Assembly: GCA_963666055.2 (NCBI GenBank)
Contig: CAXWPH010000015.1
Location: 1 to 64,000 of the forward strand
Source of the DNA: Acidobacteriota bacterium
GTDB taxonomy: Bacteria; Acidobacteriota; UBA890; WLXD01
DNA length: 64,000 bases
Reading direction: 5' to 3'
Shown: piece by piece, positions 1 to 64,000 of the stretch
Numbering within the stretch: position 1 is the stretch's first letter
How the letters are laid out: each line of letters begins with the position of its first letter
Translations under genes and position numbers: made by a program
Notes under the pieces: model-generated
What the model saw: the letters and a program-made list of their open reading frames with translations, nothing else
The model's database searches: none
Told to the model about the DNA's origin: nothing

Positions 1-2228
1 CGTTTCGACGCGGCGGTGCCGCAAGTGAGCGCCGAGCTCGCCGAGAAGATGATCGTCAAGCTGCGTGCCGGGATGATGCCGCCCCCGAACGCGCGGCGCC
101 CGCCCGACGAGGCAGTCATCGCGCTGGTGGAGTCGCTCGAGACGCAGCTGGACGCGGCCGACGCCGCCAACCCGAACCCCGGTAGCCGCTCGTTCCAGCG
201 TCTGAACCAGGCGGAGTATTCGCTGTCCATCCGCGACCTGCTGGGGCTGCAGATCGACGCAGCCGACTACCTGCCGCTCGACACCAAGAGCGCCAACTTC
301 GACAACATCGCCGATGTGCAGTTGCTGTCGCCTACCCTGCTCGACGCCTACCTGAACGCCGCCGCCGAGATCAGTCGGCTGGCGGTGGGCGATCCGAACA
401 CCACGGCAACCTCGTCGACGTACACAAACCCCGGCTACGTGTCGCAGTGGGACCGCGTCGAGGGCGCCCCATTCGGCACCCGCGGCGGCATCAGCGTGAC
501 CCATATCTTCCCTGCGGACGGTGACTACGAGTTCCGCATGGCATTCGAGCACACCACCACCGGGGGCTACTTCGGCGGCGTCACCAAGGGTGAGCAGATC
601 GAGGTCTCGATCGACGGTGTGCGCGTCGCGCTGCTCGATGTCGACCGTTGGATGAGCGTGGCGGACCCCAACGGCGTCAACATGCGCACCGGGTCGATCT
701 TCGTCCGTGGCGGGCCCCGGCGAGTAACCGCAGCGTTCATCATGCAAAGCGAAGGTCCGATGGAGGACCTTCTGTCACCGCACCAGTGGTCGCTGACCGA
801 TCGGCAGATCGGGGTCAGCGGCTATGGCGTCACCTCGATAGCGCATTTGAAGGATCTGGTGGTTGCCGGACCCTTCAGGGTGACGGGGTATCGGACAACT
901 CGATCCGAAAGCGGCTGTTCAGTTGCCGACCGACAAGGCGCGACGAAGAACGCCCGTGCGCCGGTGAGATCGTCTCGAGACTCGGCACCAGGGCGTTCCG
1001 AAGGTCGCTGAAGGCGGGCGATCTCGACGCCTTGATGCGGTTCTATGAAGCGGGCGCCGAGCGCGGCGGATTCGAGCAGGGCGTGCGCACCGCCCTCGAG
1101 GCTATCCTGGCCAGCCCCGATTTCATCTTCCGCTTCGAGGAGGCGCCGCCGAGCATCGAGCCGGGCTCCGTGTACCGCCTCCGCGACGAGGACCTGGCCA
1201 CCAGGCTGTCGTTCTTCCTCTGGGGGCTGCCGCCGGATGACGAGCTGCTGAGCCTGGCTGCCAATGACCAGCTGTCGAAGCCAGCCGAGCTCGAGGCGCA
1301 GGTACACAGGCTGCTGGCCGACCGGCGCGCCGAAGCGCTCGGAACGCGGTTCGCGGCGCAATGGTTGCGCCTCGACGACCTGAGCAAGGTACATCCGGAC
1401 CGGTTGCTGTACCCCGACTTCCATCAGCAGCTCGCCGATGCCATGCGCCGCGAAACCGAGCTGTTCTTCACCGGCCTGGTACAGAACGACCGCAGCATTC
1501 TCGACATGTTCCAGGCGGACTACTCGTACCTGAACGAGCGCCTCGCCCGGCACTACGGCATCGACGGGGTCAGCGGCGAGCACTTCCGCCAGGTTCCCTA
1601 TCCCGACGACACCCGGCGCGGCCTGCTCGGCCACGGCAGCATTCTGACGCTTACATCACACGCTGGCCGAACATCACCGGTGCTGCGCGGCAAGTGGGTG
1701 ATGGAGGTGTTGCTGGGCACACCGCCGCCGCCGCCGCCGCCCGGCATCCCCGACCTCGACGAGACGGAAAGCGTGGTGAACGGGCGCACGCTGACCACTC
1801 GCGAGCGCATGGAGGAGCATCGCTCGAACCCGTCGTGTAGCTCCTGCCACCGATTTATCGACCCGATCGGGCTAGCGCTGGACAACTACGACGTCACCGG
1901 CCGCTGGCGGATCCGTGAGCATGGCGAGCCGCTCGACACGCGCGGCGAGATGTACGACGGCACGCCGGTCGATAGCCCGGCCTCGCTGCAGGCGGCGCTG
2001 CTGAAGCGACCGGCGCTGCTGGTGCGAAATTTCACCGCAGATTTGATGGCCTACGCGCTCGGCAGGCGTGTCGAGTATTACGATCAGCCAACAGTGCGGC
2101 GGATCGCTCGACAAGCAGAGGCTGAAGGCTTCCGCATTTCGGCGTTCATCTTGGGCGTGGTCAACAGCGACGCCTTCCAGATGCAGCGCGCCGGCGCCGT
2201 CGCCGACGACGCCTTGTCCGACGAATAG
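1..2228 (+). CDS. DUF1592/DUF1588/DUF1587/DUF1595/DUF1585 cytochrome-c-like protein; 5' end outside the window, apparent frameshift at 885-888
   Basis: Motifs RLNQAEY...IRDLL, LATRLSFFLW, TSPVLRGKWV, CSSCH (heme) and LMAYALGR. ORFs 16-1011 and 648-2228 join if one G is added to the GGGG run at 885-888 (GPFRVTG|VSDNSIRKRLF). Confidence 0.85.
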
Positions 2229-2266
2229 GAACTGGCCGCGAGGCACTCCGGCCCGAGGACTGAAAG

Positions 2267-3679
2267 ATGGAGCTCATCACCGGGAAACACATTCGACGCC
2301 GGACATTCCTTCGCGGCGCGGGCGCGTCGCTGGCGCTACCGTTCCTCGACGCGATGGTGCCGGCCGGCCGCCTGGCGGCCGCGGCAACGCGCCAGTCGGA
2401 GAACACGCGCCTGGTGGGGATCGAGATGGTGCACGGTGCTGCCGGCTGCAACCAGTGGGGCGCTACGCAGAACTTCTGGTCGCCGGCGGCAGCGGGTCGC
2501 GACTTCGACCTCGACCCCAGCGCGCTGGTATCCCTCGACCCGTGGCGCAAATACCTGACGATCATCAGCAACACTGACGTCCGCATGGCCGAGGCCTTCC
2601 AGCCCCACGAGATCGGCGGCGATCACTTCCGCTCCAGCGCGGTGTTCCTCACCCAGTCGCATCCGAAGCAAACCGAGGGATCCGACGTCTTCGTGGGCCC
2701 ATCCTTGGACCAGATCCACGCCCAACGGTTCGGCCAGGACACGCCGATCCCGTCGATGCAGCTATGCATCGAGAACATCAACCAATCCGGTGGATGCGCG
2801 TACGGTTACACGTGCGTATACACCGACTCGATCAGCTGGGCGTCGCCAACCGAGCCGCTGCCGGTGATCCGCGATCCGCGAGTGGCGTTCGAGCTGCTGT
2901 TTGGCGCCGGCGGCACGCCCGAGGATCGCGCCTCGCGGCGGCGGGCCAGTCGCAGCATCCTTGACTGGGTTGCCGATCGGGTGGCCGAACTGCGGCGCGA
3001 CCTCGGGCCGAACGATCGTCACCGGCTCGACCGATACCTGGAAAACGTCCGCGAGATCGAGCGTCGTATCGAGCGCACCGAGGTTCGCAACGCCAGCGGT
3101 GCCGAGCGGGAGCTTCCCGAGGCACCGGCCGGCGTGCCCGACTCATTCGAAGAGCACGTCAAGCTGATGTTCGATCTGCAGGCGCTGGCCTTCGCCTCCG
3201 ACACCACGCGCGTCTTCTCGCTCAAGATGGGACGCGACTCCTCGGCCCGAGTGTTCCCGGAGAGCGGCACCGACAAGCCCTTCCACCCCGCATCGCACCA
3301 TGGTGGAAAAGAGGAGGCGATCCGCGACTTCTATCGCATCAACAGGTACCACGTGGGGATGTTGCCGTACTTCCTCCAGAAGCTGGCCAGCATCGACGAG
3401 GGCGACGCCACCCTGCTCGACAAGACGATGATCGTCTACGGATCGCCGATGGCGGACGGCAACATTCACAACCATAGGCGCGCGCCGCTGATCGTCCTCG
3501 GAGGTGCCAACGGCAAGCTGGGTGGAAACCTACACGTCGAGGCCGCCGACGGCACGCCGATGGCTAACGCCATGCTGACCCTCTTGCACAAGCTCGGGCA
3601 CGAGGACCTCGACAGCTTCGGCGACAGCACTGGCGAGTTGTCCTTGTCGATGCAAGCCGCAACCCCGTCGGGGGGCTGA
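2267..3679 (+). CDS. DUF1552 (HXXSHH) family protein
   Basis: N-terminal RRTFLRG twin-arginine-like motif, HPASHH motif, DPRVAFELLFG; usual position after a DUF1592 gene. Confidence 0.88.
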   Translation: MELITGKHIRRRTFLRGAGASLALPFLDAMVPAGRLAAAATRQSENTRLVGIEMVHGAAGCNQWGATQNFWSPAAAGRDFDLDPSALVSLDPWRKYLTIISNTDVRMAEAFQPHEIGGDHFRSSAVFLTQSHPKQTEGSDVFVGPSLDQIHAQRFGQDTPIPSMQLCIENINQSGGCAYGYTCVYTDSISWASPTEPLPVIRDPRVAFELLFGAGGTPEDRASRRRASRSILDWVADRVAELRRDLGPNDRHRLDRYLENVREIERRIERTEVRNASGAERELPEAPAGVPDSFEEHVKLMFDLQALAFASDTTRVFSLKMGRDSSARVFPESGTDKPFHPASHHGGKEEAIRDFYRINRYHVGMLPYFLQKLASIDEGDATLLDKTMIVYGSPMADGNIHNHRRAPLIVLGGANGKLGGNLHVEAADGTPMANAMLTLLHKLGHEDLDSFGDSTGELSLSMQAATPSGG

Positions 3680-3702
3680 ACGGGAGCCACCGGTAGAGAG
3701 CC

Positions 3703-5613
3703 ATGAGGACCCGGTCGCTAACTGCCACGGCAGCATTGCTGGGCGCCGTGCTGACGCTCGGATTGGCGCCACCCGACGCGCCCGTGGCCGACGCCGCCAT
3801 GGGTGGCGACATGGACCTGGTGCGGGTGCTGCTGCAACGGGGTGTCGATGTCAACGCAGCACAGGGCGACGGCATGACAGCCTTGCACTGGGCGGCGAGA
3901 AGCGGCAACGACGAGCTAGCTCGAGTGCTCATCTATGCCGGCGCCAATCTCGCCGCGGCAACCCGCCTCGGTGGGTACACCCCACTGCATATGGCAGCCG
4001 GAGGTGGCCGCGCTGGAGTCGTCGAGGTGCTCCTCGGTGCTGGCGCCAGACCGCAGGCGAAGACGACGAGCGGGGGAGCCACGCCGCTTCACTTGGCGGC
4101 CAGCTCGAGCAGCGTGGCGGCGGTCGAAGCCTTGCTCGGACACGGCGCGCAAGTCGACGCTCTCGAGGAGCGCTGGGGGCAGACACCGCTCATGTTCGCC
4201 ACCTCACGCGGCCGGCTCGACGTAGCGAAGCGGCTGATTGCCGCCGGCGCGGACATGACCATCACCACGCAGGTCGCCGACCTGCCGGCGTTGGCGACCG
4301 AGAGGAGAGTTGGCGGAAAGGTGCGCGACCAAGTCCTGGCATCGTTCCGCGGCGACCAGCCCGAAGGCACCTCCTGGCAGCCGATACCGGCGCAGGTGCA
4401 GGCAGCCGTGCGCGCCGCCAACGACCCGCCCCCGGGAGCCGCTGCGAACATCCCGGACAAGCTTGACGATTTCGGGTTCCCGATCGACCAGGACCTGGGA
4501 ACGCTCGGCGCCCCACCCGAGCAAGGCACCGTACCCGATCAAGGCTTGGGAACGCTCGTGGCGGCGGGCCAACCGGCCGACCCGGATGGTCCGCCATCGG
4601 CGGACGCCTACAACGTTTCGTTCCCGAACCTGGTCGGAACCCACGGCGGACTGACGGCCCTGTTGCACTCTGTTCGAGAAGGCCATGTCGACACCGCGCT
4701 GGCGTTGATCGACGCCGGCGCCGACATCGACCAGCCAAGCGCCGGCGACCACACGACCCCGTTGCTGATGGCGACGATCAACGGGCACTTCGATCTGGCG
4801 ATGACGCTGCTGGAGCTTGGCGCGGACCCGAACATCGCCAGCGACGCCGGCGCAACGCCGCTGTTCACCGCGATCAACGCGCAGTGGGCTCCCAAGGCAC
4901 GCTACCCGCAGCAGCAGGCGTATCTACAGCAGCAAACCACCTACCTCGAGCTCATGAGCGTGCTGCTGGCCGCCGGCGCCGACCCCAACGTCAGGCTCAC
5001 CAAGCACCTCTGGTACATGGAGTACACGTTCACCCATCTAGAGGTCGACACCCGTGGCGCGACGCCGTTCTGGCGCGCCGCCCACGCTCTCGATGTCGAG
5101 GCGATGCGGCTGCTAGTGGAATATGGCGCCGAGCCGGACACTCCGACGCGCAAGGCGCCGAAGCGGCGGTTCAACGCGCCCGACGAGGAAGAAGAGCCGA
5201 CCGAGGACCCCTCGGGACTACCGCTGGTGGCGGTTGGCGGACCCGCGGTCTGGCCGATCCATGCAACCTCGGGGCACGGCTACGGCACCGGCTTCGCCGG
5301 CAACTCGCACCGTCATGTGCCCGACGGTTGGATGCCTGCGATGCGCTATCTGGTCGACGAGCTCGGCGCCGATGTGAACGCGCGCGACCACGAGGGCTTC
5401 TCGCCCGTGCACAACGCTGCAGCCCGTGGGGACAACGAGATGATCCTCTTCCTGGTGGAACGCGGAGCTGATGTCACGGTGGTCACCCGGGCCGGGCAGA
5501 CCACCGCGGACATGGCCAACGGCCCGCAGCAACGTACCCAGGCGTTTTCCGAGACGGTGGCGCTGCTGGAGCGGTTGGGCTCCAAAAACAACGACAACTG
5601 CGTATCCTGCTGA
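3703..5613 (+). CDS. Secreted ankyrin-repeat protein with a terminal CVSC
   Basis: Hydrophobic N-terminus; many G.TALHWAA/TPLH/TPLM ankyrin repeats; ends NNDNCVSC. Confidence 0.9.
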   Translation: MRTRSLTATAALLGAVLTLGLAPPDAPVADAAMGGDMDLVRVLLQRGVDVNAAQGDGMTALHWAARSGNDELARVLIYAGANLAAATRLGGYTPLHMAAGGGRAGVVEVLLGAGARPQAKTTSGGATPLHLAASSSSVAAVEALLGHGAQVDALEERWGQTPLMFATSRGRLDVAKRLIAAGADMTITTQVADLPALATERRVGGKVRDQVLASFRGDQPEGTSWQPIPAQVQAAVRAANDPPPGAAANIPDKLDDFGFPIDQDLGTLGAPPEQGTVPDQGLGTLVAAGQPADPDGPPSADAYNVSFPNLVGTHGGLTALLHSVREGHVDTALALIDAGADIDQPSAGDHTTPLLMATINGHFDLAMTLLELGADPNIASDAGATPLFTAINAQWAPKARYPQQQAYLQQQTTYLELMSVLLAAGADPNVRLTKHLWYMEYTFTHLEVDTRGATPFWRAAHALDVEAMRLLVEYGAEPDTPTRKAPKRRFNAPDEEEEPTEDPSGLPLVAVGGPAVWPIHATSGHGYGTGFAGNSHRHVPDGWMPAMRYLVDELGADVNARDHEGFSPVHNAAARGDNEMILFLVERGADVTVVTRAGQTTADMANGPQQRTQAFSETVALLERLGSKNNDNCVSC

Positions 5614-5799
5614 GTCGCCGTAGCAACCATCGCGACCGCATGACCGCAGCCCCGCCACCGCCTGCCGCCTCTTGTGATAGACACATCGGCACGGGAGCCC
5701 CTTGACGATTACGTGGGGCTCCGCGCAGACTTGCCGTTCCTCAACGAGCCAGGCGCGGTGGTTCGGCCGCGACACGATGACAGAAATGCCGGAGGCATG

Positions 5800-6267
5800 A
5801 TGCCCACCGTTTCGATGACAGTTAACGGTAAGTCGGTAAGCGGCGAAGTCGAGGCGCCGACCTTACTGGTGGAGTTCATCCGCGAATCACTCGGTCTCAC
5901 CGGCACCCATGTGGGGTGCGATACCAGCCAGTGTGGCGCCTGCTGCGTGCTGCTCGACGGCCAGTCGATCAAGAGCTGTACGTGCCTGGCGCTCGAGGCG
6001 GACGGCCAGGAGGTCACCACCATCGAGGGTCTGGAAACGAACGGCGAGCTGCACCCTATGCAGGCGGCCTTCCGCGAGCACCATGGGCTGCAGTGTGGGT
6101 TCTGCACTCCGGGCATGGTGATGAGCGCGGTCGATCTGGTGGGCCGTAACCCAGACCCCGATGAAGCCGAGATACGTGAGTGGCTCGAGGGCAACCTTTG
6201 CCGCTGCACCGGCTACCACAACATCGTCGAGGCGATTCAGGCCGCCGCGACGGCGGCGCGGGAGTGA
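5800..6267 (+). CDS. coxS: CODH/xanthine dehydrogenase family small subunit, 2x[2Fe-2S]
   Basis: [18 protein letters not shown] and GNLCRCTGY motifs; GGAGG at 5791-5795. Confidence 0.93.
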
Positions 6268-6272
6268 GCGCG

Positions 6273-8630
6273 ATGGTTGAGCAAGGCATAGGCGCAGCGG
6301 TACGCCGCAAGGAAGACGCCCGTTTCCTGACGGGACGCGGACGCTACACCGACGACATCAACCTGCCCGGCCAGACCTACGCCGTGATCGTCCGATCGCA
6401 GGAAGCGCATGCCTCGATCGGCGGCATCGACGTCAGCGCCGCGACCGACGCTGCCGGGGTGGTGGCGATTTTCACCGGCGCTGACCTGGAGGGCGTTGGC
6501 GGCGTGCCCTGTGGCTGGCAGATTCACAGCAAGGATGGCTCGCCAATGGTCGAGCCGCCGCACCTGGTGCTGGCCACCGACCGCGTGCGTCACGTCGGCG
6601 ATCCGGTGGCAATGGTGATCGCCGAAACCAAGGCACAGGCGAAAGCGGCTGCGGCGCTGGTCGCGGTCGACTACGAGTCGTTGCCGGCCGTCGCCGACCT
6701 CAACCAGGCGATCGCCGACGGCGCCCCGGCGGTGTGGGACGACGCACCCGACAACGTTTGCTTCGACTGGGAGCTGGGCGACGCGGCCGCCACCGACGCG
6801 GCGTTCGATAGCGCCGAGCACGTCGTCACGCTCGAGGTGGTCAACAATCGCTTGGTAGCCAATGCCATCGAGCCGCGGGCGGCGATCGGCCTGTACGACC
6901 CCGATAAGGACGAGCAGACACTCTATACCACCAGCCAGAACCCGCACGTGATCCGGCTGCTCATGGGCGCCTTCGTACTGCAGGTTCCGGAGAACAAGCT
7001 GCGGGTGATCTCGCCCGATGTGGGGGGCGGCTTCGGCTCCAAGATCTTCCACTACGCCGAGGAGGCGATGGTCACCTGGGCAGCCAAGAAGATCGGCCGG
7101 CCGGTAAAGTGGACCGCCGAGCGCTCGGAGTCGTTCATCTCCGATGCTCAGGGCCGCGATCACCTCACCAAGGCAGAGCTAGCGGTCGGAGCCGACGGCA
7201 CGTTCCTGGGCATGCGGGTACACACGCATGCCAACCTCGGTGCCTACCTGTCGACCTTCGGTCCGTCGGTGCCAACCTGGCTGTACGGAACGTTGTTTGC
7301 CGGCTGCTACCGTACCCCGGCGATCTACGTGAACGTTAAGGGAACGTTCACCAACACTGTACCTATCGACGCCTACCGCGGCGCCGGACGTCCCGAAGCA
7401 GCGTTCGTTGTGGAACGTCTGGCGGATCTCGCAGCGCGCAAGCTGGGCATGAGCCCGGTGGAGATCCGCACCAAGAACTTCATCACGGAGTTCCCCTACG
7501 CCACCCCGGTGGCGCTGGAGTACGACTCCGGCGACTACCACGCCACCCTGCAAGCGGTACTCGAGCTGGCCGACTATGACAGCTTCGAGCAACGGCGTCA
7601 GGAGGCGCGCGACCGGGGCAAGCTGCGAGGGATCGGTCTGTCGACGTTCGTGGAGGCGTGCGGGCTGGCGCCGTCGGCGCTCGCCGGAGCACTCGGAGCC
7701 CGTGCAGGCCTGTACGAGGTTGGCCAGGTGAGGGTGCACCCTACCGGCAGCGTGACGGTGTTTACCGGTTCCCACAGCCATGGCCAGGGTCACGAGACGG
7801 TGTTCGCGCAGCTCGTCTGCGAGGGTCTCGGGGTGCCCATCGATCAAGTCGAGGTGGTGCACGGCGATACCGGGCAGGTACCTTTCGGCATGGGCACCTA
7901 CGGGTCACGCTCGCTGGCGGTAGGTGGCTCGGCGATCCAGATGGCGATCGACAAGGTCATCGCCAAGGGCAAGAAGATCGCTGCTCACCTCATGGAAGCT
8001 TCCGAGGGCGATGTCGAGTTCGCCGACGGGCAGTTCACCGTCGCCGGCACCGATAAATCGGTGGGGCTCGCCGACGTTTCGATGATGGCGTACGTGCCCC
8101 ATAACTACCCCGAGGAGCTCGAGCCCGGTCTGGACGAGACCGCCTTCTACGATCCAAAGAACTTCACCTATCCGGCCGGGGCCCACGTGGTCGAGGTGGA
8201 GGTCGATCCGGATACCGGAGTGGTCCAGTTAGTGGACGTGTCCTGCGTCGACGACGTCGGCCGGGTAATCAACCCGATGATTGTCGACGGGCAGATACAC
8301 GGCGGCCTGGCACAGGGGATCGGCCAAGCGCTGCTTGAGGAATGCCGCTACGACGAGGACGGTCAGCTGGTGACGGGCTCTTATATGAACTACACGATGC
8401 CGCGCGCAAGCGACTTGCCGTTCTACAAGACCGGCCACAACACTACGCTGTGTACCCACAATCCGCTGGGGGTCAAAGGCGTCGGTGAAGTGGGCTCAAT
8501 CGGCGTGCCACCGGCGGTGATCAACGCCGTAGTCGACGCCGTCGCCCACCTGGGCATCGAACACATCGATATGCCCGCCACATCCGAGAAGGTGTGGCGC
8601 GCCATTCGCAACGCGCAAGCGAGCGCCTGA
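6273..8630 (+). CDS. coxL: Molybdopterin-binding large subunit, form II CoxL-like
   Basis: [18 protein letters not shown] (form II signature), GQGHET, GTYGSRS, KGVGE. An alternative GTG start lies at 6264. Confidence 0.92.
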
Positions 8631-8641
8631 AGGAGGACACG

Positions 8642-9436
8642 ATGCAAGACTTCAACTTCCATCGTCCGCGCTCGATCGACGAAGCCAAACAGGCGCTCCA
8701 AAATGCTGACGAAGGCAAGCTGCTGGCCGGTGGTCAGAGCTTGTTGCCGGTGATGAAGCTCGACCTGGCGGCGCCGAGCGACGTGGTCAGCCTACGCGAC
8801 GTACCCGAGCTCGACGGCATCCAGGTGCAGGGCGGTCAGCTGCTGATCGGAGCAACGGCCACCCATGCCAAGGTCGCCGCATCGGAGGTGGTGGGTGGAG
8901 CGATCCCGGCGCTAGCAAAGCTGGCTGGCGGTATCGGTGACCCACAGGTCCGAAACCGCGGCACCCTCGGAGGTTCGGTAGCACACGCCGATCCGGCCGC
9001 CGACTACCCCGCGGCGTTGCTGGCACTGGATGCGACGGTGATCACGGATGGGCGCGAGATAGCGGCTCAGGACTTTCTCGGCGCGATGTTCGAAACTGCG
9101 CTGGCGGAGGACGAGATCGTCACCGCGGTGCGTTTCAACGTTCCACAAGCGGCGGCGTACGAGAAGTTCGCCAACCCGGCGTCGAAATATGCCCTCGTAG
9201 GCGTAATGGTCGCCCGGACAGACACCGGCACGCGTGTCGCGGTTACCGGGGCGGCCTACGGAGCGCACCGCTCCGAGGCTCTGGAGACCGCTCTGGCTGC
9301 TGACTTCAGCACCGCGGCAGTCGACGGCGTCGAGATTGACGACGCTGACCTGCTGGACGACGGTGACGCCAGCGCCGAGTACCGAGCCCACCTGATCAAG
9401 GTAATGACCAAGCGGGCGGTGGAGGCTTGCGGATAG
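8642..9436 (+). CDS. coxM: FAD-binding medium subunit
   Basis: [24 protein letters not shown]; AGGAGG RBS at 8631. Confidence 0.92.
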
Positions 9437-10362
9437 GCGCGCCGCCGGAGTCCGTTGACGCGACATCCGAGCTGCTACTGCAGCACGACTACATCGCCGA
9501 CCGGTCGCTGGCCACGGGGATTTTCCTGTCGTTGACCCTCGGCCGGCCGCTCTTCGTCGAGGGCGAAGCCGGGGTTGGCAAGACCGAGATCGCCAAGGTG
9601 CTGGCGACGGCGCTGGGCCGCCGGCTCATCCGACTGCAATGCTACGAGGGTCTCGACGTGGCCACCGCGGTCTACGAGTGGAACTATCCGCGCCAGATGA
9701 TCGAGATCCGCCTCGCCGAGGCATCCGGAGGCGAGGATCGCGCCGCGCTGGAAGCCGGCATTTTCTCCGAGCGCTTCCTCATCCGGCGGCCGCTGCTGGA
9801 AGCGCTCGAGCCGCACCCGAACGGGCCGCCAGTGCTGCTGATCGACGAGCTCGATCGCGCCGACGAGCCGTTCGAGGCCTTCTTGCTCGAGATGCTGTCC
9901 GATTTCCAGGTAACCGTGCCCGAGCTCGGCACGTTTCACGCCGAGCAACCCCCGATTGTGGTGATCACATCCAACCGCACGCGCGAGATTCACGACGCCC
10001 TCAAGCGGCGGTGCCTGTACTGCTGGATCGACTATCCAGACGCCGCTCGGGAGCTGCAGATCCTACGGGCCCGCGCCCCCGAGGTGGCAGGAGCGTTGAC
10101 TCGGCAGGTGGTCGGCTTCGTGCAGGCATTGCGCAACCACGAGCTGTTGAAGCTACCCGGAGTGGCCGAGTCGATCGACTGGACGCGGGCGCTGCAAGCA
10201 CTCGACCGCACCTCGCTCGACCCGCAGACCGTCGACGACACCCTCGGCGTGCTGCTGAAGTACGAGGACGACCTGTCGCGCATCCGTGGCGACGAGGCCG
10301 CAAGCATCCTTCGCCAGGTCGAGGAGGAGTTGGCGGCGGCACCGATCGAGCCCGGAGCGTGA
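9427..10362 (+). CDS. coxD: MoxR-type AAA+ ATPase (CoxD)
   Basis: Walker A GEAGVGKT, Walker [22 protein letters not shown]. Confidence 0.9.
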
Positions 10363-11534
10363 GCGGCCAACTGGCCGCCAACGTGATGCATTTCGGGCGC
10401 CTGCTGCGCGCCCTGGGAATTCCCGTGGGCCCCGGACGGAGCCTGGCGGCTCTGCGTGCGCTCCGTGCCATCGATATCATGCGTCGCGAGGATTTCTACT
10501 GGACCCTACATGCGGTGTGGGTGCAGCACGAAGAGCAGCGTGAGCTCTTCGGCCTGGCCTTTCGTCGCTTCTGGCGAGACCCGGGACGCGCCACGATCAA
10601 CCCGGCGCTCGCCGCGCTCCGATCGCAATCGCGATTGCCTGCGCCAGATTCGTCGGACCCGGGCAGCAGGCGCCTGTCCGAGGCCTGGCAGCAGCGCACG
10701 CCGACAGGTTCGCAAGAAGCTTCGCCACACGAGCTCGTTGCTCGCATGAGTTGGTCGCAACGAGAGATGCTGCGTAGCAAGGATTTCGAGCAGATGAGCG
10801 CCGACGAGATTGCCCAGGCAAAAGCAATGATCGCCCGACTTCGACCCCCATGGGCACAGCTCGCTACACGCCGGACGCGCGCCGTGGCGCACGGCCGACA
10901 CGCCGACCTGCGCGCCACAATCCGTGCCAGCTTGCGCGAGGGCGGCGACCGCATCCCTTTGCGATGGCGTGCGCCGCGACGGCGCGCACCGGTGCTGGTG
11001 GTGCTATGCGACATCTCCGGATCGATGAGCACGTACAGTCGCATGCTGTTGCACTTCGCCCATGCGCTCACTAGCGACGCTCATCGGGTACACACGTTTC
11101 TGTTCGCCACCCGCCTTACCAACGTCACCCGCACGATGCAGCACAGCGACATCGACGCAGCGCTCTCGCGCCTCGGGCACCAGGTGCCGGATTGGGACAG
11201 CGGTACGCGCATCGCCGCCTGCTTGCGCCACTTCAACTTCCGCTGGTCGCGCCGGGTGCTAGCCCAGGGAGCGGTGGTGCTGCTGATCAGCGACGGACTC
11301 GACCGAGACAACGGCGAGGGACTCGGACGCGAGATGGCTCGCCTGAAGCGCTCGTGCAGGCGGCTCGTGTGGCTCAATCCGCTGCTGCGCTACGAGGCCT
11401 TCGAGCCACGTGCTGCAGGAATCCGCGCCATGCTGCCGCATGTTGACGAGCTGCGTGCGGCGCACAGTATCTCGTCGCTCGACGATCTCGGCGCGGCGCT
11501 ATCGCGGCGTCTTAGTCGTCGTCGGACCGCCTGA
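10359..11534 (+). CDS. coxE: VWA-domain protein (CoxE)
   Basis: MIDAS DISGSM, SGTRI, ISDGLD, WLNPL; GTGA start/stop overlap with coxD. Confidence 0.9.
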   Translation: MSGQLAANVMHFGRLLRALGIPVGPGRSLAALRALRAIDIMRREDFYWTLHAVWVQHEEQRELFGLAFRRFWRDPGRATINPALAALRSQSRLPAPDSSDPGSRRLSEAWQQRTPTGSQEASPHELVARMSWSQREMLRSKDFEQMSADEIAQAKAMIARLRPPWAQLATRRTRAVAHGRHADLRATIRASLREGGDRIPLRWRAPRRRAPVLVVLCDISGSMSTYSRMLLHFAHALTSDAHRVHTFLFATRLTNVTRTMQHSDIDAALSRLGHQVPDWDSGTRIAACLRHFNFRWSRRVLAQGAVVLLISDGLDRDNGEGLGREMARLKRSCRRLVWLNPLLRYEAFEPRAAGIRAMLPHVDELRAAHSISSLDDLGAALSRRLSRRRTA

Positions 11535-12060
11535 GCTTGCCGGCGAGCGCCCGCAGCAGCAGCTTGCCGCCGTCCAGCGCCTCGCCCTCACCTTCGGGCA
11601 CCGCGGCCTCGCCCTGGAGCTTTCGGGAGAGTCGTTCGGCGAACTCACCGAGCAGTTGCTTCGACACCGCCTGAAACATGCCGCGCGCAAAGCGCACCAG
11701 CTTGCCGGTGATCTGTACATCTGCGTCGATGCTGACGCGGGAACCGCCGTTGTCCTCGGTCACAACGGTTTGCATGGTGAGCGATGCGGTGCCGCCACCG
11801 CGACGATCCGCACCTTCGCCGACCATACGCAGTCGCAGGTTGTCCTCGTCGACCTCGGTGAAGCGGATCTGGCCGTTGTAGTTCACCGTGACCGGACCGA
11901 CCTTGACCCGGACGGAACCCAGGTAGACGTCTCCGTCGGCGGAGTCCAACTGTGCGCCGGGGAGACAATCGGCGATACCGGCAGGGTCGGTGAGCAATGG
12001 CCAGACGCGCTCTGGCGGTGCCGGCAGGCTGAACGACTCGCTGATCTTCAACGACGCCAT
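11512..12060 (-). CDS. coxG: SRPBCC-fold CoxG-like protein
   Basis: VWPLLTDP..IADCLPGA and VKVGPV motifs; cox cluster context. Confidence 0.82.
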   Translation of the reverse strand: MASLKISESFSLPAPPERVWPLLTDPAGIADCLPGAQLDSADGDVYLGSVRVKVGPVTVNYNGQIRFTEVDEDNLRLRMVGEGADRRGGGTASLTMQTVVTEDNGGSRVSIDADVQITGKLVRFARGMFQAVSKQLLGEFAERLSRKLQGEAAVPEGEGEALDGGKLLLRALAGKLRRSDDD

Positions 12061-12109
12061 GACTTTCCCCGGTCGTCCTTGTCTCGGTCTTGCAACATCC
12101 GCGGTGCTC

Positions 12110-12153
12110 CTAGTGTCCTGAGTCAGGAATCCGTTGCATATTGCTGGGCCTAG
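12110..12153. mobile_element. Solo IS630-like end (truncated MITE) bounded by CTAG on both sides
   Basis: CTAGTGTCCTGAGTCAGGAATCCGTTGCATATTGCTGGG resembles the left end of the 21862 element; the right CTAG is the mocA stop. Confidence 0.75.
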
Positions 12154-12749
12154 ATCTGGTCCGGTGAGTCAACGTCGAGTGCCACTCCGGAACCCTCGAA
12201 CGCTACCTCGTGCACCCAGGCAAGGTGACGAGCGAGCAGCTCGCGAGCGCCGACATCGCCGCTGATCTCATCAATCTGCCCGAAGTAGTCGGCAGACCAT
12301 AGAACCGGGTTGCCGCGCCTGCGATCGTACACCGGCACACAGATCGGACGCCCTGCGGCAGGATCGAAGGCTCCGATCAGCCCGTCCAGATGTTCCTGTC
12401 GCACCCAGGGCATGTCGGCCAGGCAGATCAACGCACCGTCGACTGGCGGCGTGTGGCCGGTGGTTAGCGCCGCGACACCGGCACGAAGCGTGCTGCTCAT
12501 GCCGTGCGAGTAGTCGGCGTTGTGAACAACCTGCAGAGGGAGTCCCGAGAGCGCCGCCGCCACCAGGGCGCGATCGTGGCCGGTGACCGCGACGACCGGA
12601 TCGGCGAGCGACTGCGTCAAGATGCGCGCCACGTGCCTGACCATCGGCCGGCCGGCAAACTCCGCCAGTAGCTTGTTGCGATCGCCGAAGCGCTTCGATT
12701 CCCCGCCCGCCAGCAGTACCGCGCCGATCCGGTACTCCACACGGCTCAC
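12150..12749 (-). CDS. mocA: Molybdenum cofactor cytidylyltransferase (MocA-like)
   Basis: LAGGESKRFG.NKLL, LADMP, RGNPV, GDVGAR, DVDSP. Confidence 0.85.
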   Translation of the reverse strand: MSRVEYRIGAVLLAGGESKRFGDRNKLLAEFAGRPMVRHVARILTQSLADPVVAVTGHDRALVAAALSGLPLQVVHNADYSHGMSSTLRAGVAALTTGHTPPVDGALICLADMPWVRQEHLDGLIGAFDPAAGRPICVPVYDRRRGNPVLWSADYFGQIDEISGDVGARELLARHLAWVHEVAFEGSGVALDVDSPDQI

Positions 12750-13471
12750 GAGCCACGCTGCTTGCGCAGTCGCTCGATTACCTGGGCCAGGATCGCGGTG
12801 GCTATCTCGGCCGGTGTCCGTGCGCCGATGTCGAGCCCCACCGGGCCATGCACGCGTGCCAGGTCGGCGCCGCTACACCCGGCCTCGGCCAGTCGCTCCA
12901 TGCGCGCGGCGTGATTGCGCTTGCTGCCCAGGGCGCCGATGTAGAACGCCGGACTCCCTACGGCGTGTTGCAGCGCCGGGTCATCGATCTTGGGATCGTG
13001 GCTCAGCGCCACCAGCGCGGTGCGATGATCGAGACGCAGCCCGGGCAATACCTTCTGCGGCCAGTCCCGCACTAACTCGACGCCTGGAAACCGTTCCCGT
13101 GTAGCAAACGCTCGACGAGGATCGACCACCACTACCTCGAAGCCATTGATCGCCGCCATCGCCGCCATTGCCTGAGCGATGTGCGCCGCGCCGACGAGGA
13201 CGACGCGTACCGGCGGGTTGAACACATCAAACAGCAGCTTGCGATCGCCGTGGCCTACGATCCCGGAGCGATCATCACGCGCCGACACCCGGGCACCCTC
13301 TAGCAGCAGGTCGTCAACCGAAACGCCGCTCTCCGGGCCTGGGGCCACGTCGCCGTCAGAAGCGATTGGATACAGCAAGCGCTGGTCGCCCGATTGCAGA
13401 TCGGTGACCAGCACGACGGCGCGCTTTGCGGCGCGGTCAGCGATGATGCGTTCCAGCAGCGCGAGCTTCAA
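12746..13471 (-). CDS. XdhC family protein, C-terminal Rossmann half
   Basis: VGAAHIA, SHDPKIDD, YIGALGS, GPVGLDIGARTPAEIA; TTG start overlaps the upstream TGA. Confidence 0.85.
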   Translation of the reverse strand: MKLALLERIIADRAAKRAVVLVTDLQSGDQRLLYPIASDGDVAPGPESGVSVDDLLLEGARVSARDDRSGIVGHGDRKLLFDVFNPPVRVVLVGAAHIAQAMAAMAAINGFEVVVVDPRRAFATRERFPGVELVRDWPQKVLPGLRLDHRTALVALSHDPKIDDPALQHAVGSPAFYIGALGSKRNHAARMERLAEAGCSGADLARVHGPVGLDIGARTPAEIATAILAQVIERLRKQRGS

Positions 13472-13800
13472 TCGACGCGCTCGACCCAGATGTCGACCTG
13501 GCCGCCGCAGGCTAGGCCGACCGCCCAGGCCTCCTCGTCGGTAACGCCGAATTCCAGCAGTTGCGGGATGCCGGTGTCCATGACCTGGCGCGCTGACGAC
13601 ACCACGGCGCCCTCCACGCAACCGCCGGAGACCGAGCCGACGAAGTGTCCGCCCTCCTCGACGGCCATGTGGCTGCCGGGCTGGCGTGGGGCAGACCCCC
13701 ATGTCCGCACCACGGTGGCCAGCACCACCGTCCTACCCTCACGCAGCCAGTCGGCGGCCTGCTCCAGCACACCGCCGGCGACGCGGTCGACCTCAGTCAC
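13468..13800 (-). CDS. XdhC/CoxI family protein, N-terminal half
   Basis: LATVVRTWGSAPR, GSVSGGCVE, GLACGG. Confidence 0.88.
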   Translation of the reverse strand: MTEVDRVAGGVLEQAADWLREGRTVVLATVVRTWGSAPRQPGSHMAVEEGGHFVGSVSGGCVEGAVVSSARQVMDTGIPQLLEFGVTDEEAWAVGLACGGQVDIWVERVD

Positions 13801-13803
13801 TCG

Positions 13804-15078
13804 TCAGCTCCCCTCGAATCCCCAGAGCGCCAGGCTCGAGAGATCCTTGATCAGAAACCCGTCGCGCGTGGCGACCGGGTGCGCCCACGTTTGGCTGTCG
13901 GCGACCGTGTAGCGTCGCAGCGGCTCGAACTCGTCGGCGTCGGGACGCAGCAGGATCAACTCCGCCGAGTCGGTAAGAACCACGACTAGACCGTCGAGCA
14001 CCAGGAACGAGGCGTTGTCACCCTCGCGACCCTCGCTGGTCCAAATCGTCTCCCCCGTTTCGGCGCTCATGGCAAAAAACTGCCCTTTGCGACGATGGGT
14101 CATGCCGAAGAGCCGATCTCCGACCGACACCGTAGTGCTCATGTACAGCGATGTAGACGGGTTGCTCCACAGCTCTTGCGGTGTCCACACTTCAGCATCT
14201 CGAGTCAGCCGAATTGCGAACAGGGGCTGGTTCAGGCCGGAGAGAATGAGCTTGTCGCCGTGCAGCGCCGGCGTCACCACGTTCTGGTCAAACTCGGTGC
14301 GGAAGGGCATGCGCCACAGCAGGCGGCCGGAATCGACCGCGACGCTGATGATGTGCGCATCGGTCTGGGTGACGATCTGCCGCTGTCCTTCGAGCTCGAC
14401 GACGATCGGCGAGACATAGCTCGGGCCATCCCCCTCCAGCGACCAGATGATCTCGCCAGTCGCCGGGTCGAGAGCCATGAGCGCCCCGTCGTCGGGTCCG
14501 CCGACCTGGACGATCAGCCTGCCACCATCGAGGATCGGCGACATGCCGGCGCCGTACAGCGGAAACTTGGCGGCGAACTGCCCCCCGAAGTCCCCTTGCC
14601 ACAGGCGCTCGCCCGACGCGAGGTCGTAGCACGACACCGCGCCACCCTTGCCGAGTGTGAACAACCTGCCGTCGGCGACCACCGGCGTCGATACCGGCCC
14701 CTTGCCGAACGCTCTGCCGGCAGGGTGCATGCGGTACGGCGCCGAGTACGTGTCCTCCCAGATCACCTGTCCGTCCGACAGTTGCAGTGCCCGCACCACT
14801 TCGGCATCCGCTTCCACGTCTCGGGTGTGCAGGTAGATCCGGTCATCGACGACGACCGGTGTCGAATGCCCGGTCCCGACTTCGACCTTCCAGCGCCGGT
14901 GCAGCTCCTCCGGCCACGTCTCCGGCGCAACGAAATCGTGCACTACCCCGTCGCGGTCGCGCCCCCTCCATTGACTCCATTCCTGCGCCATCGCGGCCGT
15001 GGGCAGGGCGATCAGGAGGCCGGCGGCCAGCCAAGCGCAACGCCGACGACTTCCTGAGGCTCGCATGCTGCTCGCCAT
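13804..15078 (-). CDS. Secreted PQQ-like (BamB-like) beta-propeller protein
   Basis: Signal peptide, WSQWRG.DRDG, repeated D..TGE..W blades. Start codon uncertain. Confidence 0.82.
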   Translation of the reverse strand: MASSMRASGSRRRCAWLAAGLLIALPTAAMAQEWSQWRGRDRDGVVHDFVAPETWPEELHRRWKVEVGTGHSTPVVVDDRIYLHTRDVEADAEVVRALQLSDGQVIWEDTYSAPYRMHPAGRAFGKGPVSTPVVADGRLFTLGKGGAVSCYDLASGERLWQGDFGGQFAAKFPLYGAGMSPILDGGRLIVQVGGPDDGALMALDPATGEIIWSLEGDGPSYVSPIVVELEGQRQIVTQTDAHIISVAVDSGRLLWRMPFRTEFDQNVVTPALHGDKLILSGLNQPLFAIRLTRDAEVWTPQELWSNPSTSLYMSTTVSVGDRLFGMTHRRKGQFFAMSAETGETIWTSEGREGDNASFLVLDGLVVVLTDSAELILLRPDADEFEPLRRYTVADSQTWAHPVATRDGFLIKDLSSLALWGFEGS

Positions 15079-15088
15079 CAATCCGACC

Positions 15089-16129
15089 TCACCGGTTGTC
15101 TTCGACATCCATCACGTAGATCTCGCGATTGCCGTCCCGGCTGGCGACAAACGCGATCCGGTCGCCACTCGGCGACCAGGCGGGGCTGTCGTCCCTGGCC
15201 GGATCGTTGCTCAGGTTGACGGGATCGCCGCCATCCGCGTTCATGAGATAGATCTCGCGGTTGCCGTCCCGATCGGATACGAAGACGATCCGGGTGCCGT
15301 CGGGCGACCACGCCGGGCTCTCGTTCATCGAGTCGTCGTTGCTGAGGTTGCGCGGATCGCTGCCGTCCTCGCCGATGACCCAGATGTCGCTGAGACCGAG
15401 GCCGTGACTAGACACGAAGGCGATCCTGGAGCCGTCCGGTGACCAGGCCGGAAAGTCGTCGTCCGCGGGGCTGTTCGTGAGGTTCACTTGCTCGGCACCG
15501 TCGTCGTCCATGACGTAGATCTCGCCGTTGTCATCACGATGGCTCGCAAAGGCAATGTGGAATCCGTCGGGCGACCATGCAGGGTTCCGGTTCCCGAGGC
15601 CGTTCTGCGTCAGGTTCAGGTACTTGCCGTACCAGGCGACGTATTCGGTACCCTCGGCATCCATGATGGAGATGTCGCCGTTCCCGAGCCGTCCGGAGCT
15701 GGTGTAGAAGGTGATCCACTTGCCGTCGGGAGACCACCGCGGGTCGCCGTTGATGTATCCGTTGCTCGACAGGACGTCTGCATCGCTGCCGTCGGCGTTC
15801 ATGATGAAGTTCCAGGCCGACGTGCGGCCGTGCCGGTCGGACTCGAAGGCGATCCTCGAACCGTCGGTGGACCACACCGGATCCCACTCGTCGTACTCGT
15901 GGTTGGCGGTGAGGTTGACCTGGTCGGAGCCGTCCGCCTTCATCACGTAGATCTCGCGATCACCATCGCGATTGGTCACGAACGCGATCCTGCTGCCATC
16001 GGGTGACCAGGCGAGGCTGCCATCAAAGGCCGGGTTGTCGGTGAGGTTGGTCTGGCCCGCGCTAGCGCTGGCGACCGTTATCGCCGCTAGCGCGGCGCCG
16101 GTGATGCTCCTGGTGATCCAGCTCCTCAA
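15089..16129 (-). CDS. TolB-like PD40 beta-propeller protein
   Basis: About six PAWSPDG..IAF.S.RDG..EIYVM repeats; signal peptide. Start codon uncertain. Confidence 0.88.
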   Translation of the reverse strand: MRSWITRSITGAALAAITVASASAGQTNLTDNPAFDGSLAWSPDGSRIAFVTNRDGDREIYVMKADGSDQVNLTANHEYDEWDPVWSTDGSRIAFESDRHGRTSAWNFIMNADGSDADVLSSNGYINGDPRWSPDGKWITFYTSSGRLGNGDISIMDAEGTEYVAWYGKYLNLTQNGLGNRNPAWSPDGFHIAFASHRDDNGEIYVMDDDGAEQVNLTNSPADDDFPAWSPDGSRIAFVSSHGLGLSDIWVIGEDGSDPRNLSNDDSMNESPAWSPDGTRIVFVSDRDGNREIYLMNADGGDPVNLSNDPARDDSPAWSPSGDRIAFVASRDGNREIYVMDVEDNR

Positions 16130-16261
16130 CCCCTCAACCTCTCGATCAGGACAACCCAAACGGCGGGGAAACCTGCGAATCGAGGCAGCTTAGCCTCAGG
16201 GGCCCGTCTGGCGGAAGGGGGATCGCCGAGCATCGAGAGCCAGCGCGGCTTCTGCCGTCGC

Positions 16262-16292
16262 CTAGCAGGCCGTGGTGAAAGTGTGGTGGGTC
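16262..16292 (+). repeat. Family A dispersed element, copy 1
   Basis: CTAGCAGGCCGTGGTGAAAGTGTGGTGGGTC. Confidence 0.85.
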
Positions 16293-16379
16293 TTCCACGG
16301 GCGTGCTGAAAACCACAAGCGGTATCCGGCCGCCAAGCGGATTCACTCGCCAGCGAGCGCGTCCGATAGTCTGGCCGTC

Positions 16380-16720
16380 ATGTGCCGATCTCGGGTCAAT
16401 CTGCTGCCGCTCATGTGCCTGCTCTGGGTCGCCGGATGCACGTCGGAGCCACAGCCGCCCCCCCAGCCTGTCGCCTTCAGCCACAAGGCGCACGTGGACA
16501 ACGAGATCGCCTGCACGAGCTGCCATCCGGGTGCCGAGACCCAGGCTCAGGCCGGCCTCACGCCGCTCGCCGGCTGCGCCACGTGCCACCGGCGGGCCAT
16601 CATTCCCGATCACCCGGAGGTGATGAAGGTGATCGAGCGTTTCCGTAACCGCGAGCCGCTGGCCTGGAACCGAGTCAACGTGATCCCCGACGCTGCGATG
16701 GTGCACTTCAAGCACAAGCC
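16380..16720 (+). pseudogene. 5' part of an ActA/QrcA-like multiheme cytochrome c, truncated
   Basis: Lipobox-like VAGC, QPVAFSHKAH, CTSCH, CATCH, W.RV, VHFKHKP; recognisable homology then stops. Confidence 0.75.
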
Positions 16721-16935
16721 CGCGCCTGGAGTTCACCGTGGGCTACTACCAGCCGACCTGGGTGGAATGGGGAATCCTCGCCGGATCGTTCGGCCTCTTC
16801 GGGTTCCTCTACTTCATGTTCCTGCACCTCGCCCCGATCGTGTCGATCTGGGAGGTGCGCGAGGGCGAGCATCTTGCTGAAGCGGGGCTCGGCGGCAGCC
16901 AGCCGTCGCTTCGGCCCGTCGGCGGGGAGTCGTAG
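16720..16935 (+). pseudogene. 3' end of an ActC/NrfD-like membrane subunit
   Basis: YQPTWVEWGILAGSFGLFGFLYFMFLHLAPIVSIWEVRE is a typical ActC C-terminus, read in a different frame from the cytochrome. Confidence 0.72.
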
Positions 16936-16936
16936 G

Positions 16937-17458
16937 ATGGCCACCGAGGTGACCGTGACCCACGCTGTGTTCGCCAGCGGCCCACAGGTACGCACGGCGC
17001 TGGACCTCCTCGTCCAGAGCGGCGGCGAGCCCGAGGACATCGAGGTTCGTAGCTCCATCCCGCTCGACGCGCACAGCGTCGAGCCCGCGGGCCAGCGGCT
17101 ACGCTCTCGCGTGCCGCTCATGGCCGTGCTCGGCGGAGCACTTGGCGGCGTGGCGGCCTATTTGCTGGTGGCGCTGACGGCTCGTGCCTATCCGCTTGTT
17201 ACCGGTGGCATGCCGATCGTCCCCCTGATGTCGACCGCGATCATCGTGTTCGAGGGCACCGCGATGGGATGCATCCTGCTAACTGTGGCGACGGTGTTCT
17301 TGGAATGCGGGCTGCCACGCGTGGCCTGGCGGCCAGGGCCCTTCGACGCCGAGATTGCTGCCGGGAAGATCGTCGTCGCGGTACAGGGACCCGCGGCCGA
17401 CCAATGGACAGCCGGTGCCCTGACTACCGCGACCATTGGCGAGACTACCGACCCGTAG
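16937..17458 (+). CDS. ActD-like (DUF3341) membrane protein
   Basis: Two hydrophobic segments, YPLVTGGMP and IIVFE motifs; directly follows the ActC-like end. Confidence 0.7.
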   Translation: MATEVTVTHAVFASGPQVRTALDLLVQSGGEPEDIEVRSSIPLDAHSVEPAGQRLRSRVPLMAVLGGALGGVAAYLLVALTARAYPLVTGGMPIVPLMSTAIIVFEGTAMGCILLTVATVFLECGLPRVAWRPGPFDAEIAAGKIVVAVQGPAADQWTAGALTTATIGETTDP

Positions 17459-17478
17459 CAGATAATCGTTCCAGGCCA

Positions 17479-19479
17479 CTAGCCTCCGGCCGGCATGCCG
17501 ATCGCCGGCATCGCCCGCCGCTGCAGAACCTCTTGCACGGCACGATGCGCCTCCAGGATGGCGGCGTCCGTATGCGGGCTGGCGGCGGCGTCCGAGTTGG
17601 CGATGGTGATCGAGCCGAACGGCTGGCGCGCGATCACGCACGGGCGCTCGTCGGTGCTCGTAAACGCCCACTCCATGGGGTCGTAGAGGGTGTTGTAGGT
17701 GTATGCGTAGCCGTGCGGCCAGCGGTTGACGGCGATGGCGACGATGTCCTCGGCCGGATCGAAGCCGCCACCACCCAGCACCCGCCCGAGCTGGTCGCGG
17801 ATCTTCTCCTCCCAGGTCTCGAACGGGGTCGCCAGGAGCTCCTCGCGGCCCATCACGTGCTGCCGCTTGCGCCGTTCACCCGGGTAGTTGAGGTGGCGGC
17901 TGAGCGACAGCACGATGGGCTCCTCGGGCGACTCCGCATGTCGCAGGTCGCCCAAGCTCACCGCCTCGTCCAGACCGACGCGGTCGTGATACATCGTCGG
18001 CGTGGCGATACTTCTCACGCCCAGTTTCTCGAACGCGGTCCAGTTCCGGACGGCGACGCTGGTGTACACCAGCGGCCCCTTCAGGGCGAAGCCGAGCGCC
18101 TCCTTCTGCTTCTCGGGCATGTCGGGAACGAGGTACGGAATCACTCGATTCCAGCACGCCATCACACAGTGGCGCCCGCGCACGTGGTAGGTCCTGCCTT
18201 CGTGCACATAGCTGACCTCGACGCCATCGTTGCCCGAGGAACCGGTATGCCTGGCGCGCACCACCGTGCTGTTGAGCCGGACGCGCGCCGTCTCGCCCTC
18301 ACGGTCCAGCAGGTCGTAGGCCACCCGTGCAGTACCGACGTCCTCCTGGGTCTTGCCCGGAACGGCGTCGGGGATCAGCCAGCGGACCAACAGCCGCGTG
18401 ATCGTAGCGTTGCCGTCCGGGAAGTGGACGGCGCCCTCTTCACTCTCGCGCTGGCGTCCGTGAATCCCTCCAGGCAGGTCGGCCAGCACACCGTCGGGCA
18501 TCGGTTCGAGGTCCAGGCCGTCAAACCCCGGTTGCCCCATGACCCAGGCGTACAGTGCCGGCAGCGCGTCGGCGCCGACGGCGAACACGCCGTTGCCGCT
18601 GCCGGCGAAGAACCACATGACCTCGGGATCGACCTTTACCACCTCGAGCATGTAGTCGGTGTAGGAGATCTTCGCCAACCGCTCCTTCTTCTCGGTTGAC
18701 GACAGGCCCGGGAAGTGGTCCGGCTGGTCTGCCGAGTAGAGCGCCAGGTAGTCGCGCTGGGCCTTGGGCGACAGCGGCGTCTTGGCCAGGAAGTCGGCGT
18801 CGAGCCCACCGTAGGGACCCCCGGAGCGCTTGACCAGCCGATCCTCGCCCCAGGTCTCGGCATCGAAGAAGTAGGCAGAGCCGAGCCCCATGCGACGGTA
18901 CATCTGGCGACTGTCGGCGTTGTCAGCCCGGAAGCGCTCCACATCGATGCCGATGTCGGCCAGCAGCCGCCGGGCGGGCTGGTTGTAGCGCCCGTACGAC
19001 TCGATGTTGAGGGTCCCACCGTTGAGCGCCATCATGCGCCCGTTGTAGTGGAACTCGTTGCGCTTGGCGTGGCCGCCAAAGTCGTCGTGGTTGTCGAGAA
19101 TCAGCACGCGCGCCTGGCGTCCGACGTTCTTGACGAACATCTGCGCCGCGGCCAGGCCGCTGATACCACCACCCACCACCACCAGGTCGTAGCGCTCGCC
19201 GCTGTCCACCGCGTCGGAGAAGTCCCAGCCGCGCTGATCGCGCATCTGGTGACCGACTTCGAACGAGCCGGCATGGCTGCCACGCAACCCGTGTCGCAGT
19301 GGCGGATAGTCGGCGGGATCCTGTGGTACCACCGGCGCCGCGGACCGGACAGCTGGTGCGGCCTTGCGTCGGCCCAGGTTCGGGAGGGCGAGCGCCCCGC
19401 CAATCGGAACCGCCACGCCGTTGACGAAGTCGCGCCGAGTGATCTGACGGTCCATACCCAGGTCACGTCTACGTCCCAC
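17479..19479 (-). CDS. Spermidine dehydrogenase-like flavoprotein, copy 1
   Basis: ITRRDF Tat motif, GLRGSH.GSFE, GGGISG, DNHDDFGGHAKRNEF, FPDGN, NRWPHGYA; GTG start with GGAGG. Confidence 0.85.
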   Translation of the reverse strand: MGRRRDLGMDRQITRRDFVNGVAVPIGGALALPNLGRRKAAPAVRSAAPVVPQDPADYPPLRHGLRGSHAGSFEVGHQMRDQRGWDFSDAVDSGERYDLVVVGGGISGLAAAQMFVKNVGRQARVLILDNHDDFGGHAKRNEFHYNGRMMALNGGTLNIESYGRYNQPARRLLADIGIDVERFRADNADSRQMYRRMGLGSAYFFDAETWGEDRLVKRSGGPYGGLDADFLAKTPLSPKAQRDYLALYSADQPDHFPGLSSTEKKERLAKISYTDYMLEVVKVDPEVMWFFAGSGNGVFAVGADALPALYAWVMGQPGFDGLDLEPMPDGVLADLPGGIHGRQRESEEGAVHFPDGNATITRLLVRWLIPDAVPGKTQEDVGTARVAYDLLDREGETARVRLNSTVVRARHTGSSGNDGVEVSYVHEGRTYHVRGRHCVMACWNRVIPYLVPDMPEKQKEALGFALKGPLVYTSVAVRNWTAFEKLGVRSIATPTMYHDRVGLDEAVSLGDLRHAESPEEPIVLSLSRHLNYPGERRKRQHVMGREELLATPFETWEEKIRDQLGRVLGGGGFDPAEDIVAIAVNRWPHGYAYTYNTLYDPMEWAFTSTDERPCVIARQPFGSITIANSDAAASPHTDAAILEAHRAVQEVLQRRAMPAIGMPAGG

Positions 19480-19672
19480 GCAGCACCTCCTGCTAATTGG
19501 TTTCAATCGGTCTCAAAACCCGACCGAGAGCATTGCCTCTGATCGCACAACCTACCATCACTCGGATACGCCCTTGGCGACGTAGCCCGTCGGGCAGATG
19601 GGAGTTACAAGCCAATGCCTGAGTCACTCGCAACTTCCACCGTCAGACTCGCTACGCTTTCGCTGCGGCCCG

Positions 19673-21664
19673 CTAGCCGCCGGCCTGCCTGCCGATCGCC
19701 GGCATGGCCCGGCGCTGCAACACCTCCTGCACGGCGCGGTGTGCCTCCAGCATGGCTGCGTCCGTGTGGGGGCTGGCGGCGGCGTCCGAGTTGGCGATCG
19801 TGATTGAGCCGAACGGCTGCCGCGCGATCACACAGGGACGCTGGTCGCTCGCGGTGAACGCCCATTCCATGGGGTCGTAGAGGGTGTTGTAGGTGTAGGC
19901 GTAGCCATGCGGCCAGCGGTTGACCGCGATGGCGATGATGTCGCGCGCCGGATCGAAGCCGCCACCCCCGAGTAGCCGCCCGAGCTGATCACGGATCTTC
20001 TCCTCCCAGGTTTCGAACGGCGTCGCCAGGAGCTCCTCACGACCTATCTTGTGCTGCTCCTTGCGCGGTCTCCCCGGGTAGTTCAGGTAGCGGTAGAGCG
20101 AGAGCACGATGGGCTCCTGCGATGACTCGGCGTGTCGGAGGTCGCCGAGGCTCACCGCTTCATCGAGACCGACTCCGGAGTGATACATGGTCGGTGAGCT
20201 GATGTAGCTGACTCCGAGCTTCTCGAAAGCGGTCCAGTCGCGGATCGCGACGCTGGTATAGACGAGCGGGCCTTTCACCCCGAATGCCAGCGCTTCCTTC
20301 TGCTTCGCCGGCAGCTCAGGTACGAGATAAGGAATTACACGGTTCCAGCACGCCATCACGCAGTGGCGCCCACGAACGTGGTACGTGCGACCGCCGTGGA
20401 CATAGCTGACCTCGACCCCGTCGTTGCCTGAGGAGCTGGTGTGCCGTGCATGCACAACCGTGCTGTTGAGACGGATGCGCGCCGTTTGGCCCTCACGGTC
20501 CAGCAGGCCGTAACCAACACGGGCGGTGCCAACGTCCTCCTGGGTATTCCCCGGGACCGCGTCAGGGATGAGCCAGCGGACCAGCAGCCGGGTGACCGTA
20601 GCGTTGCCGTCCGGGAAGTGGACAGATCCCCGACCGGGCCGCTGGCGACCATGGTGGCCACCAGGCAGGTCGGCGAGCACACCGTCGGGCATGGGCTCCA
20701 GGCCCATGCCGTCGAACCCCGGCTGCCCCATGCCCCAGGCATACAACGCCGGCAACGCATCGGCGCCGACCGCGAAGCTGCCGTTGCCCGTGCCCTTGAA
20801 GAACCACATGACCTCCGGATCGACCTTCACCAGGTCGAGCATGAAATCGGTGTAGCTCATCTTCGCCAGTCGCTCTTTCTTCTCGGCCGACGACAGGCCG
20901 GGAAAGTAGTCGGGCTGACGGTCGGAATAGAGCGCCAGATAGTCGCGCTGTGCCTTGGCTGACAGCGGTGTCTTGGCGAGGAATTCAGCATCGCCGCGGC
21001 GTCCACCGGCGCGCTTGACCAGCCGATCCTCTCCCCAGGTCTCGCCATCGAAGAAATACGCCGACCCGAGACCCATGCGACGGTACATCTGCCGGCTGTC
21101 GGAGTTGTCGGCCCGGAAGCGATCGAGATCAACGCCGATTTCCGCGAGCAACTGCTGGGAAGGCTGGTTGTAGCGTCCCGGAGATTCGATGTTGAGCGTG
21201 CCGCCGTTGAGAGCCAGCATGCGACCGTTGTAGTGGAACTCGTTGCGCTTGGCGTGGCCACCAAAGTCGTCGTGATTGTCGAGGATCAGCACACGAGCGT
21301 CGCGACCGACGTTCTTAATGAAGTAGTGCGCCGCCGCCAGGCCGCTGATACCACCACCGACCACCACCAGGTCGTAACGCTCGCCCGTGTCGACGGCGTC
21401 GGAGAAGTCCCAACCGCGCTGATCGCGCATCTGATGCGCAACCTCGAACGAGCCGTCGTGGCTGCCGCGCAACCCGTGTCGCACTGGCGGGTAGTCGGCC
21501 GGATCCTGCGGTACCGCCGGCGCCGCGTGCCGCGCAGCTGGCGTGGCCTTGCCCCGACCCAGGCTCGGAAAAGCGAGCGCCCCGCCCACCGGCACCGCCA
21601 TGCCGTTGACGAAGTCACGCCGAGTGATCGGTCGGCCCATACCCAGGTCACGTCTACGTCCCAC
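19673..21664 (-). CDS. Spermidine dehydrogenase-like flavoprotein, copy 2
   Basis: Same motifs as copy 1. Confidence 0.85.
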   Translation of the reverse strand: MGRRRDLGMGRPITRRDFVNGMAVPVGGALAFPSLGRGKATPAARHAAPAVPQDPADYPPVRHGLRGSHDGSFEVAHQMRDQRGWDFSDAVDTGERYDLVVVGGGISGLAAAHYFIKNVGRDARVLILDNHDDFGGHAKRNEFHYNGRMLALNGGTLNIESPGRYNQPSQQLLAEIGVDLDRFRADNSDSRQMYRRMGLGSAYFFDGETWGEDRLVKRAGGRRGDAEFLAKTPLSAKAQRDYLALYSDRQPDYFPGLSSAEKKERLAKMSYTDFMLDLVKVDPEVMWFFKGTGNGSFAVGADALPALYAWGMGQPGFDGMGLEPMPDGVLADLPGGHHGRQRPGRGSVHFPDGNATVTRLLVRWLIPDAVPGNTQEDVGTARVGYGLLDREGQTARIRLNSTVVHARHTSSSGNDGVEVSYVHGGRTYHVRGRHCVMACWNRVIPYLVPELPAKQKEALAFGVKGPLVYTSVAIRDWTAFEKLGVSYISSPTMYHSGVGLDEAVSLGDLRHAESSQEPIVLSLYRYLNYPGRPRKEQHKIGREELLATPFETWEEKIRDQLGRLLGGGGFDPARDIIAIAVNRWPHGYAYTYNTLYDPMEWAFTASDQRPCVIARQPFGSITIANSDAAASPHTDAAMLEAHRAVQEVLQRRAMPAIGRQAGG

Positions 21665-21831
21665 CCAGCACCTCCTGCCAATTGGTTACAGCCGGTCTCG
21701 AACTCAAGACCCGACCGAGAGCATGCCTCTGATCGCACAACCTAGCATCGGATACGCCTTGGCGACGTATCCCTTTGAGCAGCTGGGAGTTACGCGCGAA
21801 TGACTAGGCCGCTCGCAAATCCCACACGCCC

Positions 21832-21862
21832 GACCCACCACACTTTCACCGCGACCTGCGAG
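21832..21862 (-). repeat. Family A dispersed element, degenerate copy abutting MITE-1
   Basis: Reverse complement CTCGCAGGTCGCGGTGAAAGTGTGGTGGGTC. Confidence 0.7.
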
Positions 21863-22134
21863 TGTCCTGTAACAGAGGTTCGTTGCATATTGCTGGGTCG
21901 AGATGGGGGCAAGCTCAAGGCGCGATGAGGATGGCGATGCGGTGTCCATCGTCGACGAATCGCAACGCTGAGATTGCCCCCATATCGACCCAGCCCTCCG
22001 GGTGGCCGCGGGACTGGCCACCTCCGGCGTCGGCCCTCCTCTGCGATACCCTCAGCATCGCTGTCGTCGAGCCTCCTTGGACTCGACTCAGTCGCGCGCG
22101 CCACAATATGCAACGAACCTCTGTTACAGGACAC
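21862..22134. mobile_element. MITE-1 with perfect 31-bp TIRs (IS630-like ends)
   Basis: GTGTCCTGTAACAGAGGTTCGTTGCATATTG (21862-21892) and its exact reverse complement (22104-22134); bounded by CGAG and CTAG; two internal hairpins. Confidence 0.9.
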
Positions 22135-24137
22135 TAGCCGCTGGCCGGCCTGCCGATCGCCGGCATGGCGCGGCGCTGTAACACCTCCTGCACGGCGCGG
22201 TGTGCCTCCAGTATGGCAGCGTCAGTGTGTGGGCTGGCGGCGGCGTCGGAGTTGGCGATCGTAATCGATCCGAAGGGCTGCCGTGCGACCACACAGGGAC
22301 GCTCGTCGCTGGTCGTGAACACCCAATCCATCGGATCGTAGAGGCTGTTGTAGGTATACGCGTATCCGTGCGACCAACGGTTGAAGGCGATGGCGACGAT
22401 GTCGCGCGCCGGATCGAAGCCACCGCCATCCAGCACCCGACCGAGTTGGTCGCGGATCCTCTCCTCCCAGGTCTCGAACGAGGTAGCGAGGAGCTCCTCG
22501 CGGCCCATCTTGTGCTGCTCCTTGCGCGTCCGCCCCGGGTAGTTCAGGAAGCCCTCGAGCGAAAGAACGATGGGCTCCTCGGGCGACTCGGCGTGTCGGA
22601 GATCGCCGAGGCTCACCGCTTGATCGAGGCCGACGGAAGAGTGGTGCATGGTCGGCGTACTAACGGAGCTCACGCCCAGTTTCACGAAAGAGTTCCAGTT
22701 GCGGAGGACAACGCTGGTGAAGACGAGCGGGCCTTTCACCGCGTACGCCAGCGCCTCCTTCTGCTTCGCTGGCATCTCGGGAACCAGATACGGGATCACA
22801 CGGTTCCAGCACGCCATGACACAGTGGCGCCCGCGAACGTGGTAGGTCCTGCCGCCGTGCACGTAGCTGACCTCAACCGCGTCGTTGCCTGAGGAATTGG
22901 TGTGCCGTGCATGCACTACCGTACTGTTGAGCCGGATGCGGGTAGTTTGGCCCTCACGGTCCAGCAGATCGTAGGCCACCCGTGCAGCCCCGACGTCCTC
23001 CTGGGTCTTGCCGGGAACGGCGTCGGGGATCAGCCATCGCACCAGGAGCCGCGTGATGGTGGCGTTGCCGTCGGGGAAATGAACCTCTTCGCTGCTTGGT
23101 CGCTGGCGTCCGTGAATTCCGCCGGGTAGGTCGGCGAGTACGCCGTCGGGCATCGGTTCGAGGTCCAGGCCGTCAAACCCCGGTTGCCCCATGCTCCACG
23201 CAAACAGCGCCGGCAGCGCGTCGGCGCCGACCGCGAACACGCTGTTGCCGGCGCCAGCGAAGAACCACATGACCTCGGGATCGACCTTCACCATCTCGAG
23301 CATGTAGTCGGTGTAGGAAATCTTCGCCAACCGCTCCTTCTTCTCGGCCGACGACAGGCCCGGGAAGTGGTCCGGTTGGTCTCCCGAGTAGAGTGCCAGG
23401 TAGTCGTGCCGGGCCTTGGGCGACAGCGGCGTCTTGGCCAGGAAATCGGCGTCGAGCCCACCGTACCCTCCGGAGCGCTTCACCAGCCGATCCTCACCCC
23501 AGGTCTCGGCATCGAAGAAGTAGGCCGATCCGAGCCCCATGCGCCGGTACATCTGCTGGCTATCGGCGTTGTCTACCACGTAGCGGTCAAGATCGATGCC
23601 GATGTCGGCCAGCAACCGCCGCGACGGCTGGTCGTAGCGCCCGTACGACTCGATGTTGTAGGTCCCGCCATTGAGCGCCAGCATACGCCCGTTGTAGTGG
23701 AACTCGTTGCGCTTGGCGTGGCCGCCGAAGTCGTCGTGGTTGTCGAGGATCAGGACGCGCGCTTCGCGGCCGATGTTCTTGACGAAAATCTGTGCCGCGG
23801 CCAGGCCGCTGATGCCGCCGCCGACCACCACCAGGTCGTAACGCTCGCCCGTGTCGACGGCATCGGAGAAGTCCCACCCGCGCTGATCGCGCATCTGATG
23901 GGCGACCTCGAACGAGCCGTCGTGGCTGCCGCGTAGCCCGTGTCGCAGTGGCGGATAGTCGGCCGGGTCCTGATGCGCGCCGCGAAGATCGTGGCCACCG
24001 GAGACCTCGGCACGAGCGCCGCGACCGAAGGTCGGCATGGCGAGCGCGCTACCTATCGGAACTGCAATGCCGTTGACGAAGTCGCGCCGCGTGATCTCAC
24101 GGTCCATACCAAGGTCGCGCCTACGGGAGTCTCCCAC
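22134..24137 (-). CDS. Spermidine dehydrogenase-like flavoprotein, copy 3
   Basis: Same motifs as copy 1, with NRWSHGYA. Confidence 0.85.
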   Translation of the reverse strand: MGDSRRRDLGMDREITRRDFVNGIAVPIGSALAMPTFGRGARAEVSGGHDLRGAHQDPADYPPLRHGLRGSHDGSFEVAHQMRDQRGWDFSDAVDTGERYDLVVVGGGISGLAAAQIFVKNIGREARVLILDNHDDFGGHAKRNEFHYNGRMLALNGGTYNIESYGRYDQPSRRLLADIGIDLDRYVVDNADSQQMYRRMGLGSAYFFDAETWGEDRLVKRSGGYGGLDADFLAKTPLSPKARHDYLALYSGDQPDHFPGLSSAEKKERLAKISYTDYMLEMVKVDPEVMWFFAGAGNSVFAVGADALPALFAWSMGQPGFDGLDLEPMPDGVLADLPGGIHGRQRPSSEEVHFPDGNATITRLLVRWLIPDAVPGKTQEDVGAARVAYDLLDREGQTTRIRLNSTVVHARHTNSSGNDAVEVSYVHGGRTYHVRGRHCVMACWNRVIPYLVPEMPAKQKEALAYAVKGPLVFTSVVLRNWNSFVKLGVSSVSTPTMHHSSVGLDQAVSLGDLRHAESPEEPIVLSLEGFLNYPGRTRKEQHKMGREELLATSFETWEERIRDQLGRVLDGGGFDPARDIVAIAFNRWSHGYAYTYNSLYDPMDWVFTTSDERPCVVARQPFGSITIANSDAAASPHTDAAILEAHRAVQEVLQRRAMPAIGRPASG

Positions 24138-24222
24138 GACGTGGCACCTCCTGCTGGTTGCTTTCGATCGGCCTCAGAAACCCGGCCGAAGGGCTGTCAC
24201 CGGTAGCGCACCCTATCACCGC

Positions 24223-24663
24223 TCAGAGTTTCGCGGCCGCGATCTTGGCCAGCGCCACGGCTGTGTCCTCCAGATCGGTGATCCCGGTGGGCTTCCCGAT
24301 CAGGTAGGTGACCGAAAGGATGAACCCGCTGCTTCCTTTCACGACCTGGAGAACGACGGCATTGATCATGCTCAACTGGAAGAACGCCTCGTCCCCGACA
24401 CCCTCAACGGCGCTCTCCGGATTCTTCGGCATCATCGCGAAGACGACTGCATCGAGCGGATCGATGGTTATCGACCCTACCGGGTCCGACGAGGTGAACG
24501 AGAACCCGTCGTTGCCGCGGCTGTCGACCTCCACCGACACACCGAGCACCCCCTCGACGTCGTCCTCGGTGAGCAACGGCTCCGACTGAGCGACCCCCAG
24601 CGTCGAGGTCAGCAGCAGGCAGAGCGCCGCAAAGAATGCCGTTCGAGCGTGTACTGCCACCAA
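24223..24663 (-). CDS. Hypothetical secreted protein
   Basis: Signal peptide ending GVA-QS; VEGVGDEAF motif; fills the gap between genes. Confidence 0.65.
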   Translation of the reverse strand: MVAVHARTAFFAALCLLLTSTLGVAQSEPLLTEDDVEGVLGVSVEVDSRGNDGFSFTSSDPVGSITIDPLDAVVFAMMPKNPESAVEGVGDEAFFQLSMINAVVLQVVKGSSGFILSVTYLIGKPTGITDLEDTAVALAKIAAAKL

Positions 24664-24888
24664 GATCCCCCGTGCAGGCCGTGATTGGAAACACCGTATC
24701 GGTAGCGGCGCGAGTTTAGCAGGGTGCCCGCCCGGCGAAGTTGGCTGCAGACTCTGTCGCCCCGGCGGTTTGGTCGCCGGCGAGCCTCCCCGCGGCCCGG
24801 CGCGGACGAGCTTCTGCTATGGTGCGGCCCGATGGCCCATCCGCGACCGCCGCACGATCTCCGGAGTGCTCTCAAGGAGACCCCCCCC

Positions 24889-26403
24889 ATGTCAACCGCG
24901 TTGAAACGATCCACCCTCGGCCTGCTCATCGTCGCGATCGTTGCTCTCGCCTTGCCCAGCGACGCACAGACCGGTGAGATCTTCGACATCGTGCTGGCGG
25001 GCGGGCGCGTGCTCGATCCGGAGACCCGGCTCGATGCGATACGTAACGTCGGCATTCGCGGCGACAGAATCGACGCGATCTCCGAGGGCCCGCTGCGGGG
25101 CGATGTGATCGTCGACGTTGCCGGATTGGTGGTGGCGCCGGGGTTCATCGACCTGCACGCCCATGGTCAGAGCAACGAGGCCAACGTCTACCAGGCCCGC
25201 GACGGCGTTACGACTGCGCTCGAGCTCGAAGGCGGTGTCGGCGATGTGGCGAGTTTCTTCAACCGTCGCCGCGGCGACTCGATCCTCAATTTCGGCGCCT
25301 CGGTAGCGCATGACTTCAATCGCGTCTGGGCGATGCCCGACAAGGCGGACGAGGTGGCGCGTCTCGAGGAGGTGTTCGCGTCGGGATCGGCGATGGACGA
25401 TGGGCTCACGGAGGTCACGCAGGCGCTCGCCCGCACCGGCTACGACCCCATCGATCGTCAGGCCATCGGCCGGCTGCGCGAGCGATTCGAACGTGGCCTG
25501 CGAGCCGGCGGACTCGGCCTCGGGGTGCCACACCAGTACTACCCCGGCGCCGACCACGACGAGATCTTCCGGGTCTTCCAGATGGCGGCCGAGTGGGATG
25601 TTCCCATCTACACGCATGTGCGTAGCATGGAGGTCGGAGCATTTCAGGAAGTCATCGCCAACGCGGCGATAACCGGCGCACCGCTGCATATCGTGCACGT
25701 CAACAGCATGAGCCTGGGCAATCTGCCGACCGTGCTGGACATGATCGGCGCTGCCCAGCGGCGGGGCATGGATATCACCACCGAGGCCTACCCGTACACG
25801 GCCGCGTCAACCGGTCTGGGCTCGGCCATCTTCGACGACGGCTGGCAAGAGCGCCTCGGCATCAGCTACGGCGATATCCAATGGGAGGACACCGGCGAAC
25901 GCCTCACAGAGGAGACCTTCAACAAGTACCGCGTCGAGGGCGGCACGGTGATCATCCATGTGATGAAGCCCGAGTGGATCGAGCTGGCCATGCGCACGCC
26001 GTTCGTCATGGTGGCTTCGGACGGCATGCCGTACGCGCCCGGCGCCCACCCGCGTAGCGCCGGAACATTCTCGCGCTTCCTGGGGTACTACGTGCGTGAG
26101 CTGGAGATCCTGCCCCTGATCGAGGCTCTGTCGAAGGTCTCGCTCATGCCGGCGCGACGCCTCGAGAAGGTCGCCCCGGCAATGGCTCGCAAGGGGCGTA
26201 TTCAGGTGGGCACCGACGCCGACATCACGGTGTTCGCGCCCGGTCGGATCATCGACACCGCTACCTTCGAGGACGACCTGTCGTTTGCCGAAGGCGTCGA
26301 GCACGTGCTGGTGAACGGCACCTTCGTGGTACGCGACGGGGAGTCCGTCGAAGGGGCACGCCCCGGTCGCCCGGTGCTCGGGAAGATGTACGCTGGCCAG
26401 TAG
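24889..26403 (+). CDS. Amidohydrolase (N-acyl-D-amino-acid deacylase-like), secreted
   Basis: APGFIDLHAH, YTHVR, HIVH, ASDG, HPRSAGTF, GTDADITVF; AAGGAG RBS. Confidence 0.87.
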   Translation: MSTALKRSTLGLLIVAIVALALPSDAQTGEIFDIVLAGGRVLDPETRLDAIRNVGIRGDRIDAISEGPLRGDVIVDVAGLVVAPGFIDLHAHGQSNEANVYQARDGVTTALELEGGVGDVASFFNRRRGDSILNFGASVAHDFNRVWAMPDKADEVARLEEVFASGSAMDDGLTEVTQALARTGYDPIDRQAIGRLRERFERGLRAGGLGLGVPHQYYPGADHDEIFRVFQMAAEWDVPIYTHVRSMEVGAFQEVIANAAITGAPLHIVHVNSMSLGNLPTVLDMIGAAQRRGMDITTEAYPYTAASTGLGSAIFDDGWQERLGISYGDIQWEDTGERLTEETFNKYRVEGGTVIIHVMKPEWIELAMRTPFVMVASDGMPYAPGAHPRSAGTFSRFLGYYVRELEILPLIEALSKVSLMPARRLEKVAPAMARKGRIQVGTDADITVFAPGRIIDTATFEDDLSFAEGVEHVLVNGTFVVRDGESVEGARPGRPVLGKMYAGQ

Positions 26404-26417
26404 GCGTCGGCGGCTGA

Positions 26418-27875
26418 CTAGTCGCGAGCGCCCGTCGCGTCGGAGGCACGAATCGACCAGAGGTGCCGCTGGGTGCGGAGCAACAAGCGATCACCGACCA
26501 TCGCCGGCGTCGCCTGGGCGAACTCCTCGAGCTTGTTGACGCCGATCAATTCGAACTCGTCGCCGGTGCCGAGAACGTACGTGTTGCCGTCTTCGCTCAG
26601 GCAAAAGATCTTGCCTTTGTAGGCCCAGGGCGACGCGGTGAAGGCGCTAGCGCCAGGGCCGATGCGCGACCGGTAGACGCGCTCGCCCGTGTCAGCATCG
26701 TATTTGGCAATGATGCCCTTGTCCTGCAGAACGTACAGGTATCCCTCGTAGAGCACTGGGGTGCTCAAGTAGGTGCCGGCGCGCCCGTCGTACCAGACCA
26801 CGTGCTCGCTGCTCGTCGCGCCGCCGCCCAGTGTGATGTCTCCAGCGGCGCCCGGCGTGATCGCCGCGATTGGCCACGAGCCGGCCCCCGGTGGCCCGGC
26901 CGTCAGGTACAGAACATCCGCGGCGGCAAACGGCGTCGGGATCGGCATGAACGACATCTTCTCCATGCGCCACAGCTCGTTTCCCTCCAGGTCGTAGCTG
27001 ATCGCCGTCTCCGGCCCCATGGTGACTAGCTCGGCACGCAACGAGTTGTTCCACACGAACGGTGACGACCAGCCAGAGTTGCGGTGCTCCCCGAGCCCGA
27101 GGCGCGCGCGACGCCAGATCTCCTTTCCGGTGCGTTTGTCGAAAGCCGCGACGAAACCTGCCTCCTCGTTGTCGTTGAGGATGTAGATGCGATCCTCATG
27201 TAGCACCGGCGAGGCACCGCCGCCGAAATCGAAATAGACCTGGTAAGGGTTGAGGGGCGTCGCCCAGAGCCGGTTGCCGTCGAAGTCGTATGCGTACAGC
27301 CCCCGGTGAGCGAAGTAGACGTATATGACCTCACCGTCGGTCACCGGCGTCTCCGAGGCGAAGCTGTTCTTGCGGTGACGCCCCACCGCCGGGTTGCCCT
27401 CGTGTACCTGTCGCTCCCAGAGAATCTGTCCGCTCTCGAGGTCGAGGCAGTAGAGCATCAGTCGGATGACGATCTCATCGGCGAGCTCCGTATCGCGCAC
27501 CTCGCTGAGGCGCATGACCTCGTCCATCTCCAGCCCCTGTTCCAGCAGCTCGGCGATGTAATCGTTGGAGAAGTCGACACCGAAGCTCGGCTGCTTCATC
27601 GGTTGATCGCTGGTAGCAGCGGTAAGGAACACCTTGTTGCCCCAGACAATCGGTGAGGACCAGCCCATGCCCGGTATCTCGGCCGACCATTCGACATTCT
27701 CCGTCCGCGACCAGGTGTCCGGCAGGTCAGGGTGGTCACCGACCGGAATCCCGGCGGGCCCGAGGAAACGAGGCCAGTTGGGCTCCTGCGGTGCGGCGAG
27801 CGCCAGACTCGCGATGATCAGCAAACTGAACGCCAGCATGGCGACGACGCGGGTCGTGGTGGGGCAGAGGCGCAC
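26418..27875 (-). CDS. Secreted PQQ-like beta-propeller protein
   Basis: NWPRFLGP, GWSSPIVWG, NSFASETPVTDG and repeated blades. Confidence 0.85.
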   Translation of the reverse strand: MRLCPTTTRVVAMLAFSLLIIASLALAAPQEPNWPRFLGPAGIPVGDHPDLPDTWSRTENVEWSAEIPGMGWSSPIVWGNKVFLTAATSDQPMKQPSFGVDFSNDYIAELLEQGLEMDEVMRLSEVRDTELADEIVIRLMLYCLDLESGQILWERQVHEGNPAVGRHRKNSFASETPVTDGEVIYVYFAHRGLYAYDFDGNRLWATPLNPYQVYFDFGGGASPVLHEDRIYILNDNEEAGFVAAFDKRTGKEIWRRARLGLGEHRNSGWSSPFVWNNSLRAELVTMGPETAISYDLEGNELWRMEKMSFMPIPTPFAAADVLYLTAGPPGAGSWPIAAITPGAAGDITLGGGATSSEHVVWYDGRAGTYLSTPVLYEGYLYVLQDKGIIAKYDADTGERVYRSRIGPGASAFTASPWAYKGKIFCLSEDGNTYVLGTGDEFELIGVNKLEEFAQATPAMVGDRLLLRTQRHLWSIRASDATGARD

Positions 27876-28000
27876 GGCATGTTCCTTCTGGAAGAAGTCA
27901 GGGTCAGGGTTCTAGCACGCCGGCAGGCCGGCCGCGGACGCTAGTACGATACCGTCAGCGGGCATCGTGCGTTGAGACACGTCAGATCAGGAGGTATCGA

Positions 28001-29035
28001 TTGGCACTCCGCCAGGCCATGCTGGCGCTCACCTGTTGCGCCATGGCCGTCTCGGTCGAGACCGCGGCAGAGCGGGTCGTGGTGGTCGGCGGTGGCATCG
28101 CCGGGCTGGCGGCGGCCCGAGATCTAAACGACGCTGGCTACGATGTCGTCGTGCTCGAGGCCAAGGATCACCTCGGCGGCCGCGCCTGGACGGATCGTGG
28201 CACCGGGCACGCCCTCGACATGGGCGCCAACTGGATCCACGGTGTCAAGGGAAATCCAATCACCGCGCTGGCAGACCAGCTCGACCTCGCCAGGGTGCCG
28301 ACTGACTACGAGAATTCCGCCGAGTACGACTTCGACGGCACCCCCGAGCCACTTTCCGGCGCCCAGTTCGGCAACTGGGAACGCACCCTCACCACCTACG
28401 CGAAGAGCTACTTGCGCAGGGCGCCAAACGCCACCGTCCAGGCGATGGTCAACGATGCGCGCGACGACGGGGATCTCGACTTCCTCAGCGACCGACAGCT
28501 CGCCTTCCTGGTGAACACGCAGCTGGAGCACGAGTTCGCCGCCGACGCCGCGTTGATGTCCGTGCGCACGCTCGACGAGGGCAGGGAGTTCCGTGGCGGC
28601 GACGTGATCTTCCCGGGAGGCTACGACGCGATCACCACGGCGATGGCCGACGGACTCGCCACCGAGCTCAATACGGTCGTCTCGGCGATCGAGTATGGCA
28701 ACTTCGGAGTGCGGGCAGTGACGGATCGGGGCACATTCGTGGGCGATCGTGCCGTGGTAACGCTACCGCTCGGGGTGCTCAAGTCGGGCGACGTGTCGTT
28801 CACGCCGGCGCTGCCCAGACAGAAGCGCAAAGCCATTGAAGCACTTGCGATGGGGGTGCTGAACAAGGTGTGGTTGGTGTTCCCGAGCGTCTTTTGGGAC
28901 GCCGACGTACATCTGCTCGGCTACCTCAGCCAGGTCAAGGGGCACTTTGCGGAGTGGCTCAATCTTTCGCGTCACACCGGCGACCCGGTATTGCTGGCGT
29001 TCAACGCCGGCGCCAAGGAGATCAAGGGGCGCTAG
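28001..29035 (+). pseudogene. Flavin amine/polyamine oxidase, C-terminally truncated
   Basis: GGGIAG, LEAKDHLGGR, DMGANWIHG, TLPLGVLK, NKV. Stops at 344 aa without the C-terminal FAGEH...GA segment. Confidence 0.75.
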
Positions 29036-29059
29036 GACACTAGCGGCTAGCAGACCGAT

Positions 29060-29464
29060 ATGCCGATTACCTACTCGAGCTCACGGCGACCTACATTGGA
29101 TCAGGTAATCGAGCTCTATCGGATCTCGACGCTGGGCGAGCGGCGGCCGATCGAAGACCGGCACGTGATGCAGGGCATGATCGACAACGCCGACCTGATT
29201 GTGACTGCCTGGAACGGCGGAGATCTCGTCGGCATCGCACAGACGCTCACCGACTACACCTACTGCGCCTACCTCGCCGACTTGGCCGTGCACATCGAAT
29301 GGCAACGCCGCGGCATCGGTGTCGAGCTGATCGAGATCACCAAGCGATGCCTCGAGCCCACCTGCTTCGTGACGCTGCTCTCGGCGCCGGCCGCCAACGA
29401 CTACTACCCGCACGTCGGTTTCGAGCACAACCCACGCGCCTGGACGTGGTGGCCGCCGCGCTGA
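29060..29464 (+). CDS. GNAT N-acetyltransferase
   Basis: YLADLAV..WQRRGIG and YYPHVGF. Confidence 0.88.
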   Translation: MPITYSSSRRPTLDQVIELYRISTLGERRPIEDRHVMQGMIDNADLIVTAWNGGDLVGIAQTLTDYTYCAYLADLAVHIEWQRRGIGVELIEITKRCLEPTCFVTLLSAPAANDYYPHVGFEHNPRAWTWWPPR

Positions 29465-29500
29465 CTGTTGGACAAAATCGACGCACCCTTCTGGAGATTC

Positions 29501-29545
29501 TTGACGGTCCGATGGTGGTAAACTATTATTTAGTCTTCCTAACTA
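29501..29545 (+). promoter_or_regulatory. Sigma70 promoter with adjacent operator
   Basis: TTGACG (29501-29506), 17-bp spacer, TATTAT (29524-29529), then TAGTCTTCCTAACTA (29531-29545). Confidence 0.7.
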
Positions 29546-29565
29546 TCTAACCGACGATACGCCCC

Positions 29566-30015
29566 ATGAAACTGAGCGAATCCCTGGAACATCTGCAGCG
29601 CCAACTCGCACGCAGCTGGCAGAACGCAGAGCACTCAGGCGATGCGAGCCGGCTGACCTACAACGAATACGAGTATTTACGCGCTGTGGATACGCTCGAT
29701 GGCAACACGCTTTCTGCCTCGCCCGACGATCTCGCCGACGGCCACCACGTTTCGGAGGTCGCGTCGGAGATGCGCGTGCGCAAGGCCTCGGCCAGCGCCA
29801 TGGTGCAGAAGCTCGAGAGACGCGGCTTTGTGCATCGAGTCCCCTGTCGGTACGACGCCCGAGCACAGCACATCATGCTGACCGACGAGGGGCGCACGTT
29901 GCTTGCGAAGGCGCATGCCGTCTATACGCGGACGGCGGCGCGGATGAAGAAGCTGCTGGAGCCCGAGCAATACCGCGAGTTGGAGCGTGCCCTCGCCAAG
30001 GTAGCCAAGCTATGA
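29566..30015 (+). CDS. MarR-family winged-helix regulator
   Basis: LT..EY..L, VSEVA...VRKASAS.MV.KLE.RGFV.R, DAR...I.LTDEG. Confidence 0.85.
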   Translation: MKLSESLEHLQRQLARSWQNAEHSGDASRLTYNEYEYLRAVDTLDGNTLSASPDDLADGHHVSEVASEMRVRKASASAMVQKLERRGFVHRVPCRYDARAQHIMLTDEGRTLLAKAHAVYTRTAARMKKLLEPEQYRELERALAKVAKL

Positions 30016-30047
30016 CTTCCTGAGTGGTACTGTCGTCGCCAACTAGT

Positions 30048-30062
30048 TAGTTAGCCGAACTT
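30048..30062. promoter_or_regulatory. Second putative MarR operator
   Basis: TAGTTAGCCGAACTT fits the palindrome TAGTTAGnCTAACTA shared with 29531-29545. Confidence 0.55.
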
Positions 30063-30067
30063 CTCAA

Positions 30068-30715
30068 ATGGAGACGCCGATGAGCGCAACCGATCAACAG
30101 GAGCATGGCCATCAACACGACTGGTCCGACGAAACGGCAGAGTGGTACGCGAGAGAATACGGTGAGTGGCCTAGCAACCGCATGACGGTCGAGGCAATCG
30201 ACTGGCGAGCCGACGATGTCGTGGTGGATATTGGCTGCGGCACTGCTTGTGCGCTTCGTCACGCCGCGCAATACATCACCGAGGGCCGGCTGATCGGCTG
30301 CGATCCCGTCCCGGGCATGATGCGGATCGCCAGGCAGCAGACCGCCGAACACCCCGCACACCAGCGCATTGAGCTCATCGAATGCGGCGCCGACAGGCTA
30401 CAGCTCGACGACTGCACGGCGACGGTAGCGATGTCGATCAACTCCTTGCATCACTGGGACGACATCGGCAGCGGCCTCGGCGAGGTGCTGCGCGTGCTGG
30501 TCCCAGGAGGCCGGTTCTACGTGGCCGAGGACCACGACGTGCAGCAGCTGCACGGTGTGCAGGCCGAGGACATACAGGCCGCTTTGCGAGACGCCGGCTT
30601 CGTAGATACGGAGGCGCGGGAGCTGTCGCAGGGGGAGGTGGTGATGGACCTGCATACGGCGCGAAAACCGCGAGCCCGGGCCGAACCGGTTCGGTGCAGC
30701 AACCGGTCGGAGTGA
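30068..30715 (+). CDS. Class I SAM-dependent methyltransferase
   Basis: VVDIGCGTA, SLHHW, RVLVPGG. Confidence 0.88.
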   Translation: METPMSATDQQEHGHQHDWSDETAEWYAREYGEWPSNRMTVEAIDWRADDVVVDIGCGTACALRHAAQYITEGRLIGCDPVPGMMRIARQQTAEHPAHQRIELIECGADRLQLDDCTATVAMSINSLHHWDDIGSGLGEVLRVLVPGGRFYVAEDHDVQQLHGVQAEDIQAALRDAGFVDTEARELSQGEVVMDLHTARKPRARAEPVRCSNRSE

Positions 30716-30731
30716 CTACCTTCGCAAGCGC

Positions 30732-32663
30732 CTAGTGCAGGCTGTCGAGCTCCGCTTCGGTGGTCTCCCACTCCGCCATGAGCTCGTCTACCCGCACCTT
30801 GAGCTGCGCCTGCTCAGCCTCGACCTTGCGCACCACCGGCCGACTGCGATCGAAGTAGGCGGAGTCACAGAACAGCTCGTTGATCTCGTCGACGCGCGCT
30901 TCTGCCCGTTCGATCTCGGCGGTAATCTGATCGCGACGTGACCTCAACTGCCGCAATTTCGTCTTCAGCTGTGGGCTTGGCCGCTGGCCGTCGGTGCGCC
31001 CACCAACCGCTGACTTGGCCTTGCGCCTCTTCTTGCGCGCCTTGAGAACGACGGTGTCGACGTCGAGATGATCGTCGCCGCAGTAGTGCACGTACTCGTC
31101 GTAGCTGCCCTTGTAGTCGAGGATCGCATCCGACTTGATCTCGACGATCCGCGTAGCCAGCTGGGCGACGAACCACCGATCGTGCGAGACGAAGATCAGC
31201 GTGCCTTCGTAGCGCCGCAGGCCCTCAACCAGCGCTTCGATCGACTCCAGGTCGAGATGGTTCGTGGGCTCGTCGAGCACGAGCACATTAGGCTGTTGGA
31301 CGGCCAACCGGCAGAACACCAGTCGGGCCGCCTCCCCACCCGACAGTGAGCCCAGGCGCTTCTTCGCGTCGTCGCCCGAGAACAGCACCAGGCCGAGCTG
31401 AGCACGCACCGAGCCGATAGTCTGGCCCGGGCACGCATCGTGGATGGCGGCCTCCGCCGTCTGACCCTCGGGCTTGAGCTGTTCACGATGATCCTGGGCG
31501 AAATAGCCGGGGTAGGTTTCGTAGCCCCATTCGACTTCGCCGGAGTCGCAGGCGAGCTCCCCGACGATGATCTTCAGCAGGGTTGACTTGCCGATGCCAT
31601 TGGGTCCCATGATCGCCAGCCGATCGCCGCGGCGGATGGTGAGGTCCACGCCGTGCAGCACTTGCTTGTCGCCGAACGCCTTGGCGATGCCCTTGATCTT
31701 GAGCGTTTCCCGGCCGCTCGGACGAACCTGCGAGAAGCGGAACGTCGGGTAACGCCGCGAGCTCGGCGGCAGGGTTTCGAGGCCCTCGGCCTTCTTTTCG
31801 ATCATCCGCACCCTGCTCTGGGCCTGCCGAGCCTTGCTGGCCTTGGCGCGGAAGCGGTCAACGAAGGCCCGGTGGTGGGCGATCTCCTTCTCGCGCTTGC
31901 CGATCTCTTTTTCCTTGCGGTCGCGGTCCGCCAGCTTGCCGCTCAGGAAGGCGCTGTAATTACCCGTATAAAGAGTCACGGTTTGATAATCGACGTCGAG
32001 AATATTGGTGCTGACGTTGTCGAGGAAGCGATGATCGTGCGAGATCACCACCACCGGCCCGGCGAAATTCTGCAGGAACTTCTCCAGCCAGCGGATCGAC
32101 ACGATGTCGAGATGATTGGTGGGCTCGTCGAGCAGAAGGATGTCGGGGGAGCCGGCCAGGACCTGCGCCAACAGCACCCGTAGCTTGAAGCCACCGGAGA
32201 GCGTCGAGAGGGCGTCGCGATGACCCGCGGTCGGCAGGCCGAGCCCTTCGAGAATCTCGGCCGCACGAGCTTCGGCCGAATACCCGTCGTGGCGCACGAT
32301 GATGTCCTCGAGCTCGGCATACCGATCGCCGTCGAAGTCCGTTTCGGCGTTCGCCAGCACCTCGTCCTTCTCGACGATCGCCTCCCATAGCTCACGATTG
32401 CCCATCATCGTGACGCCCAGAATCTCCTCATCCTCGTAGAGAAACTGGTCTTGCAGCAGCGTTCCCAACTTGACGCGCTTCGGGATGGATACGGAGCCCT
32501 CAGACGGCTCCTCGACACCGATGAGGAGATTCAGCAATGTCGTCTTACCCGAACCGTTGGCGCCAACCAACCCATAGCGCTCGCCGGCGTTGAGTCGAAA
32601 CGTCACGTCGGTAAACAGCGTCTGAGCGCCGAACGACTTCGACAGGCCGGAGACAGAGATCAT
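30732..32663 (-). CDS. ABC-F family ATPase
   Basis: Two ABC domains (GANGSGKT/LSGG/LDEPTNHLD and GPNGIGKS/LSGG/LDEPTNHLD), no membrane segments, C-terminal coiled coil. Confidence 0.93.
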   Translation of the reverse strand: MISVSGLSKSFGAQTLFTDVTFRLNAGERYGLVGANGSGKTTLLNLLIGVEEPSEGSVSIPKRVKLGTLLQDQFLYEDEEILGVTMMGNRELWEAIVEKDEVLANAETDFDGDRYAELEDIIVRHDGYSAEARAAEILEGLGLPTAGHRDALSTLSGGFKLRVLLAQVLAGSPDILLLDEPTNHLDIVSIRWLEKFLQNFAGPVVVISHDHRFLDNVSTNILDVDYQTVTLYTGNYSAFLSGKLADRDRKEKEIGKREKEIAHHRAFVDRFRAKASKARQAQSRVRMIEKKAEGLETLPPSSRRYPTFRFSQVRPSGRETLKIKGIAKAFGDKQVLHGVDLTIRRGDRLAIMGPNGIGKSTLLKIIVGELACDSGEVEWGYETYPGYFAQDHREQLKPEGQTAEAAIHDACPGQTIGSVRAQLGLVLFSGDDAKKRLGSLSGGEAARLVFCRLAVQQPNVLVLDEPTNHLDLESIEALVEGLRRYEGTLIFVSHDRWFVAQLATRIVEIKSDAILDYKGSYDEYVHYCGDDHLDVDTVVLKARKKRRKAKSAVGGRTDGQRPSPQLKTKLRQLRSRRDQITAEIERAEARVDEINELFCDSAYFDRSRPVVRKVEAEQAQLKVRVDELMAEWETTEAELDSLH

Positions 32664-32908
32664 CGATCGCAGCTAACGGTAGAGGGGCAGGACTGGGAGG
32701 CAACCACGCCTCCAACGGAGAGCGCCCGGCGGAGCCCGTGCCCCGCCCGTTCATCCTACCGCCTGATCGCGTCGCTAATAGGCCGCGATCGCCGCCGGGA
32801 AAGCCAGACCCATCCTCGAACCGAGCACCAGTGCAGGATCCATACACTTCTTTACATACCCAAGACGGCAACGGTGTCGTCTTTGCGCGCCACCATGGCG
32901 TCCAACCT

Positions 32909-32929
32909 CTAGTAGGCCGTGGTGAAAGG
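32909..32929 (+). repeat. Family A dispersed element, short copy
   Basis: CTAGTAGGCCGTGGTGAAAGG. Confidence 0.7.
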
Positions 32930-32962
32930 TTGTCCGTGCCCCAAAGCACCTAGGAAGAGCCC

Positions 32963-33685
32963 ATGAGCACCTGGATCTTGATCGCGACGGTGATGATCGG
33001 CGGCGTGTTGCAGCAAGACGTCAAGCCGCAGTTTTCAACCACCGTCTCGTTGATGGCTGGCACCTGGCTGCTCGACGAGCAGCTGAGCCAGGACCCCCGC
33101 GAGGCCATGCGTGACGCCATGCGCGGCGGCCGCGGTGGCATGCGAATGGGCATCGGCGGACGCCCCGGTGGTGGCGGCGGCGGTGGTGGCGGCGGCGGAC
33201 GCCCCGGCGGTGGTGGCGGCGGTGGGCGACCCGGTGGTGGCGGCGGCGGAGGACGACCCGGTGGTGGCGGCGGCGGCGGGCGACCGGGTGGTGGTGGCGG
33301 GGGACGGCCCGATCCAGGCGCCGGCGGCGGGCCCGGTCTGGGATGGGCAGCCAGCAAAGAGATCGAGATCACCAGCAAGGACCCCGGCCTGATGATGGCC
33401 AACGAGACTGGCCTGTTGCGCTACGTCCTTGCCGACGGGCTCTGGGTGGAGCGCAAGCTTCCGGACGGCTCGCGCGCCGAGATCAAGTCAGAGTGGGCTG
33501 ACGGCAAGCTCAAGATCACCACCGCCGTCGACCGCGGATTCAAGACAACGGAGACGTGGGAGGTGCTGCCCGAGGCCGATCGCTTGGTGTTGATACTCCA
33601 GATCGAGAGCCCGAGGCTCGACGATCCGATTTCGATTCGCCGAGTGTTCGATAAGGCCGCTGAGCCAGTCACCGACGGTCGTTGA
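32963..33685 (+). CDS. Secreted hypothetical protein with a Gly-rich RPG(n) insert
   Basis: Signal-like N-terminus, GTW.LD...S.DP, repeated RPGGGGGGG, C-terminal IRRVFD. Confidence 0.75.
   Translation: MSTWILIATVMIGGVLQQDVKPQFSTTVSLMAGTWLLDEQLSQDPREAMRDAMRGGRGGMRMGIGGRPGGGGGGGGGGGRPGGGGGGGRPGGGGGGGRPGGGGGGGRPGGGGGGRPDPGAGGGPGLGWAASKEIEITSKDPGLMMANETGLLRYVLADGLWVERKLPDGSRAEIKSEWADGKLKITTAVDRGFKTTETWEVLPEADRLVLILQIESPRLDDPISIRRVFDKAAEPVTDGR
33158..33310 (+). repeat. Coding tandem repeat (RP plus 6-10 Gly) x5
   Basis: Repeated CG.CC.GGTGGTGGCGGCGGC units. Confidence 0.85.
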
Positions 33686-33693
33686 AGCGCGCC

Positions 33694-35289
33694 TCAACGC
33701 GGCAGCCGCGAAGAGGTTCGGATCTGCGCGATGAGCTCCTGGAATCCGGGAGTTTCCCGGATCGGGTCGAAGTAGGGATCATCATCGAGCACGCTCGGAT
33801 CAAGGTCGCTGATCGCCTGAGCTCGGCGTAACGTCTCGATGGCTTGTTCGCCGTCCCCGATCTGGGCGTGCGCGCGGGCCTGGTACAGCAGCACGTTGAA
33901 GCTGTCGGGCCGAATGAAGTCGGCCACCCCCAACAGCTCGAGCGCCGCCTCCGGGTCGCCTTGCGCCAGGTAGTCGCGAGGTTGGTAGAAAGCGAACAGC
34001 ACAAAGGTGGATTCGAGGAGCCGCTGTACCGCCAGCGCCCTCATGGGATCGTCGGTCACACGCGCCTGGCGCTTGAGCTCCTCCAAATTCAGGTATTGGA
34101 TCAGCTCCTGTGCACTGAGCTGTCGATCGCCGGCGCGGAGCTGCTCAACGACGGCAGCGAGCTCCTCCACGTAGGCGCGGTGCCGCGCCGAAAGTCGGTC
34201 GGCGAGATCGACCGCCGCGACGACCTCGTCGAGATCCTCGAAAGCCCGGACCTTTTCGGCGATCTGATCGAGCACCGAACGGCCGATCACCCCGTCGAAG
34301 TCAGCCAGCAGTCCCGAGTAGCGCCGCCAAGCCTCGTAGATATCGATGGCGCGTCGGCCGACGACTGGATCGCTCGCTACCGAGCCCGGCGCACTGCCGC
34401 CACCGGAATACGCCGCCCGCGCGCGGTTTTCCCACGCCTGCGCCTCGAGCACGCGTCTTGTATAGAGATCTGCCGCCAACGATCTATCGGGCGTGCGGAG
34501 CCCGGTCTTCATCGCTTGTAGCTCCATCCACTCGAGCGCCCGGGAGCAAACCTCTTCCGGGCCCCAGGAGTGGCCGCCGACGAAGTACTCGAACCGATGG
34601 GCAATAGCACCGCTGTCGAGGCGGCGATCCAGCGCACGCATCTCGTCATAGTTGAAGTCCGTGGTCCCAGCGGCACCGTAGTAGCCGTACGGAGCCTCGT
34701 CGGGAGGTACGAAGTTGCCGGGCAGGCCTCCACCGAATCCGACGATCCCGGCAACGAACGACTCGAGCTGTCCTGCGAACTCCCATGCCGACCTGGCGGT
34801 GCCGGAGAACCCACCTAGATAGAACCGCCGGTTGTCGAGCGCGTACAGCCGCGTGCTGTCGGTGAGCATCGCTTCGAGCGCCGGCGAATTGACGTCCTCC
34901 GATACGTCCGATGAGGTGTTGTACGAGCTTACGAGCACGTAGCCCAGCCGCTCTGCCGCAGGACGAAACAGCTCCAACGGTACGCGCGCGCGCCCGCGCG
35001 GATCCATCAGGAACAGCGCCGGCCACGACCGCTCGCGTGTGTACGCGCTCGGCAGATAAACGGCGAACGTCTGTTCCGGGTCGTGCAGACTCTGGATGTT
35101 GTCGGCGATCTCGCCCGGTTGTATGGCCTGTTCGAGCGTCTCCGCAGACTGCTGCGCAGCAGCCTGCATGCCGGGCGCAATGGCGATCGCGCCAGCAAGC
35201 GCCAGTCGCAGTGGAACCGTCGTCGGGAACCGGGATCTCATGGTCGCCCATCGTGGCACCTCAGACATCATCGGCTCAAGCTCCCCCAT
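33694..35289 (-). CDS. Alpha/beta-hydrolase-like protein with C-terminal TPR region
   Basis: YLGGFSG nucleophile elbow, TTDFN, GGHSW; C-terminal helical TPR-like repeats ending DPYFDPIR. Start codon uncertain. Confidence 0.7.
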   Translation of the reverse strand: MGELEPMMSEVPRWATMRSRFPTTVPLRLALAGAIAIAPGMQAAAQQSAETLEQAIQPGEIADNIQSLHDPEQTFAVYLPSAYTRERSWPALFLMDPRGRARVPLELFRPAAERLGYVLVSSYNTSSDVSEDVNSPALEAMLTDSTRLYALDNRRFYLGGFSGTARSAWEFAGQLESFVAGIVGFGGGLPGNFVPPDEAPYGYYGAAGTTDFNYDEMRALDRRLDSGAIAHRFEYFVGGHSWGPEEVCSRALEWMELQAMKTGLRTPDRSLAADLYTRRVLEAQAWENRARAAYSGGGSAPGSVASDPVVGRRAIDIYEAWRRYSGLLADFDGVIGRSVLDQIAEKVRAFEDLDEVVAAVDLADRLSARHRAYVEELAAVVEQLRAGDRQLSAQELIQYLNLEELKRQARVTDDPMRALAVQRLLESTFVLFAFYQPRDYLAQGDPEAALELLGVADFIRPDSFNVLLYQARAHAQIGDGEQAIETLRRAQAISDLDPSVLDDDPYFDPIRETPGFQELIAQIRTSSRLPR

Positions 35290-35337
35290 CAGCCTCGGCC
35301 ACGATGGCTCGCGGTGGACCGCACGAACACCCCTCGT

Positions 35338-36663
35338 CTACTCCTGCAGACGGTTATAACGCCGCAGGATTTCACGCAGACGCTCGTGGGGCAGTGCGTG
35401 GACGGTGACGCTGTCAGCGCCGGTCATGGTCTCGGCCGCCACCATGGCGTTGATCACCGCCTCCTCGGTCGCCTCTACCGTGGCGGCGAAGAACCGGCCG
35501 GTCTCCTCGTTCGCCAGCATCTCGAGGTTGGCGCTACCGGAGCGCGTGTTGGCGGCATGGCGATTTGCGGTGCTGATGGCCATGAAGATATCGCCGGATC
35601 CGTTGCCGGAGACACTACCGTTGCGTGCGAGCCCGAGCGAGACACGTCGCGCTACGCGTTTTAGTTGATGGGAAAGCAGCGGTGCGTCGGTGGCGACGAG
35701 CACGATGATCGACCCCAACTCATCGGGCGGCGAGGCGACATCGCGCGGCGGGCCGTGGCGTCCCTCACGGGCGAGCCCGGGAGGCCAGGCACTAGTATCG
35801 GCGACCGGCGCCCCGCCATCTGTACCAGGCATGAGATCGGGAATCTCCAGCCCCACCGGCACCCCGGCAACGCGCAGCAGCCGACGCAAGCCGTAGTTGC
35901 ACTGCACCAGCACGCCGACGGTGTACTCCGCACCCGCGACACTCACCCGACGCGACGAGGTGCCGGTGCCGCCTTTGAACCCGTGGCAGATCATTCCGGT
36001 TCCGCCGCCGACGTTCCCTTCCACCACCTTGCCGCCGGTGGCCGAGGCCAGCGCCGCCAAGGTGTGCTCCTCGGTGACATGCTGGCCGAGAATGTCGTTC
36101 AACGTGCCGTCCCAGGTTTCCCCGACGACGGGCAACGAGGCCAGCCACGGAGGATAGCCGTCGCCGCGATAGTCGACGCTCTTGCGTACCCCCCAGCGAA
36201 CGACAGCGTGGTGCACGATGCCAACACTGAGGGTGTTGGTGATCATGAACGGGCCTTCCATGATCCCCGAGTCCTCGACCCAGGTCGTGCCGGTAAGCTC
36301 ACCGTCGCCATTGAGCGCGAACCAACCGGCAAACACCGGCGCCGCATCGTCCTTGCCGCGCGGCCATACGGCCGTCACGCCGGTTCTGACCGGTCCCTTG
36401 CCGACCACCAAAGGGCCCTCGCCAGAGATCAATGTCGTGTAGCCGACCTCGACGCCGGCGACATCGGTGATCGCGTTGAGTGGTCCCGGGCGTCCTTCGA
36501 AAGGCACCCCGAGGTCGCGTGCTCGCGGCTTGTCCTGCGCGGCGAATGCTGCAGCGGCCGCCAATGGGGCGGCCACTGCCAGCAAGATGAGAACGATTCT
36601 GGCTCGGGAACGGCGCACCGGGAACCTCCTGTCTGGCGTAGCAGCGTCAGCGACTACCGCCAC
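35338..36663 (-). CDS. P1/S58 family peptidase (DmpA-like)
   Basis: NAITDVAGVEVG, RTGVTA, GNVGGGTGM, GSII autocleavage site, SGDIF. Confidence 0.9.
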   Translation of the reverse strand: MAVVADAATPDRRFPVRRSRARIVLILLAVAAPLAAAAAFAAQDKPRARDLGVPFEGRPGPLNAITDVAGVEVGYTTLISGEGPLVVGKGPVRTGVTAVWPRGKDDAAPVFAGWFALNGDGELTGTTWVEDSGIMEGPFMITNTLSVGIVHHAVVRWGVRKSVDYRGDGYPPWLASLPVVGETWDGTLNDILGQHVTEEHTLAALASATGGKVVEGNVGGGTGMICHGFKGGTGTSSRRVSVAGAEYTVGVLVQCNYGLRRLLRVAGVPVGLEIPDLMPGTDGGAPVADTSAWPPGLAREGRHGPPRDVASPPDELGSIIVLVATDAPLLSHQLKRVARRVSLGLARNGSVSGNGSGDIFMAISTANRHAANTRSGSANLEMLANEETGRFFAATVEATEEAVINAMVAAETMTGADSVTVHALPHERLREILRRYNRLQE

Positions 36664-36693
36664 GGTTCCCTATCGGCGCGCCAAGCTCAACCC

Positions 36694-37347
36694 TCAGGAG
36701 ACGGGTCGGCCGCTTGACTCACCGACCGCGGCGCGGCGGCTGAAGTCGAGCGCATAGAGCACGTACGCGGGGTAGATCCCGGTGTCCTGCGAGCCGGAGA
36801 TCGTGTAGTTGTTGCGCGCTGTACCCCGCGACACGAAGGCGATCTCCACTCGGCCGGTAACGCTACTGAAGCCCTTGCCCTCGGCGTGAGCACCGAACGT
36901 GAAGTATGTCCAGACGAGCCCAGTGCCAGAGCGGATGGGCCGCTCGCTATCCGGCAACCCGAGCGTCACCGCGATGCGGCCGCGGTCAGACCTCCAGCCG
37001 CGGAACGGCGTGTCGCGGTACCTGAGGTTGGCGTAGGCAACGCGCTCGTAGAATGCGTCCTTGAACGGGTTTCCCGGCTTCCGGAGATCGGCGTCACGAC
37101 GCTCCCAGAAACGGGTGATGAAGGCGGCGCGCTGGTCGGAGGTCCGTAGCTCCTTCCACACATCGCGCTCCTCGTCGAGGATCAGGTACTCCACCGGGCC
37201 ATCCAGCCAGTCGTCGAGGTCGCTCTCGTAGTACGCCATCGCCTCGGCGGCGGTAGTCGGCGACTGGCCGACCGCCTCCGCCGGCGCCACCGTAGCCAGC
37301 GCCAGGGTAAATGCCAGGGTCAACACGGTCGCCAATAGAACTCTCAT
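36694..37347 (-). CDS. GWxTD domain protein
   Basis: FW..RD....PGN.F...FY.RVAYAN and GWRSDRGRI...LG.PD; signal peptide. Confidence 0.85.
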   Translation of the reverse strand: MRVLLATVLTLAFTLALATVAPAEAVGQSPTTAAEAMAYYESDLDDWLDGPVEYLILDEERDVWKELRTSDQRAAFITRFWERRDADLRKPGNPFKDAFYERVAYANLRYRDTPFRGWRSDRGRIAVTLGLPDSERPIRSGTGLVWTYFTFGAHAEGKGFSSVTGRVEIAFVSRGTARNNYTISGSQDTGIYPAYVLYALDFSRRAAVGESSGRPVS

Positions 37348-37412
37348 GTCACTCTCCTGTCGTTTCGCCCGACGGACGCAATGGATCATCGGCGATCGGG
37401 GGTTTGCCGAGG

Positions 37413-37441
37413 CTAGCAGGCCGTGGTGAAAGTGTGGTGGT
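37413..37441 (+). repeat. Family A dispersed element
   Basis: CTAGCAGGCCGTGGTGAAAGTGTGGTGG. Confidence 0.85.
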
Positions 37442-37494
37442 GCTCCGGTTTTCGGACTCTACCGGTAACTTGTACCCGCCCGACGATCTGGTTA

Positions 37495-37610
37495 CCAGGC
37501 CTCCCGTAGCATCGCGGCCCGCCCCCGTCCAGCTGTTCGCCAATGTGGCGCACCTGCTGGCGTGGTTCGAGTGCTATCGAAACGACCCTGTCTCGATGGA
37601 CAATAACTGA
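37495..37610 (+). pseudogene. Possible eroded C-terminus of an S9 peptidase
   Basis: Across one frameshift it reads S.SIAARP|VQLFANVAHLLAWFECYR, which resembles S9 peptidase ends (from memory). Confidence 0.35.
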
Positions 37611-37679
37611 AGAATCGGATCATCCCAGGGCATGCTGGACAGTTGCCGCATGCCGCCCATTCGGCGCATCGAGGCTCTT

Positions 37680-38069
37680 ATGCCGAGCATCCGTGTCCGT
37701 GTCGTCGCCGCCTGGGCAGTGGCGATGTTGCTGGCACTGTTCTTCATCCAAACCGGACCCGGCAAGCTCAACCCCTCGCCGGCGTTGGTCGAGCGATTCG
37801 AGGGCTGGGGCTACAGTGGCGGCTTCGCACGGGTCGTCGGCATAGCCGAGACCACCGGCGCGCTGATCGTGCTGGTCCCCTCATTCGCTGCGTACGGCGC
37901 ATTGCTGATCGCCACGGTCATGATAGGAGCCATCTACACGCACCTGTCAACGGGTATCGGTGGTCCCGAGACAGCGGCGCAGATGCTGGTGCTGGCCGGC
38001 GCCCTGATAGCGTTGCGTGCCCGAGATGCTCGGCCGCTGCGCAAGCGACGCCGCATCGATCTCGTTTGA
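37680..38069 (+). CDS. DoxX family membrane protein
   Basis: GKL, FEGWGY, VGIAE, MIGAIYTHL; four hydrophobic helices. Confidence 0.85.
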   Translation: MPSIRVRVVAAWAVAMLLALFFIQTGPGKLNPSPALVERFEGWGYSGGFARVVGIAETTGALIVLVPSFAAYGALLIATVMIGAIYTHLSTGIGGPETAAQMLVLAGALIALRARDARPLRKRRRIDLV

Positions 38070-38154
38070 GCAACCTGGAGCGGCGGCGGGCCCACCGGCC
38101 GCGAGCAGTTAGCAGGCCGGGAAGTGTGACCTGCTAGCGGCCTGTTACAGGCCA

Positions 38155-38944
38155 CTAAATGAGGCTGCGGATCCAGCCGCCGTCGACGGCGATCGACGCG
38201 CCGGTGATGTAGCTGGCGCGCTCGGACGCAAGAAACGCCACCATCGCCGCGAACTCGCGCGGTTTCGCCAGCCTCCCCATGGGTATCGCCTCCTCCCAGG
38301 CGGCGACGATCTCATCGCGGCTGCCGCCCGTCGTCTCGGCCTGATGCCTGGCCAACTGCTCGACACGCTCGGTCCAGGTAAATCCAGGCATGACGTTGTT
38401 TACCGTCACCCCCGAGGCAGCAACCTCGTTGGCGAGCGTCCGCGCGAACCCGGTGACCGCTGCACGGATCGAGTTCGACAGGATCAGCCCGTCGACCGGC
38501 TGCTTCACGGCGATGGAAGTGATGTTGATAATGCGGCCCCAGCCCCTGTGACTTCATGCCAGGCAACACCGCGCGGCTGAAGTTGAGGACGCTATCGAGC
38601 GTACCCAGAACGGCGTCGCTCCAGACCTGCCGCGAATGTGCCTCGAACGGTCCGGCGGGAGGTCCACCGGAGTTGGTCACCAGCACGTCCACGTGCCCGT
38701 GAGCGTCGTGGGCAGCCGCCACCACCGCGTCGACATCCGTGGCGCGGCTCACGTCAGCCGGCACCGCCATTACCTCGGCCCCGACGGCGGTCAGCGACGC
38801 ACACGCCTCCTCGAGGGCCTCCTCACCACGCGCGCAGATGACCAGCTTGCAGCCTTCGGCGGCGAGCTCCTCGGCGACGGCGCGCCCTAGTCCCTTGCTT
38901 GCTGCGGCAACCAAGGCGACCTTGCCCTGCAGGCCGAGATCCTT
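38155..38944 (-). pseudogene. SDR oxidoreductase with a frameshift and AAG in place of the start codon
   Basis: (K)DLGLQGKVALVAAASKGLG, TNSGGP, SNSIRAA, ITG.SI.VDGG. One extra C at 38543-38546 breaks QGWGRIINITS. Confidence 0.8.
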
Positions 38945-38947
38945 ACG

Positions 38948-39319
38948 CTAGCCGTCGCGGAAATAGGTGTCGGTGCCGTCGAGCCAGTCCTGACGCGGCG
39001 GTGAGAACACGTCGACGTCGAGCGTGTCCTCTAACGCCTCGGCCTTGTGTGGAACGTTCGATGGCAGGGTGAGTACCTCGCCGGCGTGCACATCAATCGG
39101 CTCGGCATCCTCGCTACCGACCCAGAAGCGCAGGACACCATCGAGCACATAGGTGAGCTGCTCGTTGTCGTGTGAGTGCATCGGCACGATGCCACCCTTC
39201 TTGATATACACGTGCGCCAGCATCATGCGCTCGCAGGTAACCAGCCGACGGTCGATCAGATCGGTCACCTTCTCCTTCGGCATGTCTTCCCAGCGGAACT
39301 TGGACACTTCGCTTGCCAT
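38948..39319 (-). CDS. Cupin-domain protein
   Basis: PMHSHDNEQ, PSNVPH, DVFSPPRQDW; AGGAG RBS. Confidence 0.9.
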   Translation of the reverse strand: MASEVSKFRWEDMPKEKVTDLIDRRLVTCERMMLAHVYIKKGGIVPMHSHDNEQLTYVLDGVLRFWVGSEDAEPIDVHAGEVLTLPSNVPHKAEALEDTLDVDVFSPPRQDWLDGTDTYFRDG

Positions 39320-39443
39320 CAGCCACTCCTGTTCGGGCGGTCCCTGGTCACCTCGGGAACGCCAAAAGGCTCGTATCGTACCCGACGAGCGACGCAGATT
39401 GTCGCGCCGGCGGCGCCGCCTCGGGTGTAGCGTGCGGAACACT

Positions 39444-39490
39444 CGCAAGACCCTGTCGCCGGACCCGCCACACTTCCACCACCGCCTTAG
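39444..39490 (-). repeat. Family A dispersed element starting at the glnS stop codon
   Basis: Reverse complement CTAAGGCGGTGGTGGAAGTGTGGCGGGTCCGGCGACAGGGTCTTGCG. Confidence 0.82.
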
Positions 39491-41889
39491 CCAGCGAGGC
39501 GCTCGCGTAGCAGCCGCTGGACGATGCCGCCGTCGGCACCGGCTCCCACCTCGGCCATCACCTGGCCCATGAAGAATCCCATCAACGCTTCACGCCCGGC
39601 TCGATACTCGTCGACCTTGTCGGGGTTGGCGGCAACCACGCGGTCGACGACCACGGCGAGCGCCGCCTCGTCGACAACCGCGTCCAGACCATGCTGTCGC
39701 ACGATAGCGTGCGGATCACCGCCCTCGGCAACCAGCAGCTCGAACACCAGACGGCCAGCGCGGGCGGTGATCTCCCCGGTCTCGACCATCGCCACCAAGG
39801 CGCCGAGCGTACCTCCGTCAAAGGGCAGGTCGTCGAGGCGACGCTCTTTGGTGGCCGGTAGCACTTCGTTGACGATCCACTTTGCCGTGGCTGCCGCATC
39901 GGCCGGCGCAGCGACGGCGGCCTCGAAGAAGTCCGCCAGCGCAGGATACCCGGTGAGCACGTCGGCATCGGCGGCGCTCAGGTCGAGCTCGGCTCGATAG
40001 CGCTCATAGCGCGACGCCAGATCGGCATCGGAATCGCGAGCCGCCGCACGCGCTTCGGCCGGCGTGCGCTTGCGGCGCTTGCGTCCCTCGTGGTCGCACT
40101 CCGTGCCGATCGCTGAGGCTGGCTCGCCATCGACCGCAGCCCCACCGGGTGCATCCGCGCGCCGCGCCGGCTCGTCCGCCGCCAGAGCCTTCGTCCACGA
40201 GTCACGCAACGTGACCACGCGGTTGAAGATCGGCGCGCCTGGCTCCGAATCGACCGGGTCGCTGAAAAAGTAGCCTTGCCGCTCGAACTGCAGATGGGTA
40301 CCAGGCATGGTCTTGGCCACGCTGGGCTCTGCCAGGGCTCCCTCCACCACGTTGAGCGAGTCGGGGTTCAGATCAGCGATCAGATCTCCGTCTCGTCCGG
40401 GGTCGGCGACGGCGAACAGCCGGTCGTAGAGCCGCACGGCGACAGCGACCGCGTGCTCCGCCGAAACCCAGTGCACCGTCCCCTTCACCCGCCGTCCGTC
40501 TGGTGTGGACCCGCCGCTGGTCTCGGGGTCGTAGCTGCAGCGTAGCTCCACGACCTCGCCGGAATCGTCCTTGACGACGTCGTCGCAACGGATCACGTAG
40601 CCGTACCTGAGCCTCACCTCGCGACCCGGAGCCAAGCGGAAGAACTTCGGCGGTGGCTGCTCCATGAAGTCCTCGCGCTCGATGTACAGCTCGCCGCCGA
40701 ACGGCACCGGGCGCGAACCCTCCCTCGGCACATCGTGGGGCCAGAGCGGAGCATCGATCTGTTCCACCTTGCCGGCCGGCCAGTTGGTGACCACCACCTT
40801 GAGCGGCCGCAGCACGCACATCATCCGCGGGGCCTCGTGGTTCAGATCATCGCGGATGGCGTACTCGAGCATGGCGATGTCGACGCGGCCCTCGGTCTTG
40901 GCCACACCAACCAGATCGCAGAAGTTGCGAATCGCCGCCGGCGTCACTCCGCGGCGCCGCAACCCGGCAATCGTCGGCATGCGCGGGTCGTCCCAACCGT
41001 CGACGTGCGCGCCTTCCACCAGCTGCAGCAACTTGCGCTTGCTGGTGATCGTGTAGTCGACATTGAGACGCGAAAACTCGAACTGGCAGGGCCTCGCCGA
41101 CCCCAGATCGAGGCTGTCGATGTACCAGTCGTAGAGCTCGCGGTTGTTCACGAACTCGAGCGTGCAGAGCGAGTGCGTGACCCCCTCGATGGCGTCGGAC
41201 TGGCCATGCGCCCAGTCATAGAACGGGTAGATGCACCACTCGTCGCCCCTCCGGTAGTGGTGCGCGTGACGAATTCGATACATCAGCGGATCACGCATCT
41301 TCATGTTCGGGTGGGCCATGTCGACGCGAGCGCGTAGCACCTTGGCACCGTCGGGGAACTCGCCAGCGCGCATGCGCGTGAAGAGATCGAGGTTCTCTGC
41401 TGCCGAGCGGTCGCGATAAGGGCTCTGGCGTCCGGGTTCGGTCACCGTGCCGCGATAGGCACGGATCTCTTCCTCGGTCAGGTCGTCGACGTAGGCCCTG
41501 CCCTTGCGAATCAGCTCGACGGCCCAATCGTACAGACGCTCGAAGTAGTCGGAGGCGTAGTACTCGTGCTCGCCCCAGTCGAACCCAAGCCACCGTACGT
41601 CGGCCTTGATCGCGTCGACATAGCGGGGATCTTCGGTGGCCGGGTTGGTGTCGTCGAAGCGCAGGTTGCAGTGCCCGCCAAACTCCGCCGCAATGCCGAA
41701 GTCGACACAGATCGCCTTGGCGTGTCCGATATGAAGGAAGCCGTTGGGCTCGGGGGGAAACCGGGTCACGATGCCGTCGTACTTCCCGGTGGCGAGGTCA
41801 TCGCGCACGATCGTACGGACGAAGTTGTTGCCGGACTCCCGGTCGGGGCCTACTCCTGGTTCCAAATCAGGCCTGCTGTCGGCGGCCAA
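39487..41889 (-). CDS. glnS: Glutamine--tRNA ligase with C-terminal GatB/YqeY domain
   Basis: [36 protein letters not shown], followed by a GatB/YqeY-like tail (GFFMGQVM). TTG start inferred. Confidence 0.93.
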
Positions 41890-41993
41890 AGCTCCCCCAT
41901 GCGACCGAGCGCAGAGAGTGCGCCACACGCCACCGCACCGTCGCGACACGCAGCGGCGCCGCCCAGCAGCATCGCAGACTCAGCGAACCTTGG

Positions 41994-42042
41994 CTAGCGG
42001 GCCGTGGTGGAAGTGTGGTGGGCCCGGCGACAGGGTCTTGCG
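41994..42042 (+). repeat. Family A dispersed element, full-length copy
   Basis: CTAGCGGGCCGTGGTGGAAGTGTGGTGGGCCCGGCGACAGGGTCTTGCG. Confidence 0.85.
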
Positions 42043-42082
42043 CCCGCAACCCCCCTATTGGCTGAAGGGTTGCGTCGACGGC

Positions 42083-43402
42083 TCAGTTCGACGAGATGCG
42101 GTAGAGATAGCGTCCGCCTCGCAGGTACATCTCGCCACCGACGATCGCCGGGGAACCGTCGAACCCGTCATCCAGGCTGTTCTGCGCCAGCACCTTGAAC
42201 TCCGGCCCATTCTCGAGCACGAGGCCTCCGCCATCACGGCCGACGAGATACACGCGGCCGGCCGCCCCCACGGGCGAGGCATAGACCTCGCGTAGCCCCG
42301 CCAATCGCTGTGGGCCATAGCGACGCTGGCCGGTGCTGGCGGTGTACACGGTCAGAATCGGATCGTTGCTCTTCAAGACGTACAGCGCATCGTCGTAAAG
42401 CAGCGGTGAGGGCACATAGGGAGTGTCGCGATCGGCCTGCCAAGCGGTCGCGTCGGTATCGCCGATGTCGCCCACGGCCGTGTCGAGGCGCACGGCGCGC
42501 AGCGCGCTACCGCGGAATCCGGCCATCAGGTAGACGACGCCATCGGCGAATACCGGCGAGGGAATCGAGTTCAGCGTCAGGCCCGGCCCGTCCCAGATCA
42601 GCTCACCGTTGGAGAAATCATAACTGCGTACGCGATTCGTACCCGCCGTGATCACCTGTGTGCGTCCGGCGTGCTCGAGCACGAGCGGCGTGCCCCAGGT
42701 GGTGATCTCGTCGCGGGCGGTGCGCCAGATCTCCTCACCGGTGCGCTTGTCGAGCGCCACGATGTACGACGGTCCCTCGTGGTCCCAGGTAATCACCAGC
42801 GTATCGCCGTACAGCGCGGGTGAGCTCCCCTCGCCGAACTCGCGGCGGGTGGACATGTCGCCCAGATCCTTCTCCCAGACGAGATTGCCGTTCATGTCGT
42901 AGCAGAAGATGCCGCGCGAGCCGAAGTACGCCCACACGTGCTCGCCGTCGGTCATGGCGGAGGCCGACGCGTAGGAGTTGTTGACCTGCCGCGCCTCGTG
43001 CGGGCGCTCCTCGCGCGCTGTGCGCTCCCAGGCCACCGAACCGTCGGCGCGGTTGATCGCCATGACCTTGAAACGCAACGGGCTAGTGGGGCTCGGTGCG
43101 CCGCGGCGTGCTCGGTCGGCAGCGGCGGACGCGTCGGGCTCTCCCACGGCGGTGAGAACGTAGACGCGATCCCCCCACACCACGGGTGTGCCGGAGCCAC
43201 GCCCCGGAATGGCGATCTTCCAGGCGACGTTCTTCGTTTCGCTCCACTCCAACGGGGGATCGCCGTCCGGTGAAACACCCGACATCAGCGGGCCGCGCCA
43301 CACCGGCCATTGGCTTTGGCTCTGGAGCGCAGCAGACCCCACCGGGCTGGCGATCGCGATCGCGCCCAACAAAACGCCAACAACTACATGCCTCAACGCC
43401 AT
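42083..43402 (-). CDS. Secreted PQQ-like beta-propeller protein
   Basis: QWPVWRGP, NSYASAS..TDG, PYVPSPLL; GGAGG RBS. Confidence 0.85.
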   Translation of the reverse strand: MALRHVVVGVLLGAIAIASPVGSAALQSQSQWPVWRGPLMSGVSPDGDPPLEWSETKNVAWKIAIPGRGSGTPVVWGDRVYVLTAVGEPDASAAADRARRGAPSPTSPLRFKVMAINRADGSVAWERTAREERPHEARQVNNSYASASAMTDGEHVWAYFGSRGIFCYDMNGNLVWEKDLGDMSTRREFGEGSSPALYGDTLVITWDHEGPSYIVALDKRTGEEIWRTARDEITTWGTPLVLEHAGRTQVITAGTNRVRSYDFSNGELIWDGPGLTLNSIPSPVFADGVVYLMAGFRGSALRAVRLDTAVGDIGDTDATAWQADRDTPYVPSPLLYDDALYVLKSNDPILTVYTASTGQRRYGPQRLAGLREVYASPVGAAGRVYLVGRDGGGLVLENGPEFKVLAQNSLDDGFDGSPAIVGGEMYLRGGRYLYRISSN

Positions 43403-43648
43403 ACCTCCGGCTGGTCGACAGAACGTGCCGGCGATGCGGAAGCTTGAGCCACCGCCACCTGCAGTCACAGACACCTACACATCTTCGCTTCTTCCGGCGG
43501 CGACCGCACGACCGTTGCGCAGAAGCTACCGTAAAGAATTGTCAACGACGCCGTCTACACTGCCGGTCGTGCCGGCACGCTATCTGCGGCACCAGCGAGA
43601 CCAGCGTGCCATACCCACCAGAGCACCCGACCAGAGGAAACAGAGCCG

Positions 43649-45028
43649 ATGACCGAAAACTACGACGCCCTCATCATCGGGACCGGACAGGCCGGTCCCT
43701 CGCTGGCGGCTCGTCTGGCCGGCGAAGACTGGAAGGTCGCGATCATCGAGCGCAGCCGGTTCGGCGGCACGTGCGTGAATGAGGGATGCACGCCAACCAA
43801 GGCGCTGGTGGCAAGCGCCCGGGTCGCCCACGTCGCACGGCGAGCAGCCGACTACGGTGTCGAGATCGACGGCTCCATCGCCGTCAACATGGCTGCCGTC
43901 AAAGCAAGGAAGGACCGCATCGTCCAGCGCTCCACCACGAACGTGGAGAAGTGGCTGCGGGGCCTGGACAATTGCACTGTGTACCAGGGCCATGCCCGCT
44001 TCGAAGGGTCCTCGACGGTCAGGGTCGGCGACACGTGTCTGCATGCCGACAAGATCTTCGTCAACGTCGGCACACGCCCGTCGGTGCCACCGATGCCCGG
44101 TCTGAACGAGGTTGAGTACCTGACCAGCTCGCAGATGATGGACGTGGACTTCGTGCCCGAACACCTGGTGATTATCGGCGGCAGCTACATCGGCCTCGAG
44201 TTCGGGCAGATGTACCGTCGATTCGGCAGCGAGGTCACCATCGTCCAGCGCGGCCCCAGGTTGATACCGCGCGACGATGAGGACGTGTCGGAGGCGGTGC
44301 GCGAGATCCTCGCCAACGAGGGCATCGACATCCGCCTGAACGCCGAGTGCACCGAGGCCGAGGCACAGGGCGAGGGCGTGCGTGTGCGGCTCGACTGCGA
44401 CGCCGGTGCCCCCGCGGTCGAGGGCTCGCATCTTCTGCTGGCCGTCGGCAGGCGTCCCAACACCGACGATCTGGGTCTCGAGACGACGGGCATCGAGGTG
44501 AACGAGCGCGGCACCATCGTGGTGGACGAGGAGCTGCAAACCGCCGAGCCTGGCATCTGGGCACTAGGCGACTGCAACGGACGGGGCGCGTTCACTCACA
44601 CCTCCTACAACGACTACGAGATCGTCGCCGCCAACCTGCTCGGCGGCGACACGCGGCGGGTCAGCGACCGCTTCCTGTGCTACGGCCTGTTCATCGATCC
44701 ACCGCTGGCGCGCGTCGGACTGACCGAGGCCGAGGTGCGGCGCTCAGGCCGCCCCGCGCTGGTTGCCAAGCGCCCGATGAGCCGGGTGTCGCGGGCTATC
44801 GAGAAGGGCGAAACGCAAGGCTTCATGAAGATCGCCGTCGACGCCGAGACCAAGCTGATATTGGGCGCGGCAATCCTCGGAACCGGTGGCGACGAGAGCA
44901 TCCACTGCATCATCGACGTGATGTATGCCAAGGCCCCATACACGGTCATCGAGCGCGCCGTCCACATCCATCCGACCGTTGCGGAGCTCATTCCCACCCT
45001 GCTGAGCGATCTCGAGCCGCTGCAGTAG
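43649..45028 (+). CDS. Pyridine nucleotide-disulfide oxidoreductase (MerA/LpdA-like)
   Basis: GTGQAG, GGTCVNEGCTP, GGSYIGLE, GD, HIHPT.AE. Confidence 0.9.
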   Translation: MTENYDALIIGTGQAGPSLAARLAGEDWKVAIIERSRFGGTCVNEGCTPTKALVASARVAHVARRAADYGVEIDGSIAVNMAAVKARKDRIVQRSTTNVEKWLRGLDNCTVYQGHARFEGSSTVRVGDTCLHADKIFVNVGTRPSVPPMPGLNEVEYLTSSQMMDVDFVPEHLVIIGGSYIGLEFGQMYRRFGSEVTIVQRGPRLIPRDDEDVSEAVREILANEGIDIRLNAECTEAEAQGEGVRVRLDCDAGAPAVEGSHLLLAVGRRPNTDDLGLETTGIEVNERGTIVVDEELQTAEPGIWALGDCNGRGAFTHTSYNDYEIVAANLLGGDTRRVSDRFLCYGLFIDPPLARVGLTEAEVRRSGRPALVAKRPMSRVSRAIEKGETQGFMKIAVDAETKLILGAAILGTGGDESIHCIIDVMYAKAPYTVIERAVHIHPTVAELIPTLLSDLEPLQ

Positions 45029-45069
45029 CCGCGACCGGGCCATCCCGTATCGACTGGTTAGACACGACG

Positions 45070-45729
45070 TCAGCGAGCGCCGCTGCGTGGGCGCAAGCCG
45101 TCGAGCAAGATCGTGGTGAGGATCTCCGGGAGCTCGTCGCGCCGCTCATCGACCGCTTCGTCGCCCAGCAGTCGCTGCAGGATCAGCCCCAGGATGGTCG
45201 CCGTTACCACTCTGGCGGCGAGCGCCGGATCCGCCGTGTGCACGCTACCGCGGGCCGCCAGATCGGCCAACAAGGTCTCGCCCAGCTCGGTTGCCGGCCG
45301 CAGTACCTGCTCGTAGTAGTCGCGTCGATGCTGCGGGTCGATGAGCAGCTCGGGCCACGTGGCGCGCAGCAGCTCGAGCCGCTGCCAGAGGGTGTCTAGC
45401 CGATGCCTGAGATAGGCGCCAAGCAGCTCGCGAAAACCCGACGCCGGCCGTTGGCCCAGGTCGATCTTGCGGCGCTCGGCCTCGGTGAGGCGACCCAGAA
45501 GGCCGAGCAACAGATCGCTCTTGTCGCTGAAGTAGTTGTAGATCGTCCCGTCTGCCACTCCGGCGCGTCGAGCGATCGCCCGTACGGTGGCGCGCTGATA
45601 GCCGACCGCGGCGATCTCCTCGGTGGCGGCATCGAGAATGTGCTCGCGGCGTCGGCGGGCTCGATCGACGCTGTTCGGGGATCCGCGGTGTGTCCCCGGC
45701 CGGGGTTCAGGCAAGAAGGCGCTTTCCAT
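45070..45729 (-). CDS. TetR/AcrR family regulator
   Basis: ILDAA...GY..ATVRAIARRAGVADGTIYNYF.DK. Confidence 0.92.
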   Translation of the reverse strand: MESAFLPEPRPGTHRGSPNSVDRARRRREHILDAATEEIAAVGYQRATVRAIARRAGVADGTIYNYFSDKSDLLLGLLGRLTEAERRKIDLGQRPASGFRELLGAYLRHRLDTLWQRLELLRATWPELLIDPQHRRDYYEQVLRPATELGETLLADLAARGSVHTADPALAARVVTATILGLILQRLLGDEAVDERRDELPEILTTILLDGLRPRSGAR

Positions 45730-45750
45730 AGCCGTTCATCTAGTAGAATC

Positions 45751-45788
45751 TGAATGATCATTCATTCAAATAATGAACGATCATTCAT
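45751..45788. promoter_or_regulatory. Two tandem palindromic operators upstream of tetR
   Basis: TGAATGATCATTCA (45751-45764, perfect) and ATGAACGATCATTCAT (45773-45788, one mismatch). Confidence 0.8.
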
Positions 45789-45881
45789 CACATCGCAAGG
45801 TCCGCCTCGTACAACATCGAGTGGCGCTCTGCTCACCCTCGTCGCACCTCGCCCGCCACCATCGGCAGCTTGCCTTCGCCT

Positions 45882-45930
45882 CGCATGACCCTGTCGCCAG
45901 GTCCGCCACACCTCCACCACGGCCTGCTGG
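45882..45930 (-). repeat. Family A dispersed element
   Basis: Reverse complement CCAGCAGGCCGTGGTGGAGGTGTGGCGGACCTGGCGACAGGGTCATGCG. Confidence 0.82.
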
Positions 45931-45992
45931 CAGCCGGCGCGGTCCGCGGCTACAGTCATGGCGCCGCTCCGACCAAGCGAGGCGAACCTCCG

Positions 45993-47303
45993 TTGCAAGC
46001 ACTGCCGACGCCAGATGAGCTCCGTATTCGGCGTCTTGGCATGCCTCGGCAAGCCTCGCCGCTAGTGTCGCGGGGCGTCGTGTTGGTAGCCGACGATCTC
46101 GGCGTCCTGATCCCGTCGGACACCGAAACGCTGGGCGACGTCGAGGGTCCGGTGCCGGCGTTCGAAGCCGCCGGGCCGCGCCATCGGGTCTTCTTCGACC
46201 CGCCGAAAACGAGCATCGGCATCGTCACCTGCGGCGGATTGTGCCCGGGGATCAACGATGTCATCCGCGCCATCGTGCTCACCGCGTGGCACGGGTACGG
46301 TGTGCGCCGGGTTCTCGGATTCCGCTACGGCTACGCCGGCCTGTCGGCGTCTTCCGGACTGCCGCCGATGACGCTCGAGCCCGACGTCGTACACGACATC
46401 CATGCCCTTGGCGGGACCATCTTGGGCTCCGGCCGCGGACCCGAGAAGATCGCCGATATGGTCGACGAGTTGCAGCGACGTCAGATCGACGTGCTCTTCG
46501 CCATCGGCGGTGGCGGCACCCTGGCCGGCGCTTCGCAGTTGGCAGCGGAGATCACCCGACGCGATCTGCCTATCGCCGTGGTCGGTATTCCGAAGACCAT
46601 CGACAATGACATCCTGTGGCTGGAGCGGAGCTTCGGGTTCGCTACCGCGGTGAACGAAGCGGCACGATCGATCGTCGCGGCTCACACCGAAGCACACGCG
46701 GTGCGCAACGGGATCGGGTTGGTGAAGCTCATGGGCCGTTGCTCTGGCTTCATCGCCGCCCATGCGACGTTGGCCCACAACCAGGTCAACTTCTGCCTCA
46801 TACCCGAGTCGCCCTTCTCGCTCCAAGGAGAGAGCGGCTTCCTACGTCTGCTCGAGCGAAGAGTAGAAGCCCGAGGCCACGCGGTCATCGTCGTCGCCGA
46901 GGGCGCTGGCCAGGAGCACACCGGGCGCAAGGGGCCGGCTCGCGATGTCTCCGGCAACCCCACTCTTGCCGACATCGGCAGCTTTCTGAGAGAGCGCATC
47001 TTGGAGCACTTCCGCTCCCACGGCATCGCCGCGGCGGCGAAGTATATTGACCCGAGCTATCTGATCCGCAGCCTGCCGGCTAACGCCTTCGATTCGGCTC
47101 TTTGCCTGACTCTCGGCCAGCACGCCGTGCACGCAGGACTCAGTGGCCGAACCGACATGCTGGTGGGTACCTGGGGCGGGCGCTATACGCACGTGCCGCT
47201 ACCCTTGGCAACCAGCGAGCGGCGGCAGATCGACGTTCAAGGCGCAGTATGGCAACGGGTGCTCGAGGCCACCGGTCAGCCAGCCGTCATGCGCGGTGAC
47301 TGA
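45993..47303 (+). CDS. 6-phosphofructokinase, PfkA family group II type
   Basis: IVTCGGLCPG.N, GGTILGS, PKTIDND, KLMGR, AEGAG, KYIDPSY; GGGGT replaces GGDGT. Start codon uncertain. Confidence 0.88.
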   Translation: MQALPTPDELRIRRLGMPRQASPLVSRGVVLVADDLGVLIPSDTETLGDVEGPVPAFEAAGPRHRVFFDPPKTSIGIVTCGGLCPGINDVIRAIVLTAWHGYGVRRVLGFRYGYAGLSASSGLPPMTLEPDVVHDIHALGGTILGSGRGPEKIADMVDELQRRQIDVLFAIGGGGTLAGASQLAAEITRRDLPIAVVGIPKTIDNDILWLERSFGFATAVNEAARSIVAAHTEAHAVRNGIGLVKLMGRCSGFIAAHATLAHNQVNFCLIPESPFSLQGESGFLRLLERRVEARGHAVIVVAEGAGQEHTGRKGPARDVSGNPTLADIGSFLRERILEHFRSHGIAAAAKYIDPSYLIRSLPANAFDSALCLTLGQHAVHAGLSGRTDMLVGTWGGRYTHVPLPLATSERRQIDVQGAVWQRVLEATGQPAVMRGD

Positions 47304-47330
47304 GCGCAACCTTGCGGTTCGCCGCGCGTC

Positions 47331-47607
47331 TAGCAGGGTGCTGAAAAACTCTGGTGAGTCTGGCCGGTGGGTCTTGCTGGCGAGATCAAGGAAGAGCGAC
47401 GAGGGCGATGCCAGGGTCATCGTCGAGGAGCTCTGACGCTGAGATCGCCAGCAAGACCCACCCGCCCAACGGGTTACGGCGTCGTGGAGCCATCTGCAGC
47501 GTTGGCCCTCCTGGACGATACGACAAGCATCGCCTGCGTCGCGCCGCCTTGCATCTGGCCCCACGACGCCGTAACCAGACCCACCAGAGTTCTTCAGCAC
47601 CCTGCTA
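47331..47607. mobile_element. MITE-2 with 33-bp TIRs (31/33 identical)
   Basis: TAGCAGGGTGCTGAAAAACTCTGGTGAGTCTGG (47331-47363) versus the reverse complement of 47575-47607; begins at CTAG; two internal hairpins with 18- and 16-bp perfect stems. Confidence 0.9.
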
Positions 47608-47672
47608 AGCAGTAGTGTGATCGTGATCGGTCGCACCGACGCCGACGATCCGATTCACGCACGCGAGTCGCC

Positions 47673-49337
47673 GTGAGTAGCGCACGCAAGCTCTCGAGCC
47701 CAGGGTTCGACGAGGAAATACGCACCTACCTGCAGCAGCGCCTGCGGTTGCTCGCCGGTGCCGTCACCGTCATCACCGGCGTGCTGGCCGCGGCGTTCGT
47801 CGTCGCGTCGTGGCAACGGGGCGACGATGGCCTGCTGACCGTGTTGGTGGCGTTCGTCACCACGTTGCCCAACGCGGCGCTGTTCTGGCTGGTCGTCGGA
47901 GCGTCGGTTATTCGGCGCGGTCTGCAGAGCCACCGACTGTCAGAGCGCGGCCTGGCCATGCTCGACGGCCTGCTGCTGCAGATTCTTGTCGCCCCCTGTC
48001 TGCTGCTCTATGCAAGCTCGCACACATTCTCCTTCTCCGGATTCGGGTCGGTACTGCCGTTCTTGACCCTGTTCATACTGACGCGTGCGACGCTGGTACC
48101 GAGCTCGGCGGCACGCACGTTCTGGCTTTCGATCTCGGCCCCGATCGGGGTGCTGTCGATCCAGTTGTGGCAGGGGGCCTCATACGCTTTCCCCGATCAG
48201 CCCTACCCCCGCAGCCACTACGTCGACATTCTGATTCAGAACCAGATATTGCTCGCCGGCGCCATCGGCGTGGCCTGCGTCGCTTCTCGCGTAAACCTCG
48301 GGCTGCGGCGCCGCAGCTACGAGGCTGGACACCTCGGCCAATACGAGATCCACGGCAAGCTCGGCGCCGGGGCCATGGGCGAGGTCTATGCCGCCACCCA
48401 TTCACTGTTGAACCGCCCCACGGCGATCAAGCTGCTGCGCCCCGAGATCGCCGGCGAGAGCGCGCTGCTCCGATTCGAGCGCGAGGTCAAGCAGACAAGC
48501 CGCCTGACCCATCCCAACTCGGTCGGCATCTATGACTACGGGCACACCGCTGACGGCGTGTTCTATTACGCCATGGAGCTACTCGACGGCGCCAACCTGC
48601 GAGAGATCGTCGAGGGCACCGGCGCCATGCCCGCTGGACGAGTCATCCACGTGCTGTCCGCCGCCTGCGGCGCGCTTGCCGAGGCGCACTCGGAGGGAAT
48701 GGTGCATCGCGATATCAAGCCCGCCAACATCATGCTCTGCCGGCAGGGGGGCGAGAACGATGTCGTCAAGAACCTCGACTTCGGCCTGGTGAAGAGCCTC
48801 AGCCAGCAGGCCCCGGAGCTCGACGGCATGATCATGGGAACGCCAGAGACCATGGCTCCGGAGGCGGTGTACCCCGAGATGATGGGGCCGCGCGCCGACC
48901 TGTACTCGTTGTCCGCCGTCGGCTACTACCTACTCACCGGCACGCCGTTGTTCGTCGCAACTGATGTTCGCGAGTACATCCGCCTGCACCAGACCAAGCA
49001 GCCGGAGCCGCCGCGATCGCTCAACCCCGAGATCCCCCGCGACCTGGAGCAGGTGATCCTCAAGGGGCTCTCCAAGGACCCTGGAATGCGCGCCAAGAAC
49101 GCCGTTACCATGCGCGCCCAGCTGCTCGATTGCGAGGCCGCCGGCAGCTGGCTCGCGACTGATGCCGACGAGTGGTGGTCGGGCTTCGAGAAACCATCAC
49201 CGATGCAGCACTCCACCAGCTCCACTGGCTCCGAGAGCATCCTGGCAACGGCGCTGATCGGCGAGGCCACGGCGCTGCTGATCGACAGCACTGCTTTCGA
49301 TGCCCTCGACGACGGGGACGCCGAAGCCGACGGTTAG
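47673..49337 (+). CDS. Membrane-anchored Hanks-type Ser/Thr kinase
   Basis: About six N-terminal TM helices, GAGAMGEVY, AIK, HRDIKPAN, DFG, MAPE. Confidence 0.92.
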   Translation: MSSARKLSSPGFDEEIRTYLQQRLRLLAGAVTVITGVLAAAFVVASWQRGDDGLLTVLVAFVTTLPNAALFWLVVGASVIRRGLQSHRLSERGLAMLDGLLLQILVAPCLLLYASSHTFSFSGFGSVLPFLTLFILTRATLVPSSAARTFWLSISAPIGVLSIQLWQGASYAFPDQPYPRSHYVDILIQNQILLAGAIGVACVASRVNLGLRRRSYEAGHLGQYEIHGKLGAGAMGEVYAATHSLLNRPTAIKLLRPEIAGESALLRFEREVKQTSRLTHPNSVGIYDYGHTADGVFYYAMELLDGANLREIVEGTGAMPAGRVIHVLSAACGALAEAHSEGMVHRDIKPANIMLCRQGGENDVVKNLDFGLVKSLSQQAPELDGMIMGTPETMAPEAVYPEMMGPRADLYSLSAVGYYLLTGTPLFVATDVREYIRLHQTKQPEPPRSLNPEIPRDLEQVILKGLSKDPGMRAKNAVTMRAQLLDCEAAGSWLATDADEWWSGFEKPSPMQHSTSSTGSESILATALIGEATALLIDSTAFDALDDGDAEADG

Positions 49338-49428
49338 CAGGCCGTGCGGCGCGGTCGACTCAGCCCGAGCCCGCGACGCTTCTGCTGTACGCTGGGGGTT
49401 GCTGCCAACCCGCCCTCCGAGGTCCCAG

Positions 49429-49923
49429 ATGCGTAATCCAATCCTCTTCGCTCTGCTCACCGCAATGTGCTGGGGACTGTACGGCCCAACGCTGGCGCAG
49501 GCCCGCACGTCGCTGTCGAGCCCGTTCAAGCCGTACTTCTTGATTGGTCTCGCATACATCGTGTGGGCCATCGTCGGTGGCCTGATAGGTATGCGTATCA
49601 ACGGCGACGAGCTGTCTATCAGCAGCACCGGTGCATTCTGGGGCCTCGCCGCCGGCACGCTCGGCGCCTGGGGTGCTCTGAATTTGACCCTCGCCATGTT
49701 CACCGGGGGCGCTGCCCTCCCCCATTTGGTCATGCCGATCGTGTTCGGTGGCGCGGTGACGATTTCCGCCCTCGTTACCTTGCCGCGGGCCGAGCACGTC
49801 AGCCCGTGGCTGTGGCTCGGCATCCTCGTCGTCGGTGCGGGCATCGTCATGGTGGCCTACAACACCCCGCACGCCGTGCCGCCGGGTAGGCCGCCAGCCG
49901 TTGAGTCGGCCCAGGCCGACTGA
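49429..49923 (+). CDS. Small membrane protein (DMT/EamA-like)
   Basis: Five hydrophobic helices; WGLYGP and VMPIVFGGA motifs. Confidence 0.7.
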   Translation: MRNPILFALLTAMCWGLYGPTLAQARTSLSSPFKPYFLIGLAYIVWAIVGGLIGMRINGDELSISSTGAFWGLAAGTLGAWGALNLTLAMFTGGAALPHLVMPIVFGGAVTISALVTLPRAEHVSPWLWLGILVVGAGIVMVAYNTPHAVPPGRPPAVESAQAD

Positions 49924-50068
49924 GCCGCCCCTTGCAGCGAGGATCCCTGCCCATACCCCTGACCTCCTTCCAGACGGTAAGATCGACTCGGCAGGCGCTT
50001 CGGCTTCAGGCCAGAAGCACCCACCACCGCCAAGACGCAGTCCTACCGAGCAACGCCGGAGTTCCGAC

Positions 50069-50527
50069 ATGAGCACCAAGCGAATCGTTGCGATCGCCGT
50101 AGTCCTGGTCGCCTTCGCGGGCGGCTGGCTGTACGCCGGACGCACACCGCTGGTCGACGGCACCAAGGTCGTGATGTACCAGAACCCGGCTTGCGGTTGC
50201 TGCAGCAAGTGGGCGGCGCATATGGAAGCCAACGGGTTTACCGTCGAGATTCACAAGACCGACCAGCTCAACAGCATCAAGGAGCGTGAGGGGATCACGC
50301 CCGAAACCGCCGGTTGCCATACGTCGATGGTCGACGGCTATCTGGTCGAGGGTCACGTGCCGGCGCGCGAGGTCGCGCGGTTGCTCAGCGACCGGCCCGA
50401 GATCAAGGGCATCACCGTGCCCGGGATGCCGATGGGCGCGCCCGGCATGGAGGGCGGCCGGGCGGACCGTTACGACGTGCTGGCGATCGACCACGAGGGC
50501 AACACACAGGTCTTCGCCAGCTACTGA
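50069..50527 (+). CDS. DUF411 (CopG-like) metal-binding protein
   Basis: CGCC..W, CHT, EGHVP, PGMPMG.PGM; signal peptide. Confidence 0.88.
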   Translation: MSTKRIVAIAVVLVAFAGGWLYAGRTPLVDGTKVVMYQNPACGCCSKWAAHMEANGFTVEIHKTDQLNSIKEREGITPETAGCHTSMVDGYLVEGHVPAREVARLLSDRPEIKGITVPGMPMGAPGMEGGRADRYDVLAIDHEGNTQVFASY

Positions 50528-51166
50528 TGACGCGCCTGAGCCGAGCCGTCGGCGGGCTCGCGGTGACGGTGCTGCGCTGCCGGCGCCTCCGCGACGGTGG
50601 CGCGACAGGAGTCGTCTGAAGACCTGGAGGCGCTCTACCAGCGAGGCATCGCTTTTGATCAGTTTCTCGATCTGGCGGACCAGCGCCGGGAGGCCTGGCT
50701 TCGCAACTACGCGGAAGGTGTCCCGTCGCCGGCGGCTCTCGATCGGGCGCGTCGCGTGGGCGCTTCGGCCAGACTTCTCGTGGTGGCCGAAGACTGGTGC
50801 GGTGACTCGGTGAACACCATCCTCTATCTGGCCCGTTTGGTCGAAGCGGTAGCGGGACTGGAGATGCGAATCGTCAACTCCCATGTCGGCGCGGCGGTGA
50901 TGCGGCACCGCCGCACTCCCGATGGCCGCCCCGCCACGCCGACCGTCATCGCCCTCGACAGCAACTACAACGAGGTCGGCAGCTGGATCGAGCGCCCCGG
51001 CGTGCTGCAGGAATGGTTTCTGGGCAACGAGGACGAGCTGCCGAGCAAGGAGCTCTACGACCGTAAGTACGCGTGGTACGCCCAAGACGCCGGCAACGAG
51101 ACGGTGAGCGATATCACCTCGCTGCTCGAGCGCGCTTTCGGCACCGCCGAGGCGCAGAACAACTAG
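50527..51166 (+). CDS. Thioredoxin-like protein (WCGDS); signal peptide apparently frameshifted near 50575
   Basis: AEDWCGDS, ATPT and W.ERP in ORF 50597-51166. An ATG overlapping the upstream TGA gives MTRLSRAVGGLAVTVL in another frame. Confidence 0.72.
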
Positions 51167-51180
51167 CAGCCCGCGGCCGG

Positions 51181-51489
51181 CTAGCTGTCGGTGGGTCGGC
51201 GACCGAAGCGGCCGCGCAGAAAGTCTCCCAAGCGCACATGCTTCAGCGCCGCGCCGCCCTTGTCCTTGGCGGCGCGTAGCAGACGCCGTGCCCAGGCCCA
51301 CTCCAGGCCGAGGATCGCCAGCCCGATAGGAATTACCAGCAACGCTGGACCCGGCGTGACGAGCAGTACGAGGCCGATCAACAGCACCGTCACTCCAACC
51401 AGCGTCACGATGATGCGGCGCGCCGCCTTGTAGGTCAGGTCCGCGAGCCCTACCAGCATAAGCGCTTCCGCCCACCCCCGCGCCACCAC
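51181..51489 (-). CDS. PGPGW-family small membrane protein
   Basis: LLVTPGPALLVIPIGLAILGLEWAWARR. Start codon uncertain. Confidence 0.75.
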   Translation of the reverse strand: MVARGWAEALMLVGLADLTYKAARRIIVTLVGVTVLLIGLVLLVTPGPALLVIPIGLAILGLEWAWARRLLRAAKDKGGAALKHVRLGDFLRGRFGRRPTDS

Positions 51490-51507
51490 GACCCGCTAGT
51501 GTGCTGT

Positions 51508-51885
51508 CTACCCGGCATCATTAGCCCGTCGCAGCTGCTCGACCAGGTTCTGAATTCCTTCGCGAGCTAGCACGATGGCATGCACCTTCATCGGGGGCAG
51601 CGGCCCGAGCACGGAACGAATATCCTCGTCCTTGATAGACGCGGCTTCGTCGATCGTTGTTCCGGAAATCAACTCCGATGCGACAGATCCGGCAGCGATG
51701 GCGGCAGCGCACCCGTAGGCTTTGAATCGAGCTTCGATGATCACGCCGTCGCGGCAACTTGCTACCAACCGCAGCATGTCGCCGCAGACAGGATTGTGCA
51801 CCAGTGCCACCGCGTCAGGCTCGGCAAGATCGCCGAGATTACGAGGGTTGTTGTAGTGATCTGCGAGACCGCTCGTGTCCGTCAT
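51508..51885 (-). CDS. IscU/NifU-N-like Fe-S scaffold
   Basis: DHYNNPRNLG, NPVCGD, FKAYGC, LPPMKVH. Confidence 0.85.
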   Translation of the reverse strand: MTDTSGLADHYNNPRNLGDLAEPDAVALVHNPVCGDMLRLVASCRDGVIIEARFKAYGCAAAIAAGSVASELISGTTIDEAASIKDEDIRSVLGPLPPMKVHAIVLAREGIQNLVEQLRRANDAG

Positions 51886-51927
51886 GTCGCTCGCTGGAAG
51901 AATCCGAAACAATGGATCTAGGCAAGC

Positions 51928-51955
51928 CTAGCAGGCCTTGGTGGAAGTGTAGCGG
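51928..51955 (+). repeat. Family A dispersed element
   Basis: CTAGCAGGCCTTGGTGGAAGTGTAGCGG. Confidence 0.78.
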
Positions 51956-52081
51956 CTCTGATTACGACGAGTTGGGGTCGGGGTCAAGCGATCCAACCGT
52001 CCGACTCGGGCGTGAAACCTACACCGAGCGAGGCCGTCTTAGTCTGGTGAAGCTCCTCTCAACGAACGTGATTCAGGTCTT

Positions 52082-53140
52082 ATGAACGCCATCGAGACCC
52101 TCGGCCTGTCGAAGACGTACGGCGGCGGCCCCTTCGGGTCGCGAGTCGATGCGCTCCGCAACGTGAGCATCGATGTCGGAGAAGGCGAGGCGTTCGGGCT
52201 GCTGGGACCGAACGGGGCCGGGAAAACCACGCTCGTCAAGATACTGCTGGGGCTGGTGCATCCCACCGACGGCACCGCGATGCTACTGGGTGAGCCTGCC
52301 GGCAGTCCCAAGTCGCGCACAAACGTCGGCTACATGCCGGAGCGACGCGAGTATCCTGACTTTCTGACCGCCGCCCAGGTTCTGGAGCTATTCGGCCGCC
52401 TGCTCGGGATGGACAAGCAAGCTCGATCTCGGCGTATCGACGTCGTTCTCGAGGAGGTCGAGATGTCGAATTGGCGCGACCACCGCGTCGGCGGATTCTC
52501 CAAGGGAATGCAGCAACGTTTGGCGCTGGCGCAGGCACTGTTGCCGGACCCACACGTGCTGTTCCTGGATGAGCCTACCGAGGGCATCGATCCGCTCGGC
52601 AGGGTATCGATCCGCGGCATCCTGCGGCGCAACCTCGAGAAGGGCAGAACACTGTTCATAAACTCGCACATGCTCGGCGAGGTCGAGCTCTTGTGCGACC
52701 GTGTGGCCATCCTCGTCAAGGGTCGGGTTCGGCGCGAGGGGCCGCTGAGCTCACTGCAGGCGCCCAACCCCGAATACCGTCTGGTGCTCGCGGCCACCGA
52801 CGACGAGGCGCGCGCCGCGCTGGCAGCTACCGGCGACGAGCACGAAGTCCTCGCAGCGCCACCCGGACGCAGCGCCTGGCGCCTGAGCGTCAGCGATCGG
52901 GGCGAGCTCAACGCGGCGCTCGATCGGGTGCGTCAATCTGGCATCGAGATCGAGGAAGTTCAGCGCGTCCGCGCCAGCCTCGAGGATGTGTTCGTGCAGA
53001 CGATCAGCGACGCCTCGTCGGAGGATTCGGAGGCCGGCCTGCCCGGCGGAGCGAGGTCCGACCAGGCGGGCGACGCCGACCCGCCGGCACCAGCCGACGA
53101 GCCCACCCCGGTTACTGTCACTACCGAGACGATGTCATGA
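52082..53140 (+). CDS. ABC transporter ATP-binding protein
   Basis: GPNGAGKT, FSKGMQQR, LDEPT, NSH. Confidence 0.93.
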   Translation: MNAIETLGLSKTYGGGPFGSRVDALRNVSIDVGEGEAFGLLGPNGAGKTTLVKILLGLVHPTDGTAMLLGEPAGSPKSRTNVGYMPERREYPDFLTAAQVLELFGRLLGMDKQARSRRIDVVLEEVEMSNWRDHRVGGFSKGMQQRLALAQALLPDPHVLFLDEPTEGIDPLGRVSIRGILRRNLEKGRTLFINSHMLGEVELLCDRVAILVKGRVRREGPLSSLQAPNPEYRLVLAATDDEARAALAATGDEHEVLAAPPGRSAWRLSVSDRGELNAALDRVRQSGIEIEEVQRVRASLEDVFVQTISDASSEDSEAGLPGGARSDQAGDADPPAPADEPTPVTVTTETMS

Positions 53141-54051
53141 CGGACGCTGCCATCTCGACACTCGGCTCCCCGGCAGTCAGCGGAGCCCGCCTTACGCTCC
53201 AGCAGCTCGGGGCGCTGGTCGGCTACACCATACGAGAGGCTCGCCACAAATGGACGCTGGTGGCGCTGTTCGTGCTCACCACGTTGTTCCTTGTCGGACT
53301 GGCGACGGTGATCTCCGTCGACGTGGTCGAGGGAATGATCGCTTCGGCAAGATTGTTCGGCACCATCCCGCTGCAGATCGGCGGTAACCAGATCTCTATT
53401 GCCGACGCCGTCACCGTGATCCAGGTGGCCATCGTCAGCTTGCTGAGCACTTTCGGGCTCGTGCTATCGCTATTTGTCACCGGCAACATCATCCCGCGAA
53501 CCCTGCGCACCGGCTGGGTCGACCTGCTGGCGTCGCAGCCGGTAGCACGCATCACGCTGGTGCTCGGCCGCGCGCTGGGCGCCATCGCGGTGGTCACGTT
53601 GGCCGTCGCCTACCTGTTCGGGGGCAGCTGGTTGTTGCTCACCTGGAAGACCGGCTTCGGTAATGCCGGGTTCCTGCTGGCGGGCCTGACGGTGCTGTTC
53701 ACCTTCGCGTGTTGCTACGCCGGTATGGTGCTCGTGGGAATTCTTACCGGGAGCAGCCCGGTGAGCATCATCGCCGGCATCGGCATCTGGTTCCTGGGCC
53801 TGATCCTGTACCCCCTGCACACGTATTCCGAGTGGACGACCGCGTTCCGTGCCGGCTGGCCGCGGTCGCTGGCCAGCGGAATCGCGGAGACGTTGTACTG
53901 GGTGCTGCCCAAGACGCTGGAGCTGACCGAACGCGCCAGTCAGGCCACCCGTCTCGAGTCCATTTCGCTGACTCCGATGTGGACGTCCTTGCCGTTCCCG
54001 CTGATCTGCTTGGCACTGGCATGTTGGTGGTTCGCGCGTCAGGATTACTGA
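53137..54051 (+). CDS. ABC-2 type permease
   Basis: ATGA overlap with the ATPase gene; six TM segments; LLASQPVAR; ends FARQDY. Confidence 0.85.
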   Translation: MTDAAISTLGSPAVSGARLTLQQLGALVGYTIREARHKWTLVALFVLTTLFLVGLATVISVDVVEGMIASARLFGTIPLQIGGNQISIADAVTVIQVAIVSLLSTFGLVLSLFVTGNIIPRTLRTGWVDLLASQPVARITLVLGRALGAIAVVTLAVAYLFGGSWLLLTWKTGFGNAGFLLAGLTVLFTFACCYAGMVLVGILTGSSPVSIIAGIGIWFLGLILYPLHTYSEWTTAFRAGWPRSLASGIAETLYWVLPKTLELTERASQATRLESISLTPMWTSLPFPLICLALACWWFARQDY

Positions 54052-54090
54052 GCGATCAAACTACCGAGAGAATCTCGTGGAGGAACGAGC

Positions 54091-55218
54091 ATGAGCATCA
54101 AGCTGGCCTACGATCGGGCCTTTCCGTTGACCACCATCGTCTGGGCTCTGGCGCTGTTGCTGATGCCACCGATAGCATGCTCGGGCACCGCCGCGCCCAC
54201 CGCGGATGGCCCCCCCGGTGACGAGGCCGCGGCGCAGGGCGACCTGATCGCGCGGCTGCCGGCCGACGCCACGACCGTCGGGCTGATCAATTTCACCGCA
54301 TTGCGCAACAGTCCCGTCTACGATTTCTTGCGGAGCGAGGGCGCCGCCGTCGGCGACCCTGGCAAGTTCGAAGATCTCATGGCCGAGACCGGTATCGACC
54401 CCCGCACTGACCTGCATCGCATCGCGTTCATATCCAGCCAGTGGTTCTCGGAGGAGATGGGCGATGCGTCCGGCGCCATCGTGGTGGCAACCTTCGACCG
54501 CGACAAGCTGCTCGAATCGATCGCCGGACAGCCGACGGAAGAGTACGGCGGCTACACGCTTTACTCCGCCGATGGTTGGGGTCGCAGCGATGAGGAGGGC
54601 GAACAGCCGGACGACGACGCGGACGACGACCCGGACAGCGACGACCCGGATGAGGATGACGACGGCGACGATGGCTACCTGACGATCCTCGATGACAACA
54701 CCGTGGCGTTCGGCGGCAGCCGCACCATTCGCGCCATCATCGACGTCGCCAACGGCGCTGCGTCGGCGCGCACCAACACGCAACTCATGGGCTTGCTCGA
54801 GGACGTCGATCCCGACAGTGAGACCTGGTTCGTCTCGGCGAACGACGGATTGTTCAAGGACATCACGCCGAACGACAGCGCTCCGATGCAGCAGATTCCC
54901 ATCGATCGCATCAATGCGATGATCCTGTCGCTACGACTGGCGGACGGTATCCGGGTGAACCTGCGCGGTCGTACGGCGGACTCCTCCGATGCCAAGCTAC
55001 TCGGCGACTCGCTCAACGGCATGCTTGCCTTCGGCAAGATGATGATCCAGGGCAGCGACCCCGACGTTTTCGCCATCCTCGACCGCGGCATCACGGCCGG
55101 CAGCAGCGGACGCGACGTGACGTTCCGCGCCGATCTGTCGATCTCCGACCTGGAAGCGTTGCGCGACTATGCGCACAAGGCGTTCGGGGATTCGGCGGAA
55201 GAAGAACCCGGGGAGTAG
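54091..55218 (+). CDS. Hypothetical lipoprotein with an acidic loop
   Basis: Hydrophobic N-terminus with IAC lipobox-like site; Asp-rich stretch encoded at about 54590-54672. Confidence 0.7.
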   Translation: MSIKLAYDRAFPLTTIVWALALLLMPPIACSGTAAPTADGPPGDEAAAQGDLIARLPADATTVGLINFTALRNSPVYDFLRSEGAAVGDPGKFEDLMAETGIDPRTDLHRIAFISSQWFSEEMGDASGAIVVATFDRDKLLESIAGQPTEEYGGYTLYSADGWGRSDEEGEQPDDDADDDPDSDDPDEDDDGDDGYLTILDDNTVAFGGSRTIRAIIDVANGAASARTNTQLMGLLEDVDPDSETWFVSANDGLFKDITPNDSAPMQQIPIDRINAMILSLRLADGIRVNLRGRTADSSDAKLLGDSLNGMLAFGKMMIQGSDPDVFAILDRGITAGSSGRDVTFRADLSISDLEALRDYAHKAFGDSAEEEPGE

Positions 55219-55262
55219 GACCCTGTCGCCAGGCCCGCCACACTTCCACCACGGCCTGCTAG
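55219..55262 (-). repeat. Family A dispersed element filling a convergent intergenic gap
   Basis: Reverse complement CTAGCAGGCCGTGGTGGAAGTGTGGCGGGCCTGGCGACAGGGTC; its CTAG is the M20 peptidase stop. Confidence 0.88.
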
Positions 55263-56671
55263 CCTCCAGGCAGGCTAGCGAGCAGCGTCAACACGTCGAA
55301 CAGCATTCGCGGCGCTCGACGGATCGAGTCGACGGACAGGCGCTCGTCGACAGCGTGGCCCTGGCCATCGCCGGGCCGCAGCAGGATCGGTGACCAGCCG
55401 TAGGCGACGATGTCTTGCTCGCGGAAGAAGTGGCTGTCGGTGAAGCCGGCGAGCACGATCGGGATCACCGCGGCACGGGAGTCGTCACGGCGAGCCGCCT
55501 CCTCGATCGCTCCCCACAGCGCCGTGTCGCGCGGCGAGGCCGAGGGCTCGAAGCTCAGCAGAGTCTCGATCTCGATCTCGTTGTCGTCGATCACATCGCG
55601 CAACGACGCGATGAACAGCTCGGGCCTCTCCCCCGGGAGGAGCCGGCAGTCGAGCTCGGCGGCGGCGACGGCAGATATTACGTTCGTCTTCGAGCTTCCC
55701 TCGATCACGGTGATCGCGATGGTGTTGCGGAGCAGGTTACCGAACGGCACCTCCAACGCATCAAGCATGTGGGGCAGGGCGATGGTGCGCTCGATGACGC
55801 GCATTTCAGCAGCCAGGTCGAGGTCGGCCTCGACGGTTGCCGCGGCTCGAATCGCCTCGGCGACGGCAGGCACCAGCCGGATCGCCGGCCGGTAAGTGCG
55901 GACGCGATCCAGCGCCCGAACTAGCCGATTAGCGGCCGACGTGGGAATCGCGCGCGCCCCGTGACCGGCCGGCCCACGCGCCGTAAGACGCAGCCAAAGG
56001 GGGGTCTTCTGTGTCGTCTCGATGCTATGAACCGTCCGATCGCCGACGGCGTGCACGCTGCCACCCTCGGTGAGCACGAACTCGACGCCTTCGAGCAAGT
56101 CGGGGCGCTCGCGAACAATGTAGCCTGCCCCTTCGAAGCCACCGGTCTCCTCCGCCGCCGTCGCCATGAAGATCACATCGCGGCCGAGCTCGATGCCGGC
56201 ACGGTGGAGCGCTGTCATGGCAAGAAACTGCACAATGGCTTCGGCCTTCATGTCGGCCACCCCACGACCGTAGATGTGACCATCGACCAGGTCGCCGCCG
56301 AATGGGTCGACGTTCCAGAAACGTTCGTCGGCCGGTACCACGTCGGTATGGTTGAGCAACACCACGTGACCGCCGAGCGTGCCGTTGCCCGGTAGGCGGG
56401 CCACGACGTTGCTGCGCCCCGGCTCGCTCTCGAAGATCTCGTAGGGGATTCCTTCGGCGGTGAACAGCGCGGCGAAGAAATCGGTCGCCAGATACTCGTT
56501 TCCGGGTGGGTTTACGGTGCGAATCCGCACGTAGTGACGTAGCAACGCCACCGCCTCGTCGCCCAGCGCCTCCCAGTCGATCCCCTGTGCGGCGGCACCG
56601 ACCGGGTTGCCAACGCAGATGCCGAGCGCAAAGGCGATCAAGACTGCACGCGCAGCTCGGCTACGAACCAT
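55259..56671 (-). CDS. M20/M25/M40 metallopeptidase, secreted
   Basis: HTDVV, GRGVADMK, AEETGG, GFTD, H..DE; AGGAGG RBS. Confidence 0.9.
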   Translation of the reverse strand: MVRSRAARAVLIAFALGICVGNPVGAAAQGIDWEALGDEAVALLRHYVRIRTVNPPGNEYLATDFFAALFTAEGIPYEIFESEPGRSNVVARLPGNGTLGGHVVLLNHTDVVPADERFWNVDPFGGDLVDGHIYGRGVADMKAEAIVQFLAMTALHRAGIELGRDVIFMATAAEETGGFEGAGYIVRERPDLLEGVEFVLTEGGSVHAVGDRTVHSIETTQKTPLWLRLTARGPAGHGARAIPTSAANRLVRALDRVRTYRPAIRLVPAVAEAIRAAATVEADLDLAAEMRVIERTIALPHMLDALEVPFGNLLRNTIAITVIEGSSKTNVISAVAAAELDCRLLPGERPELFIASLRDVIDDNEIEIETLLSFEPSASPRDTALWGAIEEAARRDDSRAAVIPIVLAGFTDSHFFREQDIVAYGWSPILLRPGDGQGHAVDERLSVDSIRRAPRMLFDVLTLLASLPGG

Positions 56672-56779
56672 GTCGCCTCCTCTATCGTTGATGGTCGAGC
56701 ACTCGGGGGACCGCCCAAGCACAAGCTTACCCCGTGTTACGCTGCCCTGAGCAGCCTGCTACGTGCCCCCGGGAAACAC

Positions 56780-57814
56780 ATGAATCGAACTGTGCTCATC
56801 TTCATCGCGCTGCTCTTGGCAGCAGCCGGAGGCGTGGCGTTCTATCTGGACCTGATTCCGGTGCCGGGCCCAACCTACACCGTGGTCACCACGTTGTATG
56901 ACACCGACGCCAGCGGTACCGCCGACCTTCGCCTGCACGACATCGTCGCCACCGCACGCTTGTGGTACTGGGACCGTGACGACGACGGCGTTGCCGATGT
57001 GGTTGCCTACGACGCCGCGATCGGCCCCGAGGATCAGCTGCAGCCTTCCGGCGGCATCACCGCCTGGGACTACGGCGGCGATTCGATCCTCGACGAGGGC
57101 ACGGTGCCGGGGGCCCTGCAAGAATTGCTGCGTTCCGAGCCGTATGCTGCCGCACTGGCCGCCAGCGAGCCCGGCAACGTGGAGTTGGTGGACATGCGGG
57201 TGCGCGAGTTCGTTGGCGAGCTCAGCCGGCGATACGACGACTGGCGCCTGTCGGGCTTCGAACTGCCGGTGCCGGGCGCGAGGCTACCCGACGCTGATCG
57301 ACTGCTGCCCGGCGCGACCCGCGTCTATCGCTCCGGTATCCATCAAGGCTTCGACATGTACGGCGGCCACGTCGGTGTGCCGACCGGCTATGGCGCCACC
57401 GTCGTAGCGGCGAAAGCCGGCACCGTAGTGCGCGCCGACATCAACTACGTGGAGCTGACGCCCGATCAGTACGCCGAGGTCATCGCCAGGTCACGCGCCG
57501 CCGGGACCACACCCCCGGCCGAGCTTGATTCGCTGCGGGGTCGTCAGATCTGGATCGACCATGGCCACGGCGTTGTCACCCGGTACGCCCATCTGTCGGG
57601 CATCGCTCCCGGCATCGAGCCGGGTGCCGCGATCGGGGCGCGAGCAGTCATTGGATTCGTCGGCAACTCGGGCATGGAAGCCGGCGCCAACGGCGCCCGT
57701 GGCGGAGCCCACCTACACTTCGAGTTGCGCACCGACGATCGATATCTGGGCGAGGGCATGACCCCCGAGGCGATCCGCGCCCTGGCCAATCGGATCTTCG
57801 GCCTGGAGAACTAG
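56780..57814 (+). CDS. M23 family metallopeptidase with a novel N-terminal region
   Basis: HQGFD, YAHL, HLHFE; N-terminal membrane anchor. Confidence 0.88.
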   Translation: MNRTVLIFIALLLAAAGGVAFYLDLIPVPGPTYTVVTTLYDTDASGTADLRLHDIVATARLWYWDRDDDGVADVVAYDAAIGPEDQLQPSGGITAWDYGGDSILDEGTVPGALQELLRSEPYAAALAASEPGNVELVDMRVREFVGELSRRYDDWRLSGFELPVPGARLPDADRLLPGATRVYRSGIHQGFDMYGGHVGVPTGYGATVVAAKAGTVVRADINYVELTPDQYAEVIARSRAAGTTPPAELDSLRGRQIWIDHGHGVVTRYAHLSGIAPGIEPGAAIGARAVIGFVGNSGMEAGANGARGGAHLHFELRTDDRYLGEGMTPEAIRALANRIFGLEN

Positions 57815-57860
57815 GCTCGCTGATTTTTCGTGCGCCGCGGCGAAGTGCCGCCGCCGGTCA

Positions 57861-58448
57861 TCAGAGCAGCCAATTCACCATCAGCGCCATCAGCGCCAGC
57901 GCCCCGTTGAACGCTACGGCCACGACCAGCGCCGCCACTGCCGGCACCGCAATCAGGGCGATAGCACGGACTCGATCGAGGCCATACACACGCTCGGCTA
58001 CAAACACCACCGCGGCCAGCTGCCACAGCCACAGCGCCCAGCCGAAGAACGCCTGGATCACCGGAATACCGATGATCCAGAACGCCAGGTAGGTGTGGCC
58101 GAAGGGTCGATAGAAGGCCAGAAAGTCGCGCTTGGCGCTGAGCACGACCACGGCACCCAGATGAATGACGCCGGCGAACAGGAAGCTGCCTGCCAGGTAG
58201 ACAACGCTGTAACCGAGGTGACCAGCGAGCGATGAGCCAAAGCCGGCAGCGGTGGCTACACCGGCGAGCGCCGCAATCGTCGCCGCGGCCAGGAAGGCGC
58301 CCTCGTCGTGGGTCGCCTCATCGACCGCAGCAGCGCGGAACCGCAGGATATCGAGCGCCGAGCGGATCCTCTCGAGCACACCGCCGTGAAGGTCGTCCGA
58401 TGCTGAGGCAGCATCAACGAGTCGAGCCGAGCTCTCCTGCGCCGTCAT
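57861..58448 (-). CDS. YIP1-family membrane protein
   Basis: Five TM segments; V......YGL...RA pattern. Confidence 0.6.
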   Translation of the reverse strand: MTAQESSARLVDAASASDDLHGGVLERIRSALDILRFRAAAVDEATHDEGAFLAAATIAALAGVATAAGFGSSLAGHLGYSVVYLAGSFLFAGVIHLGAVVVLSAKRDFLAFYRPFGHTYLAFWIIGIPVIQAFFGWALWLWQLAAVVFVAERVYGLDRVRAIALIAVPAVAALVVAVAFNGALALMALMVNWLL

Positions 58449-58449
58449 A

Positions 58450-58863
58450 TCACCCCCGGAACCAGAGCAGTAGGTACCCCCAGTTTAGCGCCAACCCGGC
58501 GACGATTGCCCGGCGGCCAACAACCGGCAAGACCGTCGGGATGCGCGGTGGCTCGAGCCACCCGACGAGCATCAGCGTGGCCAGCGGCAGCCACCCAAGC
58601 GCAGCGAGTCCGCCGAGCGCCACCAGTGGGTTCCAGGCCAGTGCCTCGATCGCGTCGCCGGTCACTAGAGCGACCAGCGCGCGCGTCCCACCGCAGATCA
58701 CACAGGGAATTCCGACGAGCGTCAGCAATGGGCAGCGCGTGTAGACAAGGCCCTCCCATAACGGGTGCAGTCGGGCGCTGGCCAGTGCACTGGCCGCCAC
58801 CAGTGCCGCCAGGGCTACCTCGACCTTTCCCAGCCGCACCGCCCGCAGGCGAGGACCGCTCAT
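58450..58863 (-). CDS. DUF2752 family membrane protein
   Basis: CPL..LVGIPC..CGGTRA...L..GD...AL.WNP. Confidence 0.82.
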   Translation of the reverse strand: MSGPRLRAVRLGKVEVALAALVAASALASARLHPLWEGLVYTRCPLLTLVGIPCVICGGTRALVALVTGDAIEALAWNPLVALGGLAALGWLPLATLMLVGWLEPPRIPTVLPVVGRRAIVAGLALNWGYLLLWFRG

Positions 58864-59585
58864 CCGCCCACAGCTCCAGCGAGAGCGCCCATCGTGCTGA
58901 GCATGAGGAGCGACAGCAACAGACAACAGCACGCCAACAGGTACGGCACCAGGACGGCAGCCGCCGCACGGCCACTGGGAACACCCTGCGCTTCGCGCAA
59001 GCCAATGGTGGAGCTGACGATCCCCCACAAACTGGCCACGAGGGTGCCGCAAAACGGTATGGCGAGCCAGATATAGTTGGCGCCGGCCGCGTAGCACACC
59101 GTCTTGAGCGTCGTTTCGGGCGGATGCGGAGCACCGCCGAACAACAGCAGCAACAGGTGATAAATCCCCGTGAGGACGACCGCAAAGACGAGCACTGCAA
59201 GGGGTGCGAGAATGAACTGGATAATTCCGACGGTGTTGACGGCAGCGATCTCACCGAAGTTGAGCCCGCCGATTGAGCCGATCATGGTGCGGGTTGCCGC
59301 CCCCCACAGCAGCCCGAAGAAGCTGCCGAACGTACCGACGATGAGCAGGAAACCGATCGCCCCTCCGACGTCGCCGCTCCGACGCATGCTTCGGAAGGCC
59401 TCGGTCGGCGACAGCAGCACCATGCGGACGGTGTCCAACGCGCCAGTGGCCGAGCGGCCGGGGTCGTCCGTTTCCCATGGAAGTCCGGGGCGCCCGGACG
59501 CACCGGCTTCACCAGGTGCATGGTCAGGGGCAGGAGTTGCCTCATCAGGGGCAGGCGGCAGAGCCCCTTCCTCGCTGTCGGTCAC
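58860..59585 (-). CDS. YIP1-family membrane protein
   Basis: LPWE, VLLSPTEAFR, IPFCG, IGLREAQ; five TM segments. Confidence 0.75.
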   Translation of the reverse strand: MTDSEEGALPPAPDEATPAPDHAPGEAGASGRPGLPWETDDPGRSATGALDTVRMVLLSPTEAFRSMRRSGDVGGAIGFLLIVGTFGSFFGLLWGAATRTMIGSIGGLNFGEIAAVNTVGIIQFILAPLAVLVFAVVLTGIYHLLLLLFGGAPHPPETTLKTVCYAAGANYIWLAIPFCGTLVASLWGIVSSTIGLREAQGVPSGRAAAAVLVPYLLACCCLLLSLLMLSTMGALAGAVGG

Positions 59586-59820
59586 CGTGTCGCCCCCTCG
59601 AGCGTCCGCGCGACCTGGTCCATGCGGTGCGCGGCCGACGCTGCTAGTCTGGAATGAGATGCTGAATCAGGCGGTCGAATCCGATCGCGATGTCGATTCG
59701 TTTACCCATCGTCCATTGCTATCCGTTATCTTAAGTGGATTCGGACGTGCGTGGACGAACTACTGACCTCGTCGCTCTTGCACCCGACGGGCACCCCGCC
59801 GTCGCAACCAGCAATAAATC

Positions 59821-61476
59821 ATGACAGCCAAGCGCAAGACCCTCTTCGTAACGGTGCTCATTGCCGCGCTGGCGGTTTCGATTGCGGCCGGGCCAGCAGC
59901 GATCACCAAGGCGCGCGGCTTCTACAAGCGGCTCGAGGTTCTCGGCCGCATGTTCGAAATCATCGAGATGTACTACGTCGAGGAGATCGCGGCGGAGGAC
60001 ATGTTCGAGTACGCCGTCGGCGGCGTACTGAAGAACCTCGACCCCCACTCGCATTACTACACCGCCGACGAGTACCGGAACCTGCAGGAGCGCTACCGAG
60101 GCGACTACTTCGGCATCGGCATCCAGTTCGACGTCTTCGACGGCGTGCTCACGGTGTTGGACGCTCTGGAGGGAGGCCCATCGCAACGGCTTGGCCTGCG
60201 CCCGGGCGATCAGATCGTTCGTATCGAGGGCGAGGATGCGAAGGGGCTCGACAACGAGCAAATCTTTGCGCGACTGCGTGGTCCCAAAGGAACTCGCGTC
60301 ACCGTGACGGTGCGGCGCCCCGCTCTCGACGAGGAGTGGGATGTGCACATCACGCGCGACCAGGTCGAGGTGTCGTCCATCCTGGCGGCGACGATGCTCG
60401 AGCCCGATGTCGGCTACGTGTGGCTCAGCACCTTCTCGCAGAAAGGCGCCGCTCAACTCGAGGAGCACCTGCGCGACTTCGAGCAACGCGGCATGCGGGC
60501 CTTTATTCTGGACCTGCGTGGCAATCGTGGCGGCCTCATGAGCCAGGCGATCCGCATTACCGACAAGTTCCTGTCGGGCGGCAAGAAGATCCTCGTCACC
60601 AAGGGCCGCACCGCGAATGCCAGCGGCGAGAATCTGTCGACTGATCGCGATACGCATTCCAACACGCCGATGATCGTGCTCGTCGACCACCAGTCGGCAA
60701 GCGCCTCGGAGATCGTCGCCGGTGCCCTGCAGGACTGGGACCGTGCGCTGGTAGTAGGACAGGTGACCTTCGGCAAGGCGCTGGTCCAGAACCAGTTCCC
60801 TTTCGACGACGGCTCGGCCCTCTTTCTGACCATCGCGAGGTACTACACGCCGAGCGGCCGACTCATCCAGCGCCCCTACGTTGACGGTAGCGACGAGGCG
60901 TACTTCAACCCGGACTGGGAAGCTATCGAGGGATCGACTGATGGCACCGTGGGCGAATCGGAAGACGGTGCGGAGCCCATCGAGCGCCCGATGTTCCACA
61001 CCGAAGCCGGCCGTCCCGTCTACGGCGGCGGCGGCATCGTTCCAGACGTCAGCATCGACCCGACCGAAGTGTCGAGCCTGGCTGTGTGGCTCTACAACCG
61101 CCGGCTAACGTTCCAGTTCGCCACCCGTTACGTGGCCGAGAATGCGGCGACGCTCCCCACCGATCTCGACGCCTATCTCGACGGGTTCAGCGTCGACGAC
61201 GCTGTGGTCGACGAGTTCATCGAGTTCCTGCGCTGGCCCTCCTTGCGCGAGCAGCTCGACGCCGCCCAGGTGCCGCTCGACGAGGAAACCCTCGACGGCG
61301 CCCGCGAGGACATCCGCATGTACTTGCAAGCCCACATCGCCGGCAACATCTGGGGTCTCCGGGCCGGGCGCGTCGTGCTGCTGCGATACGACAGCCAGGT
61401 ACAACAGTCGCTCGGTCTGGTGCAGCAAGCAGCCAACCTCATGGAGCTCAAGCCGGGGGCGGTAGCCAGCTTCTAG
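59821..61476 (+). CDS. S41 C-terminal processing protease (CtpA-like)
   Basis: LDPHS, PDZ GIG, DLRGN.GG, SASASEI, TFGK, YYTPSGR, GGI.PD. Confidence 0.93.
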   Translation: MTAKRKTLFVTVLIAALAVSIAAGPAAITKARGFYKRLEVLGRMFEIIEMYYVEEIAAEDMFEYAVGGVLKNLDPHSHYYTADEYRNLQERYRGDYFGIGIQFDVFDGVLTVLDALEGGPSQRLGLRPGDQIVRIEGEDAKGLDNEQIFARLRGPKGTRVTVTVRRPALDEEWDVHITRDQVEVSSILAATMLEPDVGYVWLSTFSQKGAAQLEEHLRDFEQRGMRAFILDLRGNRGGLMSQAIRITDKFLSGGKKILVTKGRTANASGENLSTDRDTHSNTPMIVLVDHQSASASEIVAGALQDWDRALVVGQVTFGKALVQNQFPFDDGSALFLTIARYYTPSGRLIQRPYVDGSDEAYFNPDWEAIEGSTDGTVGESEDGAEPIERPMFHTEAGRPVYGGGGIVPDVSIDPTEVSSLAVWLYNRRLTFQFATRYVAENAATLPTDLDAYLDGFSVDDAVVDEFIEFLRWPSLREQLDAAQVPLDEETLDGAREDIRMYLQAHIAGNIWGLRAGRVVLLRYDSQVQQSLGLVQQAANLMELKPGAVASF

Positions 61477-61483
61477 CAGGCCG

Positions 61484-62089
61484 CTAGTGTTCTGTAGCAC
61501 CCGCCGGATCGACCGTTCGTCGGCGCCACCACCGCGCCCACAGCAGGAACGGACCCACGAGCACCGTCTCGAGTGCCATGGCGCGCGCGTTGTGCATCGA
61601 CACCAGACTGCGCAAGAATTCGCCTGCCGACACCTGGCCAACCACCTTGTCGACCCTCTCGAACAGCGGATAGAAGTGGATCCAGACAGCGGAAATGGGC
61701 CACAGCATCTGCTCGCCCACAGGCGGGCTCGGATCCTCCGTGAGCGCGTCCAGCAGCACATGCGAGCCCAGCAGCAGGGCGACGATCAACGCCGTTCCAT
61801 AGAGCCCGCTCGGCAGGTCGCCGCGCAGTTGCCATTCCCAGCGACGTGCGTACCAGGCCACCGCGGCGACGACCAACCCGACCCCGACTGCGGTGATCAG
61901 CGAATGGCTAGCGCCACGATGAAACCGGTTCGGGTCGCCGATGAGCAGGCCCGGCAACAGGTCGAGATCCGCCGCATTCGCCAGCCCGATCGCCATCAGC
62001 AGCCGCCGCCAACCACGCAGGTCGCCGTCCTTGTCCAGCGCCGTGTAGATGACACCGGCAGCCAGGCTATGGCCAATCGGCAGCGGCAT
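61484..62089 (-). CDS. Membrane metal-dependent hydrolase (YdjM-like)
   Basis: GHS, DLD, HRGASHS, SHVLLDALT, LWP. Confidence 0.85.
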   Translation of the reverse strand: MPLPIGHSLAAGVIYTALDKDGDLRGWRRLLMAIGLANAADLDLLPGLLIGDPNRFHRGASHSLITAVGVGLVVAAVAWYARRWEWQLRGDLPSGLYGTALIVALLLGSHVLLDALTEDPSPPVGEQMLWPISAVWIHFYPLFERVDKVVGQVSAGEFLRSLVSMHNARAMALETVLVGPFLLWARWWRRRTVDPAGATEH

Positions 62090-62241
62090 CGCTTCCCACC
62101 CGGTTCTTGCCCACACGAGCGACGATCGTTAGCATATCGAGACTCGGCCGAGGCGCGCGCTCGGCCATCGATCACGATCTCATGGTAGCCGGCTTCCCGC
62201 CCGTCGGCGTTTCCTCCCCACACGGGCCCACGTAACCAACC

Positions 62242-64000
62242 GTGAAAAGGCTCCGCTTCGTTGTCGCCCTAACACTCGCCGTCGGCGGGCTCCTGGTCTC
62301 GCGCGCCAACGGCCTGGCTCACGGTGCCGCAGAAGGCCCGCTGCTGCAGCTCAGCGCAGCATCACCGCCGGTGCTGGGACTGCGCCCGGCCGTAGCCGTG
62401 AAACCGCTTCCAGCAATGGCCTGGACGGCGCACCAAGAAGCCGGCCAGCGTGTGGTGGCCTCGGTGCCCGCCGGGGACGTTCCGCACGCCGTTGGCCCGG
62501 CCGGCGCCGGCAACGATGGAGCCCCGACGCTGGTGTCGACACGACGCGGCCTGCTGCTGGTGGCGGCTCGCACCGACGACAACGGCAGCCGTCTCTGGGC
62601 CCGACGTTGGGAATCTGGATCCTGGCGGCGAGCGGGGCGAGCGCCTAGCGCCGGCCGCCAGAATCACCATCCTGCCGCCACCGCGCACAGCGACGGGGCA
62701 TGGATGGTCTGGGTGGCCGGGGAGACGGCCACGCCGCGACCTGGAGATCCGCTCTACGCGGCGCGCTGGGATGGGCGTCGATGGTCCGATCCCGAGCCCT
62801 TGCCGTCGGCACCTGGTGAGCCGATGGCGCCGGCCATCACTATCGACAAGCGTGGGCGGCCGGTAGTGGTCTGGGCTGCAGGCGACGGTAACGATGCCGA
62901 GGTGTGGCTTTCTCGCCGTAGCGATGCAGCCCGCTGGAGCACACCCATCGCTCTGAGCGACAACGAGGTCCCGGACATCCAGCCCTCGATCGCACGCACG
63001 GCCGCCGGTCGATTGTTGGTGGCCTGGTCCAGCTACACCCCCGTCGGCTATGAGATCCACGCTAGCGGCGAGCGCGGCGGCGCCTTCGTGGCGCCGCGTA
63101 CGCTGTCTCCGGCGCCGGCCACCAGCCCCGAGGTGATCGAGGGCGGGCACGGAGAAGTATTGTGGTCTCGTCCTCGACCAGGCGGCGGGTCGCGACTGCA
63201 GAGCGCGACCTTCGACGGACGGCGAGCGCGCCGTATCGTCGACCTTGCAGATCTCTACAACGGCCGCTTCGACGTCGCCCTGGGAGACGACGGCAAGGTG
63301 CTGGCGACCTGGCAGTCGCCGACCGGGCCAACGCCAGTGGTGGGCTCGACCGACCCCGCAGGGCGCCTACGACTCCAGGCTCAGCCGGCCGCAACCGTGC
63401 CACCAGTGAGCGCCCGTGCCACCGTGCCCGGCGGCATCTCGATTCCGGGAACATGGCGCGGCTTCGGCGACAGCATCACGCTCGGTTTGGAGGTGGACGA
63501 GAACCTGCTCGAGACGCCGGTCGACGGTTACACGGTGCCACTGAGTGGGCACCTGTCGAGTTTCACCGACCGTTTCATCGTGGTAATCAACAGCGGCGTG
63601 GGTGGCGAGGACACCGCCGAGGCGCTGGGACGACTCGCCGGCCTGATGGGCACCGACCCCAAGCAGTATGTGCTCATCCTGTCCGGCGCCAACGACATCG
63701 CAGTTCTCGTCGATACCACCACCGTCGTGCTGAACCTCACCGGCATGGTGCGGCTGGTGACCGCAGCGGGATGCCTGCCGCTTCTCGGAACCCTGACGCC
63801 GCGGCGGGAATCAGCATTCATCGGCGGTCTCAACCCCCGCATCAACGAGATCAACACCCGGCTGCGAGCGATGGCGGCCGTGGAGCGCGCCCTCCTCGTC
63901 GACCTGCACTCGGCGCTGTTCCCGCACCCCGAGCTCTACTCCGACCTCGTCCACCCGAATCAGCTTGGCTACGACGCCTTGGCGGTGGCCTGGTTCCGCG
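62242..64000 (+). CDS. Secreted protein with propeller-like repeats and a C-terminal SGNH/GDSL hydrolase; runs off the window
   Basis: Read by hand from GTG 62242 in frame 1; absent from the ORF track because no stop falls in the window. FGDSIT, NSGVGG, GAND, DLVHPN. Confidence 0.85.
   Translation, partial: MKRLRFVVALTLAVGGLLVSRANGLAHGAAEGPLLQLSAASPPVLGLRPAVAVKPLPAMAWTAHQEAGQRVVASVPAGDVPHAVGPAGAGNDGAPTLVSTRRGLLLVAARTDDNGSRLWARRWESGSWRRAGRAPSAGRQNHHPAATAHSDGAWMVWVAGETATPRPGDPLYAARWDGRRWSDPEPLPSAPGEPMAPAITIDKRGRPVVVWAAGDGNDAEVWLSRRSDAARWSTPIALSDNEVPDIQPSIARTAAGRLLVAWSSYTPVGYEIHASGERGGAFVAPRTLSPAPATSPEVIEGGHGEVLWSRPRPGGGSRLQSATFDGRRARRIVDLADLYNGRFDVALGDDGKVLATWQSPTGPTPVVGSTDPAGRLRLQAQPAATVPPVSARATVPGGISIPGTWRGFGDSITLGLEVDENLLETPVDGYTVPLSGHLSSFTDRFIVVINSGVGGEDTAEALGRLAGLMGTDPKQYVLILSGANDIAVLVDTTTVVLNLTGMVRLVTAAGCLPLLGTLTPRRESAFIGGLNPRINEINTRLRAMAAVERALLVDLHSALFPHPELYSDLVHPNQLGYDALAVAWFR

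Follow-up and report, generated by a model that had tools for sequence, protein, structure and literature searches.

Two mobile elements in the window

The window, i.e. the whole stretch of 64,000 nucleotides that was analysed, contains two MITEs (miniature transposable elements with inverted repeats), denoted MITE-1 and MITE-2. Both are short, non-coding, bounded by terminal inverted repeats (TIRs), and multicopy, and each measures 273 bp between the duplicated TA copies. They comprise the following features:

21814 to 21858, minus strand: decayed end of family A, in whose CTAG MITE-1 is inserted
21862 to 22134: MITE-1, with IS630-type ends and two convergent cores
21862 to 21892, plus strand: left TIR of MITE-1; the left TA copy at 21860-21861 is mutated to GA
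21896 to 21990, plus strand: left hairpin of MITE-1, outer stem and core (99 bits, a training sequence)
21916 to 21970, plus strand: core 1, from CAAGG to ACGCTG; left end 54 nt away
21994 to 22002, minus strand: central mini-hairpin of MITE-1, CCC-GGA-GGG, in GNA triloop register
22025 to 22079, minus strand: core 2; right end of MITE-1 55 nt away
22104 to 22134, minus strand: right TIR of MITE-1; a TA follows at 22135-22136
47333 to 47605: MITE-2, with IS5/IS1182-type ends
47333 to 47363, plus strand: left TIR of MITE-2
47387 to 47441, plus strand: core 3; left end of MITE-2 54 nt away
47465 to 47473, plus strand: central mini-hairpin of MITE-2, CCC-AAC-GGG, not GNA
47497 to 47551, minus strand: core 4; right end of MITE-2 54 nt away
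47575 to 47605, minus strand: right TIR of MITE-2

A preliminary description of this DNA had reported two MITEs with four hairpin cores, and these are present where it placed them. Its span for MITE-2 (47331-47607) contains the element, 47333-47605, together with both TA copies (47331-47332 and 47606-47607). The cores were described as a head-to-head pair; they are indeed paired and inverted, but their orientation is convergent (plus, then minus). With one core copy on each strand, the module would be readable in either direction, as had been proposed. The TIR arms of MITE-1 and MITE-2 are complementary over 42 nt (90%) and 33 nt (94%), and the two end types, described as unrelated, have only 11 of 30 positions in common.

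The left target site of MITE-1 reads CGAG instead of CTAG due to the mutated TA, and the TA on its right belongs to the TAG stop of an ORF on the minus strand (22134-24137). MITE-2 is flanked by a phosphofructokinase gene on one side and a kinase-domain gene on the other. In the copy of MITE-2 from genome G524, the central loop is GAA.

Target sites, ends, and transposases

Both MITEs duplicate TA within CTAG. The inner G and C of this target are fixed and the outer bases vary independently; a 4-bp duplication of CTAG was rejected, and in family B the outer 4-mers are unlike in six of nine cases. Genome comparison revealed that MITE-1 is missing from the orthologous site in G524 and G585, and that the orthologous site of MITE-2 in G585 is empty, with a single TA.

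The ends of MITE-1 match an IS630 end at 22 of 24 bases. The same genome harbors an IS630 bearing ends of this kind, which duplicates TA in CTAG and whose transposase lies on contig C6 at about 346 kb. The ends of MITE-2 match at 19 of 24 bases an IS5/IS1182-type IS with CAGG ends (L397; NCBIfam transpos_IS5_4), located in CTAG and taken from a viral contig, not from this genome; this 1.5-kb IS encodes a transposase and lacks the core. MITE-1 and MITE-2 are non-autonomous, TA-duplicating transposons with ends from IS630 and IS5/IS1182-type ISs, in agreement with the two unrelated transposase systems proposed earlier. No core match was found inside autonomous ISs in 55 loci; 12 IS630-related loci gave matches in three cases, in each of which a MITE adjoins the end of the IS. 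The resident IS5 (8 copies) is not the mover of these two MITEs, since it has a TTAA target and different ends, although locus L047 has similar ones. Blastn yielded no meaningful match of either MITE to plasmids.

The preliminary description had also considered an HUH/RAYT nuclease, a link that was not supported. This genome harbors no HUH Y1 transposase or RAYT, and none lies beside the repeats; Y1 genes were present in 7 of the 14 genomes with the core and in 29 of the 46 without it, i.e. without association, and the richest core carriers lack Y1/HUH transposases.

Ends appear to be exchanged between elements. Hybrids with the crossover inside the core were seen, G524 harbors mixed-end elements, and the core tree, although poorly resolved, requires 28 end-class changes compared with a minimum of four.

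Fold and covariation of the core

The four cores of the window align gap-free over 95 columns, and the consensus given in the preliminary description is invariant among them. Since a single 66-nt core folds just modestly better than its shuffles (z -0.9 to -2.3), the evidence for structure comes from covariation and not from energy. In an alignment of 135 distinct cores, which was fitted to the model, 88.1% of the cells are paired, and the covariation score amounts to 0.626, against 0.153 for shuffled and at most 0.091 for slid alignments. An independent MAFFT alignment of 13 representatives gives 83.3% paired cells, so that the conserved single-stranded structure suggested earlier is borne out by both. 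MAFFT alignments that mix spacer lengths misalign, and model R2 was built on an alignment with two of six rows misaligned at the 3' side.

Two G.A tandems enclose a lone pair, which is Watson-Crick in all 132 rows with letters, 35 of which carry double changes; when collected by pattern with this position left free, 56 of 57 distinct cores retain a Watson-Crick pair. A non-canonical C.A/A.G swap is seen in 56 of 57 short cores and in 31 of 32 cores of the ERIC type (see below). The apical motif consists of a G(N)A/GA tandem adjoining a G.T pair. Stems are rewritten across phyla with the loops unchanged. Loop-letter conservation is partly built in, because the family was gathered with patterns fixing these letters; for 23 cores recovered with the model only, conservation of the loop letters amounts to 60-100%. 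The spacer of ERIC-type cores measures 10-13 nt in six of 30 and 20-22 nt in 24 of 30 cases, with none at 14-19 nt. The commonest core in this genome (111/256) is without a Watson-Crick middle stem. Judged from the alignments, the core fold is under selection, and perfection of a palindrome by template switching is ruled out by invariant mismatches beside covarying pairs.

Copies and distribution

The further copies that the preliminary description had proposed to search for are numerous: 267 are present in the 5.7-Mb genome (profile search, at least 24 bits; best score in the reversed genome, as control, 13.1 bits), and others were found in additional phyla. Neighboring cores are convergent in 108 cases, divergent in one, and in tandem in three. 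The 108 two-core elements mostly span 260-280 bp, and single-core forms of 160 bp are common. The core was detected in 15 or more phylum-level groups, where it is combined with dozens of end types, and in 14 of 61 genomes of the phylum; the cultured Herbaspirillum chlorophenolicum is among the carriers. Beyond the preliminary description, it is not confined to the two elements, exists in the 160-bp form, and carries the basal loop of ERIC. Whatever the end sequence, 90 of 140 distinct arms have a TA at 51-57 nt ahead of CAAGG, and the usual distance of the core from the terminal TA is 52-56 nt. Nested insertions and hybrids are common in this genome, where family A is the most frequent (377 ends), and the assembly yielded no autonomous element having A- or B-type ends. 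Among flanking gene families, none exceeds 3/140 or 4/93, and no gene class is enriched.

No Rfam 15 family reached the gathering threshold for the window elements and 30 other loci; only generic hairpins matched the cores, far below threshold. Two metatranscriptomes contained only 33-43-base pieces, uninformative as they come from other contexts. The GC skew of contig C15 changes sign several times and is therefore of no use for assessing replichore bias.

MITE interiors are usually regarded as decayed transposon or free sequence. In a recent census, 97.4% of MITE sequences are reported as genus-confined (PMC11602168). Here, a MITE interior retains a defined non-canonical fold from phylum to phylum, with replacement of the ends.

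Relation to ERIC

ERIC (IRU, RU-1), a 127-bp MITE of enterobacteria and Vibrio, has been known for more than 30 years. E. coli ERIC has the same basal loop as the core, CAAGG/ACGCNG, and so have ERIC-type repeats of Gammaproteobacteria and Bacillota. On its other strand, the E. coli consensus reads GCAAGGCGGC...GCCAACGCAGC (PMC2759123), and the counterpart in core 4 is GCAAGGCGGC...GCCAACGCTGC, with 10/10 and 10/11 bases equal. The position that covaries is C.A in this consensus and T.A in the aceF-lpd copy of ERIC. The window cores show the hallmarks of the ERIC-type core, a class defined in this analysis and not a published family: the CAAGG/ACGCNG loop between two stems and the C.A/A.G covariation.

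A model built only from ERIC-type repeats matches core 1 with 33 bits, core 3 with 27.9 bits, core 4 with 23.2 bits, and core 2, the weakest of the four, with 12.6 bits (E 0.34). In the reverse direction, the window-derived model gives just 9.2 bits (E 1.6) on ERIC. A model of six intermediate repeats matches three of the window cores, with E-values of 1.4e-7 to 1.6e-4, as well as the aceF-lpd ERIC (E 0.0036).

Window MITEs and ERIC also share TA at both termini (for ERIC, PMC2229807 Table 1) and a rod hairpin, and their cores share the apical G.A tandem adjoining G.T. They differ in size (273 bp with two cores; ERIC 127 bp with one), in TIRs (31 bp, IS630- or IS5-type; ERIC 7 bp, TATA-type), in spacer (about 9 nt plus a second G.A tandem; ERIC 22 nt), and in apical stem sequence. 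The window MITEs are not ERIC proper, lacking a length of about 127 bp and short TATA-type TIRs; compared with the ERIC central inverted repeat, their architecture is alike but the letters differ.

As the basal loop is that of ERIC, the module is less novel in kind but wider in scope. According to PMC2229807, no DNA motif besides the TIRs had been found in ERIC. Full-text search of the literature found no description of the core outside ERIC, nor of an ERIC superfamily, and the main text of a preprint (bioRxiv 10.64898/2026.10.21.760802) mentions neither ERIC nor MITE. The class-4 repeat of Geobacter metallireducens (PMC2700814) has a different sequence; the Figure S8 families of that paper may bear on the novelty of the core.

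Comparison with other known systems

REPINs (REP doublets), which are moved by RAYT, consist of two inverted hairpin units, occur in many intergenic copies, and are probably recognized as ssDNA. The window MITEs resemble them in all three respects; unlike REPINs, they possess long TIRs and a TA duplication and lack a GTAG/CGTC tag. An identity as REPIN/RAYT or IS200/IS605 was rejected, with no Y1 gene in the genome and no cross-genome association. A kink-turn consists of a 3-nt bulge followed by one tandem G.A; this identity was likewise discarded, the core having two tandems that bracket a covarying single pair and no 3-nt bulge on the 3' strand.

The RUP elements of Streptococcus pneumoniae are IS630-mobilized MITEs whose TIRs also match an IS630 end and which duplicate TA; no structure or function signature is reported for their interior (PMC2229807). 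Here, unlike in RUP, one constrained interior is combined with both IS630-type and IS5/IS1182-type ends. The Bacillus bcr1 repeat, as described in PMC3184786, is likewise MITE-like, with two stem-loops and compensatory changes; it measures 155 bp, has 5-bp direct repeats, and is found in one genus. The primosome assembly sites of phiX174 and ColE1 are G.A-rich ssDNA rods as well, but were rejected, as they lack the CAAGG/ACGC loop and do not match the model. A phage priming signal was rejected as well: the short-core pattern gave no match in viral contigs, and in the ERIC-type pattern search, the 3' motif occurred in just 10 of 131, versus 3 in controls.

Possible roles of the core

The reading that is tentatively preferred, although its chance is put somewhat below even, is that the core serves as a strand-specific folded ssDNA docking site for a putative host factor and thereby favors the spread of the element. 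The core would fold on a strand exposed by replication, transcription, or cruciform extrusion, and the binder would recognize the basal CAAGG/ACGCNG loop together with the apical G(N)A/GA tandem beside G.T, both non-canonical and separated by roughly one or two helical turns. The convergent pair would provide one folded copy per strand. Elements would exchange their ends by recombining within the conserved core and by inserting into one another at CTAG, so that the core may outlive its transposases. The candidate factor would be widely conserved in hosts, with the benefit lying in the element's own copying or survival. Counted for this reading are the invariant mismatches, the C.A/A.G covariation, the spacer phasing, and the end exchange, as well as a selfish pattern (14/61 genomes, polymorphic sites, no enriched flanking gene family). 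Counted against it is that known ssDNA priming signals are unlike the core, besides the frequent core without middle stem.

The main rival, considered doubtful, is a role as RNA: elements at TAG stops or in intergenic gaps would be co-transcribed, and a conserved protein, either a nuclease or one that binds RNA, would recognize the folded transcript, so that insertions would be tolerated or of use; the convergent pair would serve either direction of transcription. The linker between the cores speaks rather for DNA. Of 32 distinct double elements, 22 have a linker of the form CC-GNA-GG, in which each of the four bases is seen at N; the other ten linkers, including that of MITE-2, are not GNA. 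d(cGNAg) is described as an unusually stable DNA loop (PMC3201870), and an RNA UNCG loop is what the GNA linker gives as its reverse complement. The third linker pair fits the triloop register in 22/22 and the alternative RNA UNCG register in 0/22, a test on a 3-bp stem in related sequences that comes down to one T-A change. Among 96 apical loops, two are GNRA and none UNCG, i.e. no RNA tetraloop is preferred. Single cores show no sense bias relative to genes (sense to antisense, 8:8 in other genomes and 8:12 here), and ERIC-type singles are antisense in 17 of 21 cases, which are not independent. Linker register, apical-loop counts, and missing sense bias are counted for DNA over RNA; neither does the lack of an enriched gene class among the flanks favor an RNA role.

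Several observations point the other way and are counted against the docking site or for RNA. Two sets show a non-random orientation to genes, the ERIC-type singles given above and the double elements of this genome (37/52), so that transcription seems to matter. The four end-poor copies of the ERIC type that neighbor rRNA or tRNA genes all lie on the transcribed strand; one copy sits in a T-box leader. Of 57 cores, 49 have their more stable fold on the purine strand with RNA parameters, and 42 do so with DNA parameters. RNA accommodates the conserved tandem G.A, the G.U, and the C.A/A.G swap just as well. In Yersinia, ERIC transcripts are reported to alter mRNA stability via an RNase E site in an orientation-dependent manner (PMC2229807; PMC10969869, citing De Gregorio 2005); as given in the latter source, however, this site lies in the 3' TIR of ERIC, outside the core.

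It is improbable that the core is itself a mobilization signal, with a putative enzyme cutting about 55 nt off at the hairpin base and the IS-like ends being remnants or helpers. The recurrent TA before CAAGG, some ERIC-type copies without an IS-like end, and the missing autonomous partner of the abundant family A would fit such a signal. The ends, however, agree with genuine IS ends at 19-22 of 24 bases, the resident IS630 likewise duplicates TA in CTAG, the richest carriers are devoid of Y1/HUH transposases, and the end-to-core distance is different in ERIC-type elements. Plain common descent, in which interiors drift, ends are nest-swapped, and covariation stems from palindrome repair without any function, is very improbable: hybrids and nested insertions are common here and related sequences can beat shuffle controls, but such repair would remove the G.A and AAGG/ACGC mismatches, which are invariant, cannot give the non-Watson-Crick C.A/A.G swap in two distant subfamilies, and does not fit stems rewritten around fixed loops across phyla.

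A broader extension of the docking-site reading, itself rather unlikely, would make ERIC one branch of pan-bacterial folded-ssDNA modules that dock a universal replication or repair factor via two phased non-canonical motifs, the module rather than the transposon being a long-lived selfish unit, which has time and again acquired its ends from unrelated TA-targeting transposons. The findings on the core tie ERIC to a much larger family and name the exact bases under selection; together with the matched IS630 transposase in the genome, this makes the function of the ERIC core testable in E. coli.

Two elements with different ends and a common core

Both MITEs proposed in the preliminary description are present in the window, each exactly 273 bp long between duplicated TA:

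21862-22134, MITE-1, IS630-type ends, cores 1 and 2
47333-47605, MITE-2, IS5/IS1182-type ends, cores 3 and 4

Their ends indeed differ (the end types are identical at just 11 of 30 bases), and the four cores, the hairpin modules between them, align without gaps as claimed, starting 54, 55, 54, and 54 nt inside the nearer end of their element. Folding of both strands gives the same rod on the purine-rich strand of all four cores, the opposite strand folding worse. An Rfam search with the window elements, as had been suggested, yields no match. Very probably, both are MITEs that duplicate TA, and their IS630- or IS5/IS1182-type ends enclose a folded core under selection, which occurs across phyla and is of the type found in ERIC, the 127-bp MITE of enterobacteria and Vibrio.

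Remnants also occur in the window. An IS630-type end fragment lies at 12110-12143, and eight further end remnants, of family A (see below), lie at 16266, 32913, 37417, 39488, 41998, 45926, 51932, and 55258, all without core. At the TAG stop of each of three tandem paralogous ORFs (17479-24137; ~670 aa, DNA 81-91% identical, weak flavin-oxidoreductase matches) lies a remnant of an end from these element families, which marks this site as a repeated target.

Copies in the genome and across bacteria

Further copies, sought as the preliminary description had proposed, are numerous: a profile search finds 267 cores in the genome of the window (G000) at ≥24 bits, the reversed genome reaching at most 13.1 bits. 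Neighbouring cores ≤300 bp apart form 112 pairs (108 convergent, 1 divergent, 3 tandem), and 51 cores are single. Elements take two forms, ~270 bp with two cores and ~160 bp with one. Their ends belong to five or more families: A (377 ends), B (MITE-2; 50), C (48), D (42), and E (5), where C and D, both of MITE-1 type, have overlapping end sets. Clustered at 80% identity, the 256 full cores fall into 14 groups. The commonest core, the left one of family A (111 copies, e.g. L018), has purine-purine pairs in place of the middle stem, and a Shine-Dalgarno-like run precedes an ATG whose open frame runs through the element. At C11:160078-160360, four tandem 83-bp half-elements arose by nested insertion into a family-A core, at the CTAG of its loop. 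Two cores that are longer or divergent, L026 (C14:532800-533200) and L028 (C15:1569300-1569700), lack IS-like ends and are flanked by another repeat; the ERIC-type model described below gives L028 21 bits.

The core pattern recurs at no fewer than 110 loci of GTDB genomes, 80 of them with titles, and at least 121 metagenome loci; viral contigs give no matches. Titles of the matches listed, mostly metagenome bins of which a few are possibly misbinned, name Acidobacteriota, Gemmatimonadota, Planctomycetota, Myxococcota, Pseudomonadota, Spirochaetota, Campylobacterota, Bdellovibrionota, Omnitrophota, Nitrospirota, Saccharibacteria, Verrucomicrobiota, Actinomycetota, Krumholzibacteriota, Eisenbacteria, Bacillota, and Bacteroidota. 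A model search of five genomes, including one isolate and one closed chromosome, finds 7-70 copies apiece; within the phylum of G000, occurrence is patchy (14/61 genomes). TA stands 51-57 nt ahead of CAAGG in 90 of 140 distinct arms, and this with ~60 different six-base end words in front, some being offsets of one another.

Transposition and exchange of ends

Since the bases directly inside the TA are fixed and those outside vary independently, insertion duplicates TA, with CTAG as the preferred context. At the site orthologous to that of MITE-2, genome G585 is empty with a single TA and genome G524 holds a family-B copy in opposite orientation; MITE-1 is absent from its orthologous site in both. 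Two transposase systems, as had been claimed, fit the ends. The MITE-1 end equals that of the one IS630 of G000 at 20/24 bases and that of an IS630 in G494, a genome of the same family, at 22/24; the MITE-2 end shares only 9-11/24 with these and 19/24 with L397, a 1.5-kb IS5/IS1182-type element (transpos_IS5_4). The sole intact IS630 of G000 (L244, C6:345033-348467) is itself inserted in a family-A remnant, at its CTAG.

The proposal that the core is cargo also stands: no core was found in 55 loci among which are the ISs just named, and of 12 further IS630-related loci 3 give matches, each due to a MITE inserted in the CTAG of the IS, so that the core belongs to the non-autonomous forms. MITE-2-type ends carry other cargo too, since six small elements without core match (L391, L395, L396, L411, L420, L422) pair them with different interiors.

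Hybrids reveal the route by which ends change: in G000 the element at C15:2034449-2034713 has one B and one D end with the crossover within a core, and G524 has elements with D/A and D/E ends. On a tree of 76 cores, in which only 11/73 branches are well supported, at least 28 switches between the five end classes are required, against a minimum of 4 and 41 when shuffled.

Fold of the core

Read inwards, the fold runs from an outer stem, long and variable, through an invariant C-G pair to a basal loop of AAGG(C/A) over (A/G)ACGCN; above it come a 5-bp variable stem, a G.A tandem, a single pair, then G(N)A/GA, a stem of 7 bp that includes a G.T pair, and a free loop of 4-8 nt. The loop letters are set by the search pattern, and are 60-100% conserved in 23 cores found via the model alone. 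The core fold is under selection. Paired cells amount to 83.3% in 13 MAFFT-aligned representatives and to 88.1% in 135 model-aligned cores, where covariation, as first suspected from the closing stems, reaches 0.626 against ≤0.091 for slid partners, all fold counts being inflated by relatedness of the sequences. The lone pair between the G.A tandems is Watson-Crick in 132/132 rows with letters of the model alignment and in 56/57 distinct cores. The uppermost position of the basal loop, at which the search pattern left both bases free, is C.A in 31 of 57 cores, A.G in 25, and A.A in 1.

Relationship to ERIC

Between its stems, the ERIC copy in E. coli aceF-lpd contains CAAGG and ACGCCG; at its apex, a G.A tandem lies beside G.T. 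The window model aligns these motifs, yet scores only 9.2 bits (E 1.6). In the basal loop, core 4 and the E. coli ERIC consensus printed in PMC2759123 agree at 10/10 and 10/11 bases.

CAAGG with the ERIC-type apical hairpin occurs in 53 of 250 Gammaproteobacteria genomes (G044 excluded; reversed control, 2 genomes) and, with up to 20 copies, in 14 of 201 genomes of the Bacillota-lineage phylum of genome G002 (control, 8 genomes with one match each). The 3' motif, which lies outside the pattern, stands at mirror distance in 38/63 matches against 1/63 controls, and the C.A/A.G swap recurs in 31/32 of these repeats. Their spacer measures 10-13 nt (6/30) or 20-22 nt (24/30) with none in between; a variant (L148, L157, L163, L172) has 26-28 nt and a basal loop closing on GATTGG in place of ACGCNG. 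A model trained on six short-spacer ERIC-type repeats, picked for loop letters and without window sequence, ranks three window cores on top in the 64 kb (33, 27.9, and 23.2 bits) and the remaining one fifth (12.6 bits, E 0.34), and detects ERIC at E 0.0036; given how the training set was picked, what this shows is a frame in common, not a discovery made independently. MITE-1 and MITE-2 are not themselves ERICs, from which they differ in length, ends, and apical sequence; what they carry is an ERIC-type core. Searches of the open-access literature found neither the cargo reading of these MITEs nor the ERIC link in print.

Possible role of the core

Tentatively, the core would serve, folded as ssDNA, as a docking site to the advantage of its element. 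Several sequence features would back a DNA structure. The linker of 22 among 32 distinct double elements reads CC-GNA-GG, N being all four bases; in 22/22 the triloop register is three pairs deep, and the third pair of the RNA UNCG register on the other strand is never gained. PMC3201870 describes d(cGNAg) as a DNA loop of very high stability. Apical loops avoid RNA tetraloops, and single short cores have no sense bias.

That the core acts as an RNA element is rather unlikely, although reviews describe ERIC transcripts as influencing mRNA stability (PMC2229807, PMC10969869), and each of four end-poor ERIC-type copies next to rRNA and tRNA genes lies in sense (4/4). Transcription matters somehow, as ERIC-type singles are antisense in 17/21 cases and double elements of G000 are oriented 37 to 15, counts that derive from heuristic gene calls with many loci unclassified.

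The HUH/RAYT co-occurrence raised in the preliminary description is not supported: G000 has no Y1/HUH transposases, and Y1 is found in 7/14 core-positive versus 29/46 core-negative genomes (P 0.53). No gene family is enriched beside core loci. The phiX174 and ColE1 priming sites, considered as counterparts, do not match the core. It is improbable that the core is its own mobilisation signal. Neutral descent of a shared core is very improbable, because palindrome repair cannot yield the non-canonical C.A/A.G swap or fixed mismatches beside rewritten stems.

ERIC-type copies near genes

In genome G436, with four matches, an ERIC-type core lies on the sense strand of the 16S-23S rRNA spacer (L185, L193, L199), and cores at L147 (a tandem pair), L150, and L156 end ≤~30 nt upstream of tRNA genes, also in sense. 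Four gammaproteobacterial genomes (L143, L144, L160, L167) have one between gap and pgk, antisense to the operon; its stems have diverged among them, which suggests a long-kept, possibly domesticated copy. A T-box leader contains an ERIC-type element (L198:1340-1763). At L187:1465-2141, a group II intron starts beside an ERIC-type core, apparently within a second copy, and such hairpins may be targets of these introns.
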